A stretch of DNA of 64,000 bases from Candidatus Uhrbacteria bacterium RIFCSPLOWO2_01_FULL_47_17 (GTDB lineage: Bacteria > Patescibacteriota > Patescibacteriia > UBA9934 > GWF2-40-263), in the NCBI GenBank assembly GCA_001791305.1, contig MGEI01000004.1:61101-125100 (forward strand), read 5' to 3'. The notes below the pieces were generated by a model that saw nothing but the letters and a program-made list of their open reading frames with translations, did no database searches and was not told the DNA's origin. Shown here piece by piece: positions 1 to 64,000 of the stretch. Positions within the stretch are counted from its first letter, which is position 1; every line of letters starts with the position of its first letter. The position numbers were made by a program, and so were the translations under genes.

Positions 1-2
1 AG

Positions 3-93
3 TTGATCCAAAAAGGATCTGTACGCGGAACAATGTATGATTGGAATAAAACAGCAGCAAAGACATGGGAAATTCTGCGCGGTCTGGTATAAT
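3..93 (+). CDS. 3' end (30 codons) of an upstream gene running off the window edge; ends TAA inside the TATAAT box of the next gene
   Basis: Open frame from position 3 (…LIQKGSVRGTMYDWNKTAAKTWEILRGLV*); protein-like composition; no start in window. Confidence 0.25.
85..93 (+). promoter_or_regulatory. Extended -10 box TGGTATAAT 8 nt upstream of the trmB-like ATG (leaderless-type start)
   Basis: tggtataat at 85-93, ATG at 102; no SD between. Confidence 0.45.
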
Positions 94-101
94 CAAATCC
101 T

Positions 102-875
102 ATGGATCAATTGTTAACAGAATTAAAGCGTCTTGGCCTTTCGGAAAAAGAGGCGCAGGTTTATCTTTCCGCCCTCGAACTTGGACCCGCGCCGGTTCAA
201 GATATTTCGCATAAAGCAAAAGTGAACCGCGCAACCACGTATGTCATGATCGAGGCGCTCGCAACGCGCGGGCTCATGTCCACGTTTGTGAAAGGGAAGA
301 AACGTTTTTATGTTCCGGAAAGTCCGGATCGTTTGATGTCGATCCTTCGCATTCAACAAAAAGAGTTGGAAGAAAAACACAACGAATTTCAAAAAACATT
401 ACCAATGCTTCTCGCGCTGTTTAATGCAGAAGGGGCGAAGCCGCAAATTCGGTATCTCGAGGGATCAGAAGGTTTGAAAACCCTTCGCGAGACGTTTGAA
501 AAAATGGAAGGGGAGTTTGTGGAAATTGTTCCGTATGACGATGTTCTTGCCACAAGCGAGATCATGGATGATCACGAACGTCATACGCGCGAATTGCATT
601 TAGCAAAAACGCCGCACCGCGCGATTGTGGTGATGGAGAATCCAGATCCATCAAAGATTCCAAACGTTGGAGTTGGAGAAGTACGATTTGTTTCCTCAAA
701 AGAGTTTCCGATGCACGGAGAAATTATTGTGCGTGGAAATCATGTCTTTTTGTTCTCGTACAGATCTGCTGTGCTTGCGGTTGTAATTATCAGTAAAGAA
801 ATTGCCGATGCTGTGCGTGGATTATTTAATTTAGCTTGGAGAGGGGCTGCGGAATATCCATCAAAAAAATCTTAA
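102..875 (+). CDS. TrmB-family HTH transcriptional regulator
   Basis: N-terminal wHTH (LSEKEAQVYLSALELGPAPVQDISHKAKVNRATTYVMIEAL) plus C-terminal TrmB-like domain; 257 aa. Confidence 0.7.
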   Translation: MDQLLTELKRLGLSEKEAQVYLSALELGPAPVQDISHKAKVNRATTYVMIEALATRGLMSTFVKGKKRFYVPESPDRLMSILRIQQKELEEKHNEFQKTLPMLLALFNAEGAKPQIRYLEGSEGLKTLRETFEKMEGEFVEIVPYDDVLATSEIMDDHERHTRELHLAKTPHRAIVVMENPDPSKIPNVGVGEVRFVSSKEFPMHGEIIVRGNHVFLFSYRSAVLAVVIISKEIADAVRGLFNLAWRGAAEYPSKKS

Positions 876-914
876 GTTTTTTTCAAAAAAAGAATCGTCG
901 AACGGTTCGACGAT
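876..914 (-). terminator. Rho-independent terminator oriented for minus-strand transcripts leaving the GC-rich island (perfect palindrome ATCGTCGAACGGTTCGACGAT, then U-run on minus strand)
   Basis: Palindrome 894-914; rc gives hairpin followed by UCUUUUUUUG. Confidence 0.5.
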
Positions 915-1325
915 AGGGAAGGACAGGAAGAGGCTGCTCACCAAGGTGGGAGCGGACGTGTGAGAACATTCAAAGAGCTGTCAGAAAGTGAGAACGGAGT
1001 TCGACGGGCGTATCCTGGGAAAAGAAGTCAGCTACCGAGCGCGCAGTGCATGTGTGGTTTGATTGCCGCGGGATTCCCAAGGAGAGGATTCCTTGAGTTG
1101 GCATACATGCGTAGGGCTCTTTTTGTAGCATCGTTCAATTCACGCGCAATCGCCGTCATGACACAGACCCCTGGAGAAGAGCTGTCATGACGTGATTTCG
1201 GATACGGGTTACGGAACTCATACGTACCTCATTTGACAGACATCTGTGCCATCACTTGTCACCTCTTCCTCTCGTTTGGAAGAGAAGATAAATCTATCAT
1301 GTTTTTGGAAAAATGTCAACATTAT

Positions 1326-1358
1326 AAACAAAAACACCCGTTAGGGTGTTTTTTCTCG
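1326..1358. terminator. Bidirectional intrinsic terminator (AAAAACACCC-GTTA-GGGTGTTTTTT)
   Basis: 6-bp GC stem 1334-1349 flanked by A-run and T-run; lies at left edge of GC-rich island. Confidence 0.55.
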
Positions 1359-1479
1359 TTTTGAGGGAGAGATTGGTCTTTCGACCTATTCACATCACGA
1401 GAGATCATGAGGTGGATAGGTCGAGCCGCGCGAGATGCGAGAGAGTGCAGCAGCGCGACTGGTTGAGGGTTGAAATGGG

Positions 1480-1815
1480 TTACCCAAGCGTCTTCAGGAT
1501 CGCGCCACCGATGTGGATGCCGGCAAGTCCGGCGTAGACCACGCTCGTAAGCGCAACACCAATCCGCGAGAGCAGAAGGTGGCGATGGCTCCAAAGGATC
1601 CCTGCCGCGATTACGACCAAGAAGATCTTCGCGATTGCGAACGTGTGCACTCCGTGAAGGAGGGCGTGGTTCATGATCGGATTCGCTTCGGTCGCGAGTC
1701 CGGATTGGATCCAGTAGAGCGTCGCACCTGCGTCGAGGAGATTCAGTATGCACAGAATCATCTCAGCGCGACGAAACAGAATCACCTGCTCGAGTGCCTT
1801 TGCGATGTCCGACAT
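1480..1815 (-). CDS. Small polytopic membrane protein (possibly DUF5658-like); first gene of GC-rich island
   Basis: 111 aa from ATG (MSDIAKALEQ…) preceded by GGAGGA SD; 3-4 hydrophobic helices; GC ~60%. Confidence 0.45.
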   Translation of the reverse strand: MSDIAKALEQVILFRRAEMILCILNLLDAGATLYWIQSGLATEANPIMNHALLHGVHTFAIAKIFLVVIAAGILWSHRHLLLSRIGVALTSVVYAGLAGIHIGGAILKTLG

Positions 1816-1857
1816 GTCATCCTCCAAAACGTTTTGGGTACGATGATTCTAGAGCCC

Positions 1858-1880
1858 CCTCTCCTTTCGAAGGAGAGGGC
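1858..1880. repeat. Perfect 10-bp GC-rich hairpin CCCTCTCCTT-TCG-AAGGAGAGGG ~40 nt upstream of the 1480-1815 gene; related copy upstream of rlmN (27626-27650)
   Basis: Exact inverted repeat seen in sequence; similar CCCTCTCC…GGAGGG hairpin 10 nt upstream of rlmN start. Confidence 0.5.
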
Positions 1881-2742
1881 GGGGGGAGAGGTGTCGCATG
1901 AGAATTCAGATTCCACAAATCACTTTGCGATTTCTGAAGACTGCGCGACGGAACTGCGTGAAAATGGGTAGCTTTCCCACTTCACGCAGCCCGTCGCGCG
2001 AGGTTCAACAAGGCTCCGTCAGAGATCATCATCGAGGTTCCGGTTCTCCTCGATTTGTCTTAGATGAGCAGATATCATCTCCAGAGTTTGTGGATGCGTG
2101 CCAACATCCTGATCGATCTCGTTGACCATCGATCGTTCTGGTTTCACCAAGTCCTTGGTACTTATACTAGGCGTCTTGCAATTCGACGCCCCAAGGTGCA
2201 GCTTCAGATTTTTTCGGACCAACATTCAGTCCTATCGATCGCTTGTGACACGATCGATAAAATCCTAGGATGTTTTACATGCTTACGTCGACAGCTGATC
2301 GTCAACGCTGCATCGGGAACAGAAGATGTACATGGATCCTCCTTGATCCTGTCGTTGTGCTCGCTCCCAATCGGCGGAGAGCGAACAGGTTGCGCCACAA
2401 AGCACACTCAAATGCGACCGGTGCCATCAAAGGCTAACCGAGCCGCGAACCGCCGGGCGCGTGCGATACCCGCCGGCAAACATGTCCGACCTTCAAATGG
2501 CCGAACCGAGGTCGTTACGCACGGCGCGTATACGAGCTCGGAAAGCCGGGCGATGGTTCGTGGAGTGTCCACTAGCATCGCCCAAGTTTCCAATTCGTAG
2601 ACTTGAGATCTTCACCGGCCAATGGAGGGCCAGGGTCTCTTTTTTTCTTCATGCTTCGATCGCCTAACATCGAGCATTGCTTTCCTGAGGGATGACGCTT
2701 ATCTCAATGGTGACTCCTTGTGTTTCGTTGAGGGTTGGTCGC

Positions 2743-2889
2743 TCAGCGCGTGATCTTCTTGATCAGACCGCGGGCCACATCCATGCACTTGAAGCACGCG
2801 ACGAGGCCGAAGGTCAAAACCCGAACGGTCAGCGGGGCGAGATCGTCGAGAAATTCTCGATGCTCGGCCTTGAGAGCTTCTTCGCTCAT
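2743..2889 (-). CDS. Small hypothetical protein (48 aa, MSEEALKAEHREFLDDLAPLTVRVLTFGLVACFKCMDVARGLIKKITR)
   Basis: GGAGG SD 5 nt upstream of ATG; stop of upstream small ORF overlaps its SD (AAGTAGGAGGTTCCCATG); GC-rich island. Confidence 0.45.
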   Translation of the reverse strand: MSEEALKAEHREFLDDLAPLTVRVLTFGLVACFKCMDVARGLIKKITR

Positions 2890-2898
2890 GGGAACCTC

Positions 2899-3024
2899 CT
2901 ACTTCTTCTTGCCGAACGGGTTGCGGACCCACTCGAGGACCGCAACGCCAAGGGCGAGGGGGATGAGGATGACCATCAGGCCAACCGGGGTCGGCATGTG
3001 GGCGTCGATTTGCTTCTGGGTCAT
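2899..3024 (-). CDS. Small single-TM membrane peptide (41 aa, MTQKQIDAHMPTPVGLMVILIPLALGVAVLEWVRNPFGKKK)
   Basis: GGAGGATAC-ATG SD; hydrophobic core; translationally coupled to next small ORF. Confidence 0.45.
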   Translation of the reverse strand: MTQKQIDAHMPTPVGLMVILIPLALGVAVLEWVRNPFGKKK

Positions 3025-3057
3025 GTATCCTCCGGATCGTCGCGCGATGCGAGCGAT

Positions 3058-3427
3058 CTAGTTGTAGGTGAGCGCGCGCGCCCGCTTTTCGAGGAGCGGG
3101 AGCAGAGCGATGACTTCGTTCGACGACAGGTGAACCATCCACTCCGACGTGTTCATGCCGATCACGTGGCCGAGCTTGAACGCACGGGTAAGCTTGCGCA
3201 CACCGTTGCGTCCGATGAACTCGCCGTTGTCGCCGATGATCCAGGCCGGGGTCACGCCGAAGCGCTTGACCAGCCAGGTTTCGGAGACGCGATCGATTTC
3301 GCGCTCGGCGAATTCCATCTCGGCCTCGCACTTGAAGAGATCGAGGTCGAAGCCGGCTTCGACGAGGGTCAGTTCCAGTTGCGTGAGACGGCTGCTTTTG
3401 CCCGATTGGGCGATCTGCAGGTTCATG
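3058..3427 (-). CDS. Hypothetical protein (123 aa from ATG; alternative GTG start at 3495 gives 145 aa)
   Basis: ATG preceded by GAGG SD; ORF-track 3058..3495 begins at a GTG without SD; GC-rich island. Confidence 0.45.
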
Positions 3428-3515
3428 TCTGCCTCGTGCCTCGAGATTCTCGAGAGCATTCTGACTGTTGAGAAATCAGGTACCTTCCGATCCACAAAGA
3501 TGGAGGCAAGGGATC

Positions 3516-3643
3516 CAGTGACCTCCCGAAGGCGGTGTAGACCATGAATATCTTGCGTATGAAATGAGTAAGCTTGCGCCTAGTCAAGCCATTTGATATT
3601 CGCTGGGTGTCTCTTTCAAAGACGCCCAGTTGCTCTCTCCTCC
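3516..3643. repeat. Copy R1 of a ~130-nt duplicated leader/regulatory element (second copy 5892-6027)
   Basis: ~80% identity over ~95 nt with R2 (cagtgacc[t/g]cccgaagg…catga[a/g]tatc[t/g]tgcgtatg[a/g]aatgagt…tcaagccatttgata…tttcaaagacg…gctctctcc); sits immediately upstream of minus-strand operon. Confidence 0.6.
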
Positions 3644-3674
3644 ATTTTTGTGGGGCGAAGGGGGAAGGGCTGCA

Positions 3675-3806
3675 GAGTGAAAAAGTGGAAAAGTGAAAGA
3701 GTGAAGGAAGGAAATTTACTATTTGACGATTTGTTTAAAGAACAATCAAATAAATAATTTCCTTCACTTTTTCACTCTTTGACTTTTTTACTTTGTTTTC
3801 TTTCTC
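3675..3806. repeat. Purine-tract inverted-repeat element (AGTGAAAGAGTGAAGGAA arms around AT-rich loop), copy 1 of 4
   Basis: Left arm gagtgaaaaagtggaaaagtgaaagagtgaaggaagg, right arm ttccttcactttttcactctttgactttttt; low-GC element inside GC-rich island. Confidence 0.55.
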
Positions 3807-3848
3807 TGCAAGATGCCGCGAGCGTTTGCTCGTGATCTCTTGGGAGAC

Positions 3849-3893
3849 GGTCGATGAGGTGTAGCGAAGTAAGTGCTACATGCCTCATCGACC
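3849..3893. repeat. Strong hairpin GGTCGATGAGG(TGTAGC…GCTACA)CCTCATCGACC downstream of island gene D
   Basis: 11-bp perfect outer stem plus 6-bp inner stem; not followed by U-run. Confidence 0.45.
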
Positions 3894-3947
3894 GCAAGGT
3901 CTTTGTTTAAGAAGTCGTTAGACTCGACTTATGTGCAGGCTTGAGAC

Positions 3948-5120
3948 CTAGCCCTTGCGATTGCCCTTCTGCTGGAAGCGGCGGGGCTGGGTCTTCTGGG
4001 CCTGGGGGCCGGTGTAGAAGGCGGCGTGGAGCTTGTCCTGCTCCGCACTCGCCTCATACACAGCCGCGTTGGTCTCGAGGTCGCCGAGGATCTCCGTTTC
4101 GGCCTTGGCGACCGACTGGGGATTCTCGATGAACTTCGCGGCGCACTTCGGGCAGAGGGCGTAGTGGGTCATCAAGTGACTCACGTCCACCGGGCCACGC
4201 TTCGCCTCGTAGTTCATCTCCTGCATGTCCTCGAGCCGGGGGGCCTGCATGTCGTCGACCGAACCGACGAACGCCGTGCCCTTTTCGAGCGCGTGCTCGC
4301 ACTCGCGACCCTGGACGCACCGGACGAACGTCTCGCCAGTGCGGGGGTGCTTGAGCGGCTGGCCCAGGAAGACGGTCTTGCGGAAGTCCGAGTCCTGCTT
4401 GCGCCGCGCCGCCTTCTGCTCTTCGACCCGCTGCTTGCTCGCCGCCGCCCGCGCCTCTTCGGGGCGGACGATGTCGAGGGCCCTGTCGAGGAACATCAGG
4501 TCGTTGCGGTTGAGACCCCGCTGCATGGCGCCCTTGGCCGAGACCGCGTAGTTGCGCAGGTCGGCTTCGGTGGTGCGGCGATCGAGTTTCGTGTCGAGCA
4601 GGGCGAGCTTGAGAACCAGCATCTTTTCCACCGGACGCGTTTCGCCGGTGATGACGCAGGTCCACTCCTCGACCGGTTTCGCCTCGACCTTGTCCTCGAC
4701 CTTGGGGGCCTCGGGCTTGGTCTCGACGACGGTCTCGGTCGCTTCGGCCACGAGGGCTTCCACGATCTCGACCACCGGCGCGGGCATCAGCGACGCGAGC
4801 TGGTTGTTGTTCAGGCCAGCGAGGATGTCGCTCGGCGAGAACTTCTGCAGCTCGGCCACGTTGGCGCCGCCCTCGACCAGGCTCATCACCTTGTCGAGCG
4901 TGTCCACCGCCGGCGCCTTGCCGTCGGGGCACAGCCACTCGATGTCGACGCCCTTCTCCACGAGCGCCACGGTCGAGTTGAGCACTTCCTTGCCGATCGT
5001 CGCCAGGTTCTCGCGCTTCGCAGTGCGCAGAGCCTCGGACTTGTCGGCCTTGGCCGTGTTCGGATCGATGGTGACGCCGCGGTTGAGGAACTTGGCGACG
5101 AAGGTATGGGTCGTGGACAT
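3948..5120 (-). CDS. Hypothetical acidic protein with C-terminal Cys/His zinc-ribbon-like motifs (390 aa)
   Basis: ATG (MSTTHTF…) with GGAG SD; ORF-track 490-aa version extends through an in-frame GC-rich leader; C-terminus C-x5-C-x-H … C-x2-C; acidic/Lys-rich middle (KPEAPKVEDKVEAKPVEE). Confidence 0.5.
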   Translation of the reverse strand: MSTTHTFVAKFLNRGVTIDPNTAKADKSEALRTAKRENLATIGKEVLNSTVALVEKGVDIEWLCPDGKAPAVDTLDKVMSLVEGGANVAELQKFSPSDILAGLNNNQLASLMPAPVVEIVEALVAEATETVVETKPEAPKVEDKVEAKPVEEWTCVITGETRPVEKMLVLKLALLDTKLDRRTTEADLRNYAVSAKGAMQRGLNRNDLMFLDRALDIVRPEEARAAASKQRVEEQKAARRKQDSDFRKTVFLGQPLKHPRTGETFVRCVQGRECEHALEKGTAFVGSVDDMQAPRLEDMQEMNYEAKRGPVDVSHLMTHYALCPKCAAKFIENPQSVAKAETEILGDLETNAAVYEASAEQDKLHAAFYTGPQAQKTQPRRFQQKGNRKG

Positions 5121-5478
5121 GATGAACTCCGTGCGCGAGACTAGCTCGACGCGTTGTGAACCTATAGGAACACTGAATGCCCTTTTGGGGCTAGGACAAC
5201 TTTGGCCACCCGGCCTCAGCATCACAGATTCCGCAAGCTTGCACTTACGAACTCTGAAAGCTCGGCGACGGACTGTGTTGAAAGGGAGTGCCTTTCGCCA
5301 CAGCCGTCGCCAGATCTCGAGAAGAAGACTCGTGCCGCTCAACACTCGAGATGTTGAGTTCACTGTATGTATCCACATCCAATCGCCTGACATTGGATGC
5401 TTCTGTTTGCTGTTAGGCAATCATCGTTCTAACCTTTCCTTTGCTCTGTAACCTGAGCTAGGTGTGAGTTGAGGTCGG

Positions 5479-5607
5479 CTAGTCGACGCTGCGCTGGGCG
5501 GCGGTGACGAGCTTGGCGGCGGCGATGAGCTCGTTCGGGGTCTTGAACTGGCGCAAGTCGATGTAGGCCCGTTCGAGAATCTCGACTGCGGCAATGATCT
5601 GAATCAT
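5479..5607 (-). CDS. Small hypothetical protein (42 aa, MIQIIAAVEILERAYIDLRQFKTPNELIAAAKLVTAAQRSVD)
   Basis: GGAGTACCC-ATG SD; GC-rich island. Confidence 0.4.
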   Translation of the reverse strand: MIQIIAAVEILERAYIDLRQFKTPNELIAAAKLVTAAQRSVD

Positions 5608-5651
5608 GGGTACTCCGTGCGAACTCGGTGGTTCGCGTCTGGGTGGTTGGG

Positions 5652-5801
5652 CTACTTGACGAGGACCAGAGGCGCGAGCGAGCTGGCGAAGAGCAGCAGC
5701 ATGGCGACTTCGCCGGTGCAGAGCTTGCCGAGGATCTCGAACGCGCGATCGCTGCTCGTGGGGATGAAGTACGGGAGGGAGACGGTGAGGTTCTTGATCA
5801 T
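5652..5801 (-). CDS. Small hydrophobic-tailed protein (49 aa, MIKNLTVSLPYFIPTSSDRAFEILGKLCTGEVAMLLLFASSLAPLVLVK)
   Basis: GGAG 9 nt upstream of ATG; first ORF downstream of repeat R2. Confidence 0.4.
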   Translation of the reverse strand: MIKNLTVSLPYFIPTSSDRAFEILGKLCTGEVAMLLLFASSLAPLVLVK

Positions 5802-5891
5802 GGTGTCGATCTCCGTGCGAACTCGATGGCTCGCGTCTGGGCTGTGGACTGGTCGATTCGTTCGACGCAGGAATCCGAGGGTAGGTCGATT

Positions 5892-6027
5892 CAGTGACCG
5901 CCCGAAGGCTGGTGTGAATCATGAGTATCGTGCGTATGGAATGAGTGAGGGTTAACCCAGTCAAACCATTTGATACTCACCGCTCTCATTCGCCGAAGCG
6001 TTTTGAAAGACGGTTTGCTCTCTCCCC
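5892..6027. repeat. Copy R2 of the duplicated ~130-nt leader element
   Basis: See R1; the palindrome at the equivalent position differs (GGGTTAACCC here vs AAGCTT in R1). Confidence 0.6.
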
Positions 6028-6211
6028 TCAGGTTTCTGAGTCGAGTTACATAAAAAGACCCATTGCTTTGCGTATCCAAGCATGAGAGATACGAAAACCA
6101 ATCGGTCTTATTATTTGCTATCAGTGAATGGGACTGGATAGCTCAGCTCTCTCCCCGTTTGAGTTGTAAGGTGAAGAAGTGATCTTGTCGCTTCGTCATC
6201 TTGATGGACAT

Positions 6212-6240
6212 ACTATATCACTTTTTGTCAGTTTTGTCAA
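6212..6240 (-). promoter_or_regulatory. Sigma70-like promoter TTGACA-N17-TATAGT on minus strand, reading into the GC-rich island
   Basis: rc of 6212-6240 = TTGACAAAACTGACAAAAAGTGATATAGT; lies in low-GC flank at island right boundary. Confidence 0.45.
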
Positions 6241-6318
6241 GACCCACACTTAGGAAATAGTGAGAATTAGGCTAGAATTAGCCAAATCAAGTTGTCAGGA
6301 AGTTCTGGAATGGAAAGG

Positions 6319-6415
6319 GGTAGCCGCAGGCTTCAGCCTGCGCCGGGTGGGAATATGGCTATTTCATATTTCGAGATACACCTTCGGGTACACGCAGGCT
6401 GAAGCCTGCGGCTAC
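6319..6415. repeat. Perfect 23-bp inverted repeat (GTAGCCGCAGGCTTCAGCCTGCG … CGCAGGCTGAAGCCTGCGGCTAC) with 51-bp spacer, followed by T-run; contains the GGCTTCAGCC motif
   Basis: Exact arms 6319-6341 and 6393-6415; then cgcgtttttatgttataat. Confidence 0.6.
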
Positions 6416-6425
6416 CGCGTTTTTA

Positions 6426-6434
6426 TGTTATAAT
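6426..6434 (+). promoter_or_regulatory. Extended -10 box TGTTATAAT 10 nt upstream of holB ATG (short/leaderless 5' end)
   Basis: tgttataat 6426-6434, ATG 6445, no SD. Confidence 0.4.
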
Positions 6435-6444
6435 TTCCACACCT

Positions 6445-7407
6445 ATGCCACCATCCCCATTTTACAACCTTATTGGACACGAACGTGTTCAGGATGTTTT
6501 GGGTCGAATGATTGAACGAGACCGTTTGCCGCACGCCTTTTTGTTTGTGGGGCCGCATCATCTGGGAAAAACGCTTGTGGCGAGGCAGCTGATTCGGGCG
6601 ATCTCGAAGGAGGCCGAAGGAGCGGCGTCTATGGACGTGATCGAACTTGGGTGTCTTACGGATGAGAAGACGGGAAAGAAGAAGGCACAGATTTCGGTTG
6701 AGCAGGTTCGCGAAGTTTGCGAGAGACTTGCGATGAGTGCAATGAACGGTGGATGGAAAATTGCGTTTATTAAAAATGCAGATGCGCTTTCAAACGCGGC
6801 GGCGAATGCGCTTTTGAAAACACTTGAAGAACCAAAAGGGAAAACGTTGTTCATTCTGCGCGCGCCTTCCGTTGAGTCTGTTCTTCCAACCGTTGCGTCA
6901 CGTTGTCAGGTGATGCGTTTTCATCCGGTGTCGAGAACTACGCTTGCAACAGCACTCGTCAAAAAAGGACACGCGAAACCAGATGCGGAAATCGCAGCGG
7001 CCATCTCGCTTGGTCGCCCGGGTCGTGCATTTCGGTATCTCACAAAAAGTGAAGACCGATCACAAACAGATATTGGGGTGGAACAAGCGATCGATTTGTT
7101 CTCCTCAGACATTGCAAAACAAATTCGACTTACATCCGGACTGCTTCCAAAAGAAGATGTAAACAAACGTTCGGCCGCAGATCAGACGGTACGATTATGG
7201 CAGCGCGTATTGCGCGATGAATTATTGCGATCTGTTGGATGCGAAGAACTCGTTGTATATCGATCGGACACTTCCCGTAACCCAAGGCTTCAGCCTTGGC
7301 ACGTCTCTCGACTGATCGCCACACTCAAAAAAACAGAAGAGGGAAGAACGGCGATTGCGCATAATACAAATCCACAATTAACGTTAGAGCACATTTTATT
7401 TTCGTGA
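6445..7407 (+). CDS. holB: DNA polymerase III delta' subunit (clamp-loader AAA+)
   Basis: Walker A GPHHLGKT, clamp-loader layout, 320 aa. Confidence 0.85.
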   Translation: MPPSPFYNLIGHERVQDVLGRMIERDRLPHAFLFVGPHHLGKTLVARQLIRAISKEAEGAASMDVIELGCLTDEKTGKKKAQISVEQVREVCERLAMSAMNGGWKIAFIKNADALSNAAANALLKTLEEPKGKTLFILRAPSVESVLPTVASRCQVMRFHPVSRTTLATALVKKGHAKPDAEIAAAISLGRPGRAFRYLTKSEDRSQTDIGVEQAIDLFSSDIAKQIRLTSGLLPKEDVNKRSAADQTVRLWQRVLRDELLRSVGCEELVVYRSDTSRNPRLQPWHVSRLIATLKKTEEGRTAIAHNTNPQLTLEHILFS

Positions 7408-7454
7408 CATACGTGGGTGGGCATAAAACCCACCCCTACAATCGCAAATTTTTT

Positions 7455-8498
7455 ATGAAAAAAATTTTACCTCTTTTAATCCTGTTCGTTCTTGCGGGTG
7501 CGGGATGTTCCGCGGCGCCAAAAGCAAATAAAGCGGACGGTGGAATTTTGAAAACCGTTGATGCGGGAAAAATTTGGTCACAAAGTTCGCTTGTGCCAAC
7601 AGCAAAGGGAATCGGCACACTCGCAACCGCAAACATCATTACCATGGAAATGGATCCGCAGGATAAAAATGTCTTGTATGTGGGAACGCGTGAAGATGGA
7701 TTTCTCTATTCGGATGACGCCGGAGTTTCTTGGCGCCAACCAAGAGATAAAGCGCTCTCAACCGGATTTATTCCATCCATCAAGATGGATCCAAAAAATG
7801 TGTGTACGGTTTATGTCGCAAAGGGTCCGCGTCTTTACAAGACCATCGACTGTATGCGCACGTTTCAAAATGATGCGTACATTGAGAGTCGTGAAAAAGT
7901 GAGTGTCGTGAAAGTGGCGGTGGATTGGTTTAATCCGCAAACGGTTTGGATTGGACTTTCAAATGGTGATATTCAAAAAAGTTTGGATGGCGGAAAAACG
8001 TGGAGCAATGTGCTTCACGTGAAAGATGTCATTACAGATATTCTCATCAACCAATCCGACAGCCGCATGGTGCTTGTTTCAACATCGTTAAAAGGTATGA
8101 TGAAAACCGGAGATGGCGGAGCAACATGGGAAGCCGCAGAGCTGAAAGGAATGGCCGGAGCGACAACGGTTTATGATTTGATTCAATCAAAAAATTCTCA
8201 GACGGTGATTGCGGCAACGAAATATGGTCTCATTCGTTCCACAAGTTTTGGGGCGGTTTGGGAACCGATCAAACTTGTGACCGCGCCAGGGCAAGTAAAT
8301 ATTCAAGCGGTCGGCATGGATGTCTCAAATCCGGACGTTCTGTATTACGCAACCACCGCAACGTTTTATAAATCGCAAGACGGCGGCGCAACCTGGCAAA
8401 CAGGAAAGCTCCCCTCAAATCGCCTCCCTCGCGCGATTCTCGTTGACCCAAGTTTGAATACCGTGTTATATATCGGAGTCGCAACGGAGGCGAAGTAG
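7455..8498 (+). CDS. Lipoprotein with BNR/sortilin-type repeats (Ycf48-like beta-propeller)
   Basis: Signal peptide with lipobox LAGAGC; repeated S-x-D-x-G-x-T-W motifs (DAGKIW, DGGKTW, DGGATW). Confidence 0.7.
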   Translation: MKKILPLLILFVLAGAGCSAAPKANKADGGILKTVDAGKIWSQSSLVPTAKGIGTLATANIITMEMDPQDKNVLYVGTREDGFLYSDDAGVSWRQPRDKALSTGFIPSIKMDPKNVCTVYVAKGPRLYKTIDCMRTFQNDAYIESREKVSVVKVAVDWFNPQTVWIGLSNGDIQKSLDGGKTWSNVLHVKDVITDILINQSDSRMVLVSTSLKGMMKTGDGGATWEAAELKGMAGATTVYDLIQSKNSQTVIAATKYGLIRSTSFGAVWEPIKLVTAPGQVNIQAVGMDVSNPDVLYYATTATFYKSQDGGATWQTGKLPSNRLPRAILVDPSLNTVLYIGVATEAK

Positions 8499-8584
8499 CC
8501 CAAGGCTTCAGCCTTGGTTCTCCATGTTAGATACAATGATCAATCAGATGCAGTGACCAAGGCTAAAGCCTCAGATTACGATAA

Positions 8585-9151
8585 ATGAAATCGACTATGC
8601 ATATATTCCTGTCATCCAAGAAGCCTTTATTCGACGCGGTACTTGATCACTTGCATAAAGAACTCGGAACCCTTCGTACCGGACGCGCAACTCCACAACT
8701 TGTGGAGGATATTCGTGTAAGCGCATATGACTCGACGATGGAGCTTAAAGGACTCGCATCGATTTCGGTTCAAGATGCAAAAACAATTGTGATTGATCCA
8801 TGGGATAAGGGATTAACGCAAGCGATCGAGAAAGCGATTCGTGATTCTGGAACAGGCCTCTCGCCCGCAGCAGATGGCGGAGTGATTCGCATTATGCTTC
8901 CTCCGATGACAGAGGAAAATCGCGTGAAGCTTGTGAAGCTCATGAAAGAAAAATTGGAAGATTCACGCATCGCGCTTCGAGGAGTGCGTGAAGGGGTTCG
9001 TGATGAGATTCTCGAGAAGGAGAAGAACAAAGACATGAGCGAAGACGAAAAGTTCAAGTTGCTCGACGAACTCGAGAAGCTGACGAAAGAGTTTAATGAG
9101 CAGATCAGTGCAATGGGAGAGAAGAAAGAAGATGAAATCATGACCGTGTAA
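8585..9151 (+). CDS. frr: Ribosome recycling factor
   Basis: LRTGRATPQLVEDIRV…; 188 aa, typical RRF length and motifs. Confidence 0.9.
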   Translation: MKSTMHIFLSSKKPLFDAVLDHLHKELGTLRTGRATPQLVEDIRVSAYDSTMELKGLASISVQDAKTIVIDPWDKGLTQAIEKAIRDSGTGLSPAADGGVIRIMLPPMTEENRVKLVKLMKEKLEDSRIALRGVREGVRDEILEKEKNKDMSEDEKFKLLDELEKLTKEFNEQISAMGEKKEDEIMTV

Positions 9152-9153
9152 TT

Positions 9154-10479
9154 ATGGAGCATTCAAAAATCACCATGGAAAAAATTGTTTCACTCGCGAA
9201 AACTCGCGGGTTTGTTTTCCCTGGTTCGGATATTTACGGCGGACTCGCAAACTCATGGGACTACGGTCCACTTGGAGTTGAATTGAAAAACAACATTAAA
9301 CAAACATGGTGGAAAATGTTTGTGCAAGAGCGCCTCGACATGGTTGGGATCGATGCCGCACTCATCATGAATCCAAAAGTCTGGGAAGCGTCGGGGCACG
9401 TCGCTACGTTTAGTGATCCGCTCGTCGAATGTAAAACATGTCATGAGCGTTATCGCGCCGATCAGATCGATCTTGGGGCGCCATGTGTAAAATGCGGCAA
9501 CAAGGGAACGTTTACCGATCCTGCATCGTTTAATCTCATGATGAAAACATGGCTCGGTCCAAAAGAGGACGCGAGTGCTGTTGCGTATTTCCGACCAGAA
9601 ACCGCGCAGGCGATGTTTGTGGATTTTCCGAATGTGATTACATCGAGTCGTAAGCGCGTTCCGTTTGGAATGGCACAGATTGGAAAAGCGTTCCGCAATG
9701 AAATTACTCCGGGAAATTTTATTTTCCGCACACGCGAGTTTGAACAAATGGAGATCGAGTACTTCGTGCATCCATCCGATTGGGAGAAGTTCTTTGAAGA
9801 GTGGCTCGCGAATATGTACAAGTTTATGGACCGCGTCGGAATAGACGCGGCTCGTTCGCATAATCTCGAAGTCGCAAAAGATGAGCTCGCGCACTACTCG
9901 AAACGTACAGTCGACATTGAATTTGATTATCCGTTCGGACGCAAAGAATTGTACGGACTCGCATATCGCACAGACTTCGATCTTTCCACACATGCGAAAT
10001 ACTCTGGATCGAACATCGTGTATACAGACCCAATGACAAACGAGAAATATGTTCCGCATGTGATTGAACCCTCTTTTGGTGTCGATCGCACACTTCTCGC
10101 TGTTCTCCTCTCGGCCTACGACGAGGAAACAGTCGCATCCGAAGAAGGGGAAGGAGACACACGCGTTGTTTTGCGATTCAAAAAAGAAATTGCCCCAATC
10201 AAGATTGCTATTTTGCCACTCAGTAAAAAAGAAGAACTTTCAAACGTCGCGCGCCCAATCGCAGAAGCGCTTGCAAAATATTGGCGTGTTGACTATGACG
10301 AAACGCAATCCATTGGAAAGCGTTACCGACGTCAAGACGAAATCGGAACGCCGTATTGTGTCACGGTCGACTTCGAGTCACTCGAAGACAAAGCAGTCAC
10401 CATTCGCGATCGCGATACGATGAAACAAGAACGGGTACCAATTGCCGAGCTCGAAGTGTGGTTCAAAAAACAATTTTAA
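9154..10479 (+). CDS. glyQS: Glycine--tRNA ligase (homodimeric class II type)
   Basis: FVFPGSDIYGGLANSWDYGPLGVELKNN…, class II motifs, 441 aa. Confidence 0.9.
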   Translation: MEHSKITMEKIVSLAKTRGFVFPGSDIYGGLANSWDYGPLGVELKNNIKQTWWKMFVQERLDMVGIDAALIMNPKVWEASGHVATFSDPLVECKTCHERYRADQIDLGAPCVKCGNKGTFTDPASFNLMMKTWLGPKEDASAVAYFRPETAQAMFVDFPNVITSSRKRVPFGMAQIGKAFRNEITPGNFIFRTREFEQMEIEYFVHPSDWEKFFEEWLANMYKFMDRVGIDAARSHNLEVAKDELAHYSKRTVDIEFDYPFGRKELYGLAYRTDFDLSTHAKYSGSNIVYTDPMTNEKYVPHVIEPSFGVDRTLLAVLLSAYDEETVASEEGEGDTRVVLRFKKEIAPIKIAILPLSKKEELSNVARPIAEALAKYWRVDYDETQSIGKRYRRQDEIGTPYCVTVDFESLEDKAVTIRDRDTMKQERVPIAELEVWFKKQF

Positions 10480-10480
10480 A

Positions 10481-10605
10481 AAAAGTGAAAGAGTGATGGA
10501 GTGGAAGAGTGAAGGAATGAGACAACTTTTTCTTTTTTGAAACGATGAAACAAAAACAAAAAGCTGTTTCTCTTCCACCACTCTTTAACTATTTCACTCT
10601 ATCAC
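10481..10605. repeat. Purine-tract inverted-repeat element, copy 2 (AAGTGAAAGAGTGATGGAGTGGAAGAGTGAAGGAATG … CTCTTCCACCACTCTTTAACTATTTCACTCTATCACTC)
   Basis: Same AGTGAA-repeat family as 3675-3806; between glyQS stop and M16 peptidase start. Confidence 0.55.
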
Positions 10606-10622
10606 TCTGCCTCCCCCCCCCT

Positions 10623-11891
10623 ATGCCCCACCAAAACTTCACTTTAAAAAATGGTATGCGCGTTCACTTGGTTCCGGTTTCTGGAACGCAAGCGGTGACG
10701 GTTTTGGTTCTCACAAAAGTTGGATCGCGTTACGAAACACCAACCCTCAGCGGGGCATCGCACTTTATTGAGCACCTCATGTTTAAGGGAACAAAGCGCC
10801 GTCCAACAACGCTCGACATTTCTCGTGCGCTCGACTCGGTCGGGGCACAATACAACGCATACACAAACAAACACGAGACGGGGTACTACATCAAAATCGA
10901 CGCGAAACACACATCGCTCGCGGTCGACATGTTGCATGACATGGTATTCAACTCGAAGTTTGATCAAAAAGAATTGGATCGCGAGCGCGGGGTGATCATT
11001 GAAGAGATCAACATGTATCAGGATAGTCCGATGAGACATGTCGAGGATTTGCTCGAAGGTCTTGTGTTTGATGGAAACACGCTCGGATGGGAAATTGCGG
11101 GATCGCACAAAACCATGAAAGAAATGAAACGCGATGAGATTATTGCGTTTCGTGATTCGCATTACATTCCGTCGCGTATGGTTGTGTCTGTTGCGGGAAA
11201 TATTCCAAAAGATATTAAGAAGACGCTCGAAAAAACATTTGGAAGCGTAAAGATCAGCAAGGCGGAACATCCAACGTTCGCGCCGTTTGTAAAATCGAGC
11301 ACAAAGAAAAAAGTAAACGTTCAATTTAAAAAGACGGAACAGATTCACCTCATGTTCGGATTTCCCTCGTTTGGAATCGGTGACGATCGCAATGAGGCCC
11401 TCGCACTCCTGTCTTGCATTCTCGGCGGCACCATGAGTTCACGTTTGTTCATCTCGGTTCGTGAACGCAAGGGTCTCGCGTACATGGTGCGCTCGAGTAA
11501 CACAGCGTATGACGACGCGGGTGTGTTTTCCGTTCAAGCTGGACTCGATAAATCTCGCGTGCTGCTTGCGTACAAGACGATTATGCAAGAGCTTCGCAAA
11601 ATTAAACGCGAAGGCGTGACCGCAAAAGAAGTGAAAGAGGCGATTGATCACGTGCGCGGAAGTATGTTGCTTGCGATGGAAAGCTCTTCGTTCCAAGCGG
11701 AATGGTACGGCGATGACGAATTGTTTCTGAACAGAGTTCGCACCCCAGAACAATTCATGGCCAAACTTTCGAAGATCACCGCGGCAGATATCAAAGCGAT
11801 CGCAAACGAAGTGATCAACGAAAAGAATATGAAAATGGCGGTCATTGGACCGTATAAAAATGAAATGGATTTTTTGAAATCCATTTCGTAA
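10623..11891 (+). CDS. M16-family zinc peptidase (insulinase-like)
   Basis: HFIEHLMFKGT (HxxEH inverted zincin motif); start taken at MPHQNF because ORF-track N-extension is the repeat element. Confidence 0.85.
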   Translation: MPHQNFTLKNGMRVHLVPVSGTQAVTVLVLTKVGSRYETPTLSGASHFIEHLMFKGTKRRPTTLDISRALDSVGAQYNAYTNKHETGYYIKIDAKHTSLAVDMLHDMVFNSKFDQKELDRERGVIIEEINMYQDSPMRHVEDLLEGLVFDGNTLGWEIAGSHKTMKEMKRDEIIAFRDSHYIPSRMVVSVAGNIPKDIKKTLEKTFGSVKISKAEHPTFAPFVKSSTKKKVNVQFKKTEQIHLMFGFPSFGIGDDRNEALALLSCILGGTMSSRLFISVRERKGLAYMVRSSNTAYDDAGVFSVQAGLDKSRVLLAYKTIMQELRKIKREGVTAKEVKEAIDHVRGSMLLAMESSSFQAEWYGDDELFLNRVRTPEQFMAKLSKITAADIKAIANEVINEKNMKMAVIGPYKNEMDFLKSIS

Positions 11892-11897
11892 TTGTAT

Positions 11898-11919
11898 GGG
11901 TGCCCCTTGTGGGTACCCA
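11898..11919. repeat. 22-nt exact repeat GGGTGCCCCTTGTGGGTACCCA (hairpin-forming); second copy inside murG
   Basis: Identical 22-mer at 63654-63675; chance match in 64 kb is negligible. Confidence 0.7.
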
Positions 11920-11930
11920 TACGAATCGAT

Positions 11931-12704
11931 ATGAAAACCATCATCGGCAACTGGAAAATGAATTTGGGAGTGCGTGAAAGCGTGGCGCTTGCACGTTCTT
12001 CTTTGTTGCTGCTGCGTGGAAAAAAAGTCGCGCCACACATGGTTATTTGTCCCTCGACCATTGCGCTTTCCGAAGTGCGCAAAGTTGTTGCGCGCAGTGG
12101 ATGCGGTCTTGGTGCGCAGAACGTCTCGAGCGAGGAACAGGGTGCGTTCACTGGCGAGACGTCCGCTCGGATGTTGTTCGAGGTAGGTGCGACTCATGTG
12201 ATCATTGGACACTCTGAGCGTCGTCATCTTTTCGGAGAAACAGACGAAGGTGTTAACGCAAAGATGTTGAAGGCGCTCGAACATAACCTGACACCGATCG
12301 TTTGCGTGGGAGAAACAAAAGAAGAACGCACTGCGGGGCATGTGAAAAAAGTTATTTTGCACCAATTGGGTACGGCGTTTAAAACCGTGCGCCCGAAATT
12401 CTCGGAAACTCTGTTTGTGGCGTATGAACCCGTGTGGGCAATCGGAACAGGAGAGACGCCAAGCGTTCAAGAAATTGTCGAAGTTCACACGTATATCCGC
12501 GAGATTCTCGGCGAATTATTTCCAACCGCACCAGAAACAGCATTCGCTGTATTGTATGGAGGAAGCGTGAATGGAGAAAATGCGTACAGTTTTTTGCGCG
12601 AGAAAGAAATTGATGGGCTTCTGGTTGGTGGCGCAAGCGTGAAAATTCATCAGCTCAAAGAAATTGTAGATGCGGCATGTGAAGTTTTAATCGCTCAATC
12701 CTAA
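11931..12704 (+). CDS. tpiA: Triosephosphate isomerase
   Basis: MKTIIGNWKMN…, catalytic GHSERR and AYEPVWAIGTG motifs. Confidence 0.9.
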   Translation: MKTIIGNWKMNLGVRESVALARSSLLLLRGKKVAPHMVICPSTIALSEVRKVVARSGCGLGAQNVSSEEQGAFTGETSARMLFEVGATHVIIGHSERRHLFGETDEGVNAKMLKALEHNLTPIVCVGETKEERTAGHVKKVILHQLGTAFKTVRPKFSETLFVAYEPVWAIGTGETPSVQEIVEVHTYIREILGELFPTAPETAFAVLYGGSVNGENAYSFLREKEIDGLLVGGASVKIHQLKEIVDAACEVLIAQS

Positions 12705-12708
12705 TTGT

Positions 12709-13548
12709 ATGATTTGGATTATTCCTCTTGTGATTATTGCCGTGAGCTCAACCGTCCTTGTTTTGCTTTTGATTCGCAAAATGCCACAACTGCGCGTGAT
12801 TAATGTGGATTCCATTCCAAAAGAGCGCGCACGCAAAATTAAAGAACAACTTATTTTGCAAAAATTTCAGCGTGTGAGCGGAAAAAAGTTGAAAGGGGTT
12901 TCCGCATTTGCTGTGATGTCAGGGCGAACGGTTTCGCGCGCGGGGCGTCGTTTAGTTCAGCGGTTGTATCATCTTGAGCAGTATTACCAAAAATTGAAAC
13001 GTTCCGCCTCGGAAGGGCAACATGCGTACGATGCAGAAACCATTCATCGTCTGGTGGAAGAAGCAGAAACGCTACGCCAAAAAGATGAATTGATTCCGGC
13101 GGAAAAAATGTACATCGACATCATCAGTCACAACCCAAAGAGTGTAGATGCTTACGAAGGGCTCGGAAACTTATATCTCGCCAATAATCAATTTGATCAA
13201 GCGCGCGAAACGCTTCAATTTAGTTTGCGCCTTGCACCGAATGATGCAAGTGTTCTTGTGTCGCTCGCACAACTTGAATTAAAGCTTGAACAACCGAAGG
13301 CCGCACTCGTTCATGTAAAAAAAGCGATTCAGAAGCGTCCTAAGAATCCAAAGTATTTGGATTTGTTCATCGAGATTTCCCTGAAGGCTGGATCCTTAAA
13401 AGACGCACAGGAAGGGATTAAGCGTCTGAAAGAGGTGAACCCAGAAAACCAAAAGATTCAAGATTTTGAAGAGAGGTTTTCAGAGCAAAAAGCTGCTTAT
13501 ATGACGAAGTCCCACACATCCTCGGACGACGCTTCACAAACGGAATGA
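12709..13548 (+). CDS. TPR-repeat protein with N-terminal TM anchor
   Basis: N-terminal hydrophobic helix; TPR-like repeats (AYEGLGNLYLANNQFDQA…). Confidence 0.55.
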   Translation: MIWIIPLVIIAVSSTVLVLLLIRKMPQLRVINVDSIPKERARKIKEQLILQKFQRVSGKKLKGVSAFAVMSGRTVSRAGRRLVQRLYHLEQYYQKLKRSASEGQHAYDAETIHRLVEEAETLRQKDELIPAEKMYIDIISHNPKSVDAYEGLGNLYLANNQFDQARETLQFSLRLAPNDASVLVSLAQLELKLEQPKAALVHVKKAIQKRPKNPKYLDLFIEISLKAGSLKDAQEGIKRLKEVNPENQKIQDFEERFSEQKAAYMTKSHTSSDDASQTE

Positions 13549-13578
13549 AGTTTGTTATGATTCCGCGCGTCGTCATAT

Positions 13579-13654
13579 GCCGAAGTAGCTCAGTTGGTAG
13601 AGCAACGGTTTTGTAAACCGTAGGTCACGGGTTCGAGTCCCGTCTTCGGCTCCA
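13579..13654 (+). tRNA. tRNA-Thr (anticodon TGT)
   Basis: Cloverleaf folded by hand: acceptor GCCGAAG/CTTCGGC, anticodon loop TTTGTAA, T-loop TTCGAGT, 3' CCA encoded. Confidence 0.85.
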
Positions 13655-13676
13655 GTGTAATTTTATGCGATATTTT

Positions 13677-13762
13677 GGGCAGATACTCAAGCGGTCAACG
13701 AGGGGAGACTGTAAATCTCCTGGCTCACGCCTTCGAAGGTTCGAATCCTTCTCTGCCCACCA
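13677..13762 (+). tRNA. tRNA-Tyr (anticodon GTA), class II with long variable arm
   Basis: Acceptor GGGCAGA/TCTGCCC, anticodon loop CTGTAAA, long variable arm, CCA encoded. Confidence 0.85.
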
Positions 13763-13765
13763 GTT

Positions 13766-13841
13766 GCCGTTGTAGCTCAGTCGGTAGAGCACATCCATGG
13801 TAAGGATGAGGTCACCAGTTCAATCCTGGTCAACGGCTCCA
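13766..13841 (+). tRNA. tRNA-Thr (anticodon GGT)
   Basis: Acceptor GCCGTTG/CAACGGC, anticodon loop ATGGTAA, CCA encoded. Confidence 0.85.
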
Positions 13842-13952
13842 TACCGAAAAAGATTGAATCTTCCTTGTCCCTCGCGAGCTTCGAGCAACAAGCAAGAGTC
13901 CATCTTGACACAATCACAGATTCAGGCTAACGTTCGACCATAAATTCATCCT

Positions 13953-14108
13953 ATGTCACAAGAAAACCTCATCAAATTGGAATGTAAAGATTGTAAGCGC
14001 GCTGGCTATAATAGCCACAAGAACAAGAAAACCTTGAAAGAGCGCTTGGAACTCAGCAAATTCTGCAAGTGGTGCAACAAGCACACTCTTCACAAAGAGA
14101 CGAAATAA
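13953..14108 (+). CDS. rpmG: 50S ribosomal protein L33 (zinc-ribbon form); below ORF-track size cutoff
   Basis: MSQENLIKLECKDCKRAGYNSHKNKKTLKERLELSKFCKWCNKHTLHKETK; two CxxC pairs; tRNA-Thr-Tyr-Thr/rpmG synteny. Confidence 0.85.
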   Translation: MSQENLIKLECKDCKRAGYNSHKNKKTLKERLELSKFCKWCNKHTLHKETK

Positions 14109-14134
14109 CACCCCATCACGGGGTGTTTTCGTTT
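14108..14134 (+). terminator. Rho-independent terminator after rpmG (ACACCCC-ATCAC-GGGGTGT + TTTCGTTT)
   Basis: 7-bp GC stem plus U-run. Confidence 0.6.
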
Positions 14135-14164
14135 GATGAATGTTTGTGATATCATCGAAGCAAT

Positions 14165-14446
14165 ATGACTACACGCTATATTGGAATCACAGAGCTTCGA
14201 CGCAGTATGTCTACCATTGCTCGCAGAAGCAAAACAAAAAAAGAACGGTTTATTCTTGAGGGGAAAGATGGTTCTTGTTTTGAATTACGTCCCATTGCTA
14301 AATCCGTTACAAAAAAAGCTGTGCCGGCAAAAAAACGGGTTTATAAAAAAGAATTTATAGAGGGATTGAAACAAGCGATCGCAGAGGCAGATGCTGGGCC
14401 CGTCTACTCTCATAAGCAGGTTAAGAAAATGTTTCAGATCAAGTGA
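14165..14446 (+). CDS. Type II antitoxin (Phd/YefM- or RelB-like)
   Basis: 93 aa, basic, IGITELRRSMSTIARR… N-terminal antitoxin-like fold; stop/start overlap (TGAtATG) with downstream toxin. Confidence 0.55.
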   Translation: MTTRYIGITELRRSMSTIARRSKTKKERFILEGKDGSCFELRPIAKSVTKKAVPAKKRVYKKEFIEGLKQAIAEADAGPVYSHKQVKKMFQIK

Positions 14447-14447
14447 T

Positions 14448-14717
14448 ATGAAATTTTATCTTGATTATGCGCCAGGAGCTACAAAAGATCTTGCTGGTTT
14501 GTCAGATCAAATTCGAACCATGATCGTGAAAAAACTGGAAACGTATTTTCAACAAGATAACCCGCTTGCCTTCGCCAAACCACTTCAAGGAGATTTTAAA
14601 GGCTTCTATCGATTCCGTATTGGAGATTATCGCGCCGTTTTTCGAAAAAAAGCGGATGGGACGATTACAATCATTTTGATTCTGCGCGTTCAACATCGAA
14701 AAGATATTTATGAATAA
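14448..14717 (+). CDS. RelE/ParE-family type II toxin
   Basis: 89 aa; FRIGDYRAVF…ILRVQHRKDIY motif typical of RelE/ParE. Confidence 0.7.
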   Translation: MKFYLDYAPGATKDLAGLSDQIRTMIVKKLETYFQQDNPLAFAKPLQGDFKGFYRFRIGDYRAVFRKKADGTITIILILRVQHRKDIYE

Positions 14718-14749
14718 ATTCTCGTCCTTGTGGCGAGTGTTTTGTTTGA

Positions 14750-14758
14750 TGGTATAAT
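14750..14758 (+). promoter_or_regulatory. Extended -10 box TGGTATAAT 6 nt upstream of ATG (leaderless start for 14765 gene)
   Basis: tggtataat 14750-14758; ATG 14765. Confidence 0.45.
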
Positions 14759-14764
14759 CAATTC

Positions 14765-16093
14765 ATGCATAAATTCTTTTCTTCTTTTCTTCTCGCCCTC
14801 TTTCTTCTCGTTTCCCCCTCGAGTTCTTTTGTGTTTGCGGAAGAATCTATGCAAGCTGTGGAGGCGGAGAAGTCTCAGTTGCAGACGCAGCTTCAGCAGA
14901 TTGAGGCGCAGATTGCCCAGTTTCAAAAAGATTTGGTGAATATTAAGGGGGAGAAGAATACTCTCCAGAATAAAATTAAGCAGCTGCAAAAAGAACAGGC
15001 CACGCTTGCTCTTCGGATAAAACAGACGGCACTTGAGGTGGAAGAGATGGATGAACAGATTGTGGCGACAAAATCTTTGATTGAGCGGAACCAGTTGCGT
15101 ACGGAAACATTAAAAGCAGAGCTTGCGGAATTGTTGCGCCAGATGAATAAAAATGATCAGCGAACGTTGTTGTTTGTTTTATTTTCCGAGCACGACTTGT
15201 TTGATGCGCTTTCCGAGATTCAACAATTTGCGCACGTAACATCCGGGCTTGATGTTCTGATCGACCAGTTGCACAAAACACGAGAGGATCTTGGGGTTCA
15301 AAAGAATCGATTGGATGCCGAACAAGACCATGTTGAAAAATTATTGGCGGTGCAGACGCTGCAGCAACAAGCGTTAAAGGGGTCTGTGAGTGAACAGTCA
15401 ACATTATTAACGCAAACAAAAGGCAAAGAGAAAAATTATCAAGTATCGCTTTCAGATTCACAAAAACAAGCCGCTCAAATTCGCACGCGACTTTATCGAT
15501 TGCTAGACGTTGGAAAACAAATCACCTTTGGTCAGGCGGTGGAGATTGCGCAATGGGTTTCTGCGCAGACCGGTGTGCGCGCGTCGTTTCTGCTTGCAGT
15601 GCTCACACAAGAATCTAACCTAGGAAAAAACGTTGGAACCTGTAACCGTCCAGGAGATCCACCAGAAAAAAGCTGGAAGGTGATCATGAAGCCTACACGA
15701 GACCAGGAGCCGTTTAAAACCATCACAGAGGAGCTTGGACTTGATCCTGACACAACCGCTGTTTCATGCCCAATGCGCGATAAAAAAGGCAATCAAGTTG
15801 GTTGGGGAGGAGCCATGGGTCCCGCGCAGTTTATTCCTTCTACCTGGATGGGGTACCGCGCGAAGGTCGCAAACATCACGGGTAAGACCGCAAACCCATG
15901 GGATATCCGAGACGCCTTTATTGCCTCGGCACTCAAACTCGGCAATGATGGCGCAAAAACAAAAGAAGGCGAGTGGGCGGCGGCCATGCGCTATTTTTCC
16001 GGGTCAACGAATGTGCGGTTCAGATTCTATGGAGACCAGGTGGTCGCGCGAGCAAATGAGTACCAGGCGGATATTGAGGCGCTGAAAAAGTAA
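14765..16093 (+). CDS. Secreted lytic murein transglycosylase (MltB/SLT_2-like catalytic domain) with long N-terminal coiled coil
   Basis: Signal peptide; heptad-rich N-terminus; WGGAMGPAQFIPSTW motif matching MltB GPMQFMPSTW. Confidence 0.65.
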   Translation: MHKFFSSFLLALFLLVSPSSSFVFAEESMQAVEAEKSQLQTQLQQIEAQIAQFQKDLVNIKGEKNTLQNKIKQLQKEQATLALRIKQTALEVEEMDEQIVATKSLIERNQLRTETLKAELAELLRQMNKNDQRTLLFVLFSEHDLFDALSEIQQFAHVTSGLDVLIDQLHKTREDLGVQKNRLDAEQDHVEKLLAVQTLQQQALKGSVSEQSTLLTQTKGKEKNYQVSLSDSQKQAAQIRTRLYRLLDVGKQITFGQAVEIAQWVSAQTGVRASFLLAVLTQESNLGKNVGTCNRPGDPPEKSWKVIMKPTRDQEPFKTITEELGLDPDTTAVSCPMRDKKGNQVGWGGAMGPAQFIPSTWMGYRAKVANITGKTANPWDIRDAFIASALKLGNDGAKTKEGEWAAAMRYFSGSTNVRFRFYGDQVVARANEYQADIEALKK

Positions 16094-16150
16094 GAAAAGT
16101 CAAAGAGTTAAAAAGTCAAAAAGTGAAGGAGATGACACTATTTTCATTTT
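16085..16150. repeat. Single-arm copy (3) of the purine-tract repeat family (AAAAGTCAAAGAGTTAAAAAGTCAAAAAGTGAAGGAG)
   Basis: Near-identical to rc of right arm of copy 1 (caaagtaaaaaagtcaaagagtgaaaaagtgaaggaa). Confidence 0.5.
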
Positions 16151-16183
16151 TTGAGATTCCTGTATAATCGCGAGCGCGAGTCC

Positions 16184-16257
16184 TAGGGGCGTCGTTCAAT
16201 GGTAGGACGAAGGTTTCCAAAACCTTTGACGTGGGTTCGATTCCCTCCGCCCCTGCC
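16184..16257 (+). tRNA. tRNA-Trp (anticodon CCA)
   Basis: Acceptor AGGGGCG/CGCCCCT, anticodon loop TTCCAAA, T-loop TTCGATT; one T-stem mismatch; overlapped by a spurious ORF-track start. Confidence 0.8.
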
Positions 16258-16362
16258 AAAAAGATCCACAGTATGTGGATCTTTTTTGTTTTTCTTGCGA
16301 ATAATCTAGGCTTGATTTATAGTTTAATCAATCTTTTTTCGAAAGATAAAACCAAAAACTCT

Positions 16363-17253
16363 ATGTCAGAATTTCGAAGGTCCGAAGGACGAGATGTTGT
16401 TATGCATAAAAAGGTACAGTCGCTTGCGCCGGGAGAATCATCAAAGGAAGAACGTGAACTTGCCGCGGAACTTGTGCGAAGAGAGTTGATTGATTTTTAT
16501 CAAAAATTTGATCCAAATTATTTTTATTCGGACGAACAAGAAACAGGGAAGCAGCTCTATGAACAGATTCTTCAAAATTCAGCTCTTGTATCTGTCCTTG
16601 CCGGAGAAGCATCTGTTGGAACACTCGGAGATGAGGTCTGGGACATGTTGCAGGAACTCACAAGGAAAGAACAAAAATTCGGCGATGTTCTTTCGAAGGG
16701 CAATACGCTTGATGACCTGGAACCACTCCTTGAAGCCGCGCAGATTTCGGCGCTGTCTCCTGATCGTCGTGCGTATGTAGGAGGAAGAACGGTCAATCAT
16801 TTTTATCGTTTTCTTTTTCCTCAAAAATACGATCGCAAACTCGCTCATTTCGATCAAGAGAATTTGCATGCAGTTCCTGCATCATTTGCAAAAGATTTTT
16901 TGCAATACGTGGCGACCATGGAAGAACCAAATGAGGAAGATGCAGATAAAATTTCTCACATGATGAGCACGGAAGGATCGGACGTTTTTGTCTTCTGGAC
17001 GCTCGCTCCGTATATGCATGATGAACTCATGAGAGAAGGACACGACGCCAAACAATCCATGGAAAGAATTTTTGATTGGATTCGTGAAGGATTTGACCGT
17101 CAACAAGCGGGTGAAAATTACGTTTGTCATTTTCCCGCGGCTGAATTTGTGAGGACACGAGATCGATTTTCTGTTCTTGGATATGATGAACGTATGCCAT
17201 CCCATCTTTTGGCTCGATTAAATGCAAAGAAGGTGATTGAACATCTTGAGTGA
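16363..17253 (+). CDS. Hypothetical protein (start uncertain; must begin after tRNA-Trp)
   Basis: Long ORF with protein-like composition; no recognisable motifs. Confidence 0.4.
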   Translation: MSEFRRSEGRDVVMHKKVQSLAPGESSKEERELAAELVRRELIDFYQKFDPNYFYSDEQETGKQLYEQILQNSALVSVLAGEASVGTLGDEVWDMLQELTRKEQKFGDVLSKGNTLDDLEPLLEAAQISALSPDRRAYVGGRTVNHFYRFLFPQKYDRKLAHFDQENLHAVPASFAKDFLQYVATMEEPNEEDADKISHMMSTEGSDVFVFWTLAPYMHDELMREGHDAKQSMERIFDWIREGFDRQQAGENYVCHFPAAEFVRTRDRFSVLGYDERMPSHLLARLNAKKVIEHLE

Positions 17254-17312
17254 TCTTGACAGCCACTCTCTTTTTGGTACACTTTTCCATGCGTTCATAA
17301 AGGGGGTTTTTC

Positions 17313-18275
17313 ATGTTTAAGGATGTTCGTAAATTGGGAAAGAAAGCACGCAATGAAGTTTACGCGTGGCTTGGAACCATCGAATCGCTTTCGTACAAGG
17401 TTGATTGTATCACGGATCATATTCCGGAATATGCGCATCAGCATCTTTCTTTCGATCTTGGTACGTCTATTCCTGCTGCGTTGCGCGAAGGGCGTTTGCT
17501 TCTCCTGATTTTTCTTCGGACGAATGCATCTCTCGACGCTGGTTGGCATGTGCTTACCATTGACCGAGTCACCTGCCGAGTCGATCGATGGCTTTCTTCC
17601 GCGGAAGTTTTGAGGGATCCGAATGATGACTTTCCGTATCTCATCACCGTCGACGATGTGCGTCCGTCTCTTTCTGAAGCTCTTGAAGATCGCTCCGTGA
17701 TCCGCATCGTTCATTCGGCTGTTTCATTGTTGAGCCTTCCAATCGTTCTTGCGCGTTTTCCACTTGAGCGCGTGTATCGTACATGGTTTCAACATCGCCA
17801 AGAAGAGATCACTGCGTCGCAAGGGTACAGTCGTCGTTTTGCGTCCGTGGTCGCGTGCGTTGGTACACAACTCGACACCGAAACGCGTGCGGTTTTGCAA
17901 AAGTCCATGCTTGCGCTTTGGAAGTTTGAGCAATCCTTGAAACGTACCGTGGATGTAACAGAAGCGGAAACGGTTCTCATGCGTGCGGATGTGTGTGTGA
18001 CGCAGTCCAATAATCCGCTCGATTGGCAGCCATACGACCCGGGACCGCTTGTTGAATCCTGGGCGTGGACGGATCATGAGGGCGAAGTCATTGCGAGTGG
18101 ATGCGTGTATCAAGATCTTCAGGCGAAATCACTTGATGCAACAACAACACATTTGCGCGTCCTCGGTTCTTTTTTCGAAGGCGTAGATGCCGAGCAATTG
18201 TGCGCGTGTCATCACAAGAAAACCGTGATCGATAAGCGAAACGCATCCGTGCATCCGACAACCATTCAGGCTTAG
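17313..18275 (+). CDS. Hypothetical protein
   Basis: 320-aa ORF, AAAGGGGG SD-like 9 nt upstream; upstream TTGACA-N16-TACACT. Confidence 0.45.
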   Translation: MFKDVRKLGKKARNEVYAWLGTIESLSYKVDCITDHIPEYAHQHLSFDLGTSIPAALREGRLLLLIFLRTNASLDAGWHVLTIDRVTCRVDRWLSSAEVLRDPNDDFPYLITVDDVRPSLSEALEDRSVIRIVHSAVSLLSLPIVLARFPLERVYRTWFQHRQEEITASQGYSRRFASVVACVGTQLDTETRAVLQKSMLALWKFEQSLKRTVDVTEAETVLMRADVCVTQSNNPLDWQPYDPGPLVESWAWTDHEGEVIASGCVYQDLQAKSLDATTTHLRVLGSFFEGVDAEQLCACHHKKTVIDKRNASVHPTTIQA

Positions 18276-18494
18276 CCGCTCAAGAGATGAGCGGTTTTTT
18301 TGTTGGAAAATTATTTTTTCTCGAGATCACAGTTTTTTTTGTTTGTTTCTCGATTTGCGTTCGCGTTGAACGCGCGATCATTCCACCTTTTTTGACAGCT
18401 GTCGCGTTTTCTGCCAACCCCTGCGCATTGTCCGCACGAGCGATTTCCGTTGTCGTCGCTTCGGCAAGCGTATTTAAGACGAGCTCGAGTGTTG

Positions 18495-18872
18495 TCATGT
18501 GATCTCGTAAGTTCTGTTGTTTGAGTCCTTTGTGTGCGGCGAATATCCTTTTCTTAAATAGGTTTCCATGGCGCGATTGATGGATTTTTCAGGATCGTGT
18601 GTTTCCTCGATGCGTTCATAGCCAACCTGGGCCAACCATTGTTTGATGGGTTCAGCTTTTGGAGAATGAATGCTTTGTATAATACGAAGCATTGTTTCAA
18701 CATCCGTACATTCTGTTGGGTATTTTTTACCATCTTTAGCCTCAAACTTGAGCTTTACGATATTATCGTAAAGCTCAAAACCTTCTTCTTTTAGGCGGGT
18801 TTTAAGATCGTTCCAATAACGACTTGGGATACTACTTTCTGTAATAGCGCCAACAATATCAATGATACTCAA
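18495..18872 (-). CDS. DinD/antirepressor-like C-terminal domain protein lacking the Bro-N N-terminal domain (TTG start; possible gene remnant)
   Basis: …ECTDVETMLRIIQSIHSPKAEPIKQWLAQVGYERIEETHDPEKSINRAMETYLRKGYS resembles C-terminal half of DinD/Bro-N proteins; no ATG, frame opens right after recQ stop. Confidence 0.4.
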   Translation of the reverse strand: MSIIDIVGAITESSIPSRYWNDLKTRLKEEGFELYDNIVKLKFEAKDGKKYPTECTDVETMLRIIQSIHSPKAEPIKQWLAQVGYERIEETHDPEKSINRAMETYLRKGYSPHTKDSNNRTYEIT

Positions 18873-18924
18873 ATACCACCGCTCATTGATTGTATCCCAA
18901 TATCGGCGTACTTCTTTATTTTCT

Positions 18925-18959
18925 ACATCAACCGTACGAGAAAATCGTACGGTTGATGT
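18925..18959. terminator. Perfect 14-bp hairpin ACATCAACCGTACG-agaaaat-CGTACGGTTGATGT followed by TTTAAATTTT
   Basis: Exact inverted repeat between recQ stop and DinD-like fragment. Confidence 0.5.
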
Positions 18960-18977
18960 TTAAATTTTGGAATGAGT

Positions 18978-21131
18978 TTATAAAAACAATCGCGCAATTC
19001 TTAACTCCTCATACGTGTATTTCCCTTCAAGAATATTAAACACGGCCGTCAATAATTTTGTTGGTGAGGCTTGGAAGGCTTTTTCAATTTCGATAAATTG
19101 TTTTGCGGGTGGCTTTAGATGCATCACGTCGAGATCAGGATCTTCTTCGACTAATTTTAAAACATGTTGTACGACGGTACTTTTATTCAGCATGCGTTCT
19201 TTTGCTATTTGTTCGATATCAAATTTTTTTTCGAGAAGTTCCTTTGTTTTTTGAAACGTTGAACTCTCACGGCTTACGCTTGACGTACGCACATGCGGCG
19301 CATCGACATCCACTTCTTGTGTGCGTTCCGCAAGGTTGTGTGCCTTTGCATACACTTGTACGAGGAGCAAGAACTGTGTGCCGAATTGTTTCAGCTTGCG
19401 TTCGCCAACTCCAAAGATTTTGCCGAAGCTTGAAAGAGACCGCGGAAGATAATACGCGATTTCTTGCAACGTTTTGTCTCCAAAGATAACGAACGGCGGA
19501 ACGTTTTGTTCTTCCGCAATGGATCGACGGAGCGCACGCAGTTGCTCGAACAGCGCGGACTCATAAGGTAACACATTCTCGTTCGCGCCTTTTTTGGGTT
19601 GTATTGTGAGAGCAAAGGATTTTGGTTTCGGAAGCAGAATGGGTGTGCGATCGCGCAAACTGATCTTTCCGATCGTGCTCACGCCAATCGTGGGGAACTC
19701 ACCCATTTGTTTCACGAGATATTTTTTGACGAGCAACAAATCCACATACTCACGTAAACGATTCATGGGAACGTCTTTTGCGACGCCGTAGACCGAGAGT
19801 TGATCATGATGATTCTCAAGAATCTTTTTTTGTTTTGAACCTCGAAGCACGTCGCAAATGTATGCAAGTCCAAATCGTTCGCCGGTTCTGAGAACGGCAG
19901 AAAGAATTTTCTGCGCGACTTCTGTCGCATCATGAATTTCTTCCGGCTCGCTTGAGCAGTTGTCACATGTTCCGCAATTCTCGAGCTCAACAGGTTCGCC
20001 AAAATACTCGAGGAGGAATTTTCGTCTGCACGATCGGAGTTCTCCGTATTCAATCACTTGCGAAAGTTTTTTCTCGGCGAGTGCGCGTTCGCGATCGTCA
20101 TCAATTTGTTGAATAAAGAAATCCTGTTTGCGCTTGTCGCCATATGAGTAAAACAAAACACAATCGCTTGGTAAACTGTCGCGACCCGCACGTCCGGTTT
20201 CTTGGTAATACCCTTCGACGGTTTTTGGAAGATCCATGTGAACGACAAGTCGAACATCCGGCTTGTCGATTCCCATTCCGAATGCAATTGTTGCAACAAT
20301 GATCGAGACTTGATCGCGTATGAATCGCTCCTGAGTCCTCGAACGAACATCCGCCGAGAGACCTGCATGATAAGCTGCGGATGTAAATCCGGCTTTGTTT
20401 AAATCAACCGCGAGGGATTCTGTATCTTTTCGAGAAAAACAATAGATGATGATGGATTCGCCTTTATGTGCCTTCAGAAGCTCGATAAGCTGTCCGAACG
20501 ACTGGAGTTTCGGCTTCACGGTGTAATGAAGATTTGGTCGGTTGTGACTCGACAAGAACACAAATGCGTCCGGCATGTCGAGCTCGGCGAGAATATCTTT
20601 GCGCACGCGCATGGTGGCGGTTGCGGTGAGTGCAACGACGGGAACATTCGGAAATGATCGCTTCAACTCTTTGAGGTTTCGATATTCTGGACGGAAATCA
20701 TGCCCCCATTCGGAAATACAGTGAGCTTCATCAATCGCAAGCAAGCTCACGCGTAAAGATCGCAAAAACAACTGGAATTCCACGCGCGCGAGGCGCTCTG
20801 GAGCGATATACAAAATCTTCAGCGCGCCCGAGCGTGCTTCAGCTTGGATATCTTCGATCTCCGCTTGGTCAAGAGAACTGTTGAGGTACGCGGCATTAAT
20901 GCCGTTTGCTCGGAGCGTATCTACCTGATCTTTCATGAGCGCGATGAGTGGAGAGATCACAAGAGTGAGCCCTTCAAACATAAGCGCGGGCAATTGAAAA
21001 CACAAAGATTTCCCGCCACCCGTAGGCATGAGGACGAGCGTATTTTTCTTTTCAAGAATGTTTAAGATGATTTCCTTCTGCAATGGACGGAATTCATCGT
21101 AACCAAAATAGGTTTTTAATGTTTCATGCAT
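18978..21131 (-). CDS. recQ: ATP-dependent DNA helicase RecQ
   Basis: Walker [13 protein letters not shown] box ([17 protein letters not shown]), RecQ Zn-finger Cys cluster, WH and HRDC-like tail; 717 aa. Confidence 0.95.
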
Positions 21132-21486
21132 AAAAAAATACGCCGGCAGTGACGCGTGGCGTTTTGTGAATCGCTTATAGAGTGAGTTTAGAAGTTTTTT
21201 TCTGTTTTGTCAAACGCGATTGGGGATAAAAAAATACACGAGGTTTACTTCGTGTATTTTTTTTGCATCGACGAATCGATTACGCAGCCGCTTCTTCTGT
21301 TGCTTCTGCTTCTGGAGCGGCTTCTGGTGCAGCTGTTTCTTCAACAACTTCTTCTGCATCGGTAGCGGCTACATCCTCTGTTGTTTCGTCTTGCATAAGG
21401 TTCTTTGCATGAATGAGGGTGCAAGTGTGTCATGGATGAAAGGATGTGTCAATGAAAAAACCACCCGAAGCCTTGGCGTAGGGTGG

Positions 21487-22827
21487 TTAGGGAATGGACT
21501 TCAAGGCTTCGTCGAACCGGTTGATGGCGGCGATGGTGATCGCCGGATCTTGGGCGTAGGAGAAGCGGATGAAGTTTGGTTGGAGAAACGGCGTGCCGTG
21601 GACGACCGCGATGCCATGCTCGCACGCGAGGTAGCTTCCGAGGTCTTTCACGGTTTCAATGTGTGTGGTTGTGTTTGCGAGCGCGCCATTGAAGAATTGA
21701 TCCGGGCGCAGTCCTCGCCCGAGCCATTTCGTCACGTCCACAAAGGCGTAGTAGCCTTGGTCGGCGATCGAGGTGTACCCGCGCGCGGTCATTTCACGGC
21801 GAAAGATGTTGCGACTCGCACTCGTGCGTTTCGTGATGCGTTTCACCCAAGGGTGATTGCGCACGTCCGAACTTGAGTAGACCTCGAGGGCACACGCTTC
21901 GCCCAGAACGTTCGGCAGAACGGTGTGCGAGGCGATGCCTTGGATGGTTTTTGCGAATTTTTCGTCACCGCATGCGAGATGTGCCATGCGCACATTGCTT
22001 GCACCGACGGACTTTGTGAGGCCATCGAGAAGCGTCACACATGCGCGATCTTCTGCAGAGAAGGATCCGAGAATTTCGGCCCAATCGTAGAGCGGGACAT
22101 CGTCGTCGATCACGAGTTGGTACATGAGATCGATGAGGATGTATTTGATGCCATGAAATCGTGCGCGCTCGATGAGCGTTTTGATTTCATTTGGCGAATA
22201 CCACGCACCTGTTGGATTGTCCGGAGTGGTGATGATGAGCGCATCGGCTGTGCCGCACAGGCCGAGGCATGCGGTGATGCCATCGGGCGTCATGCGCAGA
22301 TTCGTTTTGCTCTGAGCCGGAGCGCAAAGCAGATTGAATCCGTTTACATACGTCCCGTGGGCGTAGGAAACCCACGGTGCTGCGGATGTGACGACTGTGA
22401 GGCCGATTTTGCCGGTGAGCATGTGGATTGCCTGATACCACTTTTGAAGGGCATCACGACCGCCGTCTGTCACGAGAATGTTGTCGGGAGTCAGACCAAT
22501 TCGGTCGAGTTTCCAGAAATTCTCGAGCAGAGCCTGTCGAACACGCAGACTTCCGTTTGGAGATCCGTACGCCGTTGTTTGCGTGTTTGGCAAGAAGAGA
22601 ACGAGCGCGTTTGCAAGTTCGTCAGGACGAATCCCGCTGAGTGTTGCTCCGCCGTCACCTTGAGAGGCGTCATAGACGGGCGACTCTGGATGCTGTCGTG
22701 TGTACACCCCCAGTTCCGACTTGATGAGGAACATGTTCGAGATCGGGAGTTGCCGACGCATGGAGGCGACCGGTCGAATCAGTGCTTTCTCAGGGTCAAA
22801 CCAACGCGCGACTTGGGACATGAGCAT
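21487..22827 (-). CDS. Class I/II PLP-dependent aminotransferase
   Basis: LTKSVGASNVRMAHL matches the S-x-S-K…G-x-R PLP-lysine region; ~446 aa. Confidence 0.75.
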   Translation of the reverse strand: MLMSQVARWFDPEKALIRPVASMRRQLPISNMFLIKSELGVYTRQHPESPVYDASQGDGGATLSGIRPDELANALVLFLPNTQTTAYGSPNGSLRVRQALLENFWKLDRIGLTPDNILVTDGGRDALQKWYQAIHMLTGKIGLTVVTSAAPWVSYAHGTYVNGFNLLCAPAQSKTNLRMTPDGITACLGLCGTADALIITTPDNPTGAWYSPNEIKTLIERARFHGIKYILIDLMYQLVIDDDVPLYDWAEILGSFSAEDRACVTLLDGLTKSVGASNVRMAHLACGDEKFAKTIQGIASHTVLPNVLGEACALEVYSSSDVRNHPWVKRITKRTSASRNIFRREMTARGYTSIADQGYYAFVDVTKWLGRGLRPDQFFNGALANTTTHIETVKDLGSYLACEHGIAVVHGTPFLQPNFIRFSYAQDPAITIAAINRFDEALKSIP

Positions 22828-23055
22828 TTTCTTCCTTTGTCCTCATGAAATTGAGGCGGCGGTACTTTAAACTAAATGGGATGATTTGTCCAAATCAGCC
22901 AAGTGTTGTAAAACAATACTATTAATTCTCTGAATGTTTTTATGTTTGGAAAAAATGAATCAAAAACAAAAACAACACATGATAATTTAAGAAAAAAGGT
23001 GTTCAACATGTTTGATAGAATGAGGGGTGAGTGTTTTTTCAAAAAAGCCGCATAA

Positions 23056-23091
23056 AAAAGACTCCCCGTCGCCGAAAGGCTATGGGGAGTT
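23056..23091 (-). terminator. Rho-independent terminator closing the kinase-vWA-PK-like operon
   Basis: rc: ACTCCCCATAGCCTTTCGGCGACGGGGAGT then CTTTTTTAT, immediately after the 23092 stop. Confidence 0.6.
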
Positions 23092-24159
23092 TTAGGTATA
23101 AGCCTCTTCGAATACCCGAAAGGCATTGATGGCCGTGTTGAGGAGGTCCTTGTGAAGACAGAGTTCGTCACAAAGGAGAAAACGTTTGTAGCCGATCTCG
23201 GCGAGCCAAGCGAGCTCAGAGAAGTCAGCACAGGACGGGGTTGGGTCGTGAAAGATGCGCACGATCAGGTCGAGAAGGTTCGGATCCTGAGCATGCGCAT
23301 GAATAGCCTGTAGCGCGCGGAGTTTTTCCGGTGGCGGCATGGCGCGTGTTGCAATCGAGAGCAAGATTCGTGAACCTACGCAGGCTTCCGGGTCTTTTTT
23401 GATAATCAGCTTCACAGCCTTCAGAATATCGTGCGGTCGCTGCACTTCGATGAAGAGATCTCCACGAGCTGCCGCGAGTACCACACCATCCGTCTTTTTG
23501 AATGCATTCTCAACGAACCGCAATCCTTTTTCGTTTTCGATCTTGAGCCAGAGTTCCGCGTCTTGTCCGACGAGTTCTCGAAGTTGATCGACATCCGATT
23601 GGGATTCCGTGTAGGAGAGAAAAAATCGGGTGAACCCCGCACGTTTCGCCGCCTCAATCTTGCGAAGCTCGTGATCTGTGAACAGATTTCCGAGGACTTC
23701 GAGACTGGGGTGTCGAATATGCAGAGATTCACCGTGATTCACTTTGTATTTCGGGCCGAACGTTCGGCCGTCTTTGAAGATCAATCTTCGACCACCGTCT
23801 TCGATCCAATCCAGTGTTGCAAAGTCCGCACCGGCCTTGAAGGCAACAATGCGAGCGCTTGGATCACGCAGATCGATACGAATCGGATGGTTCAATATGA
23901 CTTCGAGGTGACCTTCGTGCTCGCGAGCTTCCTCGACGCGCAGTTGGCGACCTTTGACGTCGTAGAACAGGGGAACGGGCGCGTCACGAACTTGTAGGTT
24001 CGAGATCGCCGCTTCCAATTCTTCGATCGGAGCCGTGGCCGGATTCACCCGGATTCCGTCGAGACGCGCATCAATTGCGAACTCGGGGAAGTGGGCGAAT
24101 CCGGGCCACAGCGTTGCGATCAACTCAAATGAGTGATCCGACATCATTCCCCTCGTCAT
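23092..24159 (-). CDS. Minimal pyruvate-kinase-fold protein (PEP/pyruvate-binding TIM barrel with B-domain-like insert, no C-terminal regulatory domain)
   Basis: RVNPATA (cf. PK RLNFSHG), KGRQLRVEE (cf. KGPEIR), KIENEKG…DGVVLAAARGDLFIEV (cf. SKIENQEG…DGIMVARGDLGVEI), SIATRAM (cf. CATQMLESM); likely start at internal Met after GAGGGG (24144); overlaps vWA gene 3' end. Confidence 0.55.
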   Translation of the reverse strand: MTRGMMSDHSFELIATLWPGFAHFPEFAIDARLDGIRVNPATAPIEELEAAISNLQVRDAPVPLFYDVKGRQLRVEEAREHEGHLEVILNHPIRIDLRDPSARIVAFKAGADFATLDWIEDGGRRLIFKDGRTFGPKYKVNHGESLHIRHPSLEVLGNLFTDHELRKIEAAKRAGFTRFFLSYTESQSDVDQLRELVGQDAELWLKIENEKGLRFVENAFKKTDGVVLAAARGDLFIEVQRPHDILKAVKLIIKKDPEACVGSRILLSIATRAMPPPEKLRALQAIHAHAQDPNLLDLIVRIFHDPTPSCADFSELAWLAEIGYKRFLLCDELCLHKDLLNTAINAFRVFEEAYT

Positions 24160-25081
24160 CCAACCCGTGGGTGATCGAGCGGCCGTCGGAGACCGCGTTC
24201 GCGAAGATCGGCTTCAGCGCCGCCATGACGACACGCACTTGCTCGGGCGTCTGACGACTCTCAAGTTCGCGCTTGAACGCTTCGATCTTGCCGGAGTAAT
24301 GACCGAGAATGCCGAAGATCACGTCCACGATGCGGTTCTCATCCGGAAGCAGAGCAATGTGATCCGCGCCGATGAGATCTTCCCAAGTCTTCGTGATCCA
24401 TGCCTGATCGCTGCTGCTGTCATACGGCTTTTGGATGAGGTACACGGAGAATTTCCGTGTGAGCTCTGCGAACACTTCCTTCGTGGTCATCTTCTTGTCG
24501 ATTTTCACACGTGCAATATCACGCGCACGCGCGACCGTCACTTCATCATACGGCGCTTCGTCCGTGTTGAAGATCACAATCGGCTTGCGGCTTTGGTTTG
24601 GCACATGCACGTTGCGTGCGATGTAGAGTGCCGCGAGTTCGGAAGTCTCATGACCGCCGCCTCCGCCACCTTTCGTGTGAACCAGTTCGCCGAGCCGAAC
24701 TTCGTGTCCTGCTTTCCCGCGCGTGAATTCACGCACTTGGAGCGGATACCGCTCGTTGTGCATTGCGTCACCGAATGCGCAGAATGCGACGTCTGTATCT
24801 TCGGAAAGATACATCGTGCGCAGTTCGTGATCTAGGTACAAGGCTTTCGTGCGTACCGTGATCGGCCAGCTCGACATCGAACCAGTCATGTCGTTTACGA
24901 GCAGGAGAGCGTTCTCTGCCGCGGTCGTGATGGATTCCGGGAGCAAATCCCAATCCTTCGTGCCTTTCTGTTCCGCTTCCGCATAGCTGCGATTTGCATC
25001 ATGCGTGTACGTTGCGCGGGCCCGCGGCGGATCATAGTCCGGCATCCAGCTTGAACCTTTGTAGTTAGATGATTCACTCAT
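24125..25081 (-). CDS. von Willebrand factor type A (vWA, MIDAS) domain protein, TerY-like
   Basis: MIDAS motif LLVNDMTGSMSS; ~318 aa; ATG overlaps kinase TGA (ATGA) with AGGAG SD inside kinase 3' end. Confidence 0.7.
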   Translation of the reverse strand: MSESSNYKGSSWMPDYDPPRARATYTHDANRSYAEAEQKGTKDWDLLPESITTAAENALLLVNDMTGSMSSWPITVRTKALYLDHELRTMYLSEDTDVAFCAFGDAMHNERYPLQVREFTRGKAGHEVRLGELVHTKGGGGGGHETSELAALYIARNVHVPNQSRKPIVIFNTDEAPYDEVTVARARDIARVKIDKKMTTKEVFAELTRKFSVYLIQKPYDSSSDQAWITKTWEDLIGADHIALLPDENRIVDVIFGILGHYSGKIEAFKRELESRQTPEQVRVVMAALKPIFANAVSDGRSITHGLDDEGNDVGSLI

Positions 25082-26355
25082 GGCACACTCCTGATCGGGT
25101 TTTCACCCGGGTTGAACAACTCACGGCCAAACGTTTTGCGCCGCAAGCTGCGTGTAAAATCGAACAGTCGATCCGCGTACTGCGGGCGATGTTCGATCTT
25201 CTTTTCGATCAATCGCTTGATCAGATCGGAAAGAACAGGGGGAACATGATCGGGGAAATGATCTTCGTCCACCGCACTCATGTTTCCACCGTTCAACAGA
25301 TACAACGCAACTTTTCCAAGCGCGTAGATATCCATCTGACGAATCGGCGGCTCACCACGTACTTGCTCAAGCGGAGCGAAGTGGTCGGTGTAGCCAAGCG
25401 AACTCGATGCATCCGTCGGCTTCACACTCGCAAGACCAAAGTCCACGAGCGAAACCGCATACGTCTGTTCGTTCACAATGATGTTCTGCGGCTTCAGATC
25501 GCTGTGGATTACACCGTGTACATGCAAGTATTGCAAGATGTTCATCAAGCGTTCAAGAATCCATGCAACGCTTTCCGGATGGATCGCGCCGTCACGTTTC
25601 ACAATCGCTTCGAGCGTCTCGCCTGGAATGTAGCTCATCACGATCGCGAGCGTTCCGTCTTCAAGACGAATCACACGACGAATCGCGGGAATGCCATGAT
25701 GACGCAGATCCCACATCTTGCGCGCTTCGTCGAGCAGATTGGCTTGGCGTGCAGCGTTCAGTTTGGAGCAGTGCTTTACACAAACGGGTTTCTCGACTGT
25801 GAGATCCGTTGCAAGATAGGTGCGACCAATCGCGCCTTCTGCAATGAATTTCTCAATCTGATACTCGCCACCAATGATGCGCTTTGCGGCATCTTTGGGT
25901 TTTGCGGGTGCCGCGTCGATTGTTTTCGTTGGGATGTGGTCGCAGTAGAGACAGGCGTTGCCTGGATCATCTGTGCGAATGACACCACCGCGTTCATAGA
26001 TAGGGAACTCACCACAGCGCTTGTTTTCACAAGGCTCGGTTTGTTCCATAATCTGCGCAATCATATTGACCACGCGCAAAACTTGCACACTCGGAACATT
26101 GATTCCAGTCGCTTGCACCGCACGCGTAAACGCTTCGGTATTTGCGAGGTCGAAAATGTCGCCGAAGGTAAAGGTCTTCAAGGCTCGTTCACCAAGAGCG
26201 TGAACCAGAATTTCGTTTGTGTCTCGAGAGGATGTCTCAAGAACACGTGAAATGAGTTTCTCAAGCGCCTTTCGCTTGTAATCCGGCACTTCTCTTGTGC
26301 GCGCGAGTTCATTTGGACTGAAGTCTCCGGGCATCTGTTCTCCTATTTGTTCCAT
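25078..26355 (-). CDS. Hanks-type Ser/Thr protein kinase with N-terminal ~160-aa helical + zinc-ribbon region
   Basis: Gly loop AEGAIGRTY, VCVKH lysine, catalytic loop HSDLKPQNIIV (non-RD), DFGLA, APLE; N-terminus CENKRC…CLYCDH. Confidence 0.85.
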   Translation of the reverse strand: MEQIGEQMPGDFSPNELARTREVPDYKRKALEKLISRVLETSSRDTNEILVHALGERALKTFTFGDIFDLANTEAFTRAVQATGINVPSVQVLRVVNMIAQIMEQTEPCENKRCGEFPIYERGGVIRTDDPGNACLYCDHIPTKTIDAAPAKPKDAAKRIIGGEYQIEKFIAEGAIGRTYLATDLTVEKPVCVKHCSKLNAARQANLLDEARKMWDLRHHGIPAIRRVIRLEDGTLAIVMSYIPGETLEAIVKRDGAIHPESVAWILERLMNILQYLHVHGVIHSDLKPQNIIVNEQTYAVSLVDFGLASVKPTDASSSLGYTDHFAPLEQVRGEPPIRQMDIYALGKVALYLLNGGNMSAVDEDHFPDHVPPVLSDLIKRLIEKKIEHRPQYADRLFDFTRSLRRKTFGRELFNPGENPIRSVP

Positions 26356-26419
26356 TTGAAAGGAACTGGCCTTATCTTACGTATTTTCGGCTTTGCGTCA
26401 AATGGTGTGTGTTGTCGAA

Positions 26420-26452
26420 AAGAAAAACAAAACTCCCATTACGGGAGTTTTT
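26420..26452 (-). terminator. rlmN terminator overlapping its stop codon (AAACTCCC-GTAA-TGGGAGTTT + U-run on minus strand)
   Basis: Hairpin 26429-26450, then TGTTTTTCTTTTCG on minus strand. Confidence 0.55.
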
Positions 26453-27614
26453 CTTCTAGATTTGCACTTTCATTCTTAATCAATTGTCCGCATGCGGCGT
26501 CGATCTCGGAACCTTTCGAGTAACGGATCGTGTACGTCACACCGTTCTTTTCGAGAACATGTCCGAACGCTTCGATCGTTTCCGCTTCACTCGATGTGTA
26601 GCCACTTTCCGTAAAATTGAATGGGATGAGGTTTACGCGAATTTTTCCAATGCGGTTCACGAACACCGCGAGTTGCTTTGCGGCGGGAAGAGAATCGTTT
26701 ACACCTTTCAACATCACATATTCAAACGTAAGGTGATGGCGGCGGTTGCCGAATTTTTTCAAGTATTTGCGTGTCCATTCGTCGAGCTTTGGAAGGAACT
26801 CGTCGTAGGATGTTTTGACGATCTCTTTTCGAACCTTTGTATCCGCACTGTGAAGAGAAACAGCCATGCGCACGTGCGGCCATTCTGCGTCCGTCAGGAT
26901 TTGCTCGAGACGAGGCAAGATGCCGACGGTCGAGACCGTGATGTGTGTGAGTCCAATGTCGGTCTGCGCGATAATTGTATTCAAACTTGCTTTTGTGTTT
27001 TCATAGTTCGCGAGCGGCTCACCCATGCCCATGTACACAATATTACTGATGCGACCGTGATCAACAACGCGCGGCGTTTCTGTTTGTGCCGAGTCTTCCT
27101 CTTCTTCGTCATCAAGCTCGAAGGCGTCTTGTTGTTTTGGTGCTGGTTTCGAGGAACCCTCGCTCTTTGTAATCTCTGGATGGTCTTTCAAAAAATACTT
27201 CCACAAACGGATTTGGTCGACGATTTCATCCGTATCGAGGTTTCGAGTCAGTCCCATTTTTCCGGTCGCGCAGAACGAACAGGCCATGGCACAGCCGATC
27301 TGAGTCGAGACACAGATGGTCCATTGCTCGCGGCGGTTTTTCATGAGGACCGTCTCGATATACTTGTCGCCTTCGACTTTCACGATAGCCTTGAACGTTT
27401 CTTTTTTGGAATCATTCTGGATCAATTGTGTTGTAAGCGAAATGAAGGGAACGTCCGCTTCGAGTTTTTCGCGCATGTCTTTTGGCAACGTCGAAACATC
27501 CGCCCAAGAGCGAACAGAGACATCAAACAATGCGGTTTCAACTTGCTTCAAGCGAAACGCTTTCATGTCCGGAAAGAGGGATTGGATTTTTTCAGCTCGT
27601 GAAATATAGGACAT
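26439..27614 (-). CDS. rlmN: 23S rRNA (adenine2503-C2)-methyltransferase RlmN (radical SAM) with acidic insertion
   Basis: CxxxCxxC (GCAMACSFCATG), MGMGEP; ~35-aa Glu/Asp-rich insert (DDEEEEDSAQTETP); start taken at MSYISRA because upstream codons are the GC hairpin. Confidence 0.85.
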   Translation of the reverse strand: MSYISRAEKIQSLFPDMKAFRLKQVETALFDVSVRSWADVSTLPKDMREKLEADVPFISLTTQLIQNDSKKETFKAIVKVEGDKYIETVLMKNRREQWTICVSTQIGCAMACSFCATGKMGLTRNLDTDEIVDQIRLWKYFLKDHPEITKSEGSSKPAPKQQDAFELDDEEEEDSAQTETPRVVDHGRISNIVYMGMGEPLANYENTKASLNTIIAQTDIGLTHITVSTVGILPRLEQILTDAEWPHVRMAVSLHSADTKVRKEIVKTSYDEFLPKLDEWTRKYLKKFGNRRHHLTFEYVMLKGVNDSLPAAKQLAVFVNRIGKIRVNLIPFNFTESGYTSSEAETIEAFGHVLEKNGVTYTIRYSKGSEIDAACGQLIKNESANLEEKLP

Positions 27615-27785
27615 AGATGGGGTTACCCCTCTCCCTTCCGAGGGGGAGGGCATGGGTGGGGGTATTATTCACCGCAGAATGCCCGAAAAACTTGAATCCG
27701 TCAAAGAATCGATTGACAAACATTCATTTTTGGCGTATCGTTGCGTTTCAGAATCGTTCATTTGACCCAAAACGGAGCGTTCTCA

Positions 27786-28045
27786 TGAAGCGTGTTTCCA
27801 CTTTGATCCTGATCCTTGCGATCCTCGGTGTGATCGGTGATTGCATCGGCATCTACAATGGCGGCATCAATCTTGATCGGCACATCCCGTTTCTGCTTCC
27901 GGCTGTGTTCCTCTTGTTCTGGTTCATGCTCGCATGGGCTGAGAACCGCCCAACAAATCGTTTGCAGAGCGAAACTCCCGCAAACGACGACGGGATTCCA
28001 GAGCACGCAAGAATGCGCGCAAACACCCCTGACGGTCTCGGCTAG
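27786..28045 (+). CDS. Small two-TM membrane protein
   Basis: MKRVSTLILILAILGVIGDCIG…; GGAG upstream; upstream TTGACA-like box at 27708. Confidence 0.4.
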
Positions 28046-28134
28046 TTTCTCAACCCTGAACATCTCGTTCAGGGTTTTTCTTTGCCAACAAAAAAAATCC
28101 TCCGGCACATAGCCAGAGGATTTTTTTTGTTGCG

Positions 28135-29934
28135 TTATGCAACTCCGTGTTTCTTGCGTTCAAACTCTTTCAAATATTTTTTGCGGATACGAACCGTCTT
28201 TGGTGTTACCTCGACCAATTCGTCGTTGTCGATGTACTCAAGAGCGCGCTCGAGCGTCATGTCGAGTGCTGGTGTTAATTTCACGGCCATGTCTGCTCCG
28301 GCGGAGCGCATGTTGGTGAGTTTCTTTTCGCGGATGGCGTTTACCACTATGTTGTCCTTCATGGACATTCCAATCACCATTCCTTCATACACTTCTGCTC
28401 CTGCTCCAACGAAGAGAACTCCGCGAGCTTCAAGGCCTTCAAGAGCGTAAGGAGTTGTAATGCCATCAAATCCATTAATGATGGATCCTGTTGAGCGGCG
28501 TTCGATCTCACCTTTGTATTCGCCATAGTGTGCGAATTGGTGAGAGAGCGTTCCTTCGCCTTTTGTACTTGTAACGAATTCAGATTGATATCCGAGGAGT
28601 CCACGTGTTGGAATATGGTATTCAAGACGTGTGTTTCCGTTTTCGGATTGCATGTTTAACATTTCACCGCGGCGTTTTCCGAGTTGTTCAATAACAATTC
28701 CCGCGAGTTGGTCTGGAACATCCACAACCACAATCTCGATCGGTTCTTGTTTTTGTCCGTTTACTTCTTGGAAAATAACGCGTGGTTGAGAAACTTGAAG
28801 TTCAAATCCTTCGCGACGCATCTGCTCGATCAAAATCGACAAGTGCATTTCTCCACGACCACTGACCGTAAAGACGTCCGCCGTGTCCGAGAATTCAATT
28901 TTCATTCCGACGTTGACTTCGAGTTCTTTCAAGAGTCTTTCTCGAATTTGTCTCGAGGTAACTAATTTTCCTTCGCGTCCAGCAAACGGTGAGTTGTTCA
29001 CCATGAAGTCCATTTTCAAGGTAGGCGCATCGATGGCAATACTCGGCAACGGTTCTGCAGTTGCGCTTTCGGCGATAGTGTCCCCAACGTAAATGTCTGG
29101 GATTCCCGCAATCTGCACAATGTCTCCCGCTTCTGCCTCTTGGACTTCAATCTTGTTCAATCCTTTGTTGGTAAGAAGTTTTGTAATTTTATTTGTCTTG
29201 CGTGTTCCGTCTGGCGTAATAACCGTAACGGTCATTCCAGCGCGAACCGTTCCTTCGTAGATGCGTCCAACCGCGAGGCGGCCGATGTAAGAATCATACG
29301 CGAGGTTTGCGGGTTGCATGCGCATGGGAACAGATGTGTTGTTTTGTGCTGGGGGAACCGTTTTCAAAATGAGATCAAAAAGAGGTTGAAGATCTTTGGA
29401 TTCGTCCGTAAGTTCCATCTTTGCAATCCCTTCACGGGCAATCGCGTAAATATGTTTGAAGTCGAGTTGCTCATCGGTGGCTCCGAGTTCGACGAAGAGA
29501 TCGAAAATCATGTTGAGCACAACATCTGGACGCGCCGATGGTTTGTCGATTTTGTTGATGACAACAATCGGCTTGAGTCCGAGCGCGAGCGACTTGCGAA
29601 GCACGAACTTGGTTTGCGGCATTGGGCCTTCATAGGCGTCAACGAGAAGCAAAACAGAGTCCACCATGCGCAGAACGCGTTCCACCTCTGAACCAAAGTC
29701 TGCGTGGCCTGGAGTGTCCACAATGTTGATTTTTGTGTCGCCAATTTGAATGGCGGTATTTTTTGCGTAAATGGTAATTCCACGCTCTTTTTCAAGTTCG
29801 TTTGAATCCATCACACAAACCTCAATAACGTCACGTTCATTGAACGTTCCGGATTGTTTGAGCATGGCGTCCACAAGCGTGGTCTTACCGTGGTCAACGT
29901 GAGCGATAATCGCAATGTTTCGAAAGTCTTTCAT
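28135..29934 (-). CDS. typA: Translational GTPase BipA/TypA
   Basis: [31 protein letters not shown]… near-canonical BipA N-terminus; 599 aa. Confidence 0.9.
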
Positions 29935-29999
29935 AGTGGCGAAAGGATACCCAAAAAAAGAGGCACTGTCAATGGGACAACGCCTCTTTTCCGTTCTGA

Positions 30000-30791
30000 T
30001 CAATTTTTTGCGAGCACGGCAGGTTCTTCTGTTTTTTCCGATTTCTTTTCTTGTGCCTCAAGACGGCGTTTAATTTCCTCTTGTGTCATACCTGCGAGAG
30101 CGTAGGCGCGTGCAAGGTTGATGCGCTCAATGTATTGTTTGAGTTTGTCTTGAAGTTCCATAAGGTCTCCCGCAACAACGATGGGCGGAATAAACGCTTG
30201 AACATCAGGATCTGGAATCATTTCAACGGTTTCATTTTCTGGATGGAAGACGAGCGCAAGAAAAGAAGCCCACTCTTCATCAGATATCGTGTCAATGTTT
30301 ACGTTAAATGCGGGGTTCTCTTCTGTTCCTGTATTCTCAGACGTTAGACCGAATATATCTGATGGAATGTCCTCATCAAGACCAGAGTGTCTGCGTCTGT
30401 CTGTGCACTTGAGATGTAACTTGCTAAATAGATCAACGACGTACGCTTTTGCGTTATCCAACTTGAGATACGGATTTATTTTTGGACGTTCAGCAACCTC
30501 TGGAGGTTTTTCGGGAAGGCCTTTGAGGATTGGGAGATCAAGTTGTTTCGGAAGATCCTCAATTTCACGTGCCGCGCGCGCCATGTCTGTTTCCGGTGTT
30601 GCGTGTGCCTCATCGACCTGTTCGTCCGGTGTTTTCTCGAGAGAGCTCGAGTCTCTTGTAGGTTCTTCGGAAATTTCCTCAGATGGTTTCACGATTGCCA
30701 CCGGAGCCTCCTCATTCGAGACCATTCTTTCCATCCCAAACAAACCCGCCGCGGCAAGTCCCAATTTCGTAAGTGTGTGTTTATAGCTCAT
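30000..30791 (-). CDS. Hypothetical secreted/anchored protein, acidic low-complexity N-terminus
   Basis: Start at MSYKHTLTKLGLAAAGLFG (signal-like); remainder of ORF-track extension lacks a start context. Confidence 0.45.
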   Translation of the reverse strand: MSYKHTLTKLGLAAAGLFGMERMVSNEEAPVAIVKPSEEISEEPTRDSSSLEKTPDEQVDEAHATPETDMARAAREIEDLPKQLDLPILKGLPEKPPEVAERPKINPYLKLDNAKAYVVDLFSKLHLKCTDRRRHSGLDEDIPSDIFGLTSENTGTEENPAFNVNIDTISDEEWASFLALVFHPENETVEMIPDPDVQAFIPPIVVAGDLMELQDKLKQYIERINLARAYALAGMTQEEIKRRLEAQEKKSEKTEEPAVLAKN

Positions 30792-30832
30792 ATGGAAGTA
30801 GTGTAGCAGGGGAATGGAAAATAAAAAACCGC

Positions 30833-31462
30833 CTAGTTTCTGGCGGTTGAGTCTTCGGGAAAGAATTGTTTGTAGATGACCTGCGCGGTAATGAGCTGTT
30901 CCACGAGGCTGCCGTGAATGAACATGGGGTGTTGGTTGAAGCGATCGTATCGCGGAAGTGTCTTCATGGTTCCGACGATGATTTCGTAGCCGTTTTCTCT
31001 CATCCAATCTTCCCAGATCAGAATTTCTGCGGCTTGGTCTTGTGTGCGTACGTGCGCGAGGGTCGCTTCGCCTTCCGGCGTAATATAGAGAAGGAGCGCG
31101 GCGTCTCGTTCGCGCTCTTCAAGCGATTGGGTGCGAGCGTAAATACGACCTTGCTCAAGTGGAACCGTGGTTCCGGGTTTCGTGATGTCGCGGACGTTTT
31201 TGAGGAGGGCAAATTGTTCTTCAATCAAGCCTGCGCCGATTCCGTGAACCAATTGTGGTTCGTTTCGAGATTGGGTGTCGATCATCTCCGCCATGAAGAG
31301 CTTCGCAAGACGAAGTTCATCTTTGAAAGAGAGTCGCCAATCGCGCGCAATGAGAGCGATTTGTTCGGCGCTCCAGCAAAAAATGCCGTGCAGGGTGTCT
31401 TTTCGATCTTTTCCGAGCAAGAATGTTCCCATCGGATAAACATGCGCATTCACGAGTTGCAT
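30833..31462 (-). CDS. Hypothetical protein, paralog A of an FCWS-motif family (paralog B at 34073-34711)
   Basis: Shares G-x-FCWS-x-x-QI, HGIGAGLIEEQF/EGTVAGKIAQQF and C-terminal blocks with the 34073 gene. Confidence 0.5.
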   Translation of the reverse strand: MQLVNAHVYPMGTFLLGKDRKDTLHGIFCWSAEQIALIARDWRLSFKDELRLAKLFMAEMIDTQSRNEPQLVHGIGAGLIEEQFALLKNVRDITKPGTTVPLEQGRIYARTQSLEERERDAALLLYITPEGEATLAHVRTQDQAAEILIWEDWMRENGYEIIVGTMKTLPRYDRFNQHPMFIHGSLVEQLITAQVIYKQFFPEDSTARN

Positions 31463-31514
31463 ACGGCCTCCTCGAGTCGGTAAACAGACGTTATCAGATT
31501 GGTGGAGCGTGTCA

Positions 31515-31548
31515 AAAAGAAAAAACCGCTCACGTGGGTGAGGCGGTT
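31515..31548 (-). terminator. Intrinsic terminator (AACCGCCTCACCCACGTGAGCGGTT + U-run), member of a 3-copy similar-terminator set
   Basis: Hairpin overlaps stop of 31547 gene; motif AAAAAACCGCTCACG shared with 32205 and 32490 copies. Confidence 0.55.
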
Positions 31549-32176
31549 AAGGGGAGTCGAGCGAGGCGAGGGTGATGCGCGCGCGCTTGAGCTTGTTGCG
31601 CACGGAGCGAAGCGTGAGGTCTGCGTCGCGGATGTCGCGCAGGCAGTCAGCAATGAGGACGTTTTCGTAATGCAGGCGAATGCCCGGCATGATGTTTGGT
31701 TTCATGAGCGTGAGGCGATATGCGCTAAGACGATTTCGAATGGCTGCAACGTGACGCTTGTTCGATACGATCGCCTGTTCAAGATCCGCAACATATTGCG
31801 TGCAAAATTCCAGATTCATTCGACGAGCCGCGCTCGACACTTCTTTTTGCGTGGGGAGGGCGAAGGTGAGTTCGACTTGCGTAACGCCATGAGTGATTTC
31901 GTACCGATCCGTCAGTTGCTTGACCATCTGACCCACATCAACACCAGAACGAAATCGACCGATCGCCGCGTTTTCGAGCATGGCAAGGTTCAGGATCAAT
32001 CGATCGCTTTTCCCACCGTTCCACAAGCGTAGATCAAAATCCGCAGGGTGAATGTGCGCCACAAGAAACTGATGCCCCCTCTTGCCACCACGATTCGGAG
32101 CCTGCACAACCAGAACCATGTTTTCTGACATGTCCGCACCTCCCATGAAAGAACGAGACACAAAAGAGTACCGCAA
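31547..32176 (-). CDS. Hypothetical protein (possible start at MSENMV, 32131)
   Basis: 209-aa ORF; no recognisable motif. Confidence 0.4.
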   Translation of the reverse strand: MRYSFVSRSFMGGADMSENMVLVVQAPNRGGKRGHQFLVAHIHPADFDLRLWNGGKSDRLILNLAMLENAAIGRFRSGVDVGQMVKQLTDRYEITHGVTQVELTFALPTQKEVSSAARRMNLEFCTQYVADLEQAIVSNKRHVAAIRNRLSAYRLTLMKPNIMPGIRLHYENVLIADCLRDIRDADLTLRSVRNKLKRARITLASLDSP

Positions 32177-32204
32177 AAAACCGAATCTGTCAATCGGTAG
32201 CGAA

Positions 32205-32240
32205 AGAAAAAACCGCTCACGAGTGTGAGACGGTTGAAAA
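32205..32240 (-). terminator. Intrinsic terminator after minus-strand tRNA pair (AAAAAACCGCTCACGAGTGTGAGACGGTT family)
   Basis: Hairpin + U-run on minus strand directly 3' of tRNA-Lys. Confidence 0.5.
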
Positions 32241-32243
32241 AAG

Positions 32244-32317
32244 TACGCCTTGAGGGAATTGAACCCACGACCAACAGATTAAAAGTCTGCTGCTCTACCA
32301 AACTGAGCTAAAGGCGC
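32244..32317 (-). tRNA. tRNA-Lys (anticodon TTT)
   Basis: rc: GCGCCTT acceptor, anticodon loop CTTTTAA, T-loop TTCAATT; 74 nt, CCA not encoded. Confidence 0.85.
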
Positions 32318-32342
32318 GACTGTCGAGCGTGTCTCGACACGG

Positions 32343-32415
32343 AGCTGGCGAAGGGAGTTGAACCCGCAACCTGCTGATTACAAATCAGCTGCTCTGCCAA
32401 TTGAGCTACACCAGC
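32343..32415 (-). tRNA. tRNA-Thr (anticodon TGT), second copy
   Basis: rc: acceptor GCTGGTG/CGCCAGC (G1-C72, C2-G71), D-arm GCTCAATTGGCAGAGC, anticodon loop TTTGTAA; 19-bp palindrome TGTCGAGCGTGTCTCGACA lies between the two tRNAs. Confidence 0.75.
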
Positions 32416-32442
32416 GGCGTCATCCAAGTTGAATGACCGAAT

Positions 32443-32471
32443 AAGATACTCGTTTTTTAGGATTTTGTCAA
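32443..32471 (-). promoter_or_regulatory. Promoter TTGACAAAAT…-N17-TATCTT driving the minus-strand tRNA-Thr/tRNA-Lys pair
   Basis: rc = TTGACAAAATCCTAAAAAACGAGTATCTT; ~17 nt upstream of tRNA 5' end. Confidence 0.5.
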
Positions 32472-32489
32472 GCTTTTGGTTGTGGAGGT

Positions 32490-32519
32490 AAAAAAACCGC
32501 TCACGAGGGAGACGGTTTA
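32490..32519 (-). terminator. Intrinsic terminator overlapping NUDIX gene stop (AAAAAAACCGCTCACGAGGGAGACGGTT family)
   Basis: Third member of the similar-terminator set. Confidence 0.5.
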
Positions 32520-33290
32520 GGAACGGAAAATTTGCTTGATGACGATGTGGTGAGAGGCAACAAAGTTTCGACCTGGGTTCAGGGCTTCTTGGAACCAGAG
32601 GACGTCCAGGAATTCGTGTCGCGTCAGGATCACGCCAACGGACTCTGCTGTGTCTCCTTGGTAGGCAACGCTTTTCACAAATCGATCGAACAGATCGTTT
32701 GGGAGGCTGAGCACAAAGATCGAGCACACGTACGTTTCGGGCCACTGGATGGAATAGAGCGTGAGGTCATCGATGTGTTTCAGTCCATGAAGACATTTTG
32801 CGACTTCATGATGACGGATCTCTTCCAAGAGTTCGCGGTAGGCGGCGGGCAAAACGTCTTCGCCAACATGGGGAGATCCACCAAAGAGGGAATACTTTCC
32901 TTGGCATTCCGTATTCGGATGCTTCAAGTCTTTGCGTTGCAAAAGCATGGCCGAACGATCTTCATTGCAAATGACGATCGTAACCGCACGCGCGTGGTCG
33001 TCTGGTGCGTTTCCGAACTTCATCCAAGACTCAACAGCCAGACGAACTTCCTGAGAAACTTCGTCTAAGACCATGCAGTTTACGAGCGCGGTTTCAAGAG
33101 CACCGCAGTACAAGCGATTCTGCTCGGATCTGAGTTCGAGTCCGGCACAGTCTGTTGGATCAAGATCAAGCACGCGAAACACCCAAGCGTTGGGTGGTTC
33201 TTTCTCGTGCGACTTTTGTTCACCGAGTTCTAAGATGCGACGCATGTCGATGTCCTCCTGTTTGTGATCGACAAGGGATTTAAACAGCAA
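32517..33290 (-). CDS. NUDIX hydrolase
   Basis: Nudix box GGSPHVGEDVLPAAYRELLEEI (G-x5-E-x7-REUxEE). Confidence 0.65.
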   Translation of the reverse strand: MLFKSLVDHKQEDIDMRRILELGEQKSHEKEPPNAWVFRVLDLDPTDCAGLELRSEQNRLYCGALETALVNCMVLDEVSQEVRLAVESWMKFGNAPDDHARAVTIVICNEDRSAMLLQRKDLKHPNTECQGKYSLFGGSPHVGEDVLPAAYRELLEEIRHHEVAKCLHGLKHIDDLTLYSIQWPETYVCSIFVLSLPNDLFDRFVKSVAYQGDTAESVGVILTRHEFLDVLWFQEALNPGRNFVASHHIVIKQIFRS

Positions 33291-33358
33291 AACGGTTTTG
33301 TGTCAACGAAAAACACCCAGGCTTTTTGAGCGAGGATGTTGGAAGAAGGGTTGATCGA

Positions 33359-33679
33359 TCAGAGGACGTATGTGTCTTCGAACGATGCGTGTACCGCGTG
33401 CAGGGTGGTTGAACCCGGCAGGCTGTATGTGATGACGTAGACGGTCACGAGATGTCGACCGTTTTGTTCGCCATGCACGGACACGCGCGCTTCGACGAGG
33501 CAGACGCCGTTGATCACGACGTAGTACACGGTGCGGTCGCCCGACATGCGTGTTCCGTCCGTGATCGCGTACTCGAGTCCGTCGAGACGCTCGAGGCTCG
33601 GAATGACGTGCTCGCTCACCTGTGCCTTGAGGGCGCGGAGGGCGAGCTGCTGCAAGCGGCTGAAACCAGATTCGGACAT
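33359..33679 (-). CDS. Hypothetical protein in GC-rich islet 2 (106 aa)
   Basis: AAGGAGAG SD before ATG; local GC ~60%. Confidence 0.4.
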   Translation of the reverse strand: MSESGFSRLQQLALRALKAQVSEHVIPSLERLDGLEYAITDGTRMSGDRTVYYVVINGVCLVEARVSVHGEQNGRHLVTVYVITYSLPGSTTLHAVHASFEDTYVL

Positions 33680-33726
33680 GTGACTCTCCTTGTGGGGTGC
33701 GCTGTTGTGGAAGAACTAGTTCCTTA

Positions 33727-33900
33727 CTAGCTCTTCGGGATCAGGAAACCGGAAACGCGGCCGAGAGTGCTGCCGATCGTGCTTACGCGTTCTTGCAGAC
33801 CTTCGGACGCGAGAGCGACGAAGGCGCTGAGGATTGCGAGGAAGCCGACCGAGAGGACGACCGTCAGGATGATCCAGGCGATTTGGTATGCCGTACGCAT
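33727..33900 (-). CDS. Small two-TM membrane peptide in GC-rich islet 2 (57 aa, MRTAYQIAWIILTVVLSVGFLAILSAFVALASEG…)
   Basis: GGAGGCAAATTC-ATG SD; ORF-track 90-aa version is 5'-extended. Confidence 0.4.
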   Translation of the reverse strand: MRTAYQIAWIILTVVLSVGFLAILSAFVALASEGLQERVSTIGSTLGRVSGFLIPKS

Positions 33901-33957
33901 GAATTTGCCTCCAAATGGATGAGTTGGGAAAGAAACGGAACCATGAATTAACCAACA

Positions 33958-33986
33958 ATAATAGCACAAAAAGGCGATTTTGTCAA
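33958..33986 (-). promoter_or_regulatory. Promoter TTGACAAAAT…-N17-TATTAT for GC-rich islet 2
   Basis: rc = TTGACAAAATCGCCTTTTTGTGCTATTAT; ~45-nt leader then SD. Confidence 0.5.
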
Positions 33987-34035
33987 CCTCTGCACCCATC
34001 CGTCGCTAAAGCTATGGAGGGTGATTCATCGGGGC

Positions 34036-34064
34036 GATGAATCAAAAAACAGCCATTTTGTGGC
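34036..34064 (-). terminator. Intrinsic terminator of FCWS paralog B (AACAGCCACAAAATGGCTGTT + U-run)
   Basis: Hairpin 34038-34062 with A-run on plus strand. Confidence 0.55.
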
Positions 34065-34072
34065 TGTTGAGC

Positions 34073-34711
34073 TTAGGAGGCTTCGGATGTAAGAATCGCG
34101 TGGACAATGATTCCTGCAATGAGAAGCTTGATGATATCGCCTTGAACGAGTGTTGGAACATCAAGGTCGTCGTCACCCATGACTGGCAGATGCTGAAGGA
34201 AACTTTGCCATGTGGTGCGTTGATCGTCACCGATCCAGGAGAAAGAAAGAACCGTGAGGCCTTGAAGTTGATTGCGTATAATCACCATGTTTGGTGTTCC
34301 ATTCGGGTCCGTGTAGTACATGATCGCGTTTTGATGTGCTTTGTCGGAAGCATCAATGAAACAGCCGACGATACGCGCGGGCGGAGGGGGTGGAAGCTCC
34401 GTGAGCTGTTTTCCCGCTCCGATTTCAAACAGATTCGTGATGACCTCGAATTGTTGTGCGATTTTACCCGCGACGGTTCCTTCGATGAAGATCGGTTGAC
34501 GCGTATGCGTTTTTGGAATCACGGCATATTGAGGATCGCACAAATCCACCGCGATTCTTGTTGTTTGTTGAACGGGTATGGACCATGTCTCCATTGCGCG
34601 ACAAATTTGATCGCCGCTCCAGCAGAAGGCACCGGCCCAACGCTTGGTGGTTTGATCAAACGCAGCAAGATACGAGCCGGCAGAATGAACAAAGATGGCT
34701 TTCAGTTCCAA
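34073..34711 (-). CDS. Hypothetical protein, paralog B of the FCWS-motif family
   Basis: AGAFCWSGDQI…; chosen over the overlapping + strand ORF 34037..34792 on homology to 30833 gene. Confidence 0.5.
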   Translation of the reverse strand: MELKAIFVHSAGSYLAAFDQTTKRWAGAFCWSGDQICRAMETWSIPVQQTTRIAVDLCDPQYAVIPKTHTRQPIFIEGTVAGKIAQQFEVITNLFEIGAGKQLTELPPPPPARIVGCFIDASDKAHQNAIMYYTDPNGTPNMVIIRNQLQGLTVLSFSWIGDDQRTTWQSFLQHLPVMGDDDLDVPTLVQGDIIKLLIAGIIVHAILTSEAS

Positions 34712-34817
34712 GATTCACCTCCCCGAATGAACGAAGAACAAAGAATAAGACAAATGTTGAAAATCGTCAATAACAAAACACCTCGCCCATGAGCAAGGTG
34801 TTTATTTTTTGTGAGGA

Positions 34818-35099
34818 TTACGCCGCCTTGTTTTCCATTGGACGTGCAATGGAAATCGCGATTGGGCGTCCTTGAAAATCTTTTCCATCCAAGCCGGCAA
34901 TGACTGCCAAAGCTTCTTCGTCAGAAGACATTTCCACAAAGCCGAATCCGCGACTCTTGCCTGTGAATTTATCTGTGATAATACGAGCTGAAACGACTGT
35001 TCCGAATTCGCCGAATGCGGCACGAAGGTCATCTTCCGTTGTTTTCCAAGGAATGCTACCCACGAAAAGCTTGTTGTTCATAATAGAAACAAGACACAA
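34818..35099 (-). CDS. RNA-binding protein (single RRM domain)
   Basis: RNP-2 LFVGSI and RNP-1 RGFGFVEM. Confidence 0.8.
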   Translation of the reverse strand: MCLVSIMNNKLFVGSIPWKTTEDDLRAAFGEFGTVVSARIITDKFTGKSRGFGFVEMSSDEEALAVIAGLDGKDFQGRPIAISIARPMENKAA

Positions 35100-35179
35100 T
35101 AATTAAGGCACCGTCCTATTGTGACTAACAGGGCTGGTAAGGAATAGAATGCCACAGATAAAAGAGAGGTGCAAGGCGC

Positions 35180-35854
35180 ATGGTTTTGTCCACAGGTCTT
35201 GCAGATGTGATGCGCTATAATGTTCGCGGTCCATTGGCTGGAGGTTTCATGCGTTCGATGCTTGCACCGGAACTGATCGTCATTACGGGGCCTATGTGTT
35301 CCGGGAAGACGGAAGAGTTGATTCGTTACATGCGTCAGGGTGAACATGCGAAGCTGAACATGCTTGTCGTGAAGCCGAGCGTGGATACACGCGACGGTCA
35401 AGCGCTCGCGATCAAATCGCGTAACGGTCACAATCTCGTGGCGATCGATGTTCCAAACGCGCAAGCGATTTTGGAACATGTGACGCCCGAGCATCTCTGG
35501 ATCGGCGTGGATGAAGCGCACTTTTTCGACATCGAACTGGTTGCGGTTGTGATGCAACTTGTTCGCATGGGAAAGCGCGTCATCGTTTCCGGTTTGGATC
35601 TCGACTACCGCGAAAAGCCGTTTGAGGTTCTTGCACAACTGATGGCGCTTGCCCAAGAAGTGCAGAAACTCACGGCGGTGTGTTCCAAGTGTCGCGTTCG
35701 ACACGCCTCTCGTTCTCAGCGTCTCACGGACGACACCTCCCGCATTGCGGTTGGTGACAAAGAGTATGAACCGCGTTGCTTGCAATGCTTTGTCCCTCCA
35801 AACGGAGTGGCTCATTCACAGCATTCTTCCTCGATCGACACGCTTTCTTCCTGA
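35180..35854 (+). CDS. tdk: Thymidine kinase (start probably internal Met at 35249)
   Basis: P-loop GPMCSGKTEELIR, VIGVDEAHFF, C-terminal CxxC…C zinc site. Confidence 0.85.
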   Translation: MVLSTGLADVMRYNVRGPLAGGFMRSMLAPELIVITGPMCSGKTEELIRYMRQGEHAKLNMLVVKPSVDTRDGQALAIKSRNGHNLVAIDVPNAQAILEHVTPEHLWIGVDEAHFFDIELVAVVMQLVRMGKRVIVSGLDLDYREKPFEVLAQLMALAQEVQKLTAVCSKCRVRHASRSQRLTDDTSRIAVGDKEYEPRCLQCFVPPNGVAHSQHSSSIDTLSS

Positions 35855-35887
35855 CCTCACATGAGGTCTTTTTTTATTCCGTCTCCA

Positions 35888-35916
35888 TTGACAAAATGCA
35901 AAAAAACTGGTACATA
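35888..35916 (+). promoter_or_regulatory. Promoter CATTGACAAAATGC-N-TACATA upstream of icd-like gene
   Basis: TTGACA 35888-35893, 17-nt spacer, TACATA 35911-35916; downstream gene has AAGGAGGG SD. Confidence 0.5.
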
Positions 35917-35948
35917 ACGCTCGCACATGACGTGCGAAGGAGGGCGAA

Positions 35949-36959
35949 ATGTCAGACAGACTTTCTGTTGTCGCGATCGAGGGTGATGGGATTGGCCACG
36001 AAGTGTTCAAGGCTATGCAGCGCGTCGTGGACGTAGTGATGGATCATCGCATCGATTGGATTCCGGCGCTTGCGGGTCTTGAGTGCGCAGAAGCAAACGG
36101 CGGCGATCCGTTGCCGCAAGTCACGCTCGATCTCATTCGCAAACACCGCGTCGCGATCAAAGGTCCGACGACCACGCCGAGTGGTGGTGGGTTCAAGAGT
36201 GTGAATGTTCGACTTCGTCAAGAACTCGAACTCCATTCCTGTGTGCGTCCCGCGTTGCACATTCCCGGCCTTGCGAAATCGCGACTGTGTGATCTCATGG
36301 TCGTCCGCGAGGGTGTCGAAGGGTATTACGACTGTTGGGAAGAGCGCAACAAGCACGATGTCGTCTTTGCGCATGCGCGATTCTCGAAAGCGGGATTCAT
36401 GCGGACCGTTCGACAGGCGACTCGAATCGCTCTTTCGCGTCACAAGAAACTAACACTCGTACTCAAGACCAATATCTTGAAGGAGTGGGGTGCGCTTTAC
36501 ACGGAAGCGTTCAATGAAGTCGTGGACATCGCGGTCAAATGTGATGGACTCGAAACGAATTACCTGCACATGGATGCAGCGCTCATGATGATGATCATGT
36601 ATCCGGAGCGGTTCGATGTGATCGTCACAGAGAATCTGTTCGGTGATGTGATGTCCGATGCGGCCGCAGGGCTTGTCGGCGGACTCGGTGTTGCGCCTGG
36701 TGCATGCTACGGAGACGAATATGCACTCTTCGAAGCTGTTCATGGTTCGGCTCCCGACATTGCGGGTCGCGGAATCGCGAATCCGACGGCGCTCATTCTC
36801 TCGAGCGCAATGATGCTTGAGTACGACGGCTTTCACCATGAGGCACAGCTCATCCGCGAGACCGTCCTTCGCACCATCCTCGAGGGTGATCGCACGGGCG
36901 ACATGGGCGGCACGCTCAACACGGAACAATTCACGGACGCGATTCTGCGTCGTCTCTAA
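35949..36959 (+). CDS. Isocitrate/isopropylmalate dehydrogenase family enzyme (Icd-like)
   Basis: [30 protein letters not shown] closely matches Icd [39 protein letters not shown]. Confidence 0.8.
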   Translation: [336 protein letters not shown]

Positions 36960-37016
36960 CCGATTGGATTTTTCCGACCGGTTTTTTTATTGTCAATTCT
37001 GGTATAATAGAGTCCT

Positions 37017-37517
37017 ATGAAAAAACAATCCCTTGTGATTTCTCTTTCGATTGCCGTTGCTTTTGTGTTAATCGTTTTGCTTGTGTATCGAGTCAATATG
37101 TCTCGAACAACACCAACACAACAAACACAAAGCCAGCCCGTACAAACTGAACCATCACCAACCGTCTACAAAGATCTTGTTGAAATTACTTCGCCGCTTC
37201 CAGATAGTGTGATTGATCTTATGGATCCGGAGACGGTCGTAACCGTTACAGGAAAGGCGCGAGGAAACTGGTTTTTTGAAGCGTCGTTTCCTGTTGAACT
37301 TTTGAATGAAACAGGAGATGTTCTTGCGATAGGAATCGCGCAAGCTGACGGAGAATGGATGACCACAGATTATGTTCCGTTTCAAGCGAGCGTGAAGTTT
37401 AAAGCAACGATTGCACAAACGGGTTCGATCGGCGCGCTTGTTTTGAGAAAAGACAATCCATCGGGTGAACCTGCCTATGATGACGCGTTTACCGTCCCTG
37501 TTCGATTTGTTCCTTAA
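37017..37517 (+). CDS. Membrane-anchored Gmad2/Ig-like domain protein
   Basis: N-terminal TM; Gmad2-like beta domain (TVTGKARGNWFFEASFPVEL…). Confidence 0.45.
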   Translation: MKKQSLVISLSIAVAFVLIVLLVYRVNMSRTTPTQQTQSQPVQTEPSPTVYKDLVEITSPLPDSVIDLMDPETVVTVTGKARGNWFFEASFPVELLNETGDVLAIGIAQADGEWMTTDYVPFQASVKFKATIAQTGSIGALVLRKDNPSGEPAYDDAFTVPVRFVP

Positions 37518-37520
37518 CGT

Positions 37521-38810
37521 ATGTCCGCAAAGCATCTGTTCAAAAATTATTCTTCCATTGCGACAACAGGTTTGCGTCGTGACGCACTTGCGATTGTAGA
37601 AGCGGGATTACGTGCGGTTGAAACGCAAGCTGCGGTTCATCAAGCTGTCTCGCTCAAGAAAGATGTTTTAAAAATGGGAGACAAAACGTTTTCTTTGAAA
37701 TCGTATCGTCGGGTGTTTGTTGTTGGAATTGGAAAAGCGGCGCTTGAAGCCGCGAAGGCTCTCGAGGAAATTCTTGGGGATCGAATTCAGGACGGAATTG
37801 TGCTTGATGTGAAGCAAGGAAAATTAAAACGGATGAAAAGTATCGCGGGCACACATCCATTTCCGAGTTATGAAAACATTCGTGCGACCGGAGAAATTGT
37901 TGGATTGTTGAAAGCGGTTGATTCGCAAGATCTCGTTATTGCCATCATTTCGGGTGGAGGCTCTGCACTCCTGTGCTGGCCGCATCAACTCGAGTGTGGA
38001 GATTTGACCGCCATGACGCGTGTCCTTATGCAAAAAGGTGCAACCATTCACGAGATGAACACGGTGCGTAAACACACCTCCGATATTCAAGGGGGACAAT
38101 TCGTTCGACTTGCATATCCTGCCACGATCGCAGGACTCATTTTTTCCGACGTGCCTGGCGATGAATTAAGTTTGGTGGCAAGCGGCCCGACGTTTCTTGA
38201 TACATCTACCGCCAAAGACGCAAAACGGATTTTGGAAAAATACCACGTGCTTTCCATGTGTAAATTGCCGGAATGTCACTTGGTCGAAACACCAAAAGAT
38301 CCGTCCCTTTTTACGCACGTCACAAACAGGTCGGTTGTTTCAAATGCGCACGCAACCGCCGCGATGATGAAACAAGCAAAGACGCTCGGATACAAACCAG
38401 TTTTGTATTCAAACAAGCTTGAAGGGGAAGCGCATGAAAAGGGAAAAATGTTTGCAGGACTTGTGAAGCCGGGCGAAGTATTGATTGCGGGGGGAGAGAC
38501 AACGGTTCACGTTCGTGGAAAAGGGAATGGTGGGCGTAATCAAGAATTTGCCCTCGGAGCACTCGGTTCGATTGGGGAAGATGCGCTCGTCCTTTCCTGT
38601 GCGTCCGATGGGATTGATCACTCGTCTGTTGCCGGTGCATTTGTGGACGTAAACGTTCGAGCAAAAGCAAAAATACTCGGGCTGAAACCGGAAACATATC
38701 TTGCAAAAAATAACTCGTACAATTTTTTTCAGAAGACAAAGTCGTATCTCGATACGGGAGTGATGGGGATGAATGTGTCGGATTTGATGCTTGCGATGCG
38801 TGTACGGTGA
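37521..38810 (+). CDS. Glycerate 2-kinase (MOFRL family)
   Basis: DUF4147 + MOFRL layout; VFVVGIGKAALEAAKALEE…. Confidence 0.75.
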   Translation: MSAKHLFKNYSSIATTGLRRDALAIVEAGLRAVETQAAVHQAVSLKKDVLKMGDKTFSLKSYRRVFVVGIGKAALEAAKALEEILGDRIQDGIVLDVKQGKLKRMKSIAGTHPFPSYENIRATGEIVGLLKAVDSQDLVIAIISGGGSALLCWPHQLECGDLTAMTRVLMQKGATIHEMNTVRKHTSDIQGGQFVRLAYPATIAGLIFSDVPGDELSLVASGPTFLDTSTAKDAKRILEKYHVLSMCKLPECHLVETPKDPSLFTHVTNRSVVSNAHATAAMMKQAKTLGYKPVLYSNKLEGEAHEKGKMFAGLVKPGEVLIAGGETTVHVRGKGNGGRNQEFALGALGSIGEDALVLSCASDGIDHSSVAGAFVDVNVRAKAKILGLKPETYLAKNNSYNFFQKTKSYLDTGVMGMNVSDLMLAMRVR

Positions 38811-38976
38811 ACTTGCAGTACATCGTCGACTACGCCAAAACGAAACGTGCTGTGCAGGGAGGAGTAGGGCGTGCGATAACAAAAAATACGGCCAATAGAT
38901 GGGAGGGAGTCCGCGACCGGGTCCCGTCTATTGGCCGTATTTTTTTGTTGTCGCTAAGCCCGTACTCTCTGTGCAT

Positions 38977-40356
38977 TTATTTTCCCCGGAGAAAAAAGAC
39001 GTGTGCAATCGTTTTTAAAAGAATTTCCATGTCGAAGAGGAAGGATCTGTGTTTCAAGTAGTAGAGATCGTATTGCAGTTTGCGTTTGGATTCCGTTGCG
39101 TTGCCGGCGTACACATGAAGCTGTGCCCATCCAATAAGGCCCGGGCGAATCGCGTGGCGCGATTCGAAGTAGGGAATTTCATCTCGGAGTTGCTCGACGA
39201 TTCCCGCTTGTTCTGGACGTGGGCCAATGAGGCTCATGTCACCACGCAGGATGTTGATCCATTGCGGAAGCTCGTCGAGGCGTGTTGTGCGTAGGAATCT
39301 CCCAACAACGGTGACGCGCGGATCGTGATCGGATGTCCAAGTATTGTTTGGGGTTCCCGCATGCATGGTTCGGTATTTGTAAATGGTGAATGGGGTGCCG
39401 TTTACAGAGAGGCGTGTTTGGGTGAAAAAGATTTTTCCGCGGTCGGAGAGTTTGATGAGAAGAGCGATGGGGAGAAAGGTGAGGAGGAACACGCTCGCAA
39501 TAAGAAGCGAAAAGAGGATATCAAGCACGCGTTTGATCATGGGGTAAAAACCCACTTGGTCTCGATGTGTATGTTCAAGAAGCCACCAGTCGTTGAGGTT
39601 GCTTGTGTAGACGCAACGAAACACATCTTCGTAAAAATCATCGAATCGGATAAATGTTGCTCCGTGGGAATGAAGGTGAGCAAAGAGTTTAAGTGTTTGA
39701 TCGGAAAAGGATGTGTTTGCCGGAACGACAAAGACGAGGGATTGATGTGCACGGTGTGTTTTTTCGATGAGGGTGAGGAGGGCGGAATCAGGAACAGAAT
39801 GAACGGTAAAAATATTCGTCATGTCATCAAGTTCTTTTTTACATGCGTTATATTCTTGTTCGAGATTGATAAAGTACACTTCCTGACGAGTAATATGTTT
39901 TGTGATCGATCGAATGAAGAATTGCCAAAGGGTTGAGAAGAGAAGAATGTAAAGGGTGTCGACGAGCAAGAATCGTCGTGGGGTGATGATGAGGTTTGGT
40001 TGAAGATAGAAAAAAACAATCGCGACAACAAAACCGAGCGCGTTTGCACCAATGAGGGCAGAAAAGAGATCGATGGGACGTTTATGTGTTTTAAGATCGA
40101 AGAGACCAAAGGCGTAAGAAAGAATGAGCCAGATAAGAGCAATCGTGCCAAAAAGAAAAACGTGTGCTTGAAGTTGTTCTTCCGAAAGTCCTGTGGGGAA
40201 TCGCCACAAAATGGTGAGCCATAAACTGATAGCAAAAATTATCATCGTAGGAAGGACGAGAAAGATGAGATGAATCCAGACGTTTTTATGTGTGAGAGAC
40301 ATAGATTGATGTGTTCTATCATACCGTGAAAAAATTGGGTATGATAGGGGGCACAT
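38977..40356 (-). CDS. Polyprenyl-phosphate sugar phosphotransferase (WbaP/bacterial sugar transferase family)
   Basis: Multi-TM N-terminus; C-terminal RPGLIGWAQ…DxxY region typical of bacterial sugar transferases. Confidence 0.8.
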   Translation of the reverse strand: MCPLSYPIFSRYDRTHQSMSLTHKNVWIHLIFLVLPTMIIFAISLWLTILWRFPTGLSEEQLQAHVFLFGTIALIWLILSYAFGLFDLKTHKRPIDLFSALIGANALGFVVAIVFFYLQPNLIITPRRFLLVDTLYILLFSTLWQFFIRSITKHITRQEVYFINLEQEYNACKKELDDMTNIFTVHSVPDSALLTLIEKTHRAHQSLVFVVPANTSFSDQTLKLFAHLHSHGATFIRFDDFYEDVFRCVYTSNLNDWWLLEHTHRDQVGFYPMIKRVLDILFSLLIASVFLLTFLPIALLIKLSDRGKIFFTQTRLSVNGTPFTIYKYRTMHAGTPNNTWTSDHDPRVTVVGRFLRTTRLDELPQWINILRGDMSLIGPRPEQAGIVEQLRDEIPYFESRHAIRPGLIGWAQLHVYAGNATESKRKLQYDLYYLKHRSFLFDMEILLKTIAHVFFLRGK

Positions 40357-40395
40357 TGACGATTGCTCGCAATCTGTTTAAATGTGCTCGTATTT

Positions 40396-41424
40396 ATGAA
40401 AAAAGCGTTTATCACAGGTATCACCGGGCAAGACGGGTCATATCTCGCGGAATTGTTGTTGGAGAAAGGGTATGAGGTGCATGGTATGATTCGCCGTTCG
40501 AGCAGTTTTAACACAAATCGAATTAATCACATTTATCAAGATTTGCATCAGCGCGATCTTCGTTTAATGTTGCATTATGGTGATTTGTCTGATGCCAGCA
40601 TTGTAAGTCGGCTTTTACAAAAAATTCAACCGGATGAAATTTATAATCTGGGCGCACAAAGCCATGTGCAAGTAAGTTTTGAATTACCAGAATATACAGG
40701 AAATGTTGATGCACTCGGCACACTTCGTATTTTAGATGCCATACGAGATCTCGGTATCCCTTCAAAATATTATCAAGCAGGATCTTCCGAAATGTTTGGC
40801 AAGGTCTTGGAGACACCACAAAAAGAGACGACTCCATTTTACCCGCGCAGTCCATATGGATGTGCAAAAGTGTATGCGCATCATCTTACTGTGAATTATC
40901 GCGAAGCACATGGTATTTTTGCTTGTAACGGAATTTTATTCAATCATGAATCGCCGCGTCGAGGTGGAACATTTGTAACAAAAAAAATCATTGACGCATT
41001 GAAAGAGATCCAAGCTGGCAAACAAGAGAGAATTTTTCTTGGGAATTTAAATGCACTGCGTGACTGGGGGTATGCAAAAGATTATGTGGAAGCTATGTGG
41101 CTCATGTTACAACAAGAACAAGCTGACGATTATGTAATTGCCACAGGTGAAACACATAGTGTTCGTGAATTTGTGGAGGTCGCCGCAAAACATTTTGGAA
41201 TGAATATAATTTGGCAGGGATTTGGAATGGAAGAAAAAGGAATCGATGCAACGTCAGGAAAAATCATTGTGGAGATTGATGCACGTTATTTTCGACCATC
41301 CGAGGTTGAGACATTATTAGGTGATGCACGGAAAGCGCATGAAAAATTAGGTTGGAAGCCAAAAGTTGGATTTCAAGAATTGATCAAAATCATGATCGAT
41401 GATGAATTACATGTTAGAACGTAA
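40396..41424 (+). CDS. gmd: GDP-mannose 4,6-dehydratase
   Basis: [40 protein letters not shown]… near-canonical Gmd. Confidence 0.9.
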
Positions 41425-41426
41425 AT

Positions 41427-42593
41427 ATGATTCAGCTCATAAAATCTTCCTTTTATCAAGAGCATGAAACAAAGCAAAAGCTTGCTGAGTTTATCGTATC
41501 TGCGCAGATCTTGAGCATGGGTGAACAATGTCGATCGTTTGAAGAAAAATTTGCACAAAAACAGAGGCGAAAATTTGCTGTTTATGTTAGCAGTGGCAGT
41601 ATGGCAAATCTCGTCCTAATTCAATCACTTCGTAATTTAGGTATTTTAAAGGTGGGGGATCGAGTAGGATTTTCTGCATTAACATGGCCAACCAACGTCA
41701 TGCCACTTTTTCAATTGGGTCTTATTCCTGTCCCAATCGACTGTCGATTAGAGACCTTGAATGTATCTCCCATGGAATTAGGAAAACATTTGGAACATTT
41801 GGATGCTCTTTTTTTGACGAACGTATTAGGATTTTCGGATGATGTATCGCGCATAAAATCGATGTGTGCTCAAAAGAATATTGTGTTGATTGAAGATAAT
41901 TGTGAATCGCTCGGATCCATGGTTGATGGGATATGTTTGGGTAATTTTGGACTTGCTTCAACATTTTCATTTTTTGTCGGTCATCATCTATCTACAATCG
42001 AAGGCGGAATGATTTGTACGGATGATGAAGATCTTTATCACATGCTTGTGATGACTCGAGCACATGGATGGGACCGCAATCTCTCAAAAGAGAAACAAGA
42101 TAATTTGAGAAAGATAAATGGCATTGATGCATTTTTTTCAAAATATGTTTTTCATGATTTGGCCTTTAATGCAAGACCTACAGAAATAAACGGATTTTTG
42201 GGATGTGTACAAATTGATTTTTGGGATGAAATCGTTCAAAAACGAGCAAATAATTTTCAACTGTTTGTTGATGTGTTGAATCAGAACTCTGATTTCATTC
42301 CACTAAACGTTCATCACATGGATCTTGTTTCAAATTTTGCTATGCCAGTTGTGTGCCGGACAAAAGAACTATCTGATGCATACAAGAAATTGTTTTTAGA
42401 TATGGATGTCGAAATTCGTCCGGTGATTGCGGGAGACATGACAAAACAAATTTTTTATAAGAAACACGCACACACGGCAATGGTGTGCCCAAATTCAGAG
42501 TTGGTTCATCAGAATGGTTTTTATTTTGGCAATAATCCTGAAATGACAACAGAAGAATTAAGTCAACTTACACAACTATTACGTAAAAAATAG
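41427..42593 (+). CDS. DegT/DnrJ/EryC1-family sugar aminotransferase/dehydratase (GDP-perosamine synthase- or ColD-like)
   Basis: PLP-dependent DegT fold; adjacent to gmd. Confidence 0.75.
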   Translation: MIQLIKSSFYQEHETKQKLAEFIVSAQILSMGEQCRSFEEKFAQKQRRKFAVYVSSGSMANLVLIQSLRNLGILKVGDRVGFSALTWPTNVMPLFQLGLIPVPIDCRLETLNVSPMELGKHLEHLDALFLTNVLGFSDDVSRIKSMCAQKNIVLIEDNCESLGSMVDGICLGNFGLASTFSFFVGHHLSTIEGGMICTDDEDLYHMLVMTRAHGWDRNLSKEKQDNLRKINGIDAFFSKYVFHDLAFNARPTEINGFLGCVQIDFWDEIVQKRANNFQLFVDVLNQNSDFIPLNVHHMDLVSNFAMPVVCRTKELSDAYKKLFLDMDVEIRPVIAGDMTKQIFYKKHAHTAMVCPNSELVHQNGFYFGNNPEMTTEELSQLTQLLRKK

Positions 42594-42596
42594 TGT

Positions 42597-43547
42597 ATGC
42601 TTGATGTGCAGACAAAAATATTCGTTGCAGGACATCGGGGGCTTGTCGGCTCCGCGCTTGTTCGAGCCCTTGAAAGAAATGGGCATATGAATATTATTGT
42701 GCGTACAAGGTCTGAATTAGATCTGATGGACCCTGAAGCGGTTCAGTTCTTTTTTCAAACGGAGAAGCCTCAGGTGGTTATTGATGCTGCCGCGAAGGTG
42801 GGAGGTATTATGGCAAATATTCAAGCCCCCGCAGATTTTATTTTCCAAAATTTGCAAATACAAAATAATTTGATTCACGGGGCATACAAAAATGGTGTTA
42901 AAAAATTTGTTTTTTTGGGATCGTCTTGTATCTACCCACGTTTATCTCAACAACCAATGAAAGAGGAATATTTCATGACCGGTCCACTTGAGCCTACAAA
43001 TGAGGCATATGCCATCGCAAAGATTGCTGGAATAAACATGTGTCAATCATACAACAAGCAATATGGCACAGATTTTATATCCTTGATGCCAACGAATATT
43101 TATGGATTTCAAGATAATTTCAGTCTTGAAACAGGGCACGCACTTCAAGCAATGATGCATCGATTTCATAAAGCAAAGATGGAACAAGTTCCGTTCATTA
43201 CGCTTTGGGGTAGCGGAGAAGTGTATCGTGAATTTATGTTTTCAGACGATGCTGCTGATGCGATATTGTTTCTTGCGAACAATTATTCAGGTAGTGAGAT
43301 TGTAAATATTGGAACGGGAGTTGATGTGCAAATCAAGGAACTCGCAGAAATCATCAAACGAGTCGTTGGTTATCAGGGAGAAATTCAGTGGGACTTAACA
43401 AAACCAGAAGGTATGCCAAGAAAATTGATGGACGTGCAGAAATTGAATAATTTAGGATGGAAACACACACGTTCTCTCGAGGAGGGTATAATACAAACAT
43501 ACAAGTGGTTTCTTGAAAATGCTGCGTGTAATGTATCTGTCAATTAA
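42597..43547 (+). CDS. fcl: GDP-L-fucose synthase (GDP-4-keto-6-deoxymannose 3,5-epimerase/4-reductase)
   Basis: KIFVAGHRGLVGSALVRALE…; SDR-like fold. Confidence 0.85.
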   Translation: MLDVQTKIFVAGHRGLVGSALVRALERNGHMNIIVRTRSELDLMDPEAVQFFFQTEKPQVVIDAAAKVGGIMANIQAPADFIFQNLQIQNNLIHGAYKNGVKKFVFLGSSCIYPRLSQQPMKEEYFMTGPLEPTNEAYAIAKIAGINMCQSYNKQYGTDFISLMPTNIYGFQDNFSLETGHALQAMMHRFHKAKMEQVPFITLWGSGEVYREFMFSDDAADAILFLANNYSGSEIVNIGTGVDVQIKELAEIIKRVVGYQGEIQWDLTKPEGMPRKLMDVQKLNNLGWKHTRSLEEGIIQTYKWFLENAACNVSVN

Positions 43548-43556
43548 ATTTTCATT

Positions 43557-44375
43557 ATGGATATACTGATCCGTCCAACAACACAGTGGTGGAAATTTGA
43601 TTGGAAGGAATTCTGGCAGTTTCGAGATTTGTTTTATTTTTTTGCATGGCGGGATATTAAGGTTCGCTATAAACAAACAGCCATTGGTGCACTTTGGGCC
43701 GTGTTTCAACCATTTGTGACCATGGTTGTGTTCACAATCTTTTTTGGAAATCTGGCAAAAATCTCATCGGATGGAATTCCATATCCAATTTTTGTGTACG
43801 TCGGACTTTTATTTTGGACCTTGTTTAGCGCAGGTTTATCCGATGTGAGTAATACATTCATTGGAAATCAAAACATCATCACCAAAGTTTACTTTCCACG
43901 CATTATTTTGACATTTACGAGTTTGACAACATCGATAATTGATTTTTTTGTGGCCTGTATTGTTCTTATTGGAATGATGATTTGGTATCACTTTATTCCA
44001 TCGACAATTGCGTTAATTTTTATTCCGTTTTTATTTGTCATCACATTTTTAACGACAGTGGGAATCGGGTTGTTTTTTTCTTCTTTTAATGTGAAATACC
44101 GAGATGTGCGTTTTATTTTACCGTTTTTCATACAACTTCTTTTGTTTTTGACCCCAGTCATCTACCCTGTAAGTCTTGTGTCTCCTGAGTGGCGTTGGGT
44201 TCTAGGATTCAATCCAATGTCCGGTGTGATTGATACAGCGCGTGTTGTACTTCTCGGAGTTGGTCATGTTGATTGGCTACTTTTAAGCATTTCGATGTTT
44301 GTGAGTGTGGTCTATTGCTTGATTGGATACGGGTATTTCAAGGGGACCGAACGTTATTTTGCAGATGTGATTTAA
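43557..44375 (+). CDS. wzm: ABC-2 type polysaccharide export permease
   Basis: 6-TM ABC-2 permease profile. Confidence 0.75.
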   Translation: MDILIRPTTQWWKFDWKEFWQFRDLFYFFAWRDIKVRYKQTAIGALWAVFQPFVTMVVFTIFFGNLAKISSDGIPYPIFVYVGLLFWTLFSAGLSDVSNTFIGNQNIITKVYFPRIILTFTSLTTSIIDFFVACIVLIGMMIWYHFIPSTIALIFIPFLFVITFLTTVGIGLFFSSFNVKYRDVRFILPFFIQLLLFLTPVIYPVSLVSPEWRWVLGFNPMSGVIDTARVVLLGVGHVDWLLLSISMFVSVVYCLIGYGYFKGTERYFADVI

Positions 44376-44399
44376 CTGATTGTTTTATTTCTCTTTATT

Positions 44400-45614
44400 A
44401 TGTCTGCAATTATTGAAGTGAATAACTTAGGAAAAAAATACTTAATTGGTGAGAAGGAACGTTATTTAGCGTTGCGCGATAAGTTGGCACACCCAATAAA
44501 AGCACTCAAAAATACTCGGTCGAGTGAAGTATTTTGGGCACTTAGTGATATAAGTTTTTCTGTCGAGAAAGGCGAAGTGTTAGGTATTATTGGAAAAAAT
44601 GGTTCTGGAAAAAGTACATTGTTAAAAATTTTGTCTAAAATTACTCCTCCAACAACAGGGGAAGTTTGTTTGCGTGGACGTGTTGGTAGTCTACTAGAAG
44701 TAGGCACAGGATTTCATCCTGAACTTACTGGTCGAGAGAATATTTATTTAAGTGGATCGATTCTTGGAATGCGTAAAAAAGAGATAGATAAAAAATTCGA
44801 GGAAATCGTAAATTTTTCTGGTGTGGAGGCATTTCTTGATACGCCGATTAAACGTTATTCATCCGGAATGTCTGTTCGACTCGGATTTGCGGTTGCGGCT
44901 CATCTTGAGCCAGAGATTTTGTTAGTGGACGAAGTTTTGGCTGTTGGGGATGCAGAATTTCAAAAAAAGTGTTTAGGAAAAATGGGGGAGATTACAAAAC
45001 AGGGTGCGCGAACAATCATTTTTATAAGTCATAACATGGCGGCGATTAATCAGTTGTGCGACAGGGTTCTTTTGTTAGAAAATGGACATATTAAAAAAAA
45101 TGATACTCCCGAAAGTGTCGTGAGTGAATACCTTCGTGATTTGACACATCAAGGTGGTATTTGGGAACGCACATCATCCAAAACAGTAGCTGAAGATCAT
45201 TTTGTGAAATCTGTTATTTTACAAAACAGTAAAAAAATTAATACAAGAGTTTTTTTTGCTAACGAATCTATTCGGATACAATGTTGCATTGTAAGCAAGA
45301 AGCAGGAAAATATATTTTTGGCAGTCGGTATTCGTGATGTGCTCTCAAATCAAATCATTCATCTGAATAGTAAAAATCAGAAAGAAAAATTACAGACGAA
45401 GGCGGGCAAGAATATGTTTCAAGTAGAATTTGAAAATATTTTAAGTGCAGGTGAATATTATGTGACCGTATGGATTGGAGATGCGAGTTTTGTAACGCAA
45501 GATTATGTGAGAGATTGTATTTCATTTTCGGTAGATCTGTCGAATTTGGATACGAGCTATCATTTTGGATCTGTTATTGTTCCAGCGACATGGTCAATGG
45601 TTCATTTAGATTAG
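44400..45614 (+). CDS. wzt: Polysaccharide export ABC ATPase with C-terminal carbohydrate-binding extension
   Basis: Walker A GKNGSGKST, signature YSSGMSVRL, Walker B LLVDEV. Confidence 0.85.
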   Translation: MSAIIEVNNLGKKYLIGEKERYLALRDKLAHPIKALKNTRSSEVFWALSDISFSVEKGEVLGIIGKNGSGKSTLLKILSKITPPTTGEVCLRGRVGSLLEVGTGFHPELTGRENIYLSGSILGMRKKEIDKKFEEIVNFSGVEAFLDTPIKRYSSGMSVRLGFAVAAHLEPEILLVDEVLAVGDAEFQKKCLGKMGEITKQGARTIIFISHNMAAINQLCDRVLLLENGHIKKNDTPESVVSEYLRDLTHQGGIWERTSSKTVAEDHFVKSVILQNSKKINTRVFFANESIRIQCCIVSKKQENIFLAVGIRDVLSNQIIHLNSKNQKEKLQTKAGKNMFQVEFENILSAGEYYVTVWIGDASFVTQDYVRDCISFSVDLSNLDTSYHFGSVIVPATWSMVHLD

Positions 45615-45662
45615 AGTTAGAAATATTGATTCGTTAAGAATTATTTTGGGTGAGCACAATTT

Positions 45663-46604
45663 ATGGCATTTAAAAAAGGCGCCCAGAGACCATTCCGTTT
45701 TCATTTTTTTACGGTTTGGTCACACGGACTTTTTCACATCGATGAAATACTTTCTCTTTTACGCAAGGATGAGAATATTGAAATTCTTCGTATTGAGAGA
45801 AATACATTTAAAAATATACGTCGTTTCATTTTTGATTTTTATGGAAGTGATGCGGTTCCTGTTTCGCATTTGAGAGCAAAATTAGCGTATCTGTTCCAAC
45901 AACGAGGACCAAAGGAGGTAATTAATATTTTTGTAAAAAATTACAATCCGCAGGAAGTCTGGGTTGGTTCTCATCCGTTTCGCAAGGAGCAGTGTCAGTA
46001 TATTGTGGAAATAAAAAAACAGATTCGTAATTTATACAATCCAAAAGCGAAGGATCCAAATTTCTGCGTATTCCCCCTTGATAAAGGAGTTTCGCATGAA
46101 CACATGATTCACGCGTCTGATCGCGAGGAGCAGGTGGATTATTATTTGAAACTATTAGGCCATAAAAACGGAATCGAAACTATCGTCAATGACGATAAGG
46201 GTCTCTTATTTGAAAAACCCTATCATATTCATAGACCTGTACAGTATTCTTTTCATCGGCTCCCCATCCATGCACTTTTGGCGAGTATTCTTACGGAAGA
46301 AAAAGGTGTAAGTAAAAAACTTGTGCCAATTATCGATACTCCTCATTTTAAAGGGTTACAAATAGACAGCTTGTATTATAAAAAATACTTAGAGACATTT
46401 CGATTCAGCTATTTGTGCGATGACTATTCGTTGGAGCGGTTTATGCAAGGAAAAAAGATGACAAAGGCAGAGCTTTTGCAACTGCCTCCCATTTTAGTAA
46501 AATCATTAGACAATGGGAAATTTCAGGTATTAGATGGTGTTCATCGTGCGTCTCTGTTACTTTTTGCTGAGATCGAAAAAATAAAATGTGTTCTGTATGA
46601 ATAG
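45663..46604 (+). CDS. Hypothetical protein in polysaccharide locus
   Basis: ORF only; no recognised motif. Confidence 0.35.
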   Translation: MAFKKGAQRPFRFHFFTVWSHGLFHIDEILSLLRKDENIEILRIERNTFKNIRRFIFDFYGSDAVPVSHLRAKLAYLFQQRGPKEVINIFVKNYNPQEVWVGSHPFRKEQCQYIVEIKKQIRNLYNPKAKDPNFCVFPLDKGVSHEHMIHASDREEQVDYYLKLLGHKNGIETIVNDDKGLLFEKPYHIHRPVQYSFHRLPIHALLASILTEEKGVSKKLVPIIDTPHFKGLQIDSLYYKKYLETFRFSYLCDDYSLERFMQGKKMTKAELLQLPPILVKSLDNGKFQVLDGVHRASLLLFAEIEKIKCVLYE

Positions 46605-47262
46605 TTCCACCCCCATTTCGCTTATTTCTATCCTACAGGTTCTCGGTGATGATTATGTTCTCTTAAAAAAGAATGTTGATTTTCCATTGTTTGTTCCAGG
46701 AAGTGATATTGATATTTTAGTAGTCGATCGTTTTATTGCCTCTCGTAGCTTGTGTCAATATTTGCAAGAAAATTTGTCTTTAGAAGACACGTTTGTACAT
46801 ATACAGGAAGAGGCTCAGCATCTATTTGTTGATGTTATACGAGATAATAAACTATGGATTCGAATAGATCTTATAGATCAATTCGGGTATTTTAGGCGTT
46901 TTTCTGTACAGGAATCTTTAAAGATTCAACTTTTTCGTTCCAAAATTAGTTTGAGTGTTGATGGTGCGCGTATTTTTGTTCCATCCAATGAGTTCGATAT
47001 TTTGATGAGATACATGGAATATCTTGAATGGTTTGAAATACGCCCAGATAAGATTAAACATCTCGAATATATTTTACAATGTTCAAATGAACAAGAGCAG
47101 AAGCAATTGATCGATCATTTGCACCAATATATTTCGCTTTTTCATAAAAAATGGCAGGGGGATGTTCCTCAACGCGAGAATAGAATAAAGAGGTTTGCAA
47201 AATACATAATACGATTTTATCGACGAATTTCGCACATCATTTTGCGTATCCGAAATAAATAA
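46588..47262 (+). CDS. Hypothetical protein in polysaccharide locus
   Basis: ORF only. Confidence 0.35.
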   Translation: MFCMNSSTPISLISILQVLGDDYVLLKKNVDFPLFVPGSDIDILVVDRFIASRSLCQYLQENLSLEDTFVHIQEEAQHLFVDVIRDNKLWIRIDLIDQFGYFRRFSVQESLKIQLFRSKISLSVDGARIFVPSNEFDILMRYMEYLEWFEIRPDKIKHLEYILQCSNEQEQKQLIDHLHQYISLFHKKWQGDVPQRENRIKRFAKYIIRFYRRISHIILRIRNK

Positions 47263-47274
47263 CGGATCATTTTT

Positions 47275-48090
47275 ATGATGTATTCATTAAAGATTTTTTG
47301 TGACTGGATGCTGCCCATCGAATTAGAGTTCGATGAGCCAGTAGAGTTGTATGTTGATAAAATTCACGTTGATGTTTCGTTGTGTAAAAAAATTCTCTTG
47401 CTTGTTGAGCCAGATGAGTTGACCCGTTTTTCCGATTGGGTTATTCAGAATCATTCGTACTATCATGCGATCTTGACGCACGAAGAGAAAATATTGAATG
47501 CATGCCCCAACGCACATCTGATGGTATTTGGGCCACCATGGGTTCATTCATATGCGTTTCCGCAAAAAACGTTCGGCGTTTCAACGGTCGTTGGGTTAAA
47601 AAAACAACTGCCAGGACATTGGTTGCGACTTGCATTATGGAGGCGGCAAGAGGAAATATTGATCCCAAAAAAATTTTATACGAGCGAACGAGGGGGTAAG
47701 ATTTTTTGGCGTCTTATGCATCGGATCAAAAACGTTCATATGCCTCTGCTCGGCGAAAGTAAACTCCCTTTATTTGATGCGCAATTTCATATTGCGATTG
47801 AAAATTGTAAAAAAACTTATTGGTTCACAGAAAAATTAACAGATTGTTTTCAAACAAAAACAATTCCTATTTATTGGGGATGTCCCAACATTGGAAATTA
47901 TTTTGATATGCGAGGCATGATTTTGGTAGAGAGTGTTGACGATATTATTGTTGAATGTAACAAGCTCACACCAAGTACGTATGAACAAATGTTGAAATAT
48001 GCGAATGCTAATTATGAAACATCTCTGCGCTATGTTGATTTTGCAGGACGTGTAAAAGAAAAGATTCAAATAGTGATGTCTGTGGAATAG
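47275..48090 (+). CDS. Putative GT10-family alpha-1,3-fucosyltransferase
   Basis: FHIAIENCKKTYWFTEKLTDCFQTKTIPIYWG resembles GT10 motif YLAFENS…Y(V/I)TEKLW; GDP-fucose pathway genes adjacent. Confidence 0.45.
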   Translation: MMYSLKIFCDWMLPIELEFDEPVELYVDKIHVDVSLCKKILLLVEPDELTRFSDWVIQNHSYYHAILTHEEKILNACPNAHLMVFGPPWVHSYAFPQKTFGVSTVVGLKKQLPGHWLRLALWRRQEEILIPKKFYTSERGGKIFWRLMHRIKNVHMPLLGESKLPLFDAQFHIAIENCKKTYWFTEKLTDCFQTKTIPIYWGCPNIGNYFDMRGMILVESVDDIIVECNKLTPSTYEQMLKYANANYETSLRYVDFAGRVKEKIQIVMSVE

Positions 48091-48092
48091 AT

Positions 48093-49034
48093 ATGAAAAA
48101 CGACTTATCAATCGATGTTGTCATTCCGGTATTTAATGGTGCGGCCTTCATTGAAGAGGCTTTGATTTCTGTTGTGCAACAAACATTTCTTCCGCATCAG
48201 ATATTTGTGATCAATGATGGCTCAACAGATAATACTTCTGAAATCGTGGAGAAATTTGCCAAAACAAGCACTGTACCTATCATACAGATACAGAAAAAAA
48301 ATGGTGGACCAAGTTCCGCTCGTAATGCGGGTATTCGGATGAGTACGAGTCAGTATATTGCTTTTTTGGATGCAGATGATGTTTGGCAAGCAGATAAACT
48401 TTCTTCACAAATATCGATTTTCGAAGCATCCTCAGACGAGACTTTAGGAATCGTCTATGGACGATATTCACTCATGAATGAACAAGGTGTTGAGATCCAT
48501 GAGACGTTTTATAATCCAAAGGTATGTTTAAAAGGTTTGATCTTTTCTTCTTTGTTGGGATCAAATAAAATCTGCGGAAGTGGAAGTGCTGTGTTGATAA
48601 AACGAACTTGTTTTGATTGTGTTGGATATTTCGACGAAACATTACGAGCAGCGGAAGATTGGGATATGTGGCTCCGATTGGCGGAACGGTACATGTTTGA
48701 TTATGTTGATCATGTAGTTGTTCGAATACGTAGACATGGGGCAAGTATGCAAAAGAATCAAAAAACGTTTTTTTTGAATCAGTTGGCTTTTTATCGCAAA
48801 TGGACGTACATGTTATCAGATCAGAGTCAGGCAGGTGATGAGTGGGCAATATTTTTGGTCGATCAATTGTTACTTAGTATTCGATTTTTCAATTTTGATA
48901 CAATATTTGTGACAGCAATTTATTCAATCCCAAAAGACACAAAAAAGAAAATTTTTTGGAAGTCGCATGGTTTTATCCTTTTGTATATATGTAGAAGAGT
49001 TTTGTATATCATTTCTTGTAAAATAAAAAAGTGA
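48093..49034 (+). CDS. Family 2 glycosyltransferase
   Basis: VVIPVFNGAAFIEEAL…INDGSTDNT, DxD. Confidence 0.75.
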   Translation: MKNDLSIDVVIPVFNGAAFIEEALISVVQQTFLPHQIFVINDGSTDNTSEIVEKFAKTSTVPIIQIQKKNGGPSSARNAGIRMSTSQYIAFLDADDVWQADKLSSQISIFEASSDETLGIVYGRYSLMNEQGVEIHETFYNPKVCLKGLIFSSLLGSNKICGSGSAVLIKRTCFDCVGYFDETLRAAEDWDMWLRLAERYMFDYVDHVVVRIRRHGASMQKNQKTFFLNQLAFYRKWTYMLSDQSQAGDEWAIFLVDQLLLSIRFFNFDTIFVTAIYSIPKDTKKKIFWKSHGFILLYICRRVLYIISCKIKK

Positions 49035-50029
49035 TAAATATGTCGTACGTATCATCTTTTCAAAACGTACAACCAAAAATCAGTGTTATTATGCCCGTTT
49101 ATAACGGGTCTCGTTATTTATGTGAAGCAATCGAAAGCATCTTAAAACAAACGTACAGTGATTTTGAATTGATTATCGTTGATGATTTTTCAACCGATAA
49201 TACTGTTGATTTGATAAAAGAATATCAAGCAAAAGACAAGCGTGTTCATCTATATAAAAACGCATTCACGAAGGGGATTGTTGGTTCGTTAAATACGGGC
49301 TTGGCCCACGCTTCCGGTTTGTATATTGCAAGGGCAGATGCGGATGATGTGAATCTACCATCACGATTCATGGATCAAGTTAACATGTTAGAACAGAATC
49401 CAGATATCGTATTGGTGGGTGCGGGATGTCGAGTTTTTTCAGAGAAAGGATTCGGAAAATCGATTTATCGACCCAGTTCAGCAGTTGAATTGGCGTGGCG
49501 TCTTATCAGCGATACGTATTTTTGTCATCCTGTGACGATGTATCGAAAAGAAATCGCCACAGCATTTCATGGATACGCACAAAAAGAAGCGGAAGATTTC
49601 GATTTATTCTCTAGGATTATTAAAAAACACCAAACAAGAAATTTGCACAAAGTATTACTAAACTATCGCGAGCATTCATCGAATCGTTCAAAAGAAGCTG
49701 CGCAAGCGATTGCTAAAAGTGTACACAATATTTTCTTAGATAATTTTGAATACTATTTTGGAACAACGAGAAATGCAGATAAATTCTTTGCATTTCAGCA
49801 TGATGGAATTATGCATGTGAGTGATTTTATTTTAATCACACGCATGAACCTCCAAATTATTCGAAAGATATTGTTGGATTATCACATATCTTTTTTCTCT
49901 CGAGAAGTATTTTTTTGCACCAATAAAATATTCTTCTTGCAATGTCGTGCGCTTTTTTCGCGATGGATATCAAGCTTAAAAATGATCTTACGTTCATTCT
50001 ATCGATACTTACTTGGAAAGTCGTTATGA
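49031..50029 (+). CDS. Family 2 glycosyltransferase
   Basis: ISVIMPVYNGSRYLCEAIESILKQTY…IIVDDFSTDNT. Confidence 0.75.
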   Translation: MINMSYVSSFQNVQPKISVIMPVYNGSRYLCEAIESILKQTYSDFELIIVDDFSTDNTVDLIKEYQAKDKRVHLYKNAFTKGIVGSLNTGLAHASGLYIARADADDVNLPSRFMDQVNMLEQNPDIVLVGAGCRVFSEKGFGKSIYRPSSAVELAWRLISDTYFCHPVTMYRKEIATAFHGYAQKEAEDFDLFSRIIKKHQTRNLHKVLLNYREHSSNRSKEAAQAIAKSVHNIFLDNFEYYFGTTRNADKFFAFQHDGIMHVSDFILITRMNLQIIRKILLDYHISFFSREVFFCTNKIFFLQCRALFSRWISSLKMILRSFYRYLLGKSL

Positions 50030-51099
50030 AAATTCTCTATACAGCATTGAAATATGATTACGGTGATCCTGCCCGAGGGTATAGTTTTGAACACTATAAT
50101 TTTTATGATGCCCTTATAAAAATGGAGGGGGGAAAACATGAAATTCTCTATTTTCCATTTGATGAAATTGGCGCATCCCTTGGCAGGGAAGGATTGAATA
50201 AAAAGATGTTAGAGGTTGTACGATCAGAAAAACCGGATTTGTGCTTCTTTTTTCTTTTTGAACATGAATTCGATTTTGAAACAATTAATGAAATCACTCA
50301 GAATTCAGGAAGCAAAACATTTGCATGGTTTTCGGACGATCAATGGCGGTTTCAAAATTATTCAAAACATTACGCACCTTGTTTTCATTGGATATCCACA
50401 ACAGATAAACGAGCTGTGGAAAAATATAGAAAAATTGGTGTTTACAATGTCATTAAATCTCAGTGGGCCTGCAATCATTATTTGTATCATCCAAAAGATC
50501 GTGTGAACATTGGACAACCAGTTCGTAATGAAATTACATTTGTTGGACAGCCACACGGAAATCGTAAGCAAGTTATTCGTGCGTTGGAAAAAAGACATCT
50601 CCCCGTCGTCTGCTATGGGAATGGCTGGCCTCAAGGAAGAATTTCTCAAGAAGAAATGATTGAGGTATTTGAATGTAGTAAAATAAATCTGAACTTAACA
50701 AAGGCGAGTGCTGTACGACGCATGCCAAATTTTGTGTATGTGTTTTTGCATAAGGAGAATGGTGTGATTAAATTGAGATCTTGGAAAAAGATTTGGGAAG
50801 ATCTCCGTTTTTCATTTCGAAAAACACAAGAGCAAATTAAAGGGCGTAATTTTGAAGTACCTGGATGTGGAGGGTTTCTTCTGACTGGATATGCGGAAGA
50901 TTTGGAAAAATATTATGTGGAAGGAAAAGAGGTTGTTGTATTTCGTGGAATTAAAGATCTTGCAAAAAAAGCGTATTATTATTCAACACATGAAGAAGAG
51001 CGTAAACAGATCGCGCGTGCGGGATTCGAACGAACGGTGAAGGATCATACGTATGAAAAACGATTTCAAGAAATTTTTCACATAATGGGCTTGGAATAA
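50026..51099 (+). CDS. CgeB-like glycosyltransferase (DUF3880/GT1-like)
   Basis: Start MKILYTALKYDYGDP (ATGA overlap with upstream GT2); CgeB-family layout. Confidence 0.45.
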   Translation: MKILYTALKYDYGDPARGYSFEHYNFYDALIKMEGGKHEILYFPFDEIGASLGREGLNKKMLEVVRSEKPDLCFFFLFEHEFDFETINEITQNSGSKTFAWFSDDQWRFQNYSKHYAPCFHWISTTDKRAVEKYRKIGVYNVIKSQWACNHYLYHPKDRVNIGQPVRNEITFVGQPHGNRKQVIRALEKRHLPVVCYGNGWPQGRISQEEMIEVFECSKINLNLTKASAVRRMPNFVYVFLHKENGVIKLRSWKKIWEDLRFSFRKTQEQIKGRNFEVPGCGGFLLTGYAEDLEKYYVEGKEVVVFRGIKDLAKKAYYYSTHEEERKQIARAGFERTVKDHTYEKRFQEIFHIMGLE

Positions 51100-51101
51100 T
51101 T

Positions 51102-51863
51102 ATGCCTAGAATGAGTGTCATTCTTCCTGTGTTTAACGCAGAGAAGACAATTCAACAATCTATTCAGAGTGTGCTGAATCAAACCTTTAGGGACTTTGAA
51201 TTGATTGTGATTGATGATGGTTCAACAGATGAAACACAAAAAATTATTCAAGGGATTCAGGATGCTCGTGTTATTTGCATAAAAAATGAAAAAAATCTTG
51301 GTTTGCAAAAAACATTGAATCTTGGATTACAAAAAGCAGTTGGGACATACATTGCACGGATAGACGCGGATGATACTTGGATTGATCGCAACAAGTTGTT
51401 ACACCAAATTTCGTTTTTAGATACCCGTCCTCTTGTCGTTCTTGTTGGTACGGGTGCTGTTGTGATGAAAGCTGGTCAAGAACTATTTCGTTTCCTTAAC
51501 CCATCTTCTGACGTCGATATTCGTCGAATTCTTTTGGGGAAAAATACGTTTGTTCATTCAAGTGTTGTATTTAAACGAGACGCAGCACTGCGTGTTGGAG
51601 GGTATTCAGAAGATGTGACGGTAACGCATGTGGAGGATCATGATCTTTGGTTAAAATTAGGGACACAAGGTATGCTCGCGAATTTGGCGGAGTATGATAT
51701 ACAATACACGTTGTCAGAGACACAAATTAGCAGCCGCCATAAGCGTATTCAATTTTTTCGAGATGTTTTACTGGTCAATAAATATGCAAATAAGTATCCA
51801 GGAAAATGGCGAGCATGGATTCGCGGGTTGATGAGGTTGGGATATTATGGTTTTTTGAAATAA
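51102..51863 (+). CDS. Family 2 glycosyltransferase
   Basis: MSVILPVFNAEKTIQQSIQSVLNQTFRDFELIVIDDGSTDET. Confidence 0.75.
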   Translation: MPRMSVILPVFNAEKTIQQSIQSVLNQTFRDFELIVIDDGSTDETQKIIQGIQDARVICIKNEKNLGLQKTLNLGLQKAVGTYIARIDADDTWIDRNKLLHQISFLDTRPLVVLVGTGAVVMKAGQELFRFLNPSSDVDIRRILLGKNTFVHSSVVFKRDAALRVGGYSEDVTVTHVEDHDLWLKLGTQGMLANLAEYDIQYTLSETQISSRHKRIQFFRDVLLVNKYANKYPGKWRAWIRGLMRLGYYGFLK

Positions 51864-51867
51864 TTAT

Positions 51868-52767
51868 ATGCGTTTTAGTATCGTCATTCCAACATTTGAG
51901 CGGCAACAATCACTTCATGAGTGTTTGTCTTCGATTTTATTACAATCACGTCTTCCAGACGAGGTAATTATTGTAGATGATGGTACGCTGTCAGAAGTGT
52001 TTATTACAGATGAAAGAGAGCGATTTAAACAATCGAAATGCACACTTTCATATTACAGAAAAGATCATGTGCAAGTATCACGAGGCACTTCCATTTCACG
52101 CAATATCGGAATGAGCCTCGCACGTGAGGAGGTTGTATTTATTTTGGATGATGACTTGTTTCTTGAAAAAAATTTTCTGGATGAGATTATGTCTGTTTGG
52201 GAGCGTGAAGATTGCACAAGTATTATCGGGATTGGTGGTGTGATTTTAAACAACCGAAAAAAGTCTTTGCTTGAATTATTTTTCAATCATGTATTTGTTC
52301 TTGAATCAACATATTCGTGGGATGTGACGGATGTGGGGTATCAAACATGGAATGATGGAATCCAAAAGTGTGTTCGTGGTTTTTATGAGCATGGTGGTGC
52401 TTGTTCGTACCGAAAAACATTCGTGATGAAATTGGGTGGTTTTACCGTGTTGAATGATGGACGAACAGCGCTTGAAGATGTTGAGTTTGCACTGCGTGCA
52501 AAACGTTCAGGACTTGGTTATTTTATTGAACCGCGCGCTCGCACAGAACATAACCATGCTTTAGGCGGACGAACATCTAAATGGAGGAGTGCATTTCAGG
52601 AAAGTCAAAACAGAAAATGGATTTTTCAAACGATGTGTAAGCAAGACGTTCTGCATCAGCTTTGGTTTGTGTGGTCATCTACCGGATGGATACTGCGACA
52701 ATTTTTGAGTGGGCAGTTTCAAAAGGGATTTGGTATGATTATTGGTTTTTTTGTGCGAAACGTATGA
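51868..52767 (+). CDS. Family 2 glycosyltransferase
   Basis: FSIVIPTFERQQSLHECL…VIIVDDG. Confidence 0.7.
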   Translation: MRFSIVIPTFERQQSLHECLSSILLQSRLPDEVIIVDDGTLSEVFITDERERFKQSKCTLSYYRKDHVQVSRGTSISRNIGMSLAREEVVFILDDDLFLEKNFLDEIMSVWEREDCTSIIGIGGVILNNRKKSLLELFFNHVFVLESTYSWDVTDVGYQTWNDGIQKCVRGFYEHGGACSYRKTFVMKLGGFTVLNDGRTALEDVEFALRAKRSGLGYFIEPRARTEHNHALGGRTSKWRSAFQESQNRKWIFQTMCKQDVLHQLWFVWSSTGWILRQFLSGQFQKGFGMIIGFFVRNV

Positions 52768-53876
52768 ATATTCTTTATGTCATTACGAAATCTTCTCGTG
52801 GAGGTGCACAACAGCATGTTCGTGATCTTGCAATAGCATTTCAGGATCAAAAAAATACGGTCACTGTTGCGATTGGTGAGAAAGGCGGATGGTTACACGA
52901 TCAGTTGACGGAACGTGGAATCGGAGTCGAATATGTTCGTTTATCACGAACATGGAATCCGCTTGTTTTTTTTGCATACATGATCGACCTGATGCGTATT
53001 CTGAAGAATATTAAACCCGAGATCGTGCATTTTCATAGCTCACATACGTTAATCGGTACATGGATTGTTCGTTTTTGTTTTACGCATATTAAATCAATTG
53101 TTACTGTTCATGGCTTAAGTTTGCTTTATCCAGGAGCAGCAAAAAAATGGATACAAGCAATATACGCATTTTTTTTGCGCAGCGTTTTTTTGAGTGCAGA
53201 TCGAGTAATTTCTGTATGTTTATTTGATAAAAAAATACTGCTCGAACAAAAACTTGTTACACAGAATAACATAGAGATGATCCATAATGGAGTATTTACA
53301 CCTGCTTTTTTTACGCCTGAGGAGGCTCGAATGCAAATTGGACTTCCGTTAGGTGTAACGATCATTGGAACTCTTGCCCGCTTTTCGTATCAAAAAAATC
53401 TTTCATTTTTGATTGAATCTTTTGCTGCATGGAATCACCCAAGCGCCTTGCTTTGTTTGATCGGAAGTGGAACAGAGGAAGGGATGTTGAAACAACTTGT
53501 GCGCGATCAAGGGATTGAGGATCGCGTATTTTTTCGACAAGGAGATGCAACTGTATTGAAAGCGTTTTCCTGTTTCGTTCTTTCATCCCGTTACGAAGGT
53601 TTTCCGTACGTTCTTCTTGAATCCGCTCTTGCCCAAGTTCCTCTTATTGCCACAAATGTAGGAGGAGTTTCTGAACTGATTGAACAAAATCAAACAGGCT
53701 GGTTGATCCCATCTAGCGACATTCCTGCACTTGTACAAGCATTGAATGATGTTGTGTTCGATGCAGATCGCGCGAAAAGATATGCACGTGCAGCACAAGC
53801 TCGCGTACAGTCAAATTTTATGATTGAATCGATGATTCAAAAAATAGATAGACTTTATCAGTCGCTCAACGACTAA
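52764..53876 (+). CDS. Family 4 (GT1-fold) glycosyltransferase
   Basis: Start MNILYVITKSSRGGAQQHV (ATGA overlap); EGFPYVLLESALAQVPLIATNVGG. Confidence 0.75.
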   Translation: MNILYVITKSSRGGAQQHVRDLAIAFQDQKNTVTVAIGEKGGWLHDQLTERGIGVEYVRLSRTWNPLVFFAYMIDLMRILKNIKPEIVHFHSSHTLIGTWIVRFCFTHIKSIVTVHGLSLLYPGAAKKWIQAIYAFFLRSVFLSADRVISVCLFDKKILLEQKLVTQNNIEMIHNGVFTPAFFTPEEARMQIGLPLGVTIIGTLARFSYQKNLSFLIESFAAWNHPSALLCLIGSGTEEGMLKQLVRDQGIEDRVFFRQGDATVLKAFSCFVLSSRYEGFPYVLLESALAQVPLIATNVGGVSELIEQNQTGWLIPSSDIPALVQALNDVVFDADRAKRYARAAQARVQSNFMIESMIQKIDRLYQSLND

Positions 53877-53919
53877 ACATGCTTTTGTATTAGAAATTGA
53901 TACTGCTTCGTTTCGCGCA

Positions 53920-55242
53920 TTACATAAGCCTCTTCTTCGTCTCCACCTTATATCCCTCCACGGCCGGTTGATCAAATGCGTTTACACTCATGAGCTGCGC
54001 AAGATACATCATCTCCACCATACGAAATTGCAAATAATACCCCAGTTCTTTTTCTGAAACAGCCTCAAGTTCGATCGAGAGGAATGGGCGTTTGAGTTTT
54101 TGATAGGTCGCTGTGACGCCACCCACGATTTCGGACATGAGTTCATCGAGCGATTTTCCTGGAAGATGCTCGACCATGTTTGGAAAGAGAAGTTTTGAGG
54201 GGACACGACCACCCCCTGCTCCCTCCTTCATAAAGGAGGGAGTTCTTGCGATGGAAATAATATTCGTAAACTTATCATCTGGACCACCGAAGTAGAGTTG
54301 TGCCATCGAGTGTAAATCGGTTGAACCAATCGAAACAATCGGTGTGATGCCGGCGTGCACAACATGACCATCCAAATCTTTTTCTTTCCCTACACTTTCG
54401 CCCATCAGTTGTCGATACCACTTTCCGAGCGATTCGAGTTCCGGCGCAAACAGAAATGTATTGTGAATGGATCGGCCTTTTTTTGCATGCGCATATGTTG
54501 CATAAGCAGAAACAAGCGCATGATTTTGTGCGGTGTCACCCAAGAGTCCGTCTTCGACCGCTCCTCGTGCACCCTCGACCAGTTTGCGAACGTCATATCC
54601 TGCAACAGCGAGGGGAAACAATCCAACAGCAGAGAAGACACTGTACCGACCTCCAACCTTTGCGGGAATTCCGAGATGATCGATCTTTTGTTTTTTTGCT
54701 GCTTCGAAGAACTTTGACCCGTCATCACTTATTACGACAAGGCGATCGCGTACATCTTTATATAGCTTCTTGAGTGCGGCCAATAATGCTTCTGTGTTTG
54801 CCATTGTCTCCGTCGTTCCACCTGACTTACTGATCGATACGATCAGGAATTGTTTTTTGTTTTTAAGTTGTTTCGTGAGTTTTTCGAGAACCAAAGAAAA
54901 ATGTGTACTCGAGACTGTGTCGAGAAACAACATCTCGACATTTTTTCGAGGAAGCGCATCATAAACTGCCTGCGTTCCAAGATTTGAACCACCAATGCCA
55001 ATCACAACAACGATCTTTAATTGTTTGGTTCGATATCCTTCAGCTCGTTCGAGAATCGCATCGATATGCGTCGAAAACGGGAGATTGATGGAACATTCAA
55101 GGTCATCGAATTCGCTTTTCTCTCGAACATTGACCAGATGTCGACGATACGACTCGAGTTGTTTGGCCGACGTGCCGAGTTCTTTTGCAGAGATTCCTGA
55201 ATTTTTTGTGGAGATGATCATAGAAAAATGTATTTCCGACAT
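53920..55242 (-). CDS. pgi: Glucose-6-phosphate isomerase (short bifunctional-type Pgi)
   Basis: SIS-domain motifs (…LVVISDDGSK…GGRYSVFSAVGLFPLAVAGYD…); start at MSEIHF. Confidence 0.8.
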   Translation of the reverse strand: MSEIHFSMIISTKNSGISAKELGTSAKQLESYRRHLVNVREKSEFDDLECSINLPFSTHIDAILERAEGYRTKQLKIVVVIGIGGSNLGTQAVYDALPRKNVEMLFLDTVSSTHFSLVLEKLTKQLKNKKQFLIVSISKSGGTTETMANTEALLAALKKLYKDVRDRLVVISDDGSKFFEAAKKQKIDHLGIPAKVGGRYSVFSAVGLFPLAVAGYDVRKLVEGARGAVEDGLLGDTAQNHALVSAYATYAHAKKGRSIHNTFLFAPELESLGKWYRQLMGESVGKEKDLDGHVVHAGITPIVSIGSTDLHSMAQLYFGGPDDKFTNIISIARTPSFMKEGAGGGRVPSKLLFPNMVEHLPGKSLDELMSEIVGGVTATYQKLKRPFLSIELEAVSEKELGYYLQFRMVEMMYLAQLMSVNAFDQPAVEGYKVETKKRLM

Positions 55243-55398
55243 CTTACCGTTTTTGCGCTCTTTTCGCGAGTGTCTTTTTCTACCTTTCCAACTTTTCCGA
55301 CCTCTCGGACTTTCTTCACTTATCCACACCCCGCGCCGACTTTGTGAATTTCTGATAAAATATCTTTAGTTTTAAGATTTATTCATTATTTTTTTCGT

Positions 55399-55614
55399 AT
55401 GTTCATGAAAGGCGAAAAGTGCGGCGTACATTGCGTTGCTTGGTGGCTTTTACTCGTTGGTGGACTTAACTGGGGACTTGTTGGTCTTTTCAACTGGAAC
55501 CTTGTTGAAGTTCTCTTTGGCGCATGGCCAATGCTCGTAAAGATTGTTTACATCTTGGTCGGACTTTCGGCGGTGTCTATGTTGATGAAGAAGTCTTGCA
55601 AGGCGTGTAAGTAG
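55399..55614 (+). CDS. DUF378-family small membrane protein
   Basis: VAWWLLLVGGLNWGLVGLFNWNLVE… typical DUF378. Confidence 0.6.
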   Translation: MFMKGEKCGVHCVAWWLLLVGGLNWGLVGLFNWNLVEVLFGAWPMLVKIVYILVGLSAVSMLMKKSCKACK

Positions 55615-55750
55615 GGAAAAAAGGAGAAAGTAGAGAGTAGAAAGCAGAAAGGGGGGGAAACATTTTTCGTTTTCTTTCATGATCTATTTTTGAAAACTAC
55701 TTTTTCTTTTTTTCCTTTCTATTTTCTACTTACCCCTTTCTACTTTTTCT
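55612..55750. repeat. Purine-tract inverted-repeat element, copy 4 (AGTAGAAAG-repeat variant)
   Basis: Left arm aggagaaagtagagagtagaaagcagaaaggggggg, right arm cctttctattttctacttacccctttctacttttt; runs directly into bcp ATG. Confidence 0.5.
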
Positions 55751-56218
55751 ATGAAACTCAAACTTGGTGATAAGGCTCCGGATTTCTTGTTACCCGATCA
55801 ACTCGGGAAGATGCATTCCCTCAAAGATCAAAAAGGGAAATGGGTGCTTTTGTATTTTTATCCAAAGGACGACACACCAGGATGTACCAAAGAAGCGTGT
55901 TCGATTCGTGATAACTTTCCGAAGTTCAAGAAACTTGGGCTTGTTGTGTTTGGGGCGAGTGTTGATTCCTCGAAAAGCCACGCGAAGTTTGTTCAGAAAT
56001 ATGAACTTCCGTTCACACTTCTCGCTGATGATGACAAGGAACTTGTGAAGGCTTACGGCGTTTGGGGCAAGAAGAAGTTTATGGGTCGCGAATATATGGG
56101 AACCAAACGTTGGTCGTTCCTCATCGATCCAAAAGGCAAGATCATAAAGATTTACGAAGATGTAAAGCCAGAGAAACATGTGGATGAAGTCCTCGCGGAT
56201 TTAAAAGAACTCATGTGA
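55751..56218 (+). CDS. bcp: Thiol peroxidase Bcp (peroxiredoxin)
   Basis: YFYPKDDTPGCTKEACS peroxidatic Cys motif. Confidence 0.85.
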   Translation: MKLKLGDKAPDFLLPDQLGKMHSLKDQKGKWVLLYFYPKDDTPGCTKEACSIRDNFPKFKKLGLVVFGASVDSSKSHAKFVQKYELPFTLLADDDKELVKAYGVWGKKKFMGREYMGTKRWSFLIDPKGKIIKIYEDVKPEKHVDEVLADLKELM

Positions 56219-56224
56219 TATACT
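56216..56224 (+). promoter_or_regulatory. Extended -10 box TGATATACT 9 nt upstream of rplI ATG
   Basis: tgatatact 56216-56224; ATG 56234; no SD. Confidence 0.4.
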
Positions 56225-56233
56225 GACCCTCGT

Positions 56234-56677
56234 ATGAAAGTTATTCTTCTTGAAAACGTTGCGAGTCTTGGTAAACAAGATCAGGTCGTGGAAGTCTCTG
56301 ACGGACACGCCCAGAATTTTTTGTTTCCGCAGAATTTGGCTGTGCCAGCAACGGAAGAGGCGCTTCGAAACATGAAAGAACGCGAGACGATCGCGAAGAA
56401 ACAATCGCAAAAGGCGATCGTGGCCACGGGTAAACTTGCGGAGAAGCTCGATGGTTATGAGATCACGATTGAAGAGAAGGTGAATGAGGACAGTGTACTT
56501 TATGCGGCTGTCACAAAAAAGATGATTGCGAAAGCTTTAAAAAAAGCAGGATTTGATGTCAAAGAAGAAATGGTTGATCTCGCGGAGCCTCTCAAGAGTC
56601 CTGGAACAAAGACGATTACGATCGAACTCCCGCACGATTTTGAAGCAGAAGTTCGTCTCACGATTGAAGGCGTCTAA
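56234..56677 (+). CDS. rplI: 50S ribosomal protein L9
   Basis: MKVILLENVASLGKQDQVVEVSDGHAQNFLFPQNLA…. Confidence 0.85.
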   Translation: MKVILLENVASLGKQDQVVEVSDGHAQNFLFPQNLAVPATEEALRNMKERETIAKKQSQKAIVATGKLAEKLDGYEITIEEKVNEDSVLYAAVTKKMIAKALKKAGFDVKEEMVDLAEPLKSPGTKTITIELPHDFEAEVRLTIEGV

Positions 56678-56876
56678 ATTTAGACAGAGTTTTCAAACTC
56701 TGTTTTTCGTTTGTCTTGCGTTCGTTGGCTCGTTCGGGCCTGTTGTATTTTGTGAATTCACAAGAGCAGTCCGCCCTTCGGCAAGCCACCGCAGACGGGC
56801 TCTCCGCAAGCGATTGTGACTTCACAAAATACAACATGCCCTCACTGTGCCTTAACGAACTCCTAACTTTTCCTCT

Positions 56877-58514
56877 ATGCATAAATTTATTTTCGTTGTT
56901 GGTGGCGTCATGTCTGGCGTTGGAAAAGGCGCGGCGACTGCATCGCTTGGGCGTGTGCTTCAAGAAAAAGGATATAAGGTCACGGCGATTAAAATCGATC
57001 CGTATATTAACGTTGATGCGGGAACCATGAATCCAGTTGAGCACGGCGAGGTGTTTGTGACGGTCGACGGTGACGAGACGGATCAAGACGTTGGAAACTA
57101 CGAGCGTTTTCTCGAAACCTCGATTTTGTCGATCAATTACATGACAACTGGTCGTGTGTATCAGTCCGTCATTCAACGCGAGCGCAATCTTGGTTATGGC
57201 GGTCGAACGGTTCAAGTTGTGCCAGATGTTCCAAATGAAGTGATCGAACGCATTGAGAACGCGACGGAGCGGGCGAACGCAGATTTTACCTTGATCGAGA
57301 TTGGAGGAACTGTCGGTGAGTACGAGAACATTTTGTTTCTTGAAGCAGCTCGACTCATGCGCATGAAGTATCCAGACCAAGTACGAAACATCCTCGTGAG
57401 TTACATGCCAGTGCCTGGATCTCTCGGCGAGATGAAGACAAAACCAACGCAACAAGCGGTTAGAACCATGATGGCGGCCGGGATGTATCCGGATTTTGTG
57501 ATTGCAAGATCCACATTGCAAATCGACGAGCCGCGTAAAAAGAAACTCGCGATGTTCTCAAATGTCCACGCTGAACAAGTCATTGGTTCGCCGGATGTAA
57601 AATCGATCTATGAAATTCCAGTCGTGTTCGAGAAACAACAGTTCGGCGATAAGATTTTGAAATCATTTGGCATGAAAGAATTGCCAGAGAAAAAATTGGT
57701 GAAGTGGAAGAGGCTGCTTGCCTCGATTGTAAACACAAAAGGGGAAGTGAAGATCGGTGTGATCGGCAAGTACTTCTCGACGGGAGACTTCACCCTTTCG
57801 GACGCGTACATCTCCGTCATCGAAGCGATCAAGCATGCGTCGTGGGCGAATGGCCGCACGCCGAAACTTGTTTGGCTGAACTCGGAAGCGTACGAGAAGA
57901 GCCCCGCGAAGTTGAAAGAACTCGATGATCTCGACGGTGTTGTCATTCCTGGAGGATTTGGATCGCGCGGGATTGAGGGAAAGATTAAAGCGATTCGCTA
58001 CTGTCGCGAAAACAAAATTCCGTATCTTGGACTCTGTTATGGAATGCAATGTGCGGTGATCGAGTACGCTCGCAATGTGCTGAAGCTGAAAGATGCGAAT
58101 ACGACGGAGATTAATCCAAAAACAAAACATCCGGTGATTCACTTGTTGCCGGGACAAGAAGAGAAGATGAAAGAGGGAAGTTATGGCGGCACGCTGCGTC
58201 TCGGATCGTATCCGTGTAAGCTCGCCGCAAACACCACAGCGCGAAAAGCCTACGACGAGCCACAAGTCGACGAGCGTCATCGTCATCGCTATGAGTTTAA
58301 CAACGAATATCGCGCCGCGCTCGAAAAGGCCGGGCTTGTGATCTCGGGAGTGAATCCAGAGCAAGATCTCGTCGAGATTGTTGAGCTGAAGAACCATCCG
58401 TTCTTTGTTGGAGTCCAATTCCACCCAGAGTTTCAATCAAGACCGCTCAGTCCACATCCGTTGTTTAAGGCCTTTGTGAAGGCGGCGGTTGGGAAGAAGG
58501 GCAGAAAGGGCTGA
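56877..58514 (+). CDS. pyrG: CTP synthase
   Basis: MHKFIFVVGGVMSGVGKGAATASLGRVL…; GATase domain GLCYGMQ, Cys-His. Confidence 0.95.
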   Translation: MHKFIFVVGGVMSGVGKGAATASLGRVLQEKGYKVTAIKIDPYINVDAGTMNPVEHGEVFVTVDGDETDQDVGNYERFLETSILSINYMTTGRVYQSVIQRERNLGYGGRTVQVVPDVPNEVIERIENATERANADFTLIEIGGTVGEYENILFLEAARLMRMKYPDQVRNILVSYMPVPGSLGEMKTKPTQQAVRTMMAAGMYPDFVIARSTLQIDEPRKKKLAMFSNVHAEQVIGSPDVKSIYEIPVVFEKQQFGDKILKSFGMKELPEKKLVKWKRLLASIVNTKGEVKIGVIGKYFSTGDFTLSDAYISVIEAIKHASWANGRTPKLVWLNSEAYEKSPAKLKELDDLDGVVIPGGFGSRGIEGKIKAIRYCRENKIPYLGLCYGMQCAVIEYARNVLKLKDANTTEINPKTKHPVIHLLPGQEEKMKEGSYGGTLRLGSYPCKLAANTTARKAYDEPQVDERHRHRYEFNNEYRAALEKAGLVISGVNPEQDLVEIVELKNHPFFVGVQFHPEFQSRPLSPHPLFKAFVKAAVGKKGRKG

Positions 58515-58585
58515 GAAGGCGGAAAGGTCGAAAAATAAAAAAGAATCAAAATCGCCATAAAAGTGGCGATTTTTGCTTGGAATCA

Positions 58586-58614
58586 TTGACAAAATGCCCA
58601 ATTTATGGTATATT
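58586..58614 (+). promoter_or_regulatory. Promoter CATTGACAAAATGC-N17-TATATT for GC-rich islet 3
   Basis: TTGACA 58586-58591, TGgTATATT 58606-58614. Confidence 0.55.
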
Positions 58615-58657
58615 GCTCTGTCTCAAATAGGATTTTGTAGATCCGGGAGGTGCCTGA

Positions 58658-59121
58658 TGGAGACACAGGGCGTGAAGGAAGTTCCTTCCAATGATGATGT
58701 GGTAACTCGAATGGCGTTTGCGATGGGCGCGTTTTTCATGACCGCTCTCACGCTTGCGGCTGTCTTTGCCATTTGGAAAATCCACATTGCCACAGACTTT
58801 CGGAATATCGTGGGTGGCGGGATCTTGATTGTCGTTTTTGCGTCGATCATGAGTCGATTTATGTCCAGGCAAACGGATCCGGTTCGTACGGCGTTTATTG
58901 GAAACATCATCATGATGTGGACGTACGCTTCCGTCTTCGACGCATACATCAAGCGAAAGCCCCCAGCAATTTTGGATCTTGCCCTTGCGGTAATAATGGT
59001 CTACCAGATCATCTTGGCGCTTCGCAGTGCGGCTCTCGCGCTGAACTGGACGATCCCGATTCTGTTAGGTCAGCAGCTGGTCCTGGGTGCGAGTCTGTAC
59101 GGCTTGTATCATCTCCTCTAA
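58658..59121 (+). CDS. Polytopic membrane protein (GC-rich islet 3)
   Basis: GGGAGG SD then METQGVKEV…; 4 predicted TM helices; GC ~58%. Confidence 0.4.
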
Positions 59122-59148
59122 ACCCGTCGCATTGCGACAGGAGGTTCC

Positions 59149-59676
59149 ATGGTTTCTTTGCTCGAGATCATCTTTGCGACCGTGACCCTTGTCTGGGCTG
59201 GTCTGCTCGTTTACCGGCAGAACTGGCTGGTTGCTTACAAAGCAGCAGCCTACTTGCTCGGCGCGTTCCTCCTGTTCGCGATGTGGAATCGTCCACTCGC
59301 CGGCCAGTGGGGCATGACGAGCTACGGCCCGTTCATCGTGATTCTCGCGACGATCGGCGTTGCGATCGTGGGCAACTGGGCCTATCGTCGTTGGAGTGCG
59401 GATAATCGTGTGACAATCGCGATCGCGATCATGTCGCTCGGTTTGGTACTGGTGTTCTGGTATCCGTTCTTCGTAGCGGGTCCAAGCTCCATCACCCCGT
59501 CGATCCCGACGGCCCCGACGCCCGTAGCTTCGGCTCCGACTCCGGCGCCCTCAGCCCCTCCTTCGTCTGCTCCAGTTTCCCGTCCGCGTCGTGCACCTCA
59601 GGTGTTCGACCTGTCGGATTGCCCGAACCTGTCGTACGAATGGCAGAAGGACCTCGGATGTCCCCAGGCCAACTAG
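59149..59676 (+). CDS. Polytopic membrane protein with Pro/Ala/Ser-rich C-terminal tail (GC-rich islet 3)
   Basis: GGAGG SD; TM helices then PSIPTAPTPVASAPTPAPSAPPSSAP tail ending CPNLSYEWQKDLGC. Confidence 0.4.
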   Translation: MVSLLEIIFATVTLVWAGLLVYRQNWLVAYKAAAYLLGAFLLFAMWNRPLAGQWGMTSYGPFIVILATIGVAIVGNWAYRRWSADNRVTIAIAIMSLGLVLVFWYPFFVAGPSSITPSIPTAPTPVASAPTPAPSAPPSSAPVSRPRRAPQVFDLSDCPNLSYEWQKDLGCPQAN

Positions 59677-59683
59677 CCTCTTA

Positions 59684-59718
59684 CCCGAGCTTGTTTCACA
59701 AGCTCGGGTATTTTCTTT
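59684..59718 (+). terminator. Rho-independent terminator after islet 3 (CCCGAGCTTG-TTTCAC-AAGCTCGGG + U-run)
   Basis: 10-bp stem then TATTTTCTTT. Confidence 0.6.
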
Positions 59719-59774
59719 GAAAAAAGCTTGAAAAGCTTTAAATGTCAGAAATGGGGATAACGCTCTGAAAATAC

Positions 59775-59803
59775 TTGACGGAAAACCCCTTTTTCTTTAT
59801 ACT
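59775..59803 (+). promoter_or_regulatory. Sigma70-like promoter TTGACG-N17-TATACT upstream of rpmA
   Basis: cttgacggaaaacccctttttctttatact. Confidence 0.55.
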
Positions 59804-59833
59804 TTCGGACGAATCAACTATTTACTATTTTCT

Positions 59834-60115
59834 ATGGCACATAAAAAAGCCGGAGGGTCTACCTCGCTTGGACGCGATTCCGTGTCAAAGCGTCTTGGGG
59901 TAAAGATCTCCGATGGACAAATTATCAAAGCTGGACAGATTCTTGTTCGCCAACGCGGAACAAAAATTCATCCAGGATTGAATGTCAAAAAAGGCAAAGA
60001 TGACACTTTGTATGCGGCAATCGACGGTTTCGTGAAATTCACCCAAAAGAAAATGAAGAATTTTCATGGAGTTCTCGCAACACGCCGTTTCGCAAGCATT
60101 TCAGAAAAAAGATAA
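59834..60115 (+). CDS. rpmA: 50S ribosomal protein L27
   Basis: [24 protein letters not shown]… canonical L27. Confidence 0.9.
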
Positions 60116-60154
60116 CGTGCATTGCACGTTATTTTGTTATATACTATTCCTGAT

Positions 60155-60391
60155 ATGGATCCACAAATGCAAACCAAAATTGAAGAGGTTCTCACCATGA
60201 TTCGCCCAGCACTCCGAATGGACGGAGGTGGAATCGAGCTTGTGGCATATGATGCAGAAAAGGGAATCGTGAGTGTTAAAATGCAAGGTGCGTGCGTTGG
60301 GTGCCCTATGTCTCAAATCACCTTGAAGATGGGGGTGGAGGCTGCACTTCGCGATGCGATCCCATCAATCACGGAAGTTATTTCTGTTTAG
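60155..60391 (+). CDS. NifU-like Fe-S cluster scaffold domain protein (Nfu)
   Basis: IRPALRMDGGGIELV…GACVGCPMSQITLK (CxxC). Confidence 0.7.
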   Translation: MDPQMQTKIEEVLTMIRPALRMDGGGIELVAYDAEKGIVSVKMQGACVGCPMSQITLKMGVEAALRDAIPSITEVISV

Positions 60392-60394
60392 TAC

Positions 60395-60796
60395 ATGAAA
60401 TTTTCAAAACGTCTTCAGTTTTTTTTCACCGATATGCATGAGTGGCTCCGCACCAAAACGGGAGCCTGGTGTTTTGTCTCAGCCCTTTTTTTGTTGGCGC
60501 TTACGGTTGCGCTTCCTATTTGGCGTATCTTGCCCCTTGCAGAATCGCGACCGTTTATTCCGCTTCATTATAATATTTACCTAGGGGTGGATAGACTGGG
60601 TCCTTGGTATCAAATTTTTATTGTCCCCGCACTCGGATTCGGATTGTTTTTGTTTCATCTCGTTTTACAAACGATCGCCTTTCGAAAAGAAAAATTGCTT
60701 GCAACCATGCTTGCGATTGCGATTGTGCTTATCGAAGCCATTTTACTCTTTGCGATGACACTCATTGTTCTTCTCAATTTATCCTATGCCGCTTAA
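60395..60796 (+). CDS. Hypothetical 4-TM membrane protein
   Basis: Hydrophobic ORF between nfu and mraY. Confidence 0.35.
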   Translation: MKFSKRLQFFFTDMHEWLRTKTGAWCFVSALFLLALTVALPIWRILPLAESRPFIPLHYNIYLGVDRLGPWYQIFIVPALGFGLFLFHLVLQTIAFRKEKLLATMLAIAIVLIEAILLFAMTLIVLLNLSYAA

Positions 60797-61841
60797 ATCG
60801 TTTGAACTTGTTCGCATTTTATTTTTGAGCTCGATCGCCTTTTTGTTTGCGTTTGCTTGGGCGCCCTTTCTTGTTCATCAGCTCAAGCAATGGAAAATGG
60901 GAAAGTCGATTCGTGCTGCTGCTGACGCACCAATCTTCGCAATGCTCCACGCAAAAAAACAAGGGACACCAACCATGGGTGGTTTACTCATCTGGGGTAC
61001 CGTTCTCTTTCTCGCGATTTTATTTTCCATGATCGCACCACATGTTCCCGCAAATTCTTTGCTCGGGCACTTGAATTTTCTTTCCAGATCCGAAACGCTC
61101 CTGCCACTTGGCGCGCTTGTTGCCTCCGCAATCGTTGGGCTTTTGGATGATTATTACAACGTGAAGGGGATTGGTCCAAAGGGCGGAGGGCTCCGGATGC
61201 GTCATCGAATGCTCATCTACACCGCGATTGCGGCGGTTGGTGCGTGGTGGTTTCGTATGAAACTTGATTGGGATCTTTTACATGTGCCTTTTTTGGGGGA
61301 TTTCAACATCGGCATGTGGTACGTTCCATTTTTTATCCTCGTGATCGTTGCAACGGCGTTCTCGGTGAATGAAACAGACGGTCTCGATGGCCTCGCAGGA
61401 GGAACACTCATGACATCGTTTGCTGCCTATGCAATCATCTCTTTTTCCCAAGGCAGATACGACCTCGCCATTTTTTGTGGGGTTATCCTCGGTGCCCTCC
61501 TCGCATTCCTTTGGTTCAATATTCACCCAGCAGCATTTTTTATGGGAGACACCGGAGCGATGTCGCTTGGCGTCACGCTCGGTATTGTGGCGATGCTCAC
61601 AAACACAGCGTTCATTTTGCCGGTGATTGGCCTGGTGTTTGTGCTCGAATCATTATCGGTCATCACGCAGTTATCTTGGAAAAGAATTTTTAAACGGAAA
61701 TTATTCCGGTCTGCGCCGTTTCATCATCACCTCGAAGCGATTGATTGGCCCGAACCTCAAATTGTCATGCGCCTCTGGGTTGTGTCGATGGTTTCGGCTG
61801 CGCTCGGGGTTGCGCTGATTCTTCTTGACGCGTTGATGTGA
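60786..61841 (+). CDS. mraY: Phospho-N-acetylmuramoyl-pentapeptide transferase
   Basis: KQGTPTMGG, NETDGLDGLAGG, 10-TM profile; start at MPLKSF. Confidence 0.9.
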   Translation: MPLKSFELVRILFLSSIAFLFAFAWAPFLVHQLKQWKMGKSIRAAADAPIFAMLHAKKQGTPTMGGLLIWGTVLFLAILFSMIAPHVPANSLLGHLNFLSRSETLLPLGALVASAIVGLLDDYYNVKGIGPKGGGLRMRHRMLIYTAIAAVGAWWFRMKLDWDLLHVPFLGDFNIGMWYVPFFILVIVATAFSVNETDGLDGLAGGTLMTSFAAYAIISFSQGRYDLAIFCGVILGALLAFLWFNIHPAAFFMGDTGAMSLGVTLGIVAMLTNTAFILPVIGLVFVLESLSVITQLSWKRIFKRKLFRSAPFHHHLEAIDWPEPQIVMRLWVVSMVSAALGVALILLDALM

Positions 61842-61842
61842 T

Positions 61843-62952
61843 ATGGACACACGCGAACGCGGAACAATGGATTATGGACTCATCGGAATTGTTTCCGTGA
61901 TGATTTTGTTTGGGCTTATCATGCTTCTTTCCGCGTCTTCACCGAACGCTTATAAACAATTTGGAGACAGTTACTACTTTTTAAAACATCAGGTAATTTT
62001 TGGATTGATTCCGGGAATGGCCGGACTCCTCTTTTTTTCACGCATCCCGTATACCTTTTGGAAAAAGCACGCGTGGAATTTACTCCTCGTTTCCATCGGT
62101 CTGCTCCTCTTAGTTTTCATTCCTGGATTCTCTGCTGGATTTGGAACATCACACAGCTGGATTTCAATCGGAGGTTTTTTCTCCATTCAGCCGTCGGAAA
62201 TTGTGAAGCTGACGTTTCTCTTTTACCTTGCAGGTTGGCTTGGTGCGCGTGATGAACGCGGAGTGCGAGACATAAACACGGGACTCGTTCCGTTTTTAGC
62301 CGTGCTTGGAATCATCGCCATTCTCATGATTCTCCAACCAGACACAGGAAGTATGACCATTATTGCCGCGATGTCTCTTGTCGTCTATTTTGTCGCGGGT
62401 GCTCCTGTGAAGTATGTTGCGGGACTTATTGCGGCCGGACTTGCAGGGATTTGGTTTTTGATTACGATTACCCCGTATCGTGCAGCGCGTTTTACAACGT
62501 TTTTACATCCCGAGCTTGATCCGCAGGGAATTGGATATCATATCAACCAAGCGTTGCTCGCGCTTGGATCGGGTGGATTCTTTGGGCTTGGGTATGGCCA
62601 CTCACGACAAAAATTTCAGTACTTACCGGAAGTTGCGGGAGATTCTGTTTTTGCGGTGATTGGAGAAGAGATGGGGTTTGTCATTTCGCTTTTTGTCATC
62701 GGTCTGTTTCTCGTTTTGTTTTGGCGATTGATGGAAATTGCAAAACGCGCGCCAGACAAATTTTCAAAATACGTGTGTGTTGGTGTTGCGGCGTGGATTG
62801 TGATACAAGCATTTGAGAATATCGCCTCGATGGCCGCACTCATGCCCATCACAGGAGTCCCACTCCCGTTTATCAGTTACGGTGGAACATCACTCGCCAT
62901 ATTAATGTGTGCAATTGGGGTGGTGCTGAATATTTCGAAGCACACAAAATAA
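61843..62952 (+). CDS. ftsW: Peptidoglycan glycosyltransferase FtsW/RodA (SEDS family)
   Basis: SEDS motifs (…PSEIVKLTF…, PLPFISYGGTS); mraY-ftsW-murG order. Confidence 0.85.
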   Translation: MDTRERGTMDYGLIGIVSVMILFGLIMLLSASSPNAYKQFGDSYYFLKHQVIFGLIPGMAGLLFFSRIPYTFWKKHAWNLLLVSIGLLLLVFIPGFSAGFGTSHSWISIGGFFSIQPSEIVKLTFLFYLAGWLGARDERGVRDINTGLVPFLAVLGIIAILMILQPDTGSMTIIAAMSLVVYFVAGAPVKYVAGLIAAGLAGIWFLITITPYRAARFTTFLHPELDPQGIGYHINQALLALGSGGFFGLGYGHSRQKFQYLPEVAGDSVFAVIGEEMGFVISLFVIGLFLVLFWRLMEIAKRAPDKFSKYVCVGVAAWIVIQAFENIASMAALMPITGVPLPFISYGGTSLAILMCAIGVVLNISKHTK

Positions 62953-62954
62953 TA

Positions 62955-64000
62955 TGAAAATCCTCTTTGCTGGCGGCGGAACTCTCGGCCCCGTTACCCC
63001 TCTCCTCGCGGTGGCCGAGGCTTGGAAAAAACGCGACGCAAATGTTGAGTTTGTTTGGATTGGGACGAAGAGTGGACCGGAACGGGAGTTTGTGGAAAAA
63101 GAAGGAATTCGATTTTTTTGGATTACCCAAGCGCGTTTGGTACGCTGGCTCAATGGTGAATGGCTTTGGTTTCCGCTCGCGATGCTCTCGGCGTTTTCAC
63201 AAGCGTTTCGAATTTTGCGAAAAGAGAAACCGGATATTATTGCGGCTGCGGGTGGATATACAAGTGTGCCGATCGTCATGGTTGGACGCATCATGGGAAT
63301 TCCGTCATGGATTCATCAATCGGACGTAAAACCGATTTTGACAAACCGAGTCCTCGCGCCATTTGCAACATGTATTACGGTTGCGTGGGAAAAGACGCTT
63401 CATGCATTTCCAAAATCAAAAACAATTCTGATCGGCAACCCCGTTCGAGCATCCGTTCGACAAGGAATCAAAGCGCGTGCGGAAATTATGTTTGGGTGTG
63501 ATACGAGCAAGCCAACGGTATTTGTGTTTGGTGGAGGAACAGGGTCACAATGGATCAACAAGGCGGTCGACGAGATTCAGGACGAGCTGCTCGTAATCGC
63601 GAATGTGATTCATCTGACGGGGAAGGGGAAAATGAATGTAGAATCGTCTGTAGGGGTGCCCCTTGTGGGTACCCACGGCAATGGAAATTATTTTGTGATT
63701 GAATCCATGACGGACGAAATGCCGGATGCGTATGCGGTTGCGGATGTTGTTGTCTCGCGCGCAGGTGCAGGCGCGATTTCGGAACTTGCCGCGATGAGAA
63801 AAGCGTCGATAATAATTCCGCTCCCAAATTCGCCGCAAGTGAATAACGCAGAGGTAATTCGTGAAGCAAGTGTTGTTCTCGAACAGTCGTCGAGCACGCC
63901 ACGAGACGTCTTGAATCAGATTCGTCGATTGCTAAACGACCCCATGAAACGCCTGGCCCTCGGCGAGCGACTGTCGATTACCCTTGAGACGGATTGCGCG
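62955..64000 (+). CDS. murG: Undecaprenyl-PP-MurNAc-pentapeptide GlcNAc transferase MurG (3' end beyond window)
   Basis: MKILFAGGGTLGPVTPLLAVAEAW…; C-domain SRAGAGAISE; contains in-frame copy of the 22-nt repeat. Confidence 0.85.
63654..63675. repeat. Second copy of 22-nt exact repeat GGGTGCCCCTTGTGGGTACCCA, in-frame inside a variable loop of murG (encodes …GVPLVGTHG…)
   Basis: Identical to 11898-11919. Confidence 0.7.

Follow-up and report, generated by a model that had tools for sequence, protein, structure and literature searches.

A putative vertically inherited operon with candidate regulatory RNA leaders between holB and trmB of Candidatus Uhrbacteria

Is a GC-rich island of small minus-strand genes foreign to the genome that carries it, or native to its lineage? 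The question is raised by a segment in the window, the whole 64,000-nt stretch of Candidatus Uhrbacteria DNA analysed here. On the best reading of the sequence, the region is a vertically inherited, Candidatus Uhrbacteria-specific operon between holB and trmB; for the full proposal of such an operon with cis-regulatory RNA leaders, we regard the balance as even.

The G+C content exceeds the ~45% background across ~1350 to ~6000, close to the ~1320-6030 of the preliminary description, with a maximum of 62-68% at 3900-5250. It is not uniformly 60-68% as claimed there, but dips to 44-50% at 1950-2250 and 3450-3900. The excess is patchy and lies almost wholly in codon third positions: the seven minus-strand open reading frames (ORFs) have a third-position G+C (GC3) of 0.71-0.94, compared to ~0.45 for host genes, and the non-coding blocks between them have a GC of 0.41-0.55. 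Across all lineages, ORF GC3 is 0.71-0.96 versus 0.41-0.55 GC for the non-coding blocks. All seven ORFs show strong codon periodicity (GC1/2/3 of ~0.6/0.4/0.7-0.94), are recovered by independent gene calls on other assemblies, and carry a GGAG, GGAGG or GAGG Shine-Dalgarno (SD) sequence 5-10 nt upstream of ATG; for six of them, orf48 being the exception, related loci contain a homologue or a counterpart at the family level. They are real genes, located as first described save that one end is shifted by one base (3058-3426, not 3427). The long plus-strand ORFs, already suspected to be spurious, are by-products of the codon bias; the one at 2064-2600, overlapping block D, lacks codon periodicity.

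The genes would form a ~4.9-kb minus-strand transcription unit, from a promoter at 6240-6212 to a terminator at 1353-1330. The predicted sigma-70-type promoter (TTGACA-17-TATAGT, TG-extended) has 11 of 12 consensus matches, and an equivalent is found at the same place in two related loci (L009 and L016). The predicted bidirectional intrinsic terminator has a stem of 10 bp flanked on either side by a T run. Next to it lies unit F (894-1319, minus strand), with its own predicted promoter (10/12), long UTRs, a terminator at 914-894 and an SD-led 43-aa ORF (1028-1159) kept in relatives at 57-69% aa identity. The promoter and terminators, which agree with those proposed initially, are here consensus matches alone. 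In the gap between holB and the promoter, a repeat search recovered the perfect 23-bp inverted repeat reported before (6320-6415; arms 6320-6342 and 6393-6415). It is missing from relatives, as a coverage dip at 6400-6320 shows; the repeat is lineage-specific and lies outside the conserved locus.

Nearest the promoter, orf49 (5652-5801) encodes a tail-anchored single-TM peptide of the SLPYF family (GC3 0.94, GGAG SD, TM-like segment 27-49), whose homologues lie 56-69 nt downstream of the RNA element R1 in L026, L030, L031, L020 and L023. It is followed by orf42 (5479-5607, GC3 0.88), an SD-led 42-aa soluble helical peptide with 60-62% aa identity in L006 and L017 and family members in L005, L025 and L030. 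The 390-aa orphan protein (3948-5120) has four Cys (155, 268, 323 and 326) invariant among its six closest homologues and is probably zinc-binding. It is only mildly acidic (pI 6.0; D+E 59 versus K+R 55). Its family comprises 14 cluster representatives among 1.84 billion. The SD-led 122-aa protein orf122 (3058-3426, GC3 0.84) of the GFDL-LFKCEAE family starts 58 nt past the second RNA copy R2; it has only five homologues, two from Uhrbacteria and one, P0021, encoded by an Uhrbacteria-type contig (L029) that carries R, and no phage match. Downstream, the SD-led single-TM peptide orf41 (2899-3024, GC3 0.90, GGAGG SD, TM-like segment 8-35) has positional analogues, the AGI-C peptides, after R2 in relatives, and no homologue of the 48-aa peptide orf48 (2743-2889, GC3 0.73, AGGAGG SD) was found in relatives. 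Block D ends with a conserved SD, behind which a putative 16-aa micro-ORF (2283-2333) can be read; this SD and the ATG are kept in four loci. The last gene encodes an SD-led 111-aa DUF5658 membrane protein (1480-1815, GC3 0.71; Pfam PF18902, E = 9e-17), with homologues at the same position, beside trmB, in L030 and L031. All of these lie on the minus strand, and the earlier picture, a module of small SD-led proteins encoded on one strand and in some cases single-TM, is right.

The duplicated leaders noticed previously, R1 (5860-6037) and R2 (3485-3650), both on the minus strand, are real, with covariance-model (CM) scores of 172 and 154 bits, respectively. They are paralogous copies of a previously undescribed RNA motif of ~170 nt, a four-way junction (P1-P4) that has no match in Rfam. 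The R1 signal is strand-specific (172 bits versus 18.7 on the opposite strand), with invariant G-U pairs, and single-sequence minimum free energy (MFE) folds yield the same four helices in R1 (z = -3.2) and R2 (z = -3.1). Covariation support for the predicted junction is strong: in an alignment of 18 distinct copies, 22 of the 37 pairs have double-sided compensatory changes, 97.3% of cells are paired compared to 32-52% with partners slid, and the observed values were reached in none of 500 shuffles. In all copies, the P1 closing helix has a 5' strand of GGAGG or GGGG and a 3' strand of CCUCC or CUCCC.

R1 orthologues and R2 orthologues form two separate groups, the latter present in at least 12 loci. 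Loci spanning the whole holB-trmB interval have two copies, except L009, which has three, two of them in tandem. An SD-led ORF rich in GC3 comes after most of the 28 listed copies; its start is often +56 to +69 nt away and in most cases lies between +24 and +141 nt. R usually lies ~60 nt 5' of SD-led small membrane-peptide genes. The exceptions are one contig end, two low-GC3 matches and four copies with the first ORF 236-349 nt off; for L009 copy c and the L024 copy, no ORF was found within 420 nt. As the exact-pattern scans were limited to copies keeping the most highly conserved bases, the phylogenetic range may be understated.

Further RNA segments on the same strand are conserved. Leader A0 (6040-6205), a conserved 5' leader that contains a GGGGAGAGAGC box and hairpins inserted in a lineage-specific manner, has 72-93% nt identity in nine relatives. 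Blocks B, D and E also look structured. Block B (5215-5455), located 5' of the 390-aa ORF, has 80-94% nt identity and 60 pairs predicted by RNAalifold, 14 of them compensatory; block D (2335-2745), a conserved non-coding RNA of ~400 nt whose end reads AAGGAGGAUCC-AUG, has 71-84% nt identity in nine loci and 99 predicted pairs, 14 of them compensatory, with indels of lengths not divisible by three. Blocks B and E share a repeated hairpin module: S2 in block E (1925-2012; GCGACGG...CCGUCGC AGCUUUCAGAG) aligns with S1 in block B (5238-5318) and with orthologues in L005, L017, L019 and L024. Between the operon halves, an imperfect AT-rich hairpin of ~60 bp (3655-3810, inverted repeats I1/I2; MFE -53 kcal/mol, z = -8.5) has only sub-threshold miRNA-precursor matches in Rfam, as expected for a long hairpin; it is a possible processing or attenuation site.

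In each related Uhrbacteria contig that was found, the locus is placed between holB and trmB: holB adjoins it wherever the locus reaches that far, and trmB lies on the opposite side if the contig is long enough. The relatives span close (holB 84-90% identical) to deep (holB 43-45%), and two of the contigs have 62-64% GC, one coming from the Uhrbacteria MAG RIFCSPHIGHO2_01_FULL_63_20. Separate assemblies of ENA and Logan samples contain the holB/island junction as well as the island/trmB one; therefore an assembly artefact, feared initially as a chimera, is excluded.

The preliminary description took the composition, uniform strand, SD usage and duplicated leaders to suggest a plasmid or phage cassette horizontally acquired from a GC-rich, SD-using donor. 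Five lines of evidence contradict this core claim. The locus occupies the same holB-trmB site in close and deep relatives, including the 62-64%-GC contigs. Its non-coding parts resemble the host in composition and show higher conservation (75-94% nt) than the ORFs, and R GC tracks the host (0.45-0.55 in most copies versus 0.66-0.69 in GC-rich genomes). Moreover, four-fold sites of flanking host genes differ by 47-55% between lineages (near saturation), and those of the island differ by 36-43%, about half of the changes being C<->G, yet remain 84-94% G+C in every lineage. Such turnover at GC-rich sites argues that the bias is maintained rather than left from a recent transfer. Homologues of the island ORFs were found only at this Uhrbacteria locus, and no PHROG, phage, plasmid or viral-contig match, nor any mobile-element or integron hallmark, was found for it. 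As reported before, a tRNA scan found none in the region, and the ten genes scanned (seven island ORFs and three flanking genes) contain no integrase or other mobile-element Pfam domain. The island proteins evolve ~3 times faster than neighbouring host proteins; where holB is 86-88% identical, the 390-aa protein is 55-61%. An ancient acquisition of the locus, or continuing allele exchange within Uhrbacteria, may nevertheless have contributed.

For the vertically inherited operon, we propose that structured RNA segments of host-like composition (A0+R1, B, R2, D and E) alternate with short SD-led genes for small membrane peptides and orphan proteins, with third positions of ~90% G+C. The analysis demonstrates the anatomy, the coding status, the RNA structure, the synteny and the upkeep of the composition; from these we infer transcription, a cis-regulatory role and the switch logic, as well as any cause of the GC3 bias. 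In the most likely mechanism, the R elements would act in cis as ligand- or protein-responsive leaders gating translation of the downstream cistron, and B and D are probably cis-acting leaders, too. Whether the CCUCC strand can cover the GGAG SD downstream would depend on P1 formation. When the linker from R1 to the ORF is folded as a consensus, the SD stays unpaired and lacks any conserved helix to sequester it, so the evidence for this P1/anti-SD switch is the complementarity itself. Some island proteins may have been swapped by recombination at RNA-block boundaries. The maintained GC3 of ~0.9 is not accounted for by the regulatory-leader model.

The contrast in SD use with the host, as originally drawn, holds in part. 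Among the 47 long host ORFs of the window, only eight have an SD-like 4-mer of any kind, which we estimate to be about chance level, and the host appears otherwise SD-free. Several host first genes have TATAAT 7-10 nt ahead of ATG, which suggests leaderless mRNAs. SD use in the operon may reflect cistrons lying deep in a long, structured, GC-rich mRNA, where leaderless or SD-less initiation would be unworkable. Other SD-led, mildly GC-rich genes are present elsewhere in the window.

The best-supported reading of the minus-strand locus between holB and trmB is a vertically inherited operon specific to Uhrbacteria. It holds a new RNA motif, termed R, inside an RNA-rich, compositionally anomalous and fast-evolving set of small-protein genes, whose function and mechanism we infer. 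All seven minus-strand ORFs (orf49, orf42, a 390-aa ORF, orf122, orf41, orf48 and a DUF5658 ORF at 1480-1815) are genuine coding sequences, as indicated by their codon-position GC pattern and by the calling of the same ORFs in independent assemblies. Each is preceded, 5-10 nt upstream, by GGAG, GGAGG or GAGG, and thus both the gene calls and the Shine-Dalgarno (SD) motifs of the preliminary description hold. The promoter (6240-6212), the terminators (1330-1353 and 914-894) and a 23-bp inverted repeat also lie where it had placed them. The inverted repeat, located between holB and the operon promoter, is perfect over 23 bp (93% over 29 nt), with arms at 6320-6342 and 6393-6415 separated by a 50-nt spacer; it is missing from related loci, has no second copy in the window and looks like a lineage-specific palindromic insertion.

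Related loci were gathered via protein look-ups and pattern scans of metagenomes and GTDB species representatives. Wherever the contig reaches that far, holB adjoins the locus, with an identity to the window copy that falls from 90% to 43%, and trmB, encoding a TrmB-family regulator, lies on the far side. No empty holB-trmB site was seen among the related loci that reach the flanks, which had been retrieved through features of the island. The same arrangement is found in the Uhrbacteria MAG RIFCSPHIGHO2_01_FULL_63_20 (L016), with a locus GC of 0.64, and in a 62%-GC contig binned as Gammaproteobacteria (L021). Since this placement persists down to 43% holB identity and in contigs of 62-64% GC, the locus is, judging from synteny, ancestral to a broad Uhrbacteria clade. 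L021 and two further contigs, L023 and L024 (CAZTTQ010000005.1, CAYHDY010000040.1 and CAYOCD010000008.1, respectively), carry the GTDB label “uncultured Gammaproteobacteria”; all three bear the R motif together with a holB or trmB that is Uhrbacteria-like (44-86% identical), and are therefore probably mis-binned Uhrbacteria contigs. An assembly chimera or contaminant, a possibility raised at the outset, has only the compositional jump in its favor. As the holB/island and island/trmB junctions are identical on independently assembled ENA and Logan contigs (4.9-8.2 kb), and the same architecture recurs in more than 15 further contigs and MAGs, its probability is negligible.

The non-coding blocks, which together span ~1.5 kb and alternate with the ORFs, are the best-conserved parts of the locus, sharing 75-94% nucleotide identity with relatives in blastn. 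They comprise A0 plus the first R copy (6205-5860), B (5455-5215), the second R copy (3650-3485), D (2745-2335) and E (2012-1925). The 390-aa protein is 27-61% identical to its relatives, with values of 55-61% in genomes whose holB and trmB are at 86-90%, and close relatives offer few or no homologues of orf49, orf41, orf48 and the DUF5658 ORF. It is the GC-rich segments that vary, and those of host-like GC that are conserved. Mosaicism is evident against the related locus L026, in which block B is 94% identical but the 390-aa ORF just downstream only 33%. Two further loci, L009 and L016, keep R and the synteny yet carry ORFs unrelated to those of the window, and no homologue of any window ORF was found in the GC-rich loci L016 and L021.

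Alignment and a covariance model demonstrated that the duplicated leaders recognized in the preliminary description, R1 (5860-6037) and R2 (3485-3650), are two copies of an element of ~170 nt. The alignment contains 18 distinct copies, from 13 loci and the window. It folds into a four-way junction of 165-225 nt. The closing helix P1 pairs 5' ..AAAUnGGAGG with CCUCCnnUUU.. 3', and the junction reads GAGAGAGCAA. P2 is a variable hairpin, P3 reads GAGUAUC...CAAAUGG...variable tip...CCAUACGCA...GAUACUC, and P4 reads GAUUCAC-ACC-GCC-UUCG-GGC-GGU-CACUGAAUC. Changes on both sides are seen in 22 of the 37 pairs, and 97.3% of the alignment cells pair, a share that drops to 32-52% if the 3' partners are displaced by 1-3 columns; the observed values are reached in none of 500 shuffles of the columns. 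Moreover, single-sequence MFE folds of R1 and R2 reproduce all four helices. The conserved secondary structure of R is thus strongly supported by covariation. On the minus strand the covariance model scores R1 and R2 at 172 and 154 bits, against 18.7 bits on the opposite strand, which, together with the invariant G-U pairs, indicates that the R RNA is transcribed in the sense of the ORFs.

The covariance model finds exactly two R copies in the 64-kb window. Two copies are also present in each locus that spans the whole holB-trmB interval, with the exception of L009, where two of the three copies stand in tandem. The R1-type copies group as orthologues apart from those of the R2 type, indicating that the duplication is older than the divergence of these species. 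R matches none of the 4227 families of Rfam 15, and positions 1-10000 are empty at gathering thresholds; at these thresholds the whole window yields tRNAs only, the lax hits being chance-level miRNA and snoRNA matches, and L009 and L016 also give no Rfam match. Among GTDB representatives, R occurs in Uhrbacteria MAGs and in the three contigs binned as Gammaproteobacteria. A pattern match in a Lachnospiraceae MAG (L018) was dismissed as chance, as it has neither the GGAGAGAG box nor a covariance-model hit. In the literature we found nothing on ncRNAs of Uhrbacteria, RNA motifs in the Candidate Phyla Radiation, the use of SDs or of leaderless mRNAs, or the sequence of R.

The position of R is consistent, mostly 5' of an SD-led ORF on the same strand. 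Such an ORF, rich in third-position GC (GC3), comes after most of the 28 R copies listed and mostly starts at +24 to +141 nt, often at +56 to +69. The exceptions are copy c of L009 and the copy in L024, which have no ORF within 420 nt, in addition to one copy at which the contig ends, two low-GC3 matches and four copies with ORFs 236-349 nt off. Downstream of the R1-type copies in eight loci, a tail-anchored TM peptide of 39-50 aa starts at +56 to +69 nt, whereas the R2-type copies precede either a 117-124-aa protein (GFDL-LFKCEAE family) or a single-TM peptide of 43-67 aa (AGI-C family). The consensus fold of the linker between R1 and the ORF has two small conserved hairpins and leaves the SD unpaired, with no conserved SD-sequestering helix. 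The 3' strand of P1, CCUCC, is complementary to the downstream GGAG, and this complementarity raises the idea that the strand might alternately mask the SD. R resembles translational and orphan riboswitches in its multi-helix junction, invariant unpaired nucleotides and strong covariation, as well as in its location 5' of an ORF in the same orientation, its SD-complementary P1 strand and its occasional tandem arrangement. It differs from them in the lack of an Rfam 15 match and of a conserved SD-sequestering helix in the linker, and in its confinement to one locus of one candidate-phylum lineage; in addition, the downstream genes encode orphan small proteins, from which no ligand can be deduced. 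The locus also shares with the large orphan ncRNAs OLE, GOLLD, ROOL and raiA a long, conserved, complex RNA that is lineage-restricted and without an assigned function. However, it matches none of them in sequence or structure, and its RNA blocks alternate with translated ORFs along a single transcript.

Other blocks also look structured. For block B, ~240 nt immediately 5' of the 390-aa ORF, 60 pairs are predicted, and for block D, ~400 nt, 99; in each case 14 of them are compensatory. The indels of block D do not come in multiples of three, and its 3' end is a conserved AAGGAGGAUCC-AUG, which in the window opens a 16-aa micro-ORF (MYIFCSRCSVDDQLST; 2283-2333, minus strand); the ORF at this point differs in relatives. 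A hairpin module S (GCGACGG...CCGUCGC-AGCUUUCAGAG) occurs twice on the minus strand, in B (5238-5318) and in E (1925-2012), upstream of the 390-aa ORF and of the DUF5658 ORF, and is kept in relatives. Between the 390-aa ORF and R2, dividing the two halves of the operon, the minus strand forms an AT-rich imperfect hairpin of ~60 bp (3655-3810; z = -8.5), which is the sole source of the lax Rfam matches (miRNA precursors) and may serve for RNase III-type processing or as an attenuator. A direct repeat of 31 nt, with 94% identity (5613-5643 and 5811-5841; mRNA strand CCCAGACGCGAxCCAxCGAGUUCGCACGGAG), provides a small hairpin and an SD directly before orf49 and orf42 and is a duplicated translation-initiation module. 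A ribosome-binding context near GGAG-UUCCC-AUG is common to unrelated ORFs of the related loci. A GC peak of ~5 kb is frequently caused by an rRNA operon, but neither this nor a known structured RNA was found here by Rfam, and ARAGORN placed no tRNA near the region.

The preliminary description reported a GC-rich island. The GC content is raised over that of the host, but the island is patchy and not one block: GC reaches 56-58% at 1351-1800, 54-61% at 2250-3450, 59-68% at 3900-5250 and 57-61% at 5400-6000, with troughs of 44-50% at 1950-2250 and 3450-3900. The seven ORFs have GC1/GC2/GC3 values of ~0.6/0.4/0.71-0.94, whereas the non-coding segments between them are host-like (0.41-0.55). The GC excess is a third-codon-position phenomenon confined to the ORFs. 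At four-fold sites, the window and its relatives differ at 47-55% of positions in holB and trmB, where G+C is 0.36-0.55, and at 36-43% in the 390-aa gene, where about half of the differences are C<->G and G+C is 0.84-0.94 in each lineage. The remaining island ORFs have a GC3 of 0.66-0.96 across all relatives. The R RNA follows the host, with a GC of 0.45-0.55 in most copies and 0.66-0.69 in GC-rich genomes. As the GC3 of ~0.84-0.94 persists despite turnover at four-fold sites, the bias is an equilibrium property and not a fading signature of import; in other words, the high GC3 of the island ORFs is maintained. One candidate cause is that alleles are recurrently exchanged and GC-biased gene conversion acts at a recombination hotspot lying between the conserved RNA blocks, and an alternative candidate is selection on mRNA composition, stability or structure.

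The codon bias also accounts for the long antisense ORFs, which had been suspected to be spurious products of composition. Synonymous-codon shuffles leave the antisense frame fully open in eight of nine homologues, and the ninth (L006) is unexceptional, so these frames are a consequence of codon bias and dual coding was rejected. Two plus-strand ORFs were likewise dismissed as genes. The ORF at 2064-2600 has no codon periodicity, and the periodicity of that at 2692-3471 only mirrors that of the minus-strand ORFs that it overlaps; each of the two shares its span with conserved RNA or minus-strand ORFs.

A hypothetical protein of Candidatus Uhrbacteria bacterium RIFCSPLOWO2_12_FULL_47_9 is identical (100%) to the product of the 390-aa ORF, and orf122 and the DUF5658 ORF match RIFCSPHIGHO2_02_FULL_47_44; the window thus stems from a Candidate Phyla Radiation member with ~47% GC. 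The 390-aa family has 14 cluster representatives among 1.84 billion, and each member whose contig was checked sits in an R-bearing Uhrbacteria locus. The protein (pI 6.0) has four Cys residues that are invariant among the six closest homologues. It has no Pfam or PHROG match, and a PDB profile search gave a chance match (E = 0.025). A first AlphaFold model was poor (pLDDT 62) and a second usable (pLDDT 79, exceeding 90 over most of residues 150-360); the structural search with the model revealed no significant neighbour. The gene has a dN/dS of 0.4-0.5 in the closer pairs; distant pairs were left out, as they give values above 1 because the extreme GC3 caps the apparent dS. Five homologues of orf122 were found, of which both named ones are from Uhrbacteria and another (P0021) lies on the R-bearing contig L029. 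The ORF at 1480-1815 encodes a DUF5658 membrane protein (PF18902; score 62.1 bits, gathering cut-off 25.2, E = 9e-17; alignment over positions 2-82 of the 82-position profile), which is the last ORF of the operon and takes the same position in other loci. Two of the small peptides are hydrophobic, with TM-like segments at residues 27-49 of orf49 and 8-35 of orf41 in Kyte-Doolittle windows, and analogous peptides are present in relatives.

The use of SDs sets these ORFs apart from the host genes. In agreement with the SD-poor host noted previously, an SD-like 4-mer precedes merely 8 of 47 long host ORFs in the window, which is about the estimated chance level. In several first genes of the host, for example those starting at 102, 6445, 14765 and 37017, a TATAAT ends 7-10 nt before the ATG, a spacing that suggests widespread leaderless mRNAs in this Uhrbacterium. 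SD use in the island may be an effect of context, in that its start codons would be buried hundreds to thousands of nucleotides deep in a structured, GC-rich transcript, whereas those of typical host genes would lie close to or at the 5' end, or in AU-rich surroundings that lack an SD. This explanation fits the finding that the other SD-bearing genes of the window are also its GC-richer ones. Mildly GC-rich genes (GC3 0.55-0.71) lie at 21487-25081, 30833-36959 and 59149-59676; their products include an aminotransferase, a pyruvate-kinase-like protein, a NUDIX protein, an isocitrate/isopropylmalate dehydrogenase and hypothetical proteins, and an SD-like motif stands upstream of seven of the ten genes scanned. 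They may be true horizontal acquisitions, though far less extreme than the island ORFs. A second compositional anomaly, opposite in direction to the island, is a run of plus-strand genes of ~13 kb at 40396-53876, with a GC of 0.34-0.40 and a GC3 of 0.28-0.37.

In the operon reading, R1 and R2, and probably B and D, would act as structured leaders in cis on SD-led cistrons, which would encode small membrane peptides and orphan proteins. The preliminary description, though largely right in its observations, had interpreted them as horizontal transfer of a cassette, namely a phage or plasmid remnant or a cassette received from a GC-rich, SD-using donor. Such an import is favored by the canonical SDs of the ORFs and their GC3 of 0.7-0.94, in a host of 45% GC without SDs, and by the presence of SDs in the other mildly GC-rich genes of the window, since SDs and raised GC together can mark acquired genes in this genome. 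For a recent event, this interpretation is contradicted by a position that is syntenic over deep Uhrbacteria divergences, by non-coding scaffolds that are conserved and host-like in composition, by a GC3 that holds through saturated synonymous turnover, and by the absence of mobile hallmarks. In line with the preliminary description, no integrase, tRNA or att site was found: Pfam reveals neither an integrase nor a transposase domain in the seven island ORFs and three flanking genes, no tRNA lies within 7 kb, and in a scan for repeats no long direct ones were seen to bracket the region. The proteins have no PHROG hits, phage and plasmid collections gave no tblastn or blastn matches, and IMG/VR does not contain the R motif. 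All named homologues of the three ORFs searched are from Uhrbacteria, and each homologue with an examined contig lies in this very locus, with none found elsewhere. A recent foreign island is thus very unlikely. Even less credible is an integron-like cassette array (CALIN) with R as its attC-type recombination site, despite the small same-orientation ORFs that have their own ribosome-binding sites but no promoters of their own behind one upstream promoter, the structured repeats between ORF groups, and the turnover of ORF content. An attC site, expected at each cassette boundary, folds as one imperfect hairpin (57-141 nt) that carries R''/L''-L'/R' boxes and a GTTRRRY core, and a CALIN may lack IntI. 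By contrast, R is a 165-225-nt four-way junction and not a hairpin of that kind, and no conserved GTTRRRY core was seen in its alignment; R1 and R2 occupy fixed orthologous positions, two per locus and not one per ORF or at cassette boundaries, the genes on either side are holB and that of a TrmB-family regulator, and no integrase domain was found in the island ORFs and flanking genes scanned. Compared by its architecture and by the arrangement of its copies, R is rejected as an attC. The locus does resemble genomic islands and integron arrays in its compositional contrast, its one-strand small ORFs with individual ribosome-binding sites and its gene content that varies between relatives. It differs from them in lacking an integrase domain, tRNA, bracketing long direct repeats and mobile-element genes, in its syntenic and ancestral position, and in an anomaly that is limited to third positions and maintained over time. 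Altogether, we reject a recent foreign island, an integron-like array and a misassembly.

Three further readings compete with the operon reading; none is mutually exclusive with it, and the first is partly compatible with it. The locus might be a hypervariable site of cassette exchange, where the RNA blocks serve mainly as anchors for homologous recombination and the GC3-rich ORFs are alleles circulating among Uhrbacteria, with a GC-rich pool of alleles, or GC-biased gene conversion at a recombination hotspot, as the source of the high GC3. The coincidence of variable with GC-rich segments and of conserved with host-like ones, the mosaicism of block B and the 390-aa ORF in L026, the scarcity of matches to orf49, orf41, orf48 and the DUF5658 ORF in close relatives, the unrelated ORFs beside R in L009 and L016, the occurrence of the same locus in 62-64%-GC Uhrbacteria genomes and the dN/dS of 0.4-0.5 are all consistent with exchange. 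Nevertheless, the GC-rich L016 and L021 bear no homologue of the window ORFs and no donor pool was identified, the compensatory evolution of R, B and D points to selection on folded RNA and not on mere sequence identity, and the ORF families hold their order and position relative to R1 and R2 across genomes. In addition, gene conversion would have had to raise GC3 from 0.45 to 0.9, in our judgement an unusually large change for bacteria. Exchange as the main explanation is unlikely. We consider it doubtful that the single-TM peptides are membrane toxins of type I toxin-antitoxin-like modules. The mRNAs of type I toxins typically carry translation-blocking leaders, and by analogy R1 and R2 might act as such: as in hok/sok, tisB/istR and zorO/orzO, peptides of less than 60 aa with a single TM segment stand behind long, conserved, structured leaders with an SD-complementary strand, the peptides (39-66 aa) usually follow R and evolve fast, and the modules are duplicated. 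However, a weak consensus scan detected no plus-strand sigma-70-like promoter inside the locus, the sole such site (6234-6261) overlapping the main promoter, and no candidate gene for an antisense sRNA was found. Moreover, the operon is fixed, syntenic and single-copy and includes larger proteins (390 aa, 122 aa and DUF5658) instead of scattered modules, and the leader is a 170-nt four-way junction kept over deep divergences. Equally improbable is that R, perhaps with B and D, is a stable trans-acting or scaffold RNA processed from a polycistronic precursor, with the ORFs as secondary passengers. The superior conservation of the RNA blocks, the conserved unpaired junction nucleotides suggestive of a tertiary fold or binding pocket, the hairpin at 3655-3810 as a potential RNase III site, and the missing ORF after copy c of L009 would suit such an RNA. 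Against it, the first start codon lies at a near-constant +56 to +69 nt from eight R1-type copies and the same ORF families are consistently tied to R1 or R2, both of which argue for a cis relationship, and the ORFs are clearly under coding constraint.

Beyond the operon reading, a less probable view is that the locus represents a new kind of module, in which an RNA scaffold regulates and delimits fast-exchanging small-protein genes, R is a sensing RNA and the near-saturated GC3 is actively maintained, within a 45%-GC genome, by a process not described so far. R could then be a new class of ligand- or protein-sensing four-way-junction RNA. Candidate means of keeping the GC3 in such a module are extreme GC-biased gene conversion at an RNA-flanked hotspot and selection on the composition of mRNAs whose translation depends on SDs, in an organism otherwise free of them; more speculatively, the genes may be adapted for expression in a GC-rich host cell of the episymbiont.

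To our knowledge, few regulatory RNAs of the Candidate Phyla Radiation have been characterized by experiment. R adds a well-supported structured RNA class from this group, accompanied by at least two further conserved RNA domains, and its compact size (~170 nt) and strong covariation make it ready for in-line probing or structural work. Genes with a GC3 of ~0.9 beside genes at ~0.45 provide a test case for separating mutation bias, biased gene conversion and synonymous-site selection in one genome, and SD-led genes in a leaderless or SD-less organism offer a route to study initiation mode against mRNA context in reduced-genome bacteria. The locus also cautions against a common inference, as a sharp contrast in GC and SD usage with the textbook look of horizontal transfer is here a stable property of an ancestral syntenic locus. 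Adjoining trmB, a separate small transcription unit (894-1319, minus strand) is delimited by a promoter (TTGACA-17-TAGATT) and the terminator at 914-894. It consists of a ~130-nt leader, an SD-led 43-aa ORF (1028-1159) and a 3' UTR of more than 100 nt, and the 43-aa ORF is 57-69% identical in four relatives.

Follow-up and report, generated by a model that had tools for sequence, protein, structure and literature searches.

A tandem arrangement is known for aptamers, and the hairpin and twister-sister ribozymes have their invariant unpaired nucleotides in a junction and in internal loops on two arms; variable, ORFan-rich surroundings are typical of bacterial self-cleaving ribozymes. Paralogous tandem copies are typical of type I toxin-antitoxin loci such as hok/sok, ldr and zor-orz, and integron attC sites are structure-conserved, sequence-variable repeats between cassettes. 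Loops of the UUCG and GNRA types are motifs of RNA. The candidate-phyla-radiation bacteria are uncultured, their genomes are small and their regulatory RNA is almost unexplored; a literature search for structured RNAs of Uhrbacteria or Patescibacteria returned nothing relevant.

The element analysed here, R, is a previously undescribed RNA domain of about 185 nt in Candidatus Uhrbacteria, which are uncultured, ultra-small bacteria. The window, that is, the whole 64-kb stretch of DNA that was analysed, contains two copies of it, both in a GC-rich island that has holB on one side and a gene of the TrmB family on the other:

5857-6047, minus strand: R2, a complete copy of the structured RNA domain, a four-way junction (cmsearch 205.5 bits; second model 181 bits; RNAalifold and pair counts)
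3482-3661, minus strand: R1, a complete paralogous copy (cmsearch 162.3 bits; second model 160.7 bits)

The two copies had originally been predicted, at these places, as a leader repeat of about 130 nt. The repeat itself was confirmed, and its length was corrected upwards by the covariance model, which set the above limits with 205 and 162 bits. The resemblance between R1 and R2 was far above chance: a repeat search gave 78% identity over 68 ungapped nucleotides, pairwise MAFFT gave a mean column identity of 78%, and gapped BLAST within the island gave 69.6% over 171 nt (E=1e-17). No third copy was detected in the 64-kb window with the filters off, the next covariance-model score being 19 bits. 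A CCUUCGGG hairpin was found in both R1 and R2, as predicted, and the palindromes AAGCTT (3570-3575) and GGGTTAACCC (5949-5958) indeed occupied an equivalent alignment position in the two copies.

Further copies were present in related genomes. Homologues at 11 related loci yielded 21 distinct sequences, with one to three copies per locus; in one genome, two complete copies were only 3 nt apart. All copies were situated in the holB-TrmB gap and oriented away from holB, with an ORF downstream, and TrmB was only 58-62% identical in such genomes. In all 21 copies the downstream ORF was on the same strand, had its own Shine-Dalgarno sequence and started 24-100 nt away. The locus was syntenic and vertically inherited, and in a scan with the exact 20-nt core the element was restricted to one locus of one lineage. 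In distant relatives, the only constant partners of R were the holB-TrmB position and a unit of promoter and leader (R0, see below), and no downstream gene was constant. A mobile-element origin was rejected, as no phage or plasmid record resembled 3400-6300 and no PHROG or recombinase match was obtained; three pattern matches on viral contigs were not upheld by the covariance model. The island also carries a second repeat pair (S1, 1907-1980; S2, 5225-5301) and further conserved structured blocks at 5483-5181 and 2751-2324, and much of its non-coding sequence is better conserved than its genes.

The consensus fold is a four-way junction formed by a long closing stem (P0/P1), a variable hairpin (P2), the P3-P4 arm and the P5 arm, and its parts were located in both copies:

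6022-6044, minus strand: R2 closing stem P0/P1, 5' strand, CUCGAC...CUGAGGGGAG, pairing with 5861-5884
5861-5884, minus strand: R2 closing stem P0/P1, 3' strand, CCUACCCUCGG...GUCGA, including a CCUCC-like segment
5979-6013, minus strand: R2 P2, variable hairpin with inner CGC-UUCG-GCG, preceded by the invariant junction GAGAGAGCAA (6014-6024)
5923-5978, minus strand: R2 P3-P3a-P3b-P4 arm, with P3 GAGUAUC/GAUACUC and P3a AUGG/CCAU
5888-5920, minus strand: R2 P5 arm, GAUUCA-C-ACC-A-GCC-UUCG-GGC-GGU-CAC-UGAAUC, with its UUCG loop at 5903-5906
3637-3659, minus strand: R1 closing stem P0/P1, 5' strand, UUCGCCCCAC...AUGGAGGAG, pairing with 3485-3508 (CCUCCAU...GUGGAUCGGAA)
3603-3629, minus strand: R1 P2 hairpin, CUGGGCGUCU...AGACACCCAG
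3546-3601, minus strand: R1 P3-P4 arm, with P3 GAAUAUC/GAUAUUC
3512-3543, minus strand: R1 P5 arm, with its UUCG loop at 3527-3530

The closing stem of 20 pairs includes a GGAGG:CCUCC duplex; 93-94% of its cells were paired, and two-sided changes were counted at 7 to 13 pairs depending on the alignment. P5 together with CCUCC may bear some resemblance to the 3' end of 16S rRNA. The variable P2 directly follows the invariant junction, which is purine-rich, and showed compensatory changes in the alignment (CGC/GCG to CAC/GUG; ACCG/CGGU to ACUG/CAGU). R1-type copies carried a hairpin unrelated in sequence at the P2 position, and among the R1 orthologues P2 was entirely different in sequence with its pairing kept, for example CUAGGCAAUCC...GGAUUCCUAG. 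The P3-P4 arm contains an invariant AA/ACGCA internal loop (AA / ACGCAC in R2, at 5930-5935), an invariant G-U pair within P4 and a variable, mostly GNRA-capped tip; in the 21 sequences P3 was 99% paired, with two-sided changes at six of its seven pairs, and P4 showed such changes at three of five. The P4 tip corresponds to 5946-5959 in R2 and to 3569-3582 in R1 (UAGGC-GCAA-GCUUA), and GGGTTAACCC and AAGCTT lie inside these segments. The "swapped palindrome" of the original prediction, two palindromes that do differ, represents the variable tip of hairpin P4. Elsewhere the tip was GCAA, GAAA, GAGA or a hairpin longer by 19 nt, and the stem beneath covaried (U-A to C-G, A-U to G-C). The P5 arm contains a C/CAC loop that is invariant, and its tip is capped by UUCG in most cases; at two loci (L039 and L026) GCAA replaces UUCG and the stem is compensated. 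Single-sequence folds agreed with the consensus (z = -4.6 and -3.2), and the MFE fold of R1 alone recovered all the consensus helices (z = -4.6).

It is clear from the pair counts that R is a conserved structured RNA, whose compensatory substitutions exceed both shuffled and slid controls. Two-sided compensatory changes were observed at 32 of the 49 pairs among the 21 sequences; the alignments that gave the highest pair counts had been fitted to the model, and the unfitted MAFFT alignment agrees with them (19 of 49 pairs, 95.9%). In the 21 sequences, standard pairs filled 95.6% of the pair cells compared with 28-52% when the partners were slid, and none of 500 shuffles matched the observed value. 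RNAalifold with 15 sequences likewise gave 49 pairs with two-sided changes at 19 of them, and in the 15-sequence MAFFT alignment 95.9% of the cells were paired compared with 30-52% after sliding, none of 500 shuffles matching any of the four measures. The structured RNA that had been deduced from a hairpin position kept without its sequence was therefore borne out by the covariation.

G-U accounted for 87 of 923 pair cells, and pairing dropped from 95.9% to 88.5% when the opposite strand was read; the model scores were 160-205 bits on the minus strand and 22-31 bits on the plus strand. As the pairing needs G-U on one strand, the fold is strand-specific. Identity between orthologues was 81-93% for R2 and 77-85% for R1, compared with 70-75% for the flanking coding DNA including holB. 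The orthologues of R1 and R2 formed separate clades, indicating that the duplication is old; the two types have diverged to about 65% identity, each type itself being conserved. A simple recent duplication, which had been set against the original prediction, is contradicted by the covariation and by the further copies in relatives. A protein-coding reading was rejected as well, since in orthologues indels of 1 nt and 19 nt disrupt the ORFs over R (3423-3587 and 5891-6079).

Scanning of the window with Rfam 15 (4227 models) at the gathering thresholds detected tRNAs only. At E<=1 on 800-6500 (a 5.7-kb search space), only chance matches of miRNA hairpins to an AT-rich inverted repeat were obtained, and at E<=0.5 nothing was found on R in the three most distant loci. 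The Rfam check that had been proposed for the repeat thus led to no known family in any of these scans.

The surroundings of the two copies are as follows:

6212-6240, minus strand: sigma-70-type promoter, TTGACA-17-TATAGT plus TG, which six relatives share almost unchanged
6050-6205, minus strand: R0 leader, with a GGGGAGAGAGC motif (6146-6156), a hairpin, a terminator-like hairpin and a U5 tract (12-locus alignment)
5852-5866, minus strand: hairpin GUCGA-ACGAA-UCGAC, a candidate alternative structure formed with the 3' strand from the outer part of the R2 closing stem (MFE fold)
5652-5801, minus strand: pD, 49 aa, with a hydrophobic C-terminus, the first ORF past R2 (ATG at 5801)
3058-3426, minus strand: pA, 122 aa, the first ORF past R1 (ATG at 3426)

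Counterparts of this promoter were found in the distant relatives L039 (TTGACA-17-TATAAT) and L041 (TTGACA-17-TATGTT), where the layout of R0 was also repeated. The terminator-like hairpin of R0 (6055-6109) is long and covarying, and the U5 tract ends about 3 nt ahead of R2. By eye, the GGGGAGAGAGC motif recurs in R0 and R, and so does a GUAUC/GAUAC hairpin; the covariance model of R gave no match on R0 that would mark it as a degenerate copy. We infer that transcription probably starts from the promoter at 6240-6212 and runs through the terminator-like leader into R2; as the strong terminator-like hairpin is located upstream and not downstream of R2, expression of R2 would need read-through. 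The copies had been predicted to precede the first genes of two minus-strand operons, and an ORF does follow each of them, with the start codon 55-60 nt past the end of the copy (56 nt for both pD after R2 and pA after R1), but R1 probably does not head an operon of its own. In one relative R1 adjoins the upstream block with no space for a promoter, so that R1 probably lies inside the long transcript that also carries R2. The stretch TTGACT-17-TTTCAT, previously regarded as promoter-like, is present in its letters, but the promoter scan was silent on it and it was not conserved: its "-35" falls in the covarying helices P3b/P4 and varies as GTACACC, TTGCCT and AAAACC, and its "-10", which lacks A at position 2, belongs to the invariant CCAUAC. 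The hairpin at 5852-5866 was 96.7% paired in six R2-type sequences with one compensatory pair, 29 of 500 shuffles matching the observed value in this test of low power; analogous hairpins were read by eye from the sequence of L039 and L041, and no conserved counterpart was found for R1.

The genes downstream of the R copies are mutually unrelated, fast-changing ORFans. Small pD-like proteins follow R2 in most of the close relatives, and pD itself had no Pfam or PHROG match. The protein pA is soluble, and substitutions in its gene were enriched at third codon positions; homologues of pA and of another protein, pF, were found in Uhrbacteria only. The AlphaFold model of pF was weak (pLDDT 62) and had no PDB fold match. 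The idea that pF is an RNA-guided nuclease of the TnpB kind, for which R would supply the guide scaffold, was rejected, as pF had no OrfB/TnpB Pfam match and its N-terminus is variable. The distant copies precede non-hydrophobic proteins of 65 aa, 185 aa and 339 aa.

R1 and R2 are best explained as old paralogues of a new RNA domain of about 185 nt within a long leader or polycistronic RNA, most likely acting in cis as a riboswitch-like sensor, a reading to which we give about an even chance. From its position, R most likely acts as a cis-regulator of the following ORF: each of the 21 copies precedes an ORF read from its own strand, as riboswitches do, and a conserved promoter from which transcription may start lies upstream. 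The RNA would begin at the 6240-6212 promoter, pass the terminator-like R0 and then reach the R domain or domains, where binding of a ligand or a protein partner might set the expression of the following cassette. Switching could come about by competition of the closing stem with the downstream hairpin, by release of the CCUCC strand, or by both. On the other hand, a stable closing stem of about 20 pairs is unusual for a switching helix, and in most copies the Shine-Dalgarno sequence lies 40-90 nt past the element and is not visibly sequestered. As the downstream genes are unrelated ORFans, they give no clue of the usual riboswitch kind from gene function.

The compact fold, the 20-pair closing stem and the stable tetraloop caps would also suit a stable non-coding RNA or RNP scaffold, which is excised from the transcript and acts in trans with the downstream ORFs being incidental, and so would the constancy of the promoter/R0 unit and of the holB-TrmB position beside the lack of a constant downstream gene. 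However, none of the copies is followed by a terminator or another 3'-end signal, in every case an ORF with a Shine-Dalgarno sequence comes within 24-100 nt, and the variable copy number and the divergence to about 65% with each copy conserved fit locus-specific roles better, which leaves this explanation unlikely. It is also unlikely that R cleaves itself as a ribozyme, or serves as a dedicated signal for RNase processing, with one cut per copy splitting the long island transcript. Its invariant unpaired nucleotides are gathered in the junction and in two internal loops on two arms, and the copies lie between cistron groups, one to three per locus and once as an immediate tandem pair, among variable ORFan neighbours; but no known ribozyme family matched even at E<=1 on the 5.7-kb search space, about 185 nt is far larger than most self-cleaving classes, and no cleavage-site signature could be named.

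Quite improbable is a folded 5' leader of type-I-toxin-like mRNAs, in which a long structured untranslated region would block translation of small hydrophobic products (pD, pB and, in relatives, the membrane protein of 65 aa) until processing, and an antisense RNA would be the antitoxin. A small hydrophobic peptide does come first after R2 in most close relatives, and the leader exceeds the coding sequence in nucleotide conservation. Such loci combine a hydrophobic toxin ORF after every copy with an antisense RNA gene, a combination not seen here: a soluble 122-aa protein follows R1, the proteins after the distant copies are not hydrophobic, the promoter scan called no plus-strand (antisense) promoter in or near R, and the invariant junction and loops are more than occlusion of a Shine-Dalgarno sequence requires. 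We find it very improbable that R works as DNA, be it as a promoter/operator module (the palindrome together with TTGACT-17-TTTCAT) or as a site of recombination or attachment that flanks cassettes. The direct repeats do bound a gene block whose content depends on the genome; yet the pairing requires one-strand G-U pairs, including the invariant one in P4, the "-35" varies as a covarying helix with the promoter scan silent, no integrase or recombinase domain was found among the island ORFs, and the R1 and R2 lineages are distinct with no sign of exchange between copies. With no recombinase, a strand-specific four-way junction and distinct lineages, R does not qualify as an attC or other recombination site. 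The modular operator, once offered as an alternative, was likewise not sustained, given the one-strand G-U pairs and the GNRA hairpin tips that leave most copies non-palindromic there. Finally, the S1/S2 pair hints at a past duplication of an entire module, and R1 and R2 might be its neutral, functionless leftover; however, each copy has been retained as an orthologous clade of its own, conservation is higher in both than in the coding DNA next to them, and their substitutions are compensatory. This pattern of covariation and conservation refutes such a reading, which we give next to no credence.

If the riboswitch-like reading holds and R responds to a ligand or a protein, it would rank among the first lineage-specific sensory RNAs of the candidate-phyla-radiation group and would provide a handle on the signals answered by the fast-changing island genes; as a ribozyme, R would represent a new class. 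The RNA is well delimited, and its comparative support is unusually strong, with 32 covarying pairs in only 21 sequences. Furthermore, its transcription context is clear, and its one to three copies, two old paralogue lineages and interchangeable downstream genes provide a natural experiment. A bolder proposal, which we put forward only tentatively, is that R is the sensor of a new riboswitch class, or a new self-cleaving ribozyme class, specific to candidate-phyla-radiation bacteria and gating a hypervariable cassette locus beside holB; with the attenuator-like R0 and the blocks at 5483-5181 and 2751-2324, it might constitute an RNA-based control of surface or membrane proteins that evolve fast, in an organism for which very few regulators are annotated.

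When R is compared with the known systems, it resembles the integron attC sites in being repeated between variable gene cassettes and in keeping its folding while the sequence varies. However, attC sites are simple imperfect hairpins of single-stranded DNA that depend on an integrase, whereas R folds into a four-way junction that has tetraloops of RNA type and G-U pairs specific to one strand, it comes without an integrase, and its copies have diverged and do not exchange. With the type I toxin-antitoxin leaders (hok/sok, zorO/orzO, tisB/istR) R shares a long conserved structured leader before small hydrophobic peptides, paralogues in one locus and an untranslated region more conserved than the ORF; unlike them, it precedes non-hydrophobic proteins in many copies, no antisense promoter was found, and its junction is far more elaborate and conserved than hiding a ribosome-binding site needs. 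The hairpin and twister-sister ribozymes likewise have four helices round a junction, with two arms whose conserved internal loops could dock, and R shares their variable, ORFan-rich surroundings with one to three copies, but it has no Rfam match, is two to three times larger and differs in its loop sequences. From the riboswitches it is set apart by the lack of an Rfam 15 match, by downstream genes without coherent function, by the very long closing stem and by a terminator-like element upstream and not downstream of the domain. On the other hand, R shares with riboswitch aptamers and orphan candidates (four-way-junction cobalamin, tandem glycine) a compact junction of several helices in which unpaired nucleotides are invariant and peripheral hairpins vary in length, a 5' leader or intercistronic site ahead of an ORF, tandem copies (in one genome for R) and a possible alternative hairpin competing with the closing stem.

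The two-copy repeat of the original prediction proved to be real. A repeat search of the window gave a 68-nt ungapped pair with 78% identity between the two minus-strand copies, R1 and R2 (3534-3601 against 5911-5978). About 180 nt of each could be aligned with MAFFT, and a sensitive self-BLAST of the island, the GC-rich block between a TrmB-family gene and holB, returned 69.6% identity over 171 nt (E=1e-17). The ~130 nt first assigned to the element, a ~185-nt folded RNA domain here called R, was too short, and the covariance model extended it to the limits listed here with the neighboring features.

102-875, plus strand: TrmB-family regulator gene, flank of the island
3482-3661, minus strand: R1, covariance model limits
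5857-6047, minus strand: R2, covariance model limits
6050-6240, minus sense: strongly conserved promoter plus R0, the leader between that promoter and R2
6240-6212, minus strand: near-consensus promoter TTGACA-17-TATAGT with TG, from the promoter scan
6445-7407, plus strand: holB (DNA polymerase III delta′), flank of the island

With filters off, the model found no third copy in the 64-kb window, the next best match scoring 19 bits.

A first alignment of 15 distinct R sequences, made with MAFFT and left unfitted, was folded with RNAalifold, and 49 pairs were obtained, with two-sided compensatory changes in 19. In this alignment, 95.9% of the cells were paired, compared with 30-52% when the 3′ partners were slid by 1-3 columns, and none of 500 column shuffles attained the observed value on four of five measures. 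When model-found copies were added, the covarying pairs rose to 29/49 with 19 sequences and 32/49 with 21, although both alignments were fitted to the covariance model and so lean towards it. The same helices were recovered by single-sequence folding of the window copies (z = -4.6 for R1 and -3.2 for R2). The predicted fold is a four-way junction with the following parts.

P0/P1: closing stem of ~20 pairs, containing GGAGG paired with CCUCC
Junction: GAGAGAGCAA, invariant
P2: hairpin, always paired, with no sequence relationship between the R1 and R2 types of copy
P3: 7 pairs, 6 of them covarying
P3a: AUGG/CCAU, with an invariant AA / ACGCA internal loop alongside
P4: tip varying between GCAA, GAAA, GAGA, UUAA and a hairpin longer by 19 nt
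P5: invariant C / CAC loop and UUCG tip

P3 occurs as GAGUAUC/GAUACUC, GAAUAUC/GAUAUUC, GGGUAUU/AAUACCC and GAUCAUC/GAUGAUU, and two distant copies have GCAA at the P5 tip with a compensated stem. The palindromes AAGCTT and GGGTTAACCC, originally described as swapped, do share one alignment position in R1 and R2, which is the tip of P4 in the fold, and the hairpin noted at CCUUCGGG is the P5 tip. The structured-RNA reading of R1 and R2 is strongly supported, but the promoter (TTGACT-17-TTTCAT) and operator proposed along with it were not supported.

R is best read as an RNA transcribed from the minus strand. G-U pairs made up 87 of the 923 pair cells, one of them in P4 being invariant; on the opposite strand, pairing dropped from 95.9% to 88.5%, and the model scored the minus strand at 160-205 bits versus 22-31 bits for the plus strand. 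UUCG and GNRA loops are RNA motifs. A coding sequence was ruled out by 1-nt and 19-nt indels between orthologues.

BLAST comparison of the island with contigs carrying homologues of pF (pA-pF being ORFs of the island) gave 80-87% identity for its non-coding parts versus 70-74% for its genes. An exact 20-nt R core was also scanned through species-representative genomes and metagenome contigs. True matches, usually two per contig, came from Uhrbacteria MAGs and from two MAGs labelled Gammaproteobacteria, a doubtful label because these have the same holB-BNR/TrmB neighborhood as Uhrbacteria. Two other matches were dropped as chance, three viral-contig pattern matches were not confirmed by the model, and no phage or plasmid record resembled the R region. 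All R elements lie in the holB-TrmB gap, oriented away from holB. Further relatives reached through TrmB homologues (58-62% identity) carry one R each at the same site (88 and 79 bits), and the L028 genome carries three, two of them separated by only 3 nt. Rifle aquifer MAGs of Candidatus Uhrbacteria encode proteins identical to those of the window.

In a distance tree of 21 copies, R1 orthologues clustered (77-85% identity to window R1), as did R2 orthologues (81-93%), and paralogues were 59-69% identical. Since the two clusters are separate, the duplication is older than the divergence of these species, and both copies were retained afterwards. In the tree, the copies of L028 branch apart, which suggests an independent duplication. 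Self-BLAST gave a second repeat pair, S1 (1907-1980) and S2 (5225-5301), with a long hairpin in each and 71% identity across 79 nt (E=6e-4). Combined with R1/R2, this pair suggests a whole-module duplication as the origin of the island.

The island (~1350-6300) has 55-70% GC in a window of ~47% GC. Its minus-strand order is pD (49 aa), pE (42 aa), pF (390 aa), pA (122 aa), pB (41 aa), pC (48 aa) and a DUF5658 protein, the sole Pfam match among these proteins, for which PHROGs gave zero matches. The minus-strand ORFs are coding, as shown by the enrichment of ortholog substitutions at third codon positions. Homologues of pF and pA are restricted to Uhrbacteria; the pF AlphaFold model was weak (pLDDT 62) and had no PDB fold match. 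R2 is followed by a pD-like small hydrophobic peptide in most close relatives and directly by pE in one, while R1 is followed by pA or, in two genomes, by an unrelated 65-aa membrane protein. At the related loci L028, L039 and L041, unrelated ORFans encoding 185, 65 and 339 aa, respectively, lie 3′ of R. The R RNA is constant and the genes after it are interchangeable.

The DUF5658 gene (1480-1827) is variably present in the island, as it is missing at the same position in RIFOXYB2, LacPavin and CAYOCD, where the conserved blocks on either side meet directly, and adjoins TrmB in a more distant contig. The holB-TrmB island, whose gene content is unrelated between genomes, lies ~10-15 GC points above the host in the window (1350-6300) and in two of the three other genomes examined (L028, 3000-6000, host ~50%; L041, 11300-12800, host ~38%); in L039, the GC fraction is about 0.63 for island and locus alike. 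A low-GC stretch at 40000-53000 (35-40% vs ~47% elsewhere) is unrelated to R, and the diverged repeats within it (49145-49203 and 51177-51235) are probably paralogous genes.

Three non-coding blocks (R0, 5483-5181 and 2751-2324) were more conserved than the island genes, and compensatory pairing was also seen in at least one of these blocks. Block 5181-5483, in minus sense between pE and pF, is ~300 nt long and 80-86% identical across Uhrbacteria loci, with a 38-nt invariant core, GGCACGAGTCTTCTTCTCGAGATCTGGCGACGGCTGTG; 1-nt indels disrupt all its frames, including ORF 3948-5420, annotated by NCBI as a 481-aa protein. RNAalifold on five sequences gave 67 pairs, 13 with compensatory changes, and this block is probably another structured RNA domain. 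Block 2324-2751 (with 2283-2345), also in minus sense, is long, non-coding and conserved (80-84.5% identity). It starts with a Shine-Dalgarno and a start-Arg-stop mini-ORF, after which come GGATCAAGGAGGATCCATG and a Cys-containing ORF of 16 codons, which relatives carry twice.

The promoter at 6240-6212 was almost identical in six relatives, and TTGACA-17-TATAAT and TTGACA-17-TATGTT occupy the equivalent place in distant ones. R0 contains, in order, a GGGGAGAGAGC motif like that in R, a hairpin, a long two-part hairpin and U5, which ends ~3 nt before R2. The long hairpin covaries (CGAUUG/CAAUCG vs CUAUUG/CAAUAG; CGUAUC/GAUACG vs CAUAUC/GAUAUG), and L039 and L041 (TrmB 58-62% identical) share the layout. 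R0 may serve as an attenuator or be a small RNA in its own right; as this terminator-like element lies upstream, R2 would be expressed by read-through. R1 lies 3′ of pF, with a 160-nt AT-rich inverted repeat intervening in the window; in one relative, only eight bases separate it from the preceding conserved block, so co-transcription of R1 is likely. No terminator was found 3′ of any R copy, and a Shine-Dalgarno-bearing ORF follows within 24-100 nt.

The AT-rich inverted repeat (3654-3814) consists of 8-nt AGTGAAAR units, which recur in two other intergenic regions of the window (10476-10528 and 16098-16134), and it yields spurious miRNA-precursor matches in Rfam. It is not at this position in relatives, where other short tandem motifs occur (TTTCTACTTT, TAGTTAGAAGT). 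A 31-nt repeat (5613-5643 and 5811-5841, 94% identical, minus sense CCCAGACGCGARCCAYCGAGTTCGCACGGAG) forms a hairpin plus Shine-Dalgarno immediately before the start codons of pD and pE, and similar arrangements precede pF, pA and pB.

We infer the function of R from features in combination: a closed multi-helix junction, variable peripheral hairpins, unpaired but invariant nucleotides at the junction and in two internal loops, a site just upstream of ORFs, and occasional tandem copies. Together, they point to an RNA with a binding partner and an effect on the ORF after it. R2-type copies may switch, the outer 3′ closing-stem strand GUCGA pairing instead with UCGAC in a hairpin at 5866-5852, a downstream copy of the closing-stem 5′ strand. 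In two genomes, a U-to-C change on the GUCGA strand is compensated downstream and not in the 5′ strand, which is one compensatory pair among six sequences and statistically weak; analogous competing hairpins were read from sequence in L039 and L041. Opening of the P1 GGAGG:CCUCC duplex could conceivably free an anti-Shine-Dalgarno-like strand. Against a simple riboswitch are the long closing stem, a distant ribosome-binding site without visible sequestration, the terminator-like element upstream and the lack of any functional clue from the genes after R.

Three other roles fit in part. The two conserved loops on arms of the four-way junction, the intercistronic site and the variable ORFan surroundings would suit a ribozyme or processing signal, but known ribozyme models gave no match and R is large. 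A trans-acting stable RNA agrees with the lack of a constant downstream gene; however, a 3′-end signal is absent, and the paralogues have diverged with each kept conserved. As a type-I-toxin-like leader, R would suit pD and pB but neither pA nor the distant loci, and no antisense promoter was seen in the promoter scan. Action as DNA (promoter, operator or recombination site) is contradicted by strand-specific pairing, unconserved promoter hexamers, the absence of a recombinase and non-exchanging paralogue lineages, and neutral duplication is contradicted by the covariation and by R being more conserved than coding DNA.

R is a conserved structured bacterial RNA that probably acts in cis, relevant to RNA biology and to the biology of candidate-phyla-radiation bacteria. 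No match to an Rfam 15 family was obtained for the two copies in the window or for the most distant homologues, and a literature search returned nothing on structured RNAs of this lineage. R falls outside all described families; in kind, it resembles the orphan riboswitch candidates.

Follow-up and report, generated by a model that had tools for sequence, protein, structure and literature searches.

Purine-pyrimidine arrays in the gaps between genes

The window (the whole 64-kb stretch of DNA that was analysed) contains three long imperfect palindromes (copy 1, 3671-3810; copy 2, 10480-10610; copy 4, 55607-55750) and one single arm (copy 3, 16085-16137), and the arms of all four are built from 8-nt AGTNRAAR units. 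They belong to a family of palindromes of 100-140 bases that lie in intergenic gaps, with about four 8-base units in each arm; in the full window copies an AT-rich spacer of 45-58 nt separates the arms. An earlier note on this DNA had listed four copies; all are present, essentially at the coordinates given there, and their GC content is 26-35%, compared to 46.5% for the window.

Copy 1 (GC 0.29) has a purine arm (about 3673-3712), an AT-rich spacer (3713-3758) and a pyrimidine arm (about 3759-3806); the 37-nt arms are 84% complementary and the outermost pairs are TGCAGAG and CTCTGCA. Copy 2 occupies the whole spacer between glyQS, whose stop codon (10477-10479) directly precedes it, and the M16 peptidase gene, and one additional 8-nt unit in its right arm causes a bulge in the fold. 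As the earlier note had suspected, the ATG at 10545 within this spacer yields a false N-terminal extension of the peptidase: the true start is the ATG at 10623 (gene 10623-11891, plus strand), backed by the Pfam fit and by ATGCCCCA, which is conserved in orthologues. Copy 3 is indeed a lone purine arm (plus strand) that overlaps the stop codon of an SLT-like gene (14765-16093); directly after it lies a sigma-70-like promoter for tRNA-Trp, TTTTCA-16-TATAAT (16141-16168, plus strand), that ends 17 nt upstream of the tRNA (16185-16258). Copy 4, correctly described before as a variant, consists of GTAGAAAG-type units and lies between the DUF378 gene (55399-55614), in whose stop codon it begins, and bcp, at whose ATG (55751) it ends. 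Its arms resemble each other and not the arms of other elements; GTAGAAAG-type units are also present in L102 (3455-3565).

The arrays are far above chance: scanning the window with the arm consensus AGTGAAAGAGTGAAGGA, with up to three mismatches allowed, gave 10 matches compared to 0.14 expected, all of them within copies 1-3. Three AGTNRAAR units at a period of 8 are found only in the five arms of copies 1-3 (shuffles give 0-1 positions), and the excess is limited to arrays, as the lone 8-mer is found 9 times in the window with 7.2 expected. The proposed long imperfect hairpins are predicted for copies 1, 2 and 4 (-58.3, -47.9 and -46.4 kcal/mol; z = -10.4, -7.0 and -3.9, respectively), with about equal stability on the minus strands, but not for copy 3, which has a weak local hairpin only (z = -1.7). 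Pairing between arms is found in 90.9% of cells compared to 86.4% after shuffling, and 0 of 500 shuffles reach the observed value. The RNA is not systematically more stable in the sense direction of the neighbouring gene (10/18, p = 0.98), which gives no sign of selection at the RNA level. No Rfam family matches the elements: only tRNAs in the window reach the gathering score, and around copy 1 there are only sub-threshold matches, to plant miRNA hairpins.

One design and one polarity across Uhrbacteria

The family is real and lineage-associated, as had been proposed: at least four further Candidatus Uhrbacteria assemblies have elements of the same design. In an alignment of 13 elements from five sources, each element has 4+4 units with AGT/ACT invariant every 8 nt, an inner clamp (GTGAAGGAA/TTCCTTCAC) and an AT-rich spacer of about 25-60 nt. 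The best-conserved segment is TTCCTTCAC followed by TTTTT; in full, the sequence after the inner clamp is TTTTT(C/G)AC, a tract that is paired in the full hairpin. Past the full hairpin, copy 2 continues with GCCTCCCCCC and copy 4 with the ATG. Contrary to what had been claimed, a free U-tract behind the complete hairpin is missing in every copy; the U-rich tracts sit inside the 3' arm, and the pyrimidine arm of copy 2 ends in a C-run rather than in the T-run described for all copies. In L085 (4916-5052) a canonical terminator hairpin lies at the centre of the element. The arms themselves are purine tracts that are unable to self-pair, different from the REP unit, a short imperfect palindrome with a conserved 5' tetranucleotide, whereas the occurrence of inverted doublets that form a long hairpin together with singlets, all extragenic, is as in REPINs.

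All elements have the same polarity: in 210 kb, 22 cases have the purine arm on the 5' side and the pyrimidine arm on the 3' side, and 0 real cases are reversed. As the element is an inverted repeat, 'purine arm first' is identical on both strands. Polarity is also strict for unrelated unit types, and in other phyla the purine arm comes first in 35 cases versus 5. A purely selfish model would need selection on what is tolerated for such strict polarity across unrelated unit types.

The regular spacing could also be read at the level of double-stranded DNA, as operator arrays in which boxes of ACTC/ACTT plus a 4-bp T-rich spacer, direct and inverted and with an 8-bp period, would bind a cooperative protein of the ribbon-helix-helix type or a nucleoid protein. 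Known ribbon-helix-helix operators are the MetJ met-boxes (8-bp period), the ParG/parH ACTC boxes and the omega heptads; like the elements, such arrays consist of direct and inverted boxes of 7-8 bp close to promoters, with an ACTC-like core and a 4-bp AT-rich spacer. The invariance of AGT/ACT every 8 bp regardless of pairing would fit, as would single-arm copies beside promoters (copy 3) and the fact that an arm is hardly more complementary to its partner in the element than to the arms of other elements; for the common AGTG/AGTC type, two arms within an element are barely more alike than arms between elements (0.74 vs 0.69), a point that also counts against a dispersed palindrome family. However, orthologous and neighbouring spacers have this architecture as well, with units that differ considerably in sequence and in period, and each would need its own protein. 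The polarity rule spans unrelated units and is independent of unit type, the covariation between arms exceeds that of shuffles, and a candidate binding protein was not identified. We consider operator arrays very unlikely.

Position relative to terminators, promoters and start codons

Elements occupy intergenic gaps, often with an edge 1-21 nt upstream of an ATG with neither a Shine-Dalgarno sequence nor the TGnTATAAT leaderless promoter that is usual in this genome. Real genes that start at element edges include YebC, ParB, DAGK, a DsbA-like gene, M16 and bcp. Copies 2-4, three of the four copies in the window, directly follow stop codons; other Uhrbacteria copies are also found at gene starts within divergent spacers.

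Like bidirectional intrinsic terminators, the elements have an A-rich tract, a stem and a T-rich tract on both strands, with a GC-containing clamp directly followed by U-rich sequence, and the family occupies sites that hold canonical terminators in relatives, namely those of copy 3 (SLT-like gene) and copy 4 (bcp). They could be dedicated bidirectional terminators or attenuators, in which the clamp and the U-rich 3' arm halt transcription that arrives from the left or from the right, and in which the long A-rich and U-rich arms represent elaborate forms of A- and T-tracts. This agrees with the polarity, which is that of bidirectional terminators both in Uhrbacteria and in other phyla, with the conservation of the clamp and the following T-run, with the canonical terminator core in L085 and with the location of most window copies behind stop codons. 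The earlier note had likewise suggested intrinsic terminators. The order of A-rich 5' arm, GC clamp and U-rich 3' arm has the polarity of terminators, but the elements are not canonical ones: the spacers are long (45-58 nt in the window copies, about 25-60 nt in the family, instead of a loop of 3-8 nt) and the U-rich tract is paired in the full hairpin. A scan with a terminator consensus flagged nearby canonical terminators, which are present separately in the same window, but left the elements unflagged. Several Uhrbacteria copies lie in divergent spacers at gene starts with nothing to terminate, and glyQS and M16 are joined by spacers of only 5-22 nt in relatives. Moreover, neither M16 nor bcp has a recognisable promoter downstream of the element, and any termination must therefore be leaky; the stability of the RNA, too, is not biased towards the sense strand. 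A dedicated terminator is thus doubtful.

Alternatively, the element could be a promoter and leader cassette: the AT-rich spacer would contain a promoter for the gene beside it, and in divergent pairs for both genes, the pyrimidine arm would be an unstructured 5' leader with no Shine-Dalgarno sequence, and read-through transcripts with both arms would be silenced by the hairpin. Each element has at least one start (ATG, tRNA or RNA-like segment) 0-21 nt from the pyrimidine arm, and the genes at element edges lack the TGnTATAAT promoter; in addition, there is a real-looking promoter directly after the copy 3 arm and a TG-TACAAT upstream of the tRNA in the L082 spacer, and the element at the bcp site takes the position at which a relative has a terminator plus promoter. 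There is also a precedent: short tandem repeats of the heptamer TAACTGA are found as direct repeats a few nucleotides upstream of start codons without Shine-Dalgarno sequence (MacGregor 2015, PMC4679880). The elements share with these and other simple-sequence repeats the tandem units of 7-9 nt with ACT, the position a few nucleotides before such starts and the patchy phylogenetic distribution, and TAACTGA-like arrays (CTAACTA and AACTACN) are present in relatives of this genome. In contrast to the TAACTGA repeats, our elements are mostly inverted pairs that form a hairpin, have an octamer unit and belong to the Candidate Phyla Radiation. Promoter cassettes are at odds with the mediocre quality of the best -10-like matches in 18 spacers, which show no sense-strand bias (9 vs 6, p = 0.57), and with the strong extended -10 boxes that, for several elements, are located beyond the distal arm. 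Furthermore, the hairpin of one relative sits upstream of an intact TGCTATAAT promoter and orthologous sites in close relatives have no element, which makes a promoter function quite unlikely.

Turnover, dispersal and a preferred explanation

All-versus-all local alignment of the elements gives scores up to 117 (median 48), whereas composition-matched shuffles average 19 and do not exceed 31. In the 13-element alignment, read by eye, the left arms of copy 1 and L095 agree in 33 of 34 positions, and the L095 left arm matches that of L082b as far as the clamp; L095 and L082b are non-orthologous loci in other genomes. Closely related copies are thus found at unlinked sites, as with MITEs. The syntenic loci of the closest relatives, about 75 kb, have no arms of the AGT type; in bins that are more distant such arms are frequent (Loclat, 4.3 arms per 10 kb).

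Turnover at orthologous sites is fast. The glyQS-M16 spacer is 143 nt long in the window. In a relative with 87% M16 identity it has 5 nt, the empty site being TAA-AAATT-ATG and the filled site TAA, element, ATG; in relatives with 74% and 67% identity it has 22 nt and 15 nt, respectively. Other orthologous sites are filled, often with different hairpins: an unrelated repeat hairpin of AAAGGCCAT 9-mers (93% identity), an unrelated one of GTAACAAAG 9-mers and a perfect GTAC... palindrome (the two relatives with 83%) and a GTCATTGCGAGG-type hairpin (77%). Such presence/absence differences exist between species (62-93% protein identity) and not among nine strain assemblies: all nine carry identical copies, and no recent movement is therefore seen. 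Two assemblies terminate inside the copy 2 arm, in line with a dispersed repeat.

The earlier proposal of REP- or MITE-like elements is supported by the near-identical dispersed arms and the filled and empty sites, but not by the strain assemblies or by the element ends: no target-site duplication, flanking direct repeat or conserved terminus is visible at any of the four copies, nor in the comparison of filled and empty sites. Likewise, the window proteins tested have no Pfam or PHROG matches to a transposase. The idea that the copy inside the foreign island was inserted or recruited later is not supported: copy 1 is homologous, spacer included, to L073 5867-5962, and as L073, another Uhrbacteria genome, has the element, the adjacent conserved RNA-like segment and the homologous ORF together, copy 1 travels with that cassette.

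Different hairpins at one site could also have originated in place, by slippage and template switching instead of insertion. A small hairpin or terminator at a gene boundary would then grow by tandem duplication of a local unit, with the enlarged arm as template for correction of the other, and would have neither mobility nor any function except being tolerated. Indels of whole units between arms, such as the 8-nt bulge of copy 2, would be expected from this process, as would unrelated 8-mers, 9-mers and 7-mers in the same or neighbouring spacers of relatives and single arrays with no partner (copy 3; the L248 and L250 spacers); prokaryotic genomes are known to have long simple-sequence repeats of 5-11 nt (Mrazek 2007, cited in PMC4679880). 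It would not predict the strict polarity, and it is difficult to reconcile with the recurrence of clamp and multi-unit order at non-orthologous loci of different genomes and with the patchy distribution among Uhrbacteria. Origin in place is, in our view, unlikely.

The elements are REP/REPIN-like (RAYT-mobilised repeats) in being extragenic and dispersed, with two inverted halves that flank a spacer of lower conservation and form a hairpin of about 100 nt, with singlets beside the doublets, clustering of related copies and no target-site duplication; REPs, once transcribed, can terminate transcription or stabilise mRNA. They differ by their non-palindromic purine arms of tandem 8-nt units in place of short GC-rich palindromes headed by GTAG, by abutting start codons, by a low copy density (4 per 64 kb) and in that no RAYT candidate was seen in the 64-kb window and the scattered loci. 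With Correia elements and other bacterial MITEs (ERIC, RUP, BOX, NEMIS) they have in common that they are intergenic inverted repeats of 100-150 bp, probably co-transcribed into long hairpins, whose presence varies between related genomes; Correia elements and MITEs have known roles as transcription terminators, RNase III targets or carriers of promoters. Here, however, there is no TA or other target-site duplication, no conserved terminal inverted repeat with a counterpart in an IS element was seen, spacers are unconserved between most copies, arms are internally repetitive and the purine-to-pyrimidine polarity is strict. The Uhrbacteria repeats appear to resemble REP/REPIN and MITE elements in population behaviour.

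The explanation that we prefer, tentatively and with slightly less than even confidence, is a dispersed, REPIN/MITE-like family of palindromic repeats of Candidatus Uhrbacteria that is transcribed into terminator-like hairpins. An arm is a short tandem array, usually of four 8-bp AGT-S-R-A-A-R units, and because two arrays are inverted around an AT-rich spacer, transcripts of either strand have an A/G-rich 5' arm, the GTGAAGGAA/UUCCUUCAC clamp and a U/C-rich 3' arm. Copies are gained, replaced and lost at gene boundaries much faster than point substitution allows, and kept only where tolerated, exactly between a stop codon, or an adjoining gene, and the start that follows. It is always the pyrimidine arm that is beside the start codon, which fits the general preference of the genome for pyrimidine-rich sequence with no Shine-Dalgarno motif before ATG. 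While the family, its architecture, its polarity, its positions in the genome and its turnover are shown, we infer co-transcription of the elements and their folding into long hairpins; with transcription into terminator-like hairpins, leaky termination or RNA processing at the elements is likely. The clamp followed by a U-rich tract may act as leaky bidirectional terminator or as substrate for double-strand RNases, which would resemble REP/BIME and Correia elements, themselves not dedicated conserved regulatory signals. The best reading is thus that the family behaves as fast-turnover repeats of the REP/MITE type with terminator-like shape and not as conserved regulatory signals; dedicated terminators, promoter cassettes and protein operators are weaker explanations than dispersed repeats.

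A broader possibility, although a distinctly unlikely one, is that tandem-unit hairpins are a widespread, undescribed class across bacterial phyla: mobile, self-contained modules at the boundaries of transcription units that stop or process transcripts and aid translation independent of Shine-Dalgarno sequences. Their common features would be the A/G-rich 5' arm, the U/C-rich 3' arm and a unit length of 7-9 nt, close to that of one RNA:DNA hybrid. Such a module would suit organisms that translate mostly leaderless mRNAs or mRNAs with no Shine-Dalgarno sequence: the hairpin would halt or process incoming transcripts and at once bring the following AUG close to the preceding stop codon, or to the 5' end of the mRNA, so that the next gene could still be translated in the absence of a Shine-Dalgarno sequence, and the module would spread between sites in the manner of REPINs.

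Repeat elements at four gene boundaries

The four elements lie where the earlier note had placed them: three of them, copy 1 (3671-3810), copy 2 (10480-10610) and copy 4 (55607-55750), form long, imperfect inverted repeats, and copy 3 has one arm only (16085-16137). Copy 1 has a plus-strand ORF on one side and a conserved RNA-like segment on the other, copy 2 begins one base past the stop of glyQS (10477-10479), with its other end 12 nt short of the ATG of the M16 peptidase, copy 3 overlaps the stop codon of an SLT-like gene and is followed by a sigma-70-like promoter for tRNA-Trp, and copy 4 spans from the DUF378 stop codon to the bcp ATG. The N-terminal extension of the M16 peptidase ORF is false, as the earlier note had stated; the true start is the ATG at 10623. 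The arms consist of tandem units, AGT-N-R-A-A-R, that repeat every 8 nt. On account of the inverted repeat, the order within an element is purine arm, spacer, pyrimidine arm on either strand. The arm consensus has 10 matches in the window (0.14 expected), and a period-8 scan of the window detected only these arms (0-1 positions in shuffled sequences). Elsewhere in the window, the octamer as a single unit shows no enrichment (9 versus 7.2 expected), and for this reason a function as DNA uptake sequence was rejected. GC content of the copies is 26-35%, compared to 46.5% for the whole window.

The long imperfect hairpins proposed in the earlier note agree with the predicted plus-strand folds: copies 1, 2 and 4 have minimum free energies of -58.3, -47.9 and -46.4 kcal/mol, far stabler than shuffled sequences (z = -10.4, -7.0 and -3.9, respectively), and the single arm of copy 3 has -13.9 kcal/mol (z = -1.7). 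Folding predictions for the opposite strands are similar. Rfam searches of the whole window returned only tRNAs at gathering score, with sub-threshold miRNA hairpins around copy 1 in an E-value search. Canonical intrinsic terminators are present at other sites of the window (14107-14127, 16258-16286, 28086-28132, 38881-38945 and 56682-56705), which sets the elements apart as a class of their own. A block of about 14 kb (40000-54000) with co-oriented genes and lower GC content (0.35-0.40 versus 0.46-0.50 elsewhere) is free of repeat elements.

All copies are identical in 9/9 assemblies of this population (Rifle groundwater), and the contigs of two of the nine break off within an arm of copy 2, as expected of a repeat. 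One same-population assembly varies from window position ~16200 on (L003 17043-21326): here, tRNA-Trp is followed by a serine recombinase, two DNA methylases and a BpuJI-like nuclease that replace the window's genes 3' of tRNA-Trp, and this looks like a restriction-modification island integrated at the tRNA.

Copy 1 had been interpreted as an insertion into the GC-rich island after its acquisition. This is not borne out: copy 1, the adjoining segment 3808-3945 and the minus-strand ORF 3948-5120 are found together again in the LacPavin Uhrbacteria locus L073, and copy 1 is thus part of a cassette. The two elements have homologous spacers, the ORF products are 38% identical (L073 6136-7341) and the L073 ORF has an element on both sides. 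The segment (GAUGCCGCGAG... on the plus strand) lies directly 3' of copy 1 and 3' of the homologous minus-strand ORF; it is conserved and structured RNA-like, with compensatory changes and with G-U pairs on the plus strand only, and has two more copies in L073, each 3' of an element. It has no Rfam match. The ORF is located in a stretch of 57-67% GC (~4000-6000), the ORFs of which have no Pfam or PHROG match; gene callers differ in its strand, and ENA annotates the antisense frame.

Architecture, polarity and position of the family

A scan for the arm pattern with one genome per species identified, among the matches listed, the exact design of the window in the Uhrbacteria bins Loclat CAIKXH01, LacPavin JAPLZK01, CALQZE01 and CAYHDY01, as well as tandem AGTGAAGG-like arrays in many phyla. 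The design is common to several Uhrbacteria bins, which supports a lineage-associated family. A metagenome scan for the AGTC-type pattern returned mostly chance matches or matches in other phyla and added one clear Uhrbacteria-type copy (L228). In an alignment of 13 elements, each arm has four units, AGT (left arm) and ACT (right arm) are invariant at 8-nt steps, the inner clamp is GTGAAGGAA / TTCCTTCAC, the AT-rich spacer of about 25-60 nt is first T-rich and then A-rich, and the pyrimidine arm terminates 9-21 nt upstream of an ATG. Local alignment of all elements against each other gives scores of up to 117 (median 48), and composition-matched shuffles stay at or below 31. By eye, the left arms of copy 1 and L095 are identical at 33/34 positions in this alignment and the left arm of L095 equals that of L082b up to the clamp; the three loci are non-orthologous, with L095 and L082b in other genomes. 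The common AGTC units contain no stop codon, which rules out the idea that the arrays provide stop codons in all three frames (TGA every 8 nt).

The AGTGAAGG-type octamer arrays of other phyla (Acidobacteriota, Chlorobiota, Bacteroidota, Cyanobacteria and others; many loci L010-L124, and 1180-2500 of L086, the Anaerolineae contig CBDAUV010000073) frequently form inverted pairs around short GC loops, 3' of stop codons, and one array exceeds 1 kb. Their AAGGAGTGA repeat resembles a Shine-Dalgarno (SD) sequence and its complement the 16S 3' end. Intergenic gaps of Uhrbacteria also contain a second family of hairpin repeats, GTCATTGCGAGG...CCTCGCAATGAC (L249 395-472, L085 ~2920-3040).

The purine arm comes first in 22 cases and the reverse order in none; this count leaves out two reverse matches regarded as apparent artefacts, L248 (a masked-N stretch) and L103 (set aside uninspected). 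In other phyla, the ratio is 35 to 5 among the matches listed, and similar arrays of Acidobacteriota, Bacteroidota, Chlorobiota and Cyanobacteria have the same polarity. This suggests that a constraint of general nature is at work, be it termination or SD-less initiation.

Arms pair slightly better within an element than between elements: in alignment A3 at fixed register, 90.9% of cells pair versus 86.4% in shuffles, with 0/500 shuffles as high; in a free-register test, arms of the same element score 0.74 and arms of different elements 0.69. Where one arm of an element has a variant unit, the other arm mirrors it (copy 4, L102a and all other unit types). The complementarity is therefore real, and either selection or concerted evolution of a DNA palindrome could maintain it. 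Selection for a sense-strand RNA hairpin was not detected: fold stability is not biased to the neighbouring gene's sense strand (10/18, p = 0.98). Decay towards A is seen in the gene-distal arm of several copies and gives rise to A-C mismatches in their sense RNA.

In other Uhrbacteria, the pyrimidine arm adjoins ATGs in YYtATG context and once a tRNA 5' end; several elements are in contact with the start of an opposite-strand gene, and strictly convergent placement was not seen. The N-termini at element edges belong to real genes according to Pfam (YebC, ParB, DAGK, DsbA-like). Many genes of the host have TGGTATAAT 6-10 nt upstream of the ATG and SD sequences are almost absent; leaderless mRNAs appear to be the main mode in this organism. 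The window starts 102, 6445, 14765, 37017 and 56234 have an extended -10 box (TGGTATAAT or TATACT) at this distance. The genes downstream of elements lack a leaderless promoter, yet the spacers contain no convincing -10 boxes and no sense-strand bias (9 vs 6, p = 0.57); a general spacer-promoter rule is unsupported, and promoter cassettes are a weaker explanation. A few elements have a strong extended -10 box immediately outside the distal arm.

Replacement at orthologous sites

The comparison of orthologous sites is the most informative result. Relatives are named by the identity of their M16 peptidases. The gap between glyQS and the M16 gene contains an 87-nt hairpin of AAAGGCCAT / ATGGCCTTT 9-mers in the 93% relative, 5 nt only (TAA-AAATT-ATG) in the 87% relative, a hairpin of GTAACAAAG / CCTTTGTAA 9-mers in one 83% relative and a perfect GTACTCGTGTACTAGTAC palindrome in the other, a GTCATTGCGAGG-type hairpin of the second family in the 77% relative, and 22, 15 and 45 nt in the 74%, 67% and 62% relatives, the last without hairpin. 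With contents this different, the stop-to-start sequence has been replaced rather than diverged; the pyrimidine run before the conserved ATGCCC is retained despite the replacement. Neighbouring spacers of the relatives contain other hairpins or single arrays, with the units GAGAGGC, AGTTAGT/CTAACTA, AGAAGTTCA, GGAAAGGTT and AACTACN. At the site of copy 3, three relatives have canonical terminators, and the copy 4 site of the 87% relative is occupied by a canonical A7-stem-T6 terminator, after which come TGCTAAACT, 8 nt and the ATG. AGT-type arms were not found in ~75 kb of syntenic sequence of the closest relatives and are dense in more distant bins.

Two further palindromes were observed in the window. 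A GC-rich one (6314-6421; 29-nt arms, 93% complementary) directly precedes the leaderless promoter of holB; its orthologous position in the 93% relative is taken by a purine/pyrimidine repeat hairpin with GAGAGGC units, and TGCTATAAT comes next (L245 3753-3853). Upstream of pyrG (ATG 56877), a long plus-strand hairpin (56736-56841) has 28-nt arms around the core GAGCAGTCCGCCCTTCGGCAAGCCACCGCAGACGGGCTCTCCGCAAGCG, and the pyrimidine-rich AACTCCTAACTTTTCC stands between it and the ATG, immediately before the latter. The core is kept in the 87% relative (L252), with flanking arms that have changed yet still pair; the hairpin has no Rfam match and could serve pyrG as a leader or riboswitch.

The window elements have resemblances to REPINs, Correia elements and ribbon-helix-helix operator arrays. 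Arrays of protein operators are a weaker explanation, as the unit sequence varies at a given site. That copies arise in place through slippage and template switching is a live alternative to dispersal.

A rapidly turning-over palindromic family

Taken together, the data point to a dispersed, rapidly turning-over family of palindromic repeats, and by analogy to REP/REPIN and MITE elements as the nearest in population behaviour. Of the two readings in the earlier note, intrinsic terminators or MITE/REP-like elements, dispersal and turnover favour the second. In shape, the elements match a bidirectional terminator whose spacer is very long, but elements also occur in divergent contexts and promoters are absent downstream, making dedicated terminators the weaker explanation. 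REP, BIME and Correia elements act as leaky terminators or RNase targets. The sequence family, its architecture, polarity, positions and turnover are shown by the data; from these we infer that the Uhrbacteria copies are mobile, co-transcribed with their neighbours and folded in the transcript. They would then likewise be at most leaky terminators or RNase targets, and the rule of a pyrimidine arm before the ATG would reflect the tolerance of an SD-less, pyrimidine-leader genome.

We found no description of such elements in the literature, in the Candidate Phyla Radiation or otherwise. The nearest published precedent that we found, and the sole close one, are TAACTGA heptamer repeats, which in Beggiatoaceae, Cyanobacteria and Bacteroidetes immediately precede start codons without an SD sequence and have no known function (PMC4679880); Mrazek's long simple-sequence repeats are taken here as summarised in the same paper.

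The exchange of unrelated hairpins at one stop-to-start gap in close relatives indicates an unusually fast process acting on scarce non-coding bases. Genomes of the Candidate Phyla Radiation are small and tightly packed and, to our knowledge, almost nothing is known of how their transcription units are delimited or of any non-autonomous mobile repeats in them. A dispersed palindromic family at gene boundaries that interrupts assemblies and leads to false extensions of ORFs, as for the M16 peptidase, is also relevant to annotation and binning.
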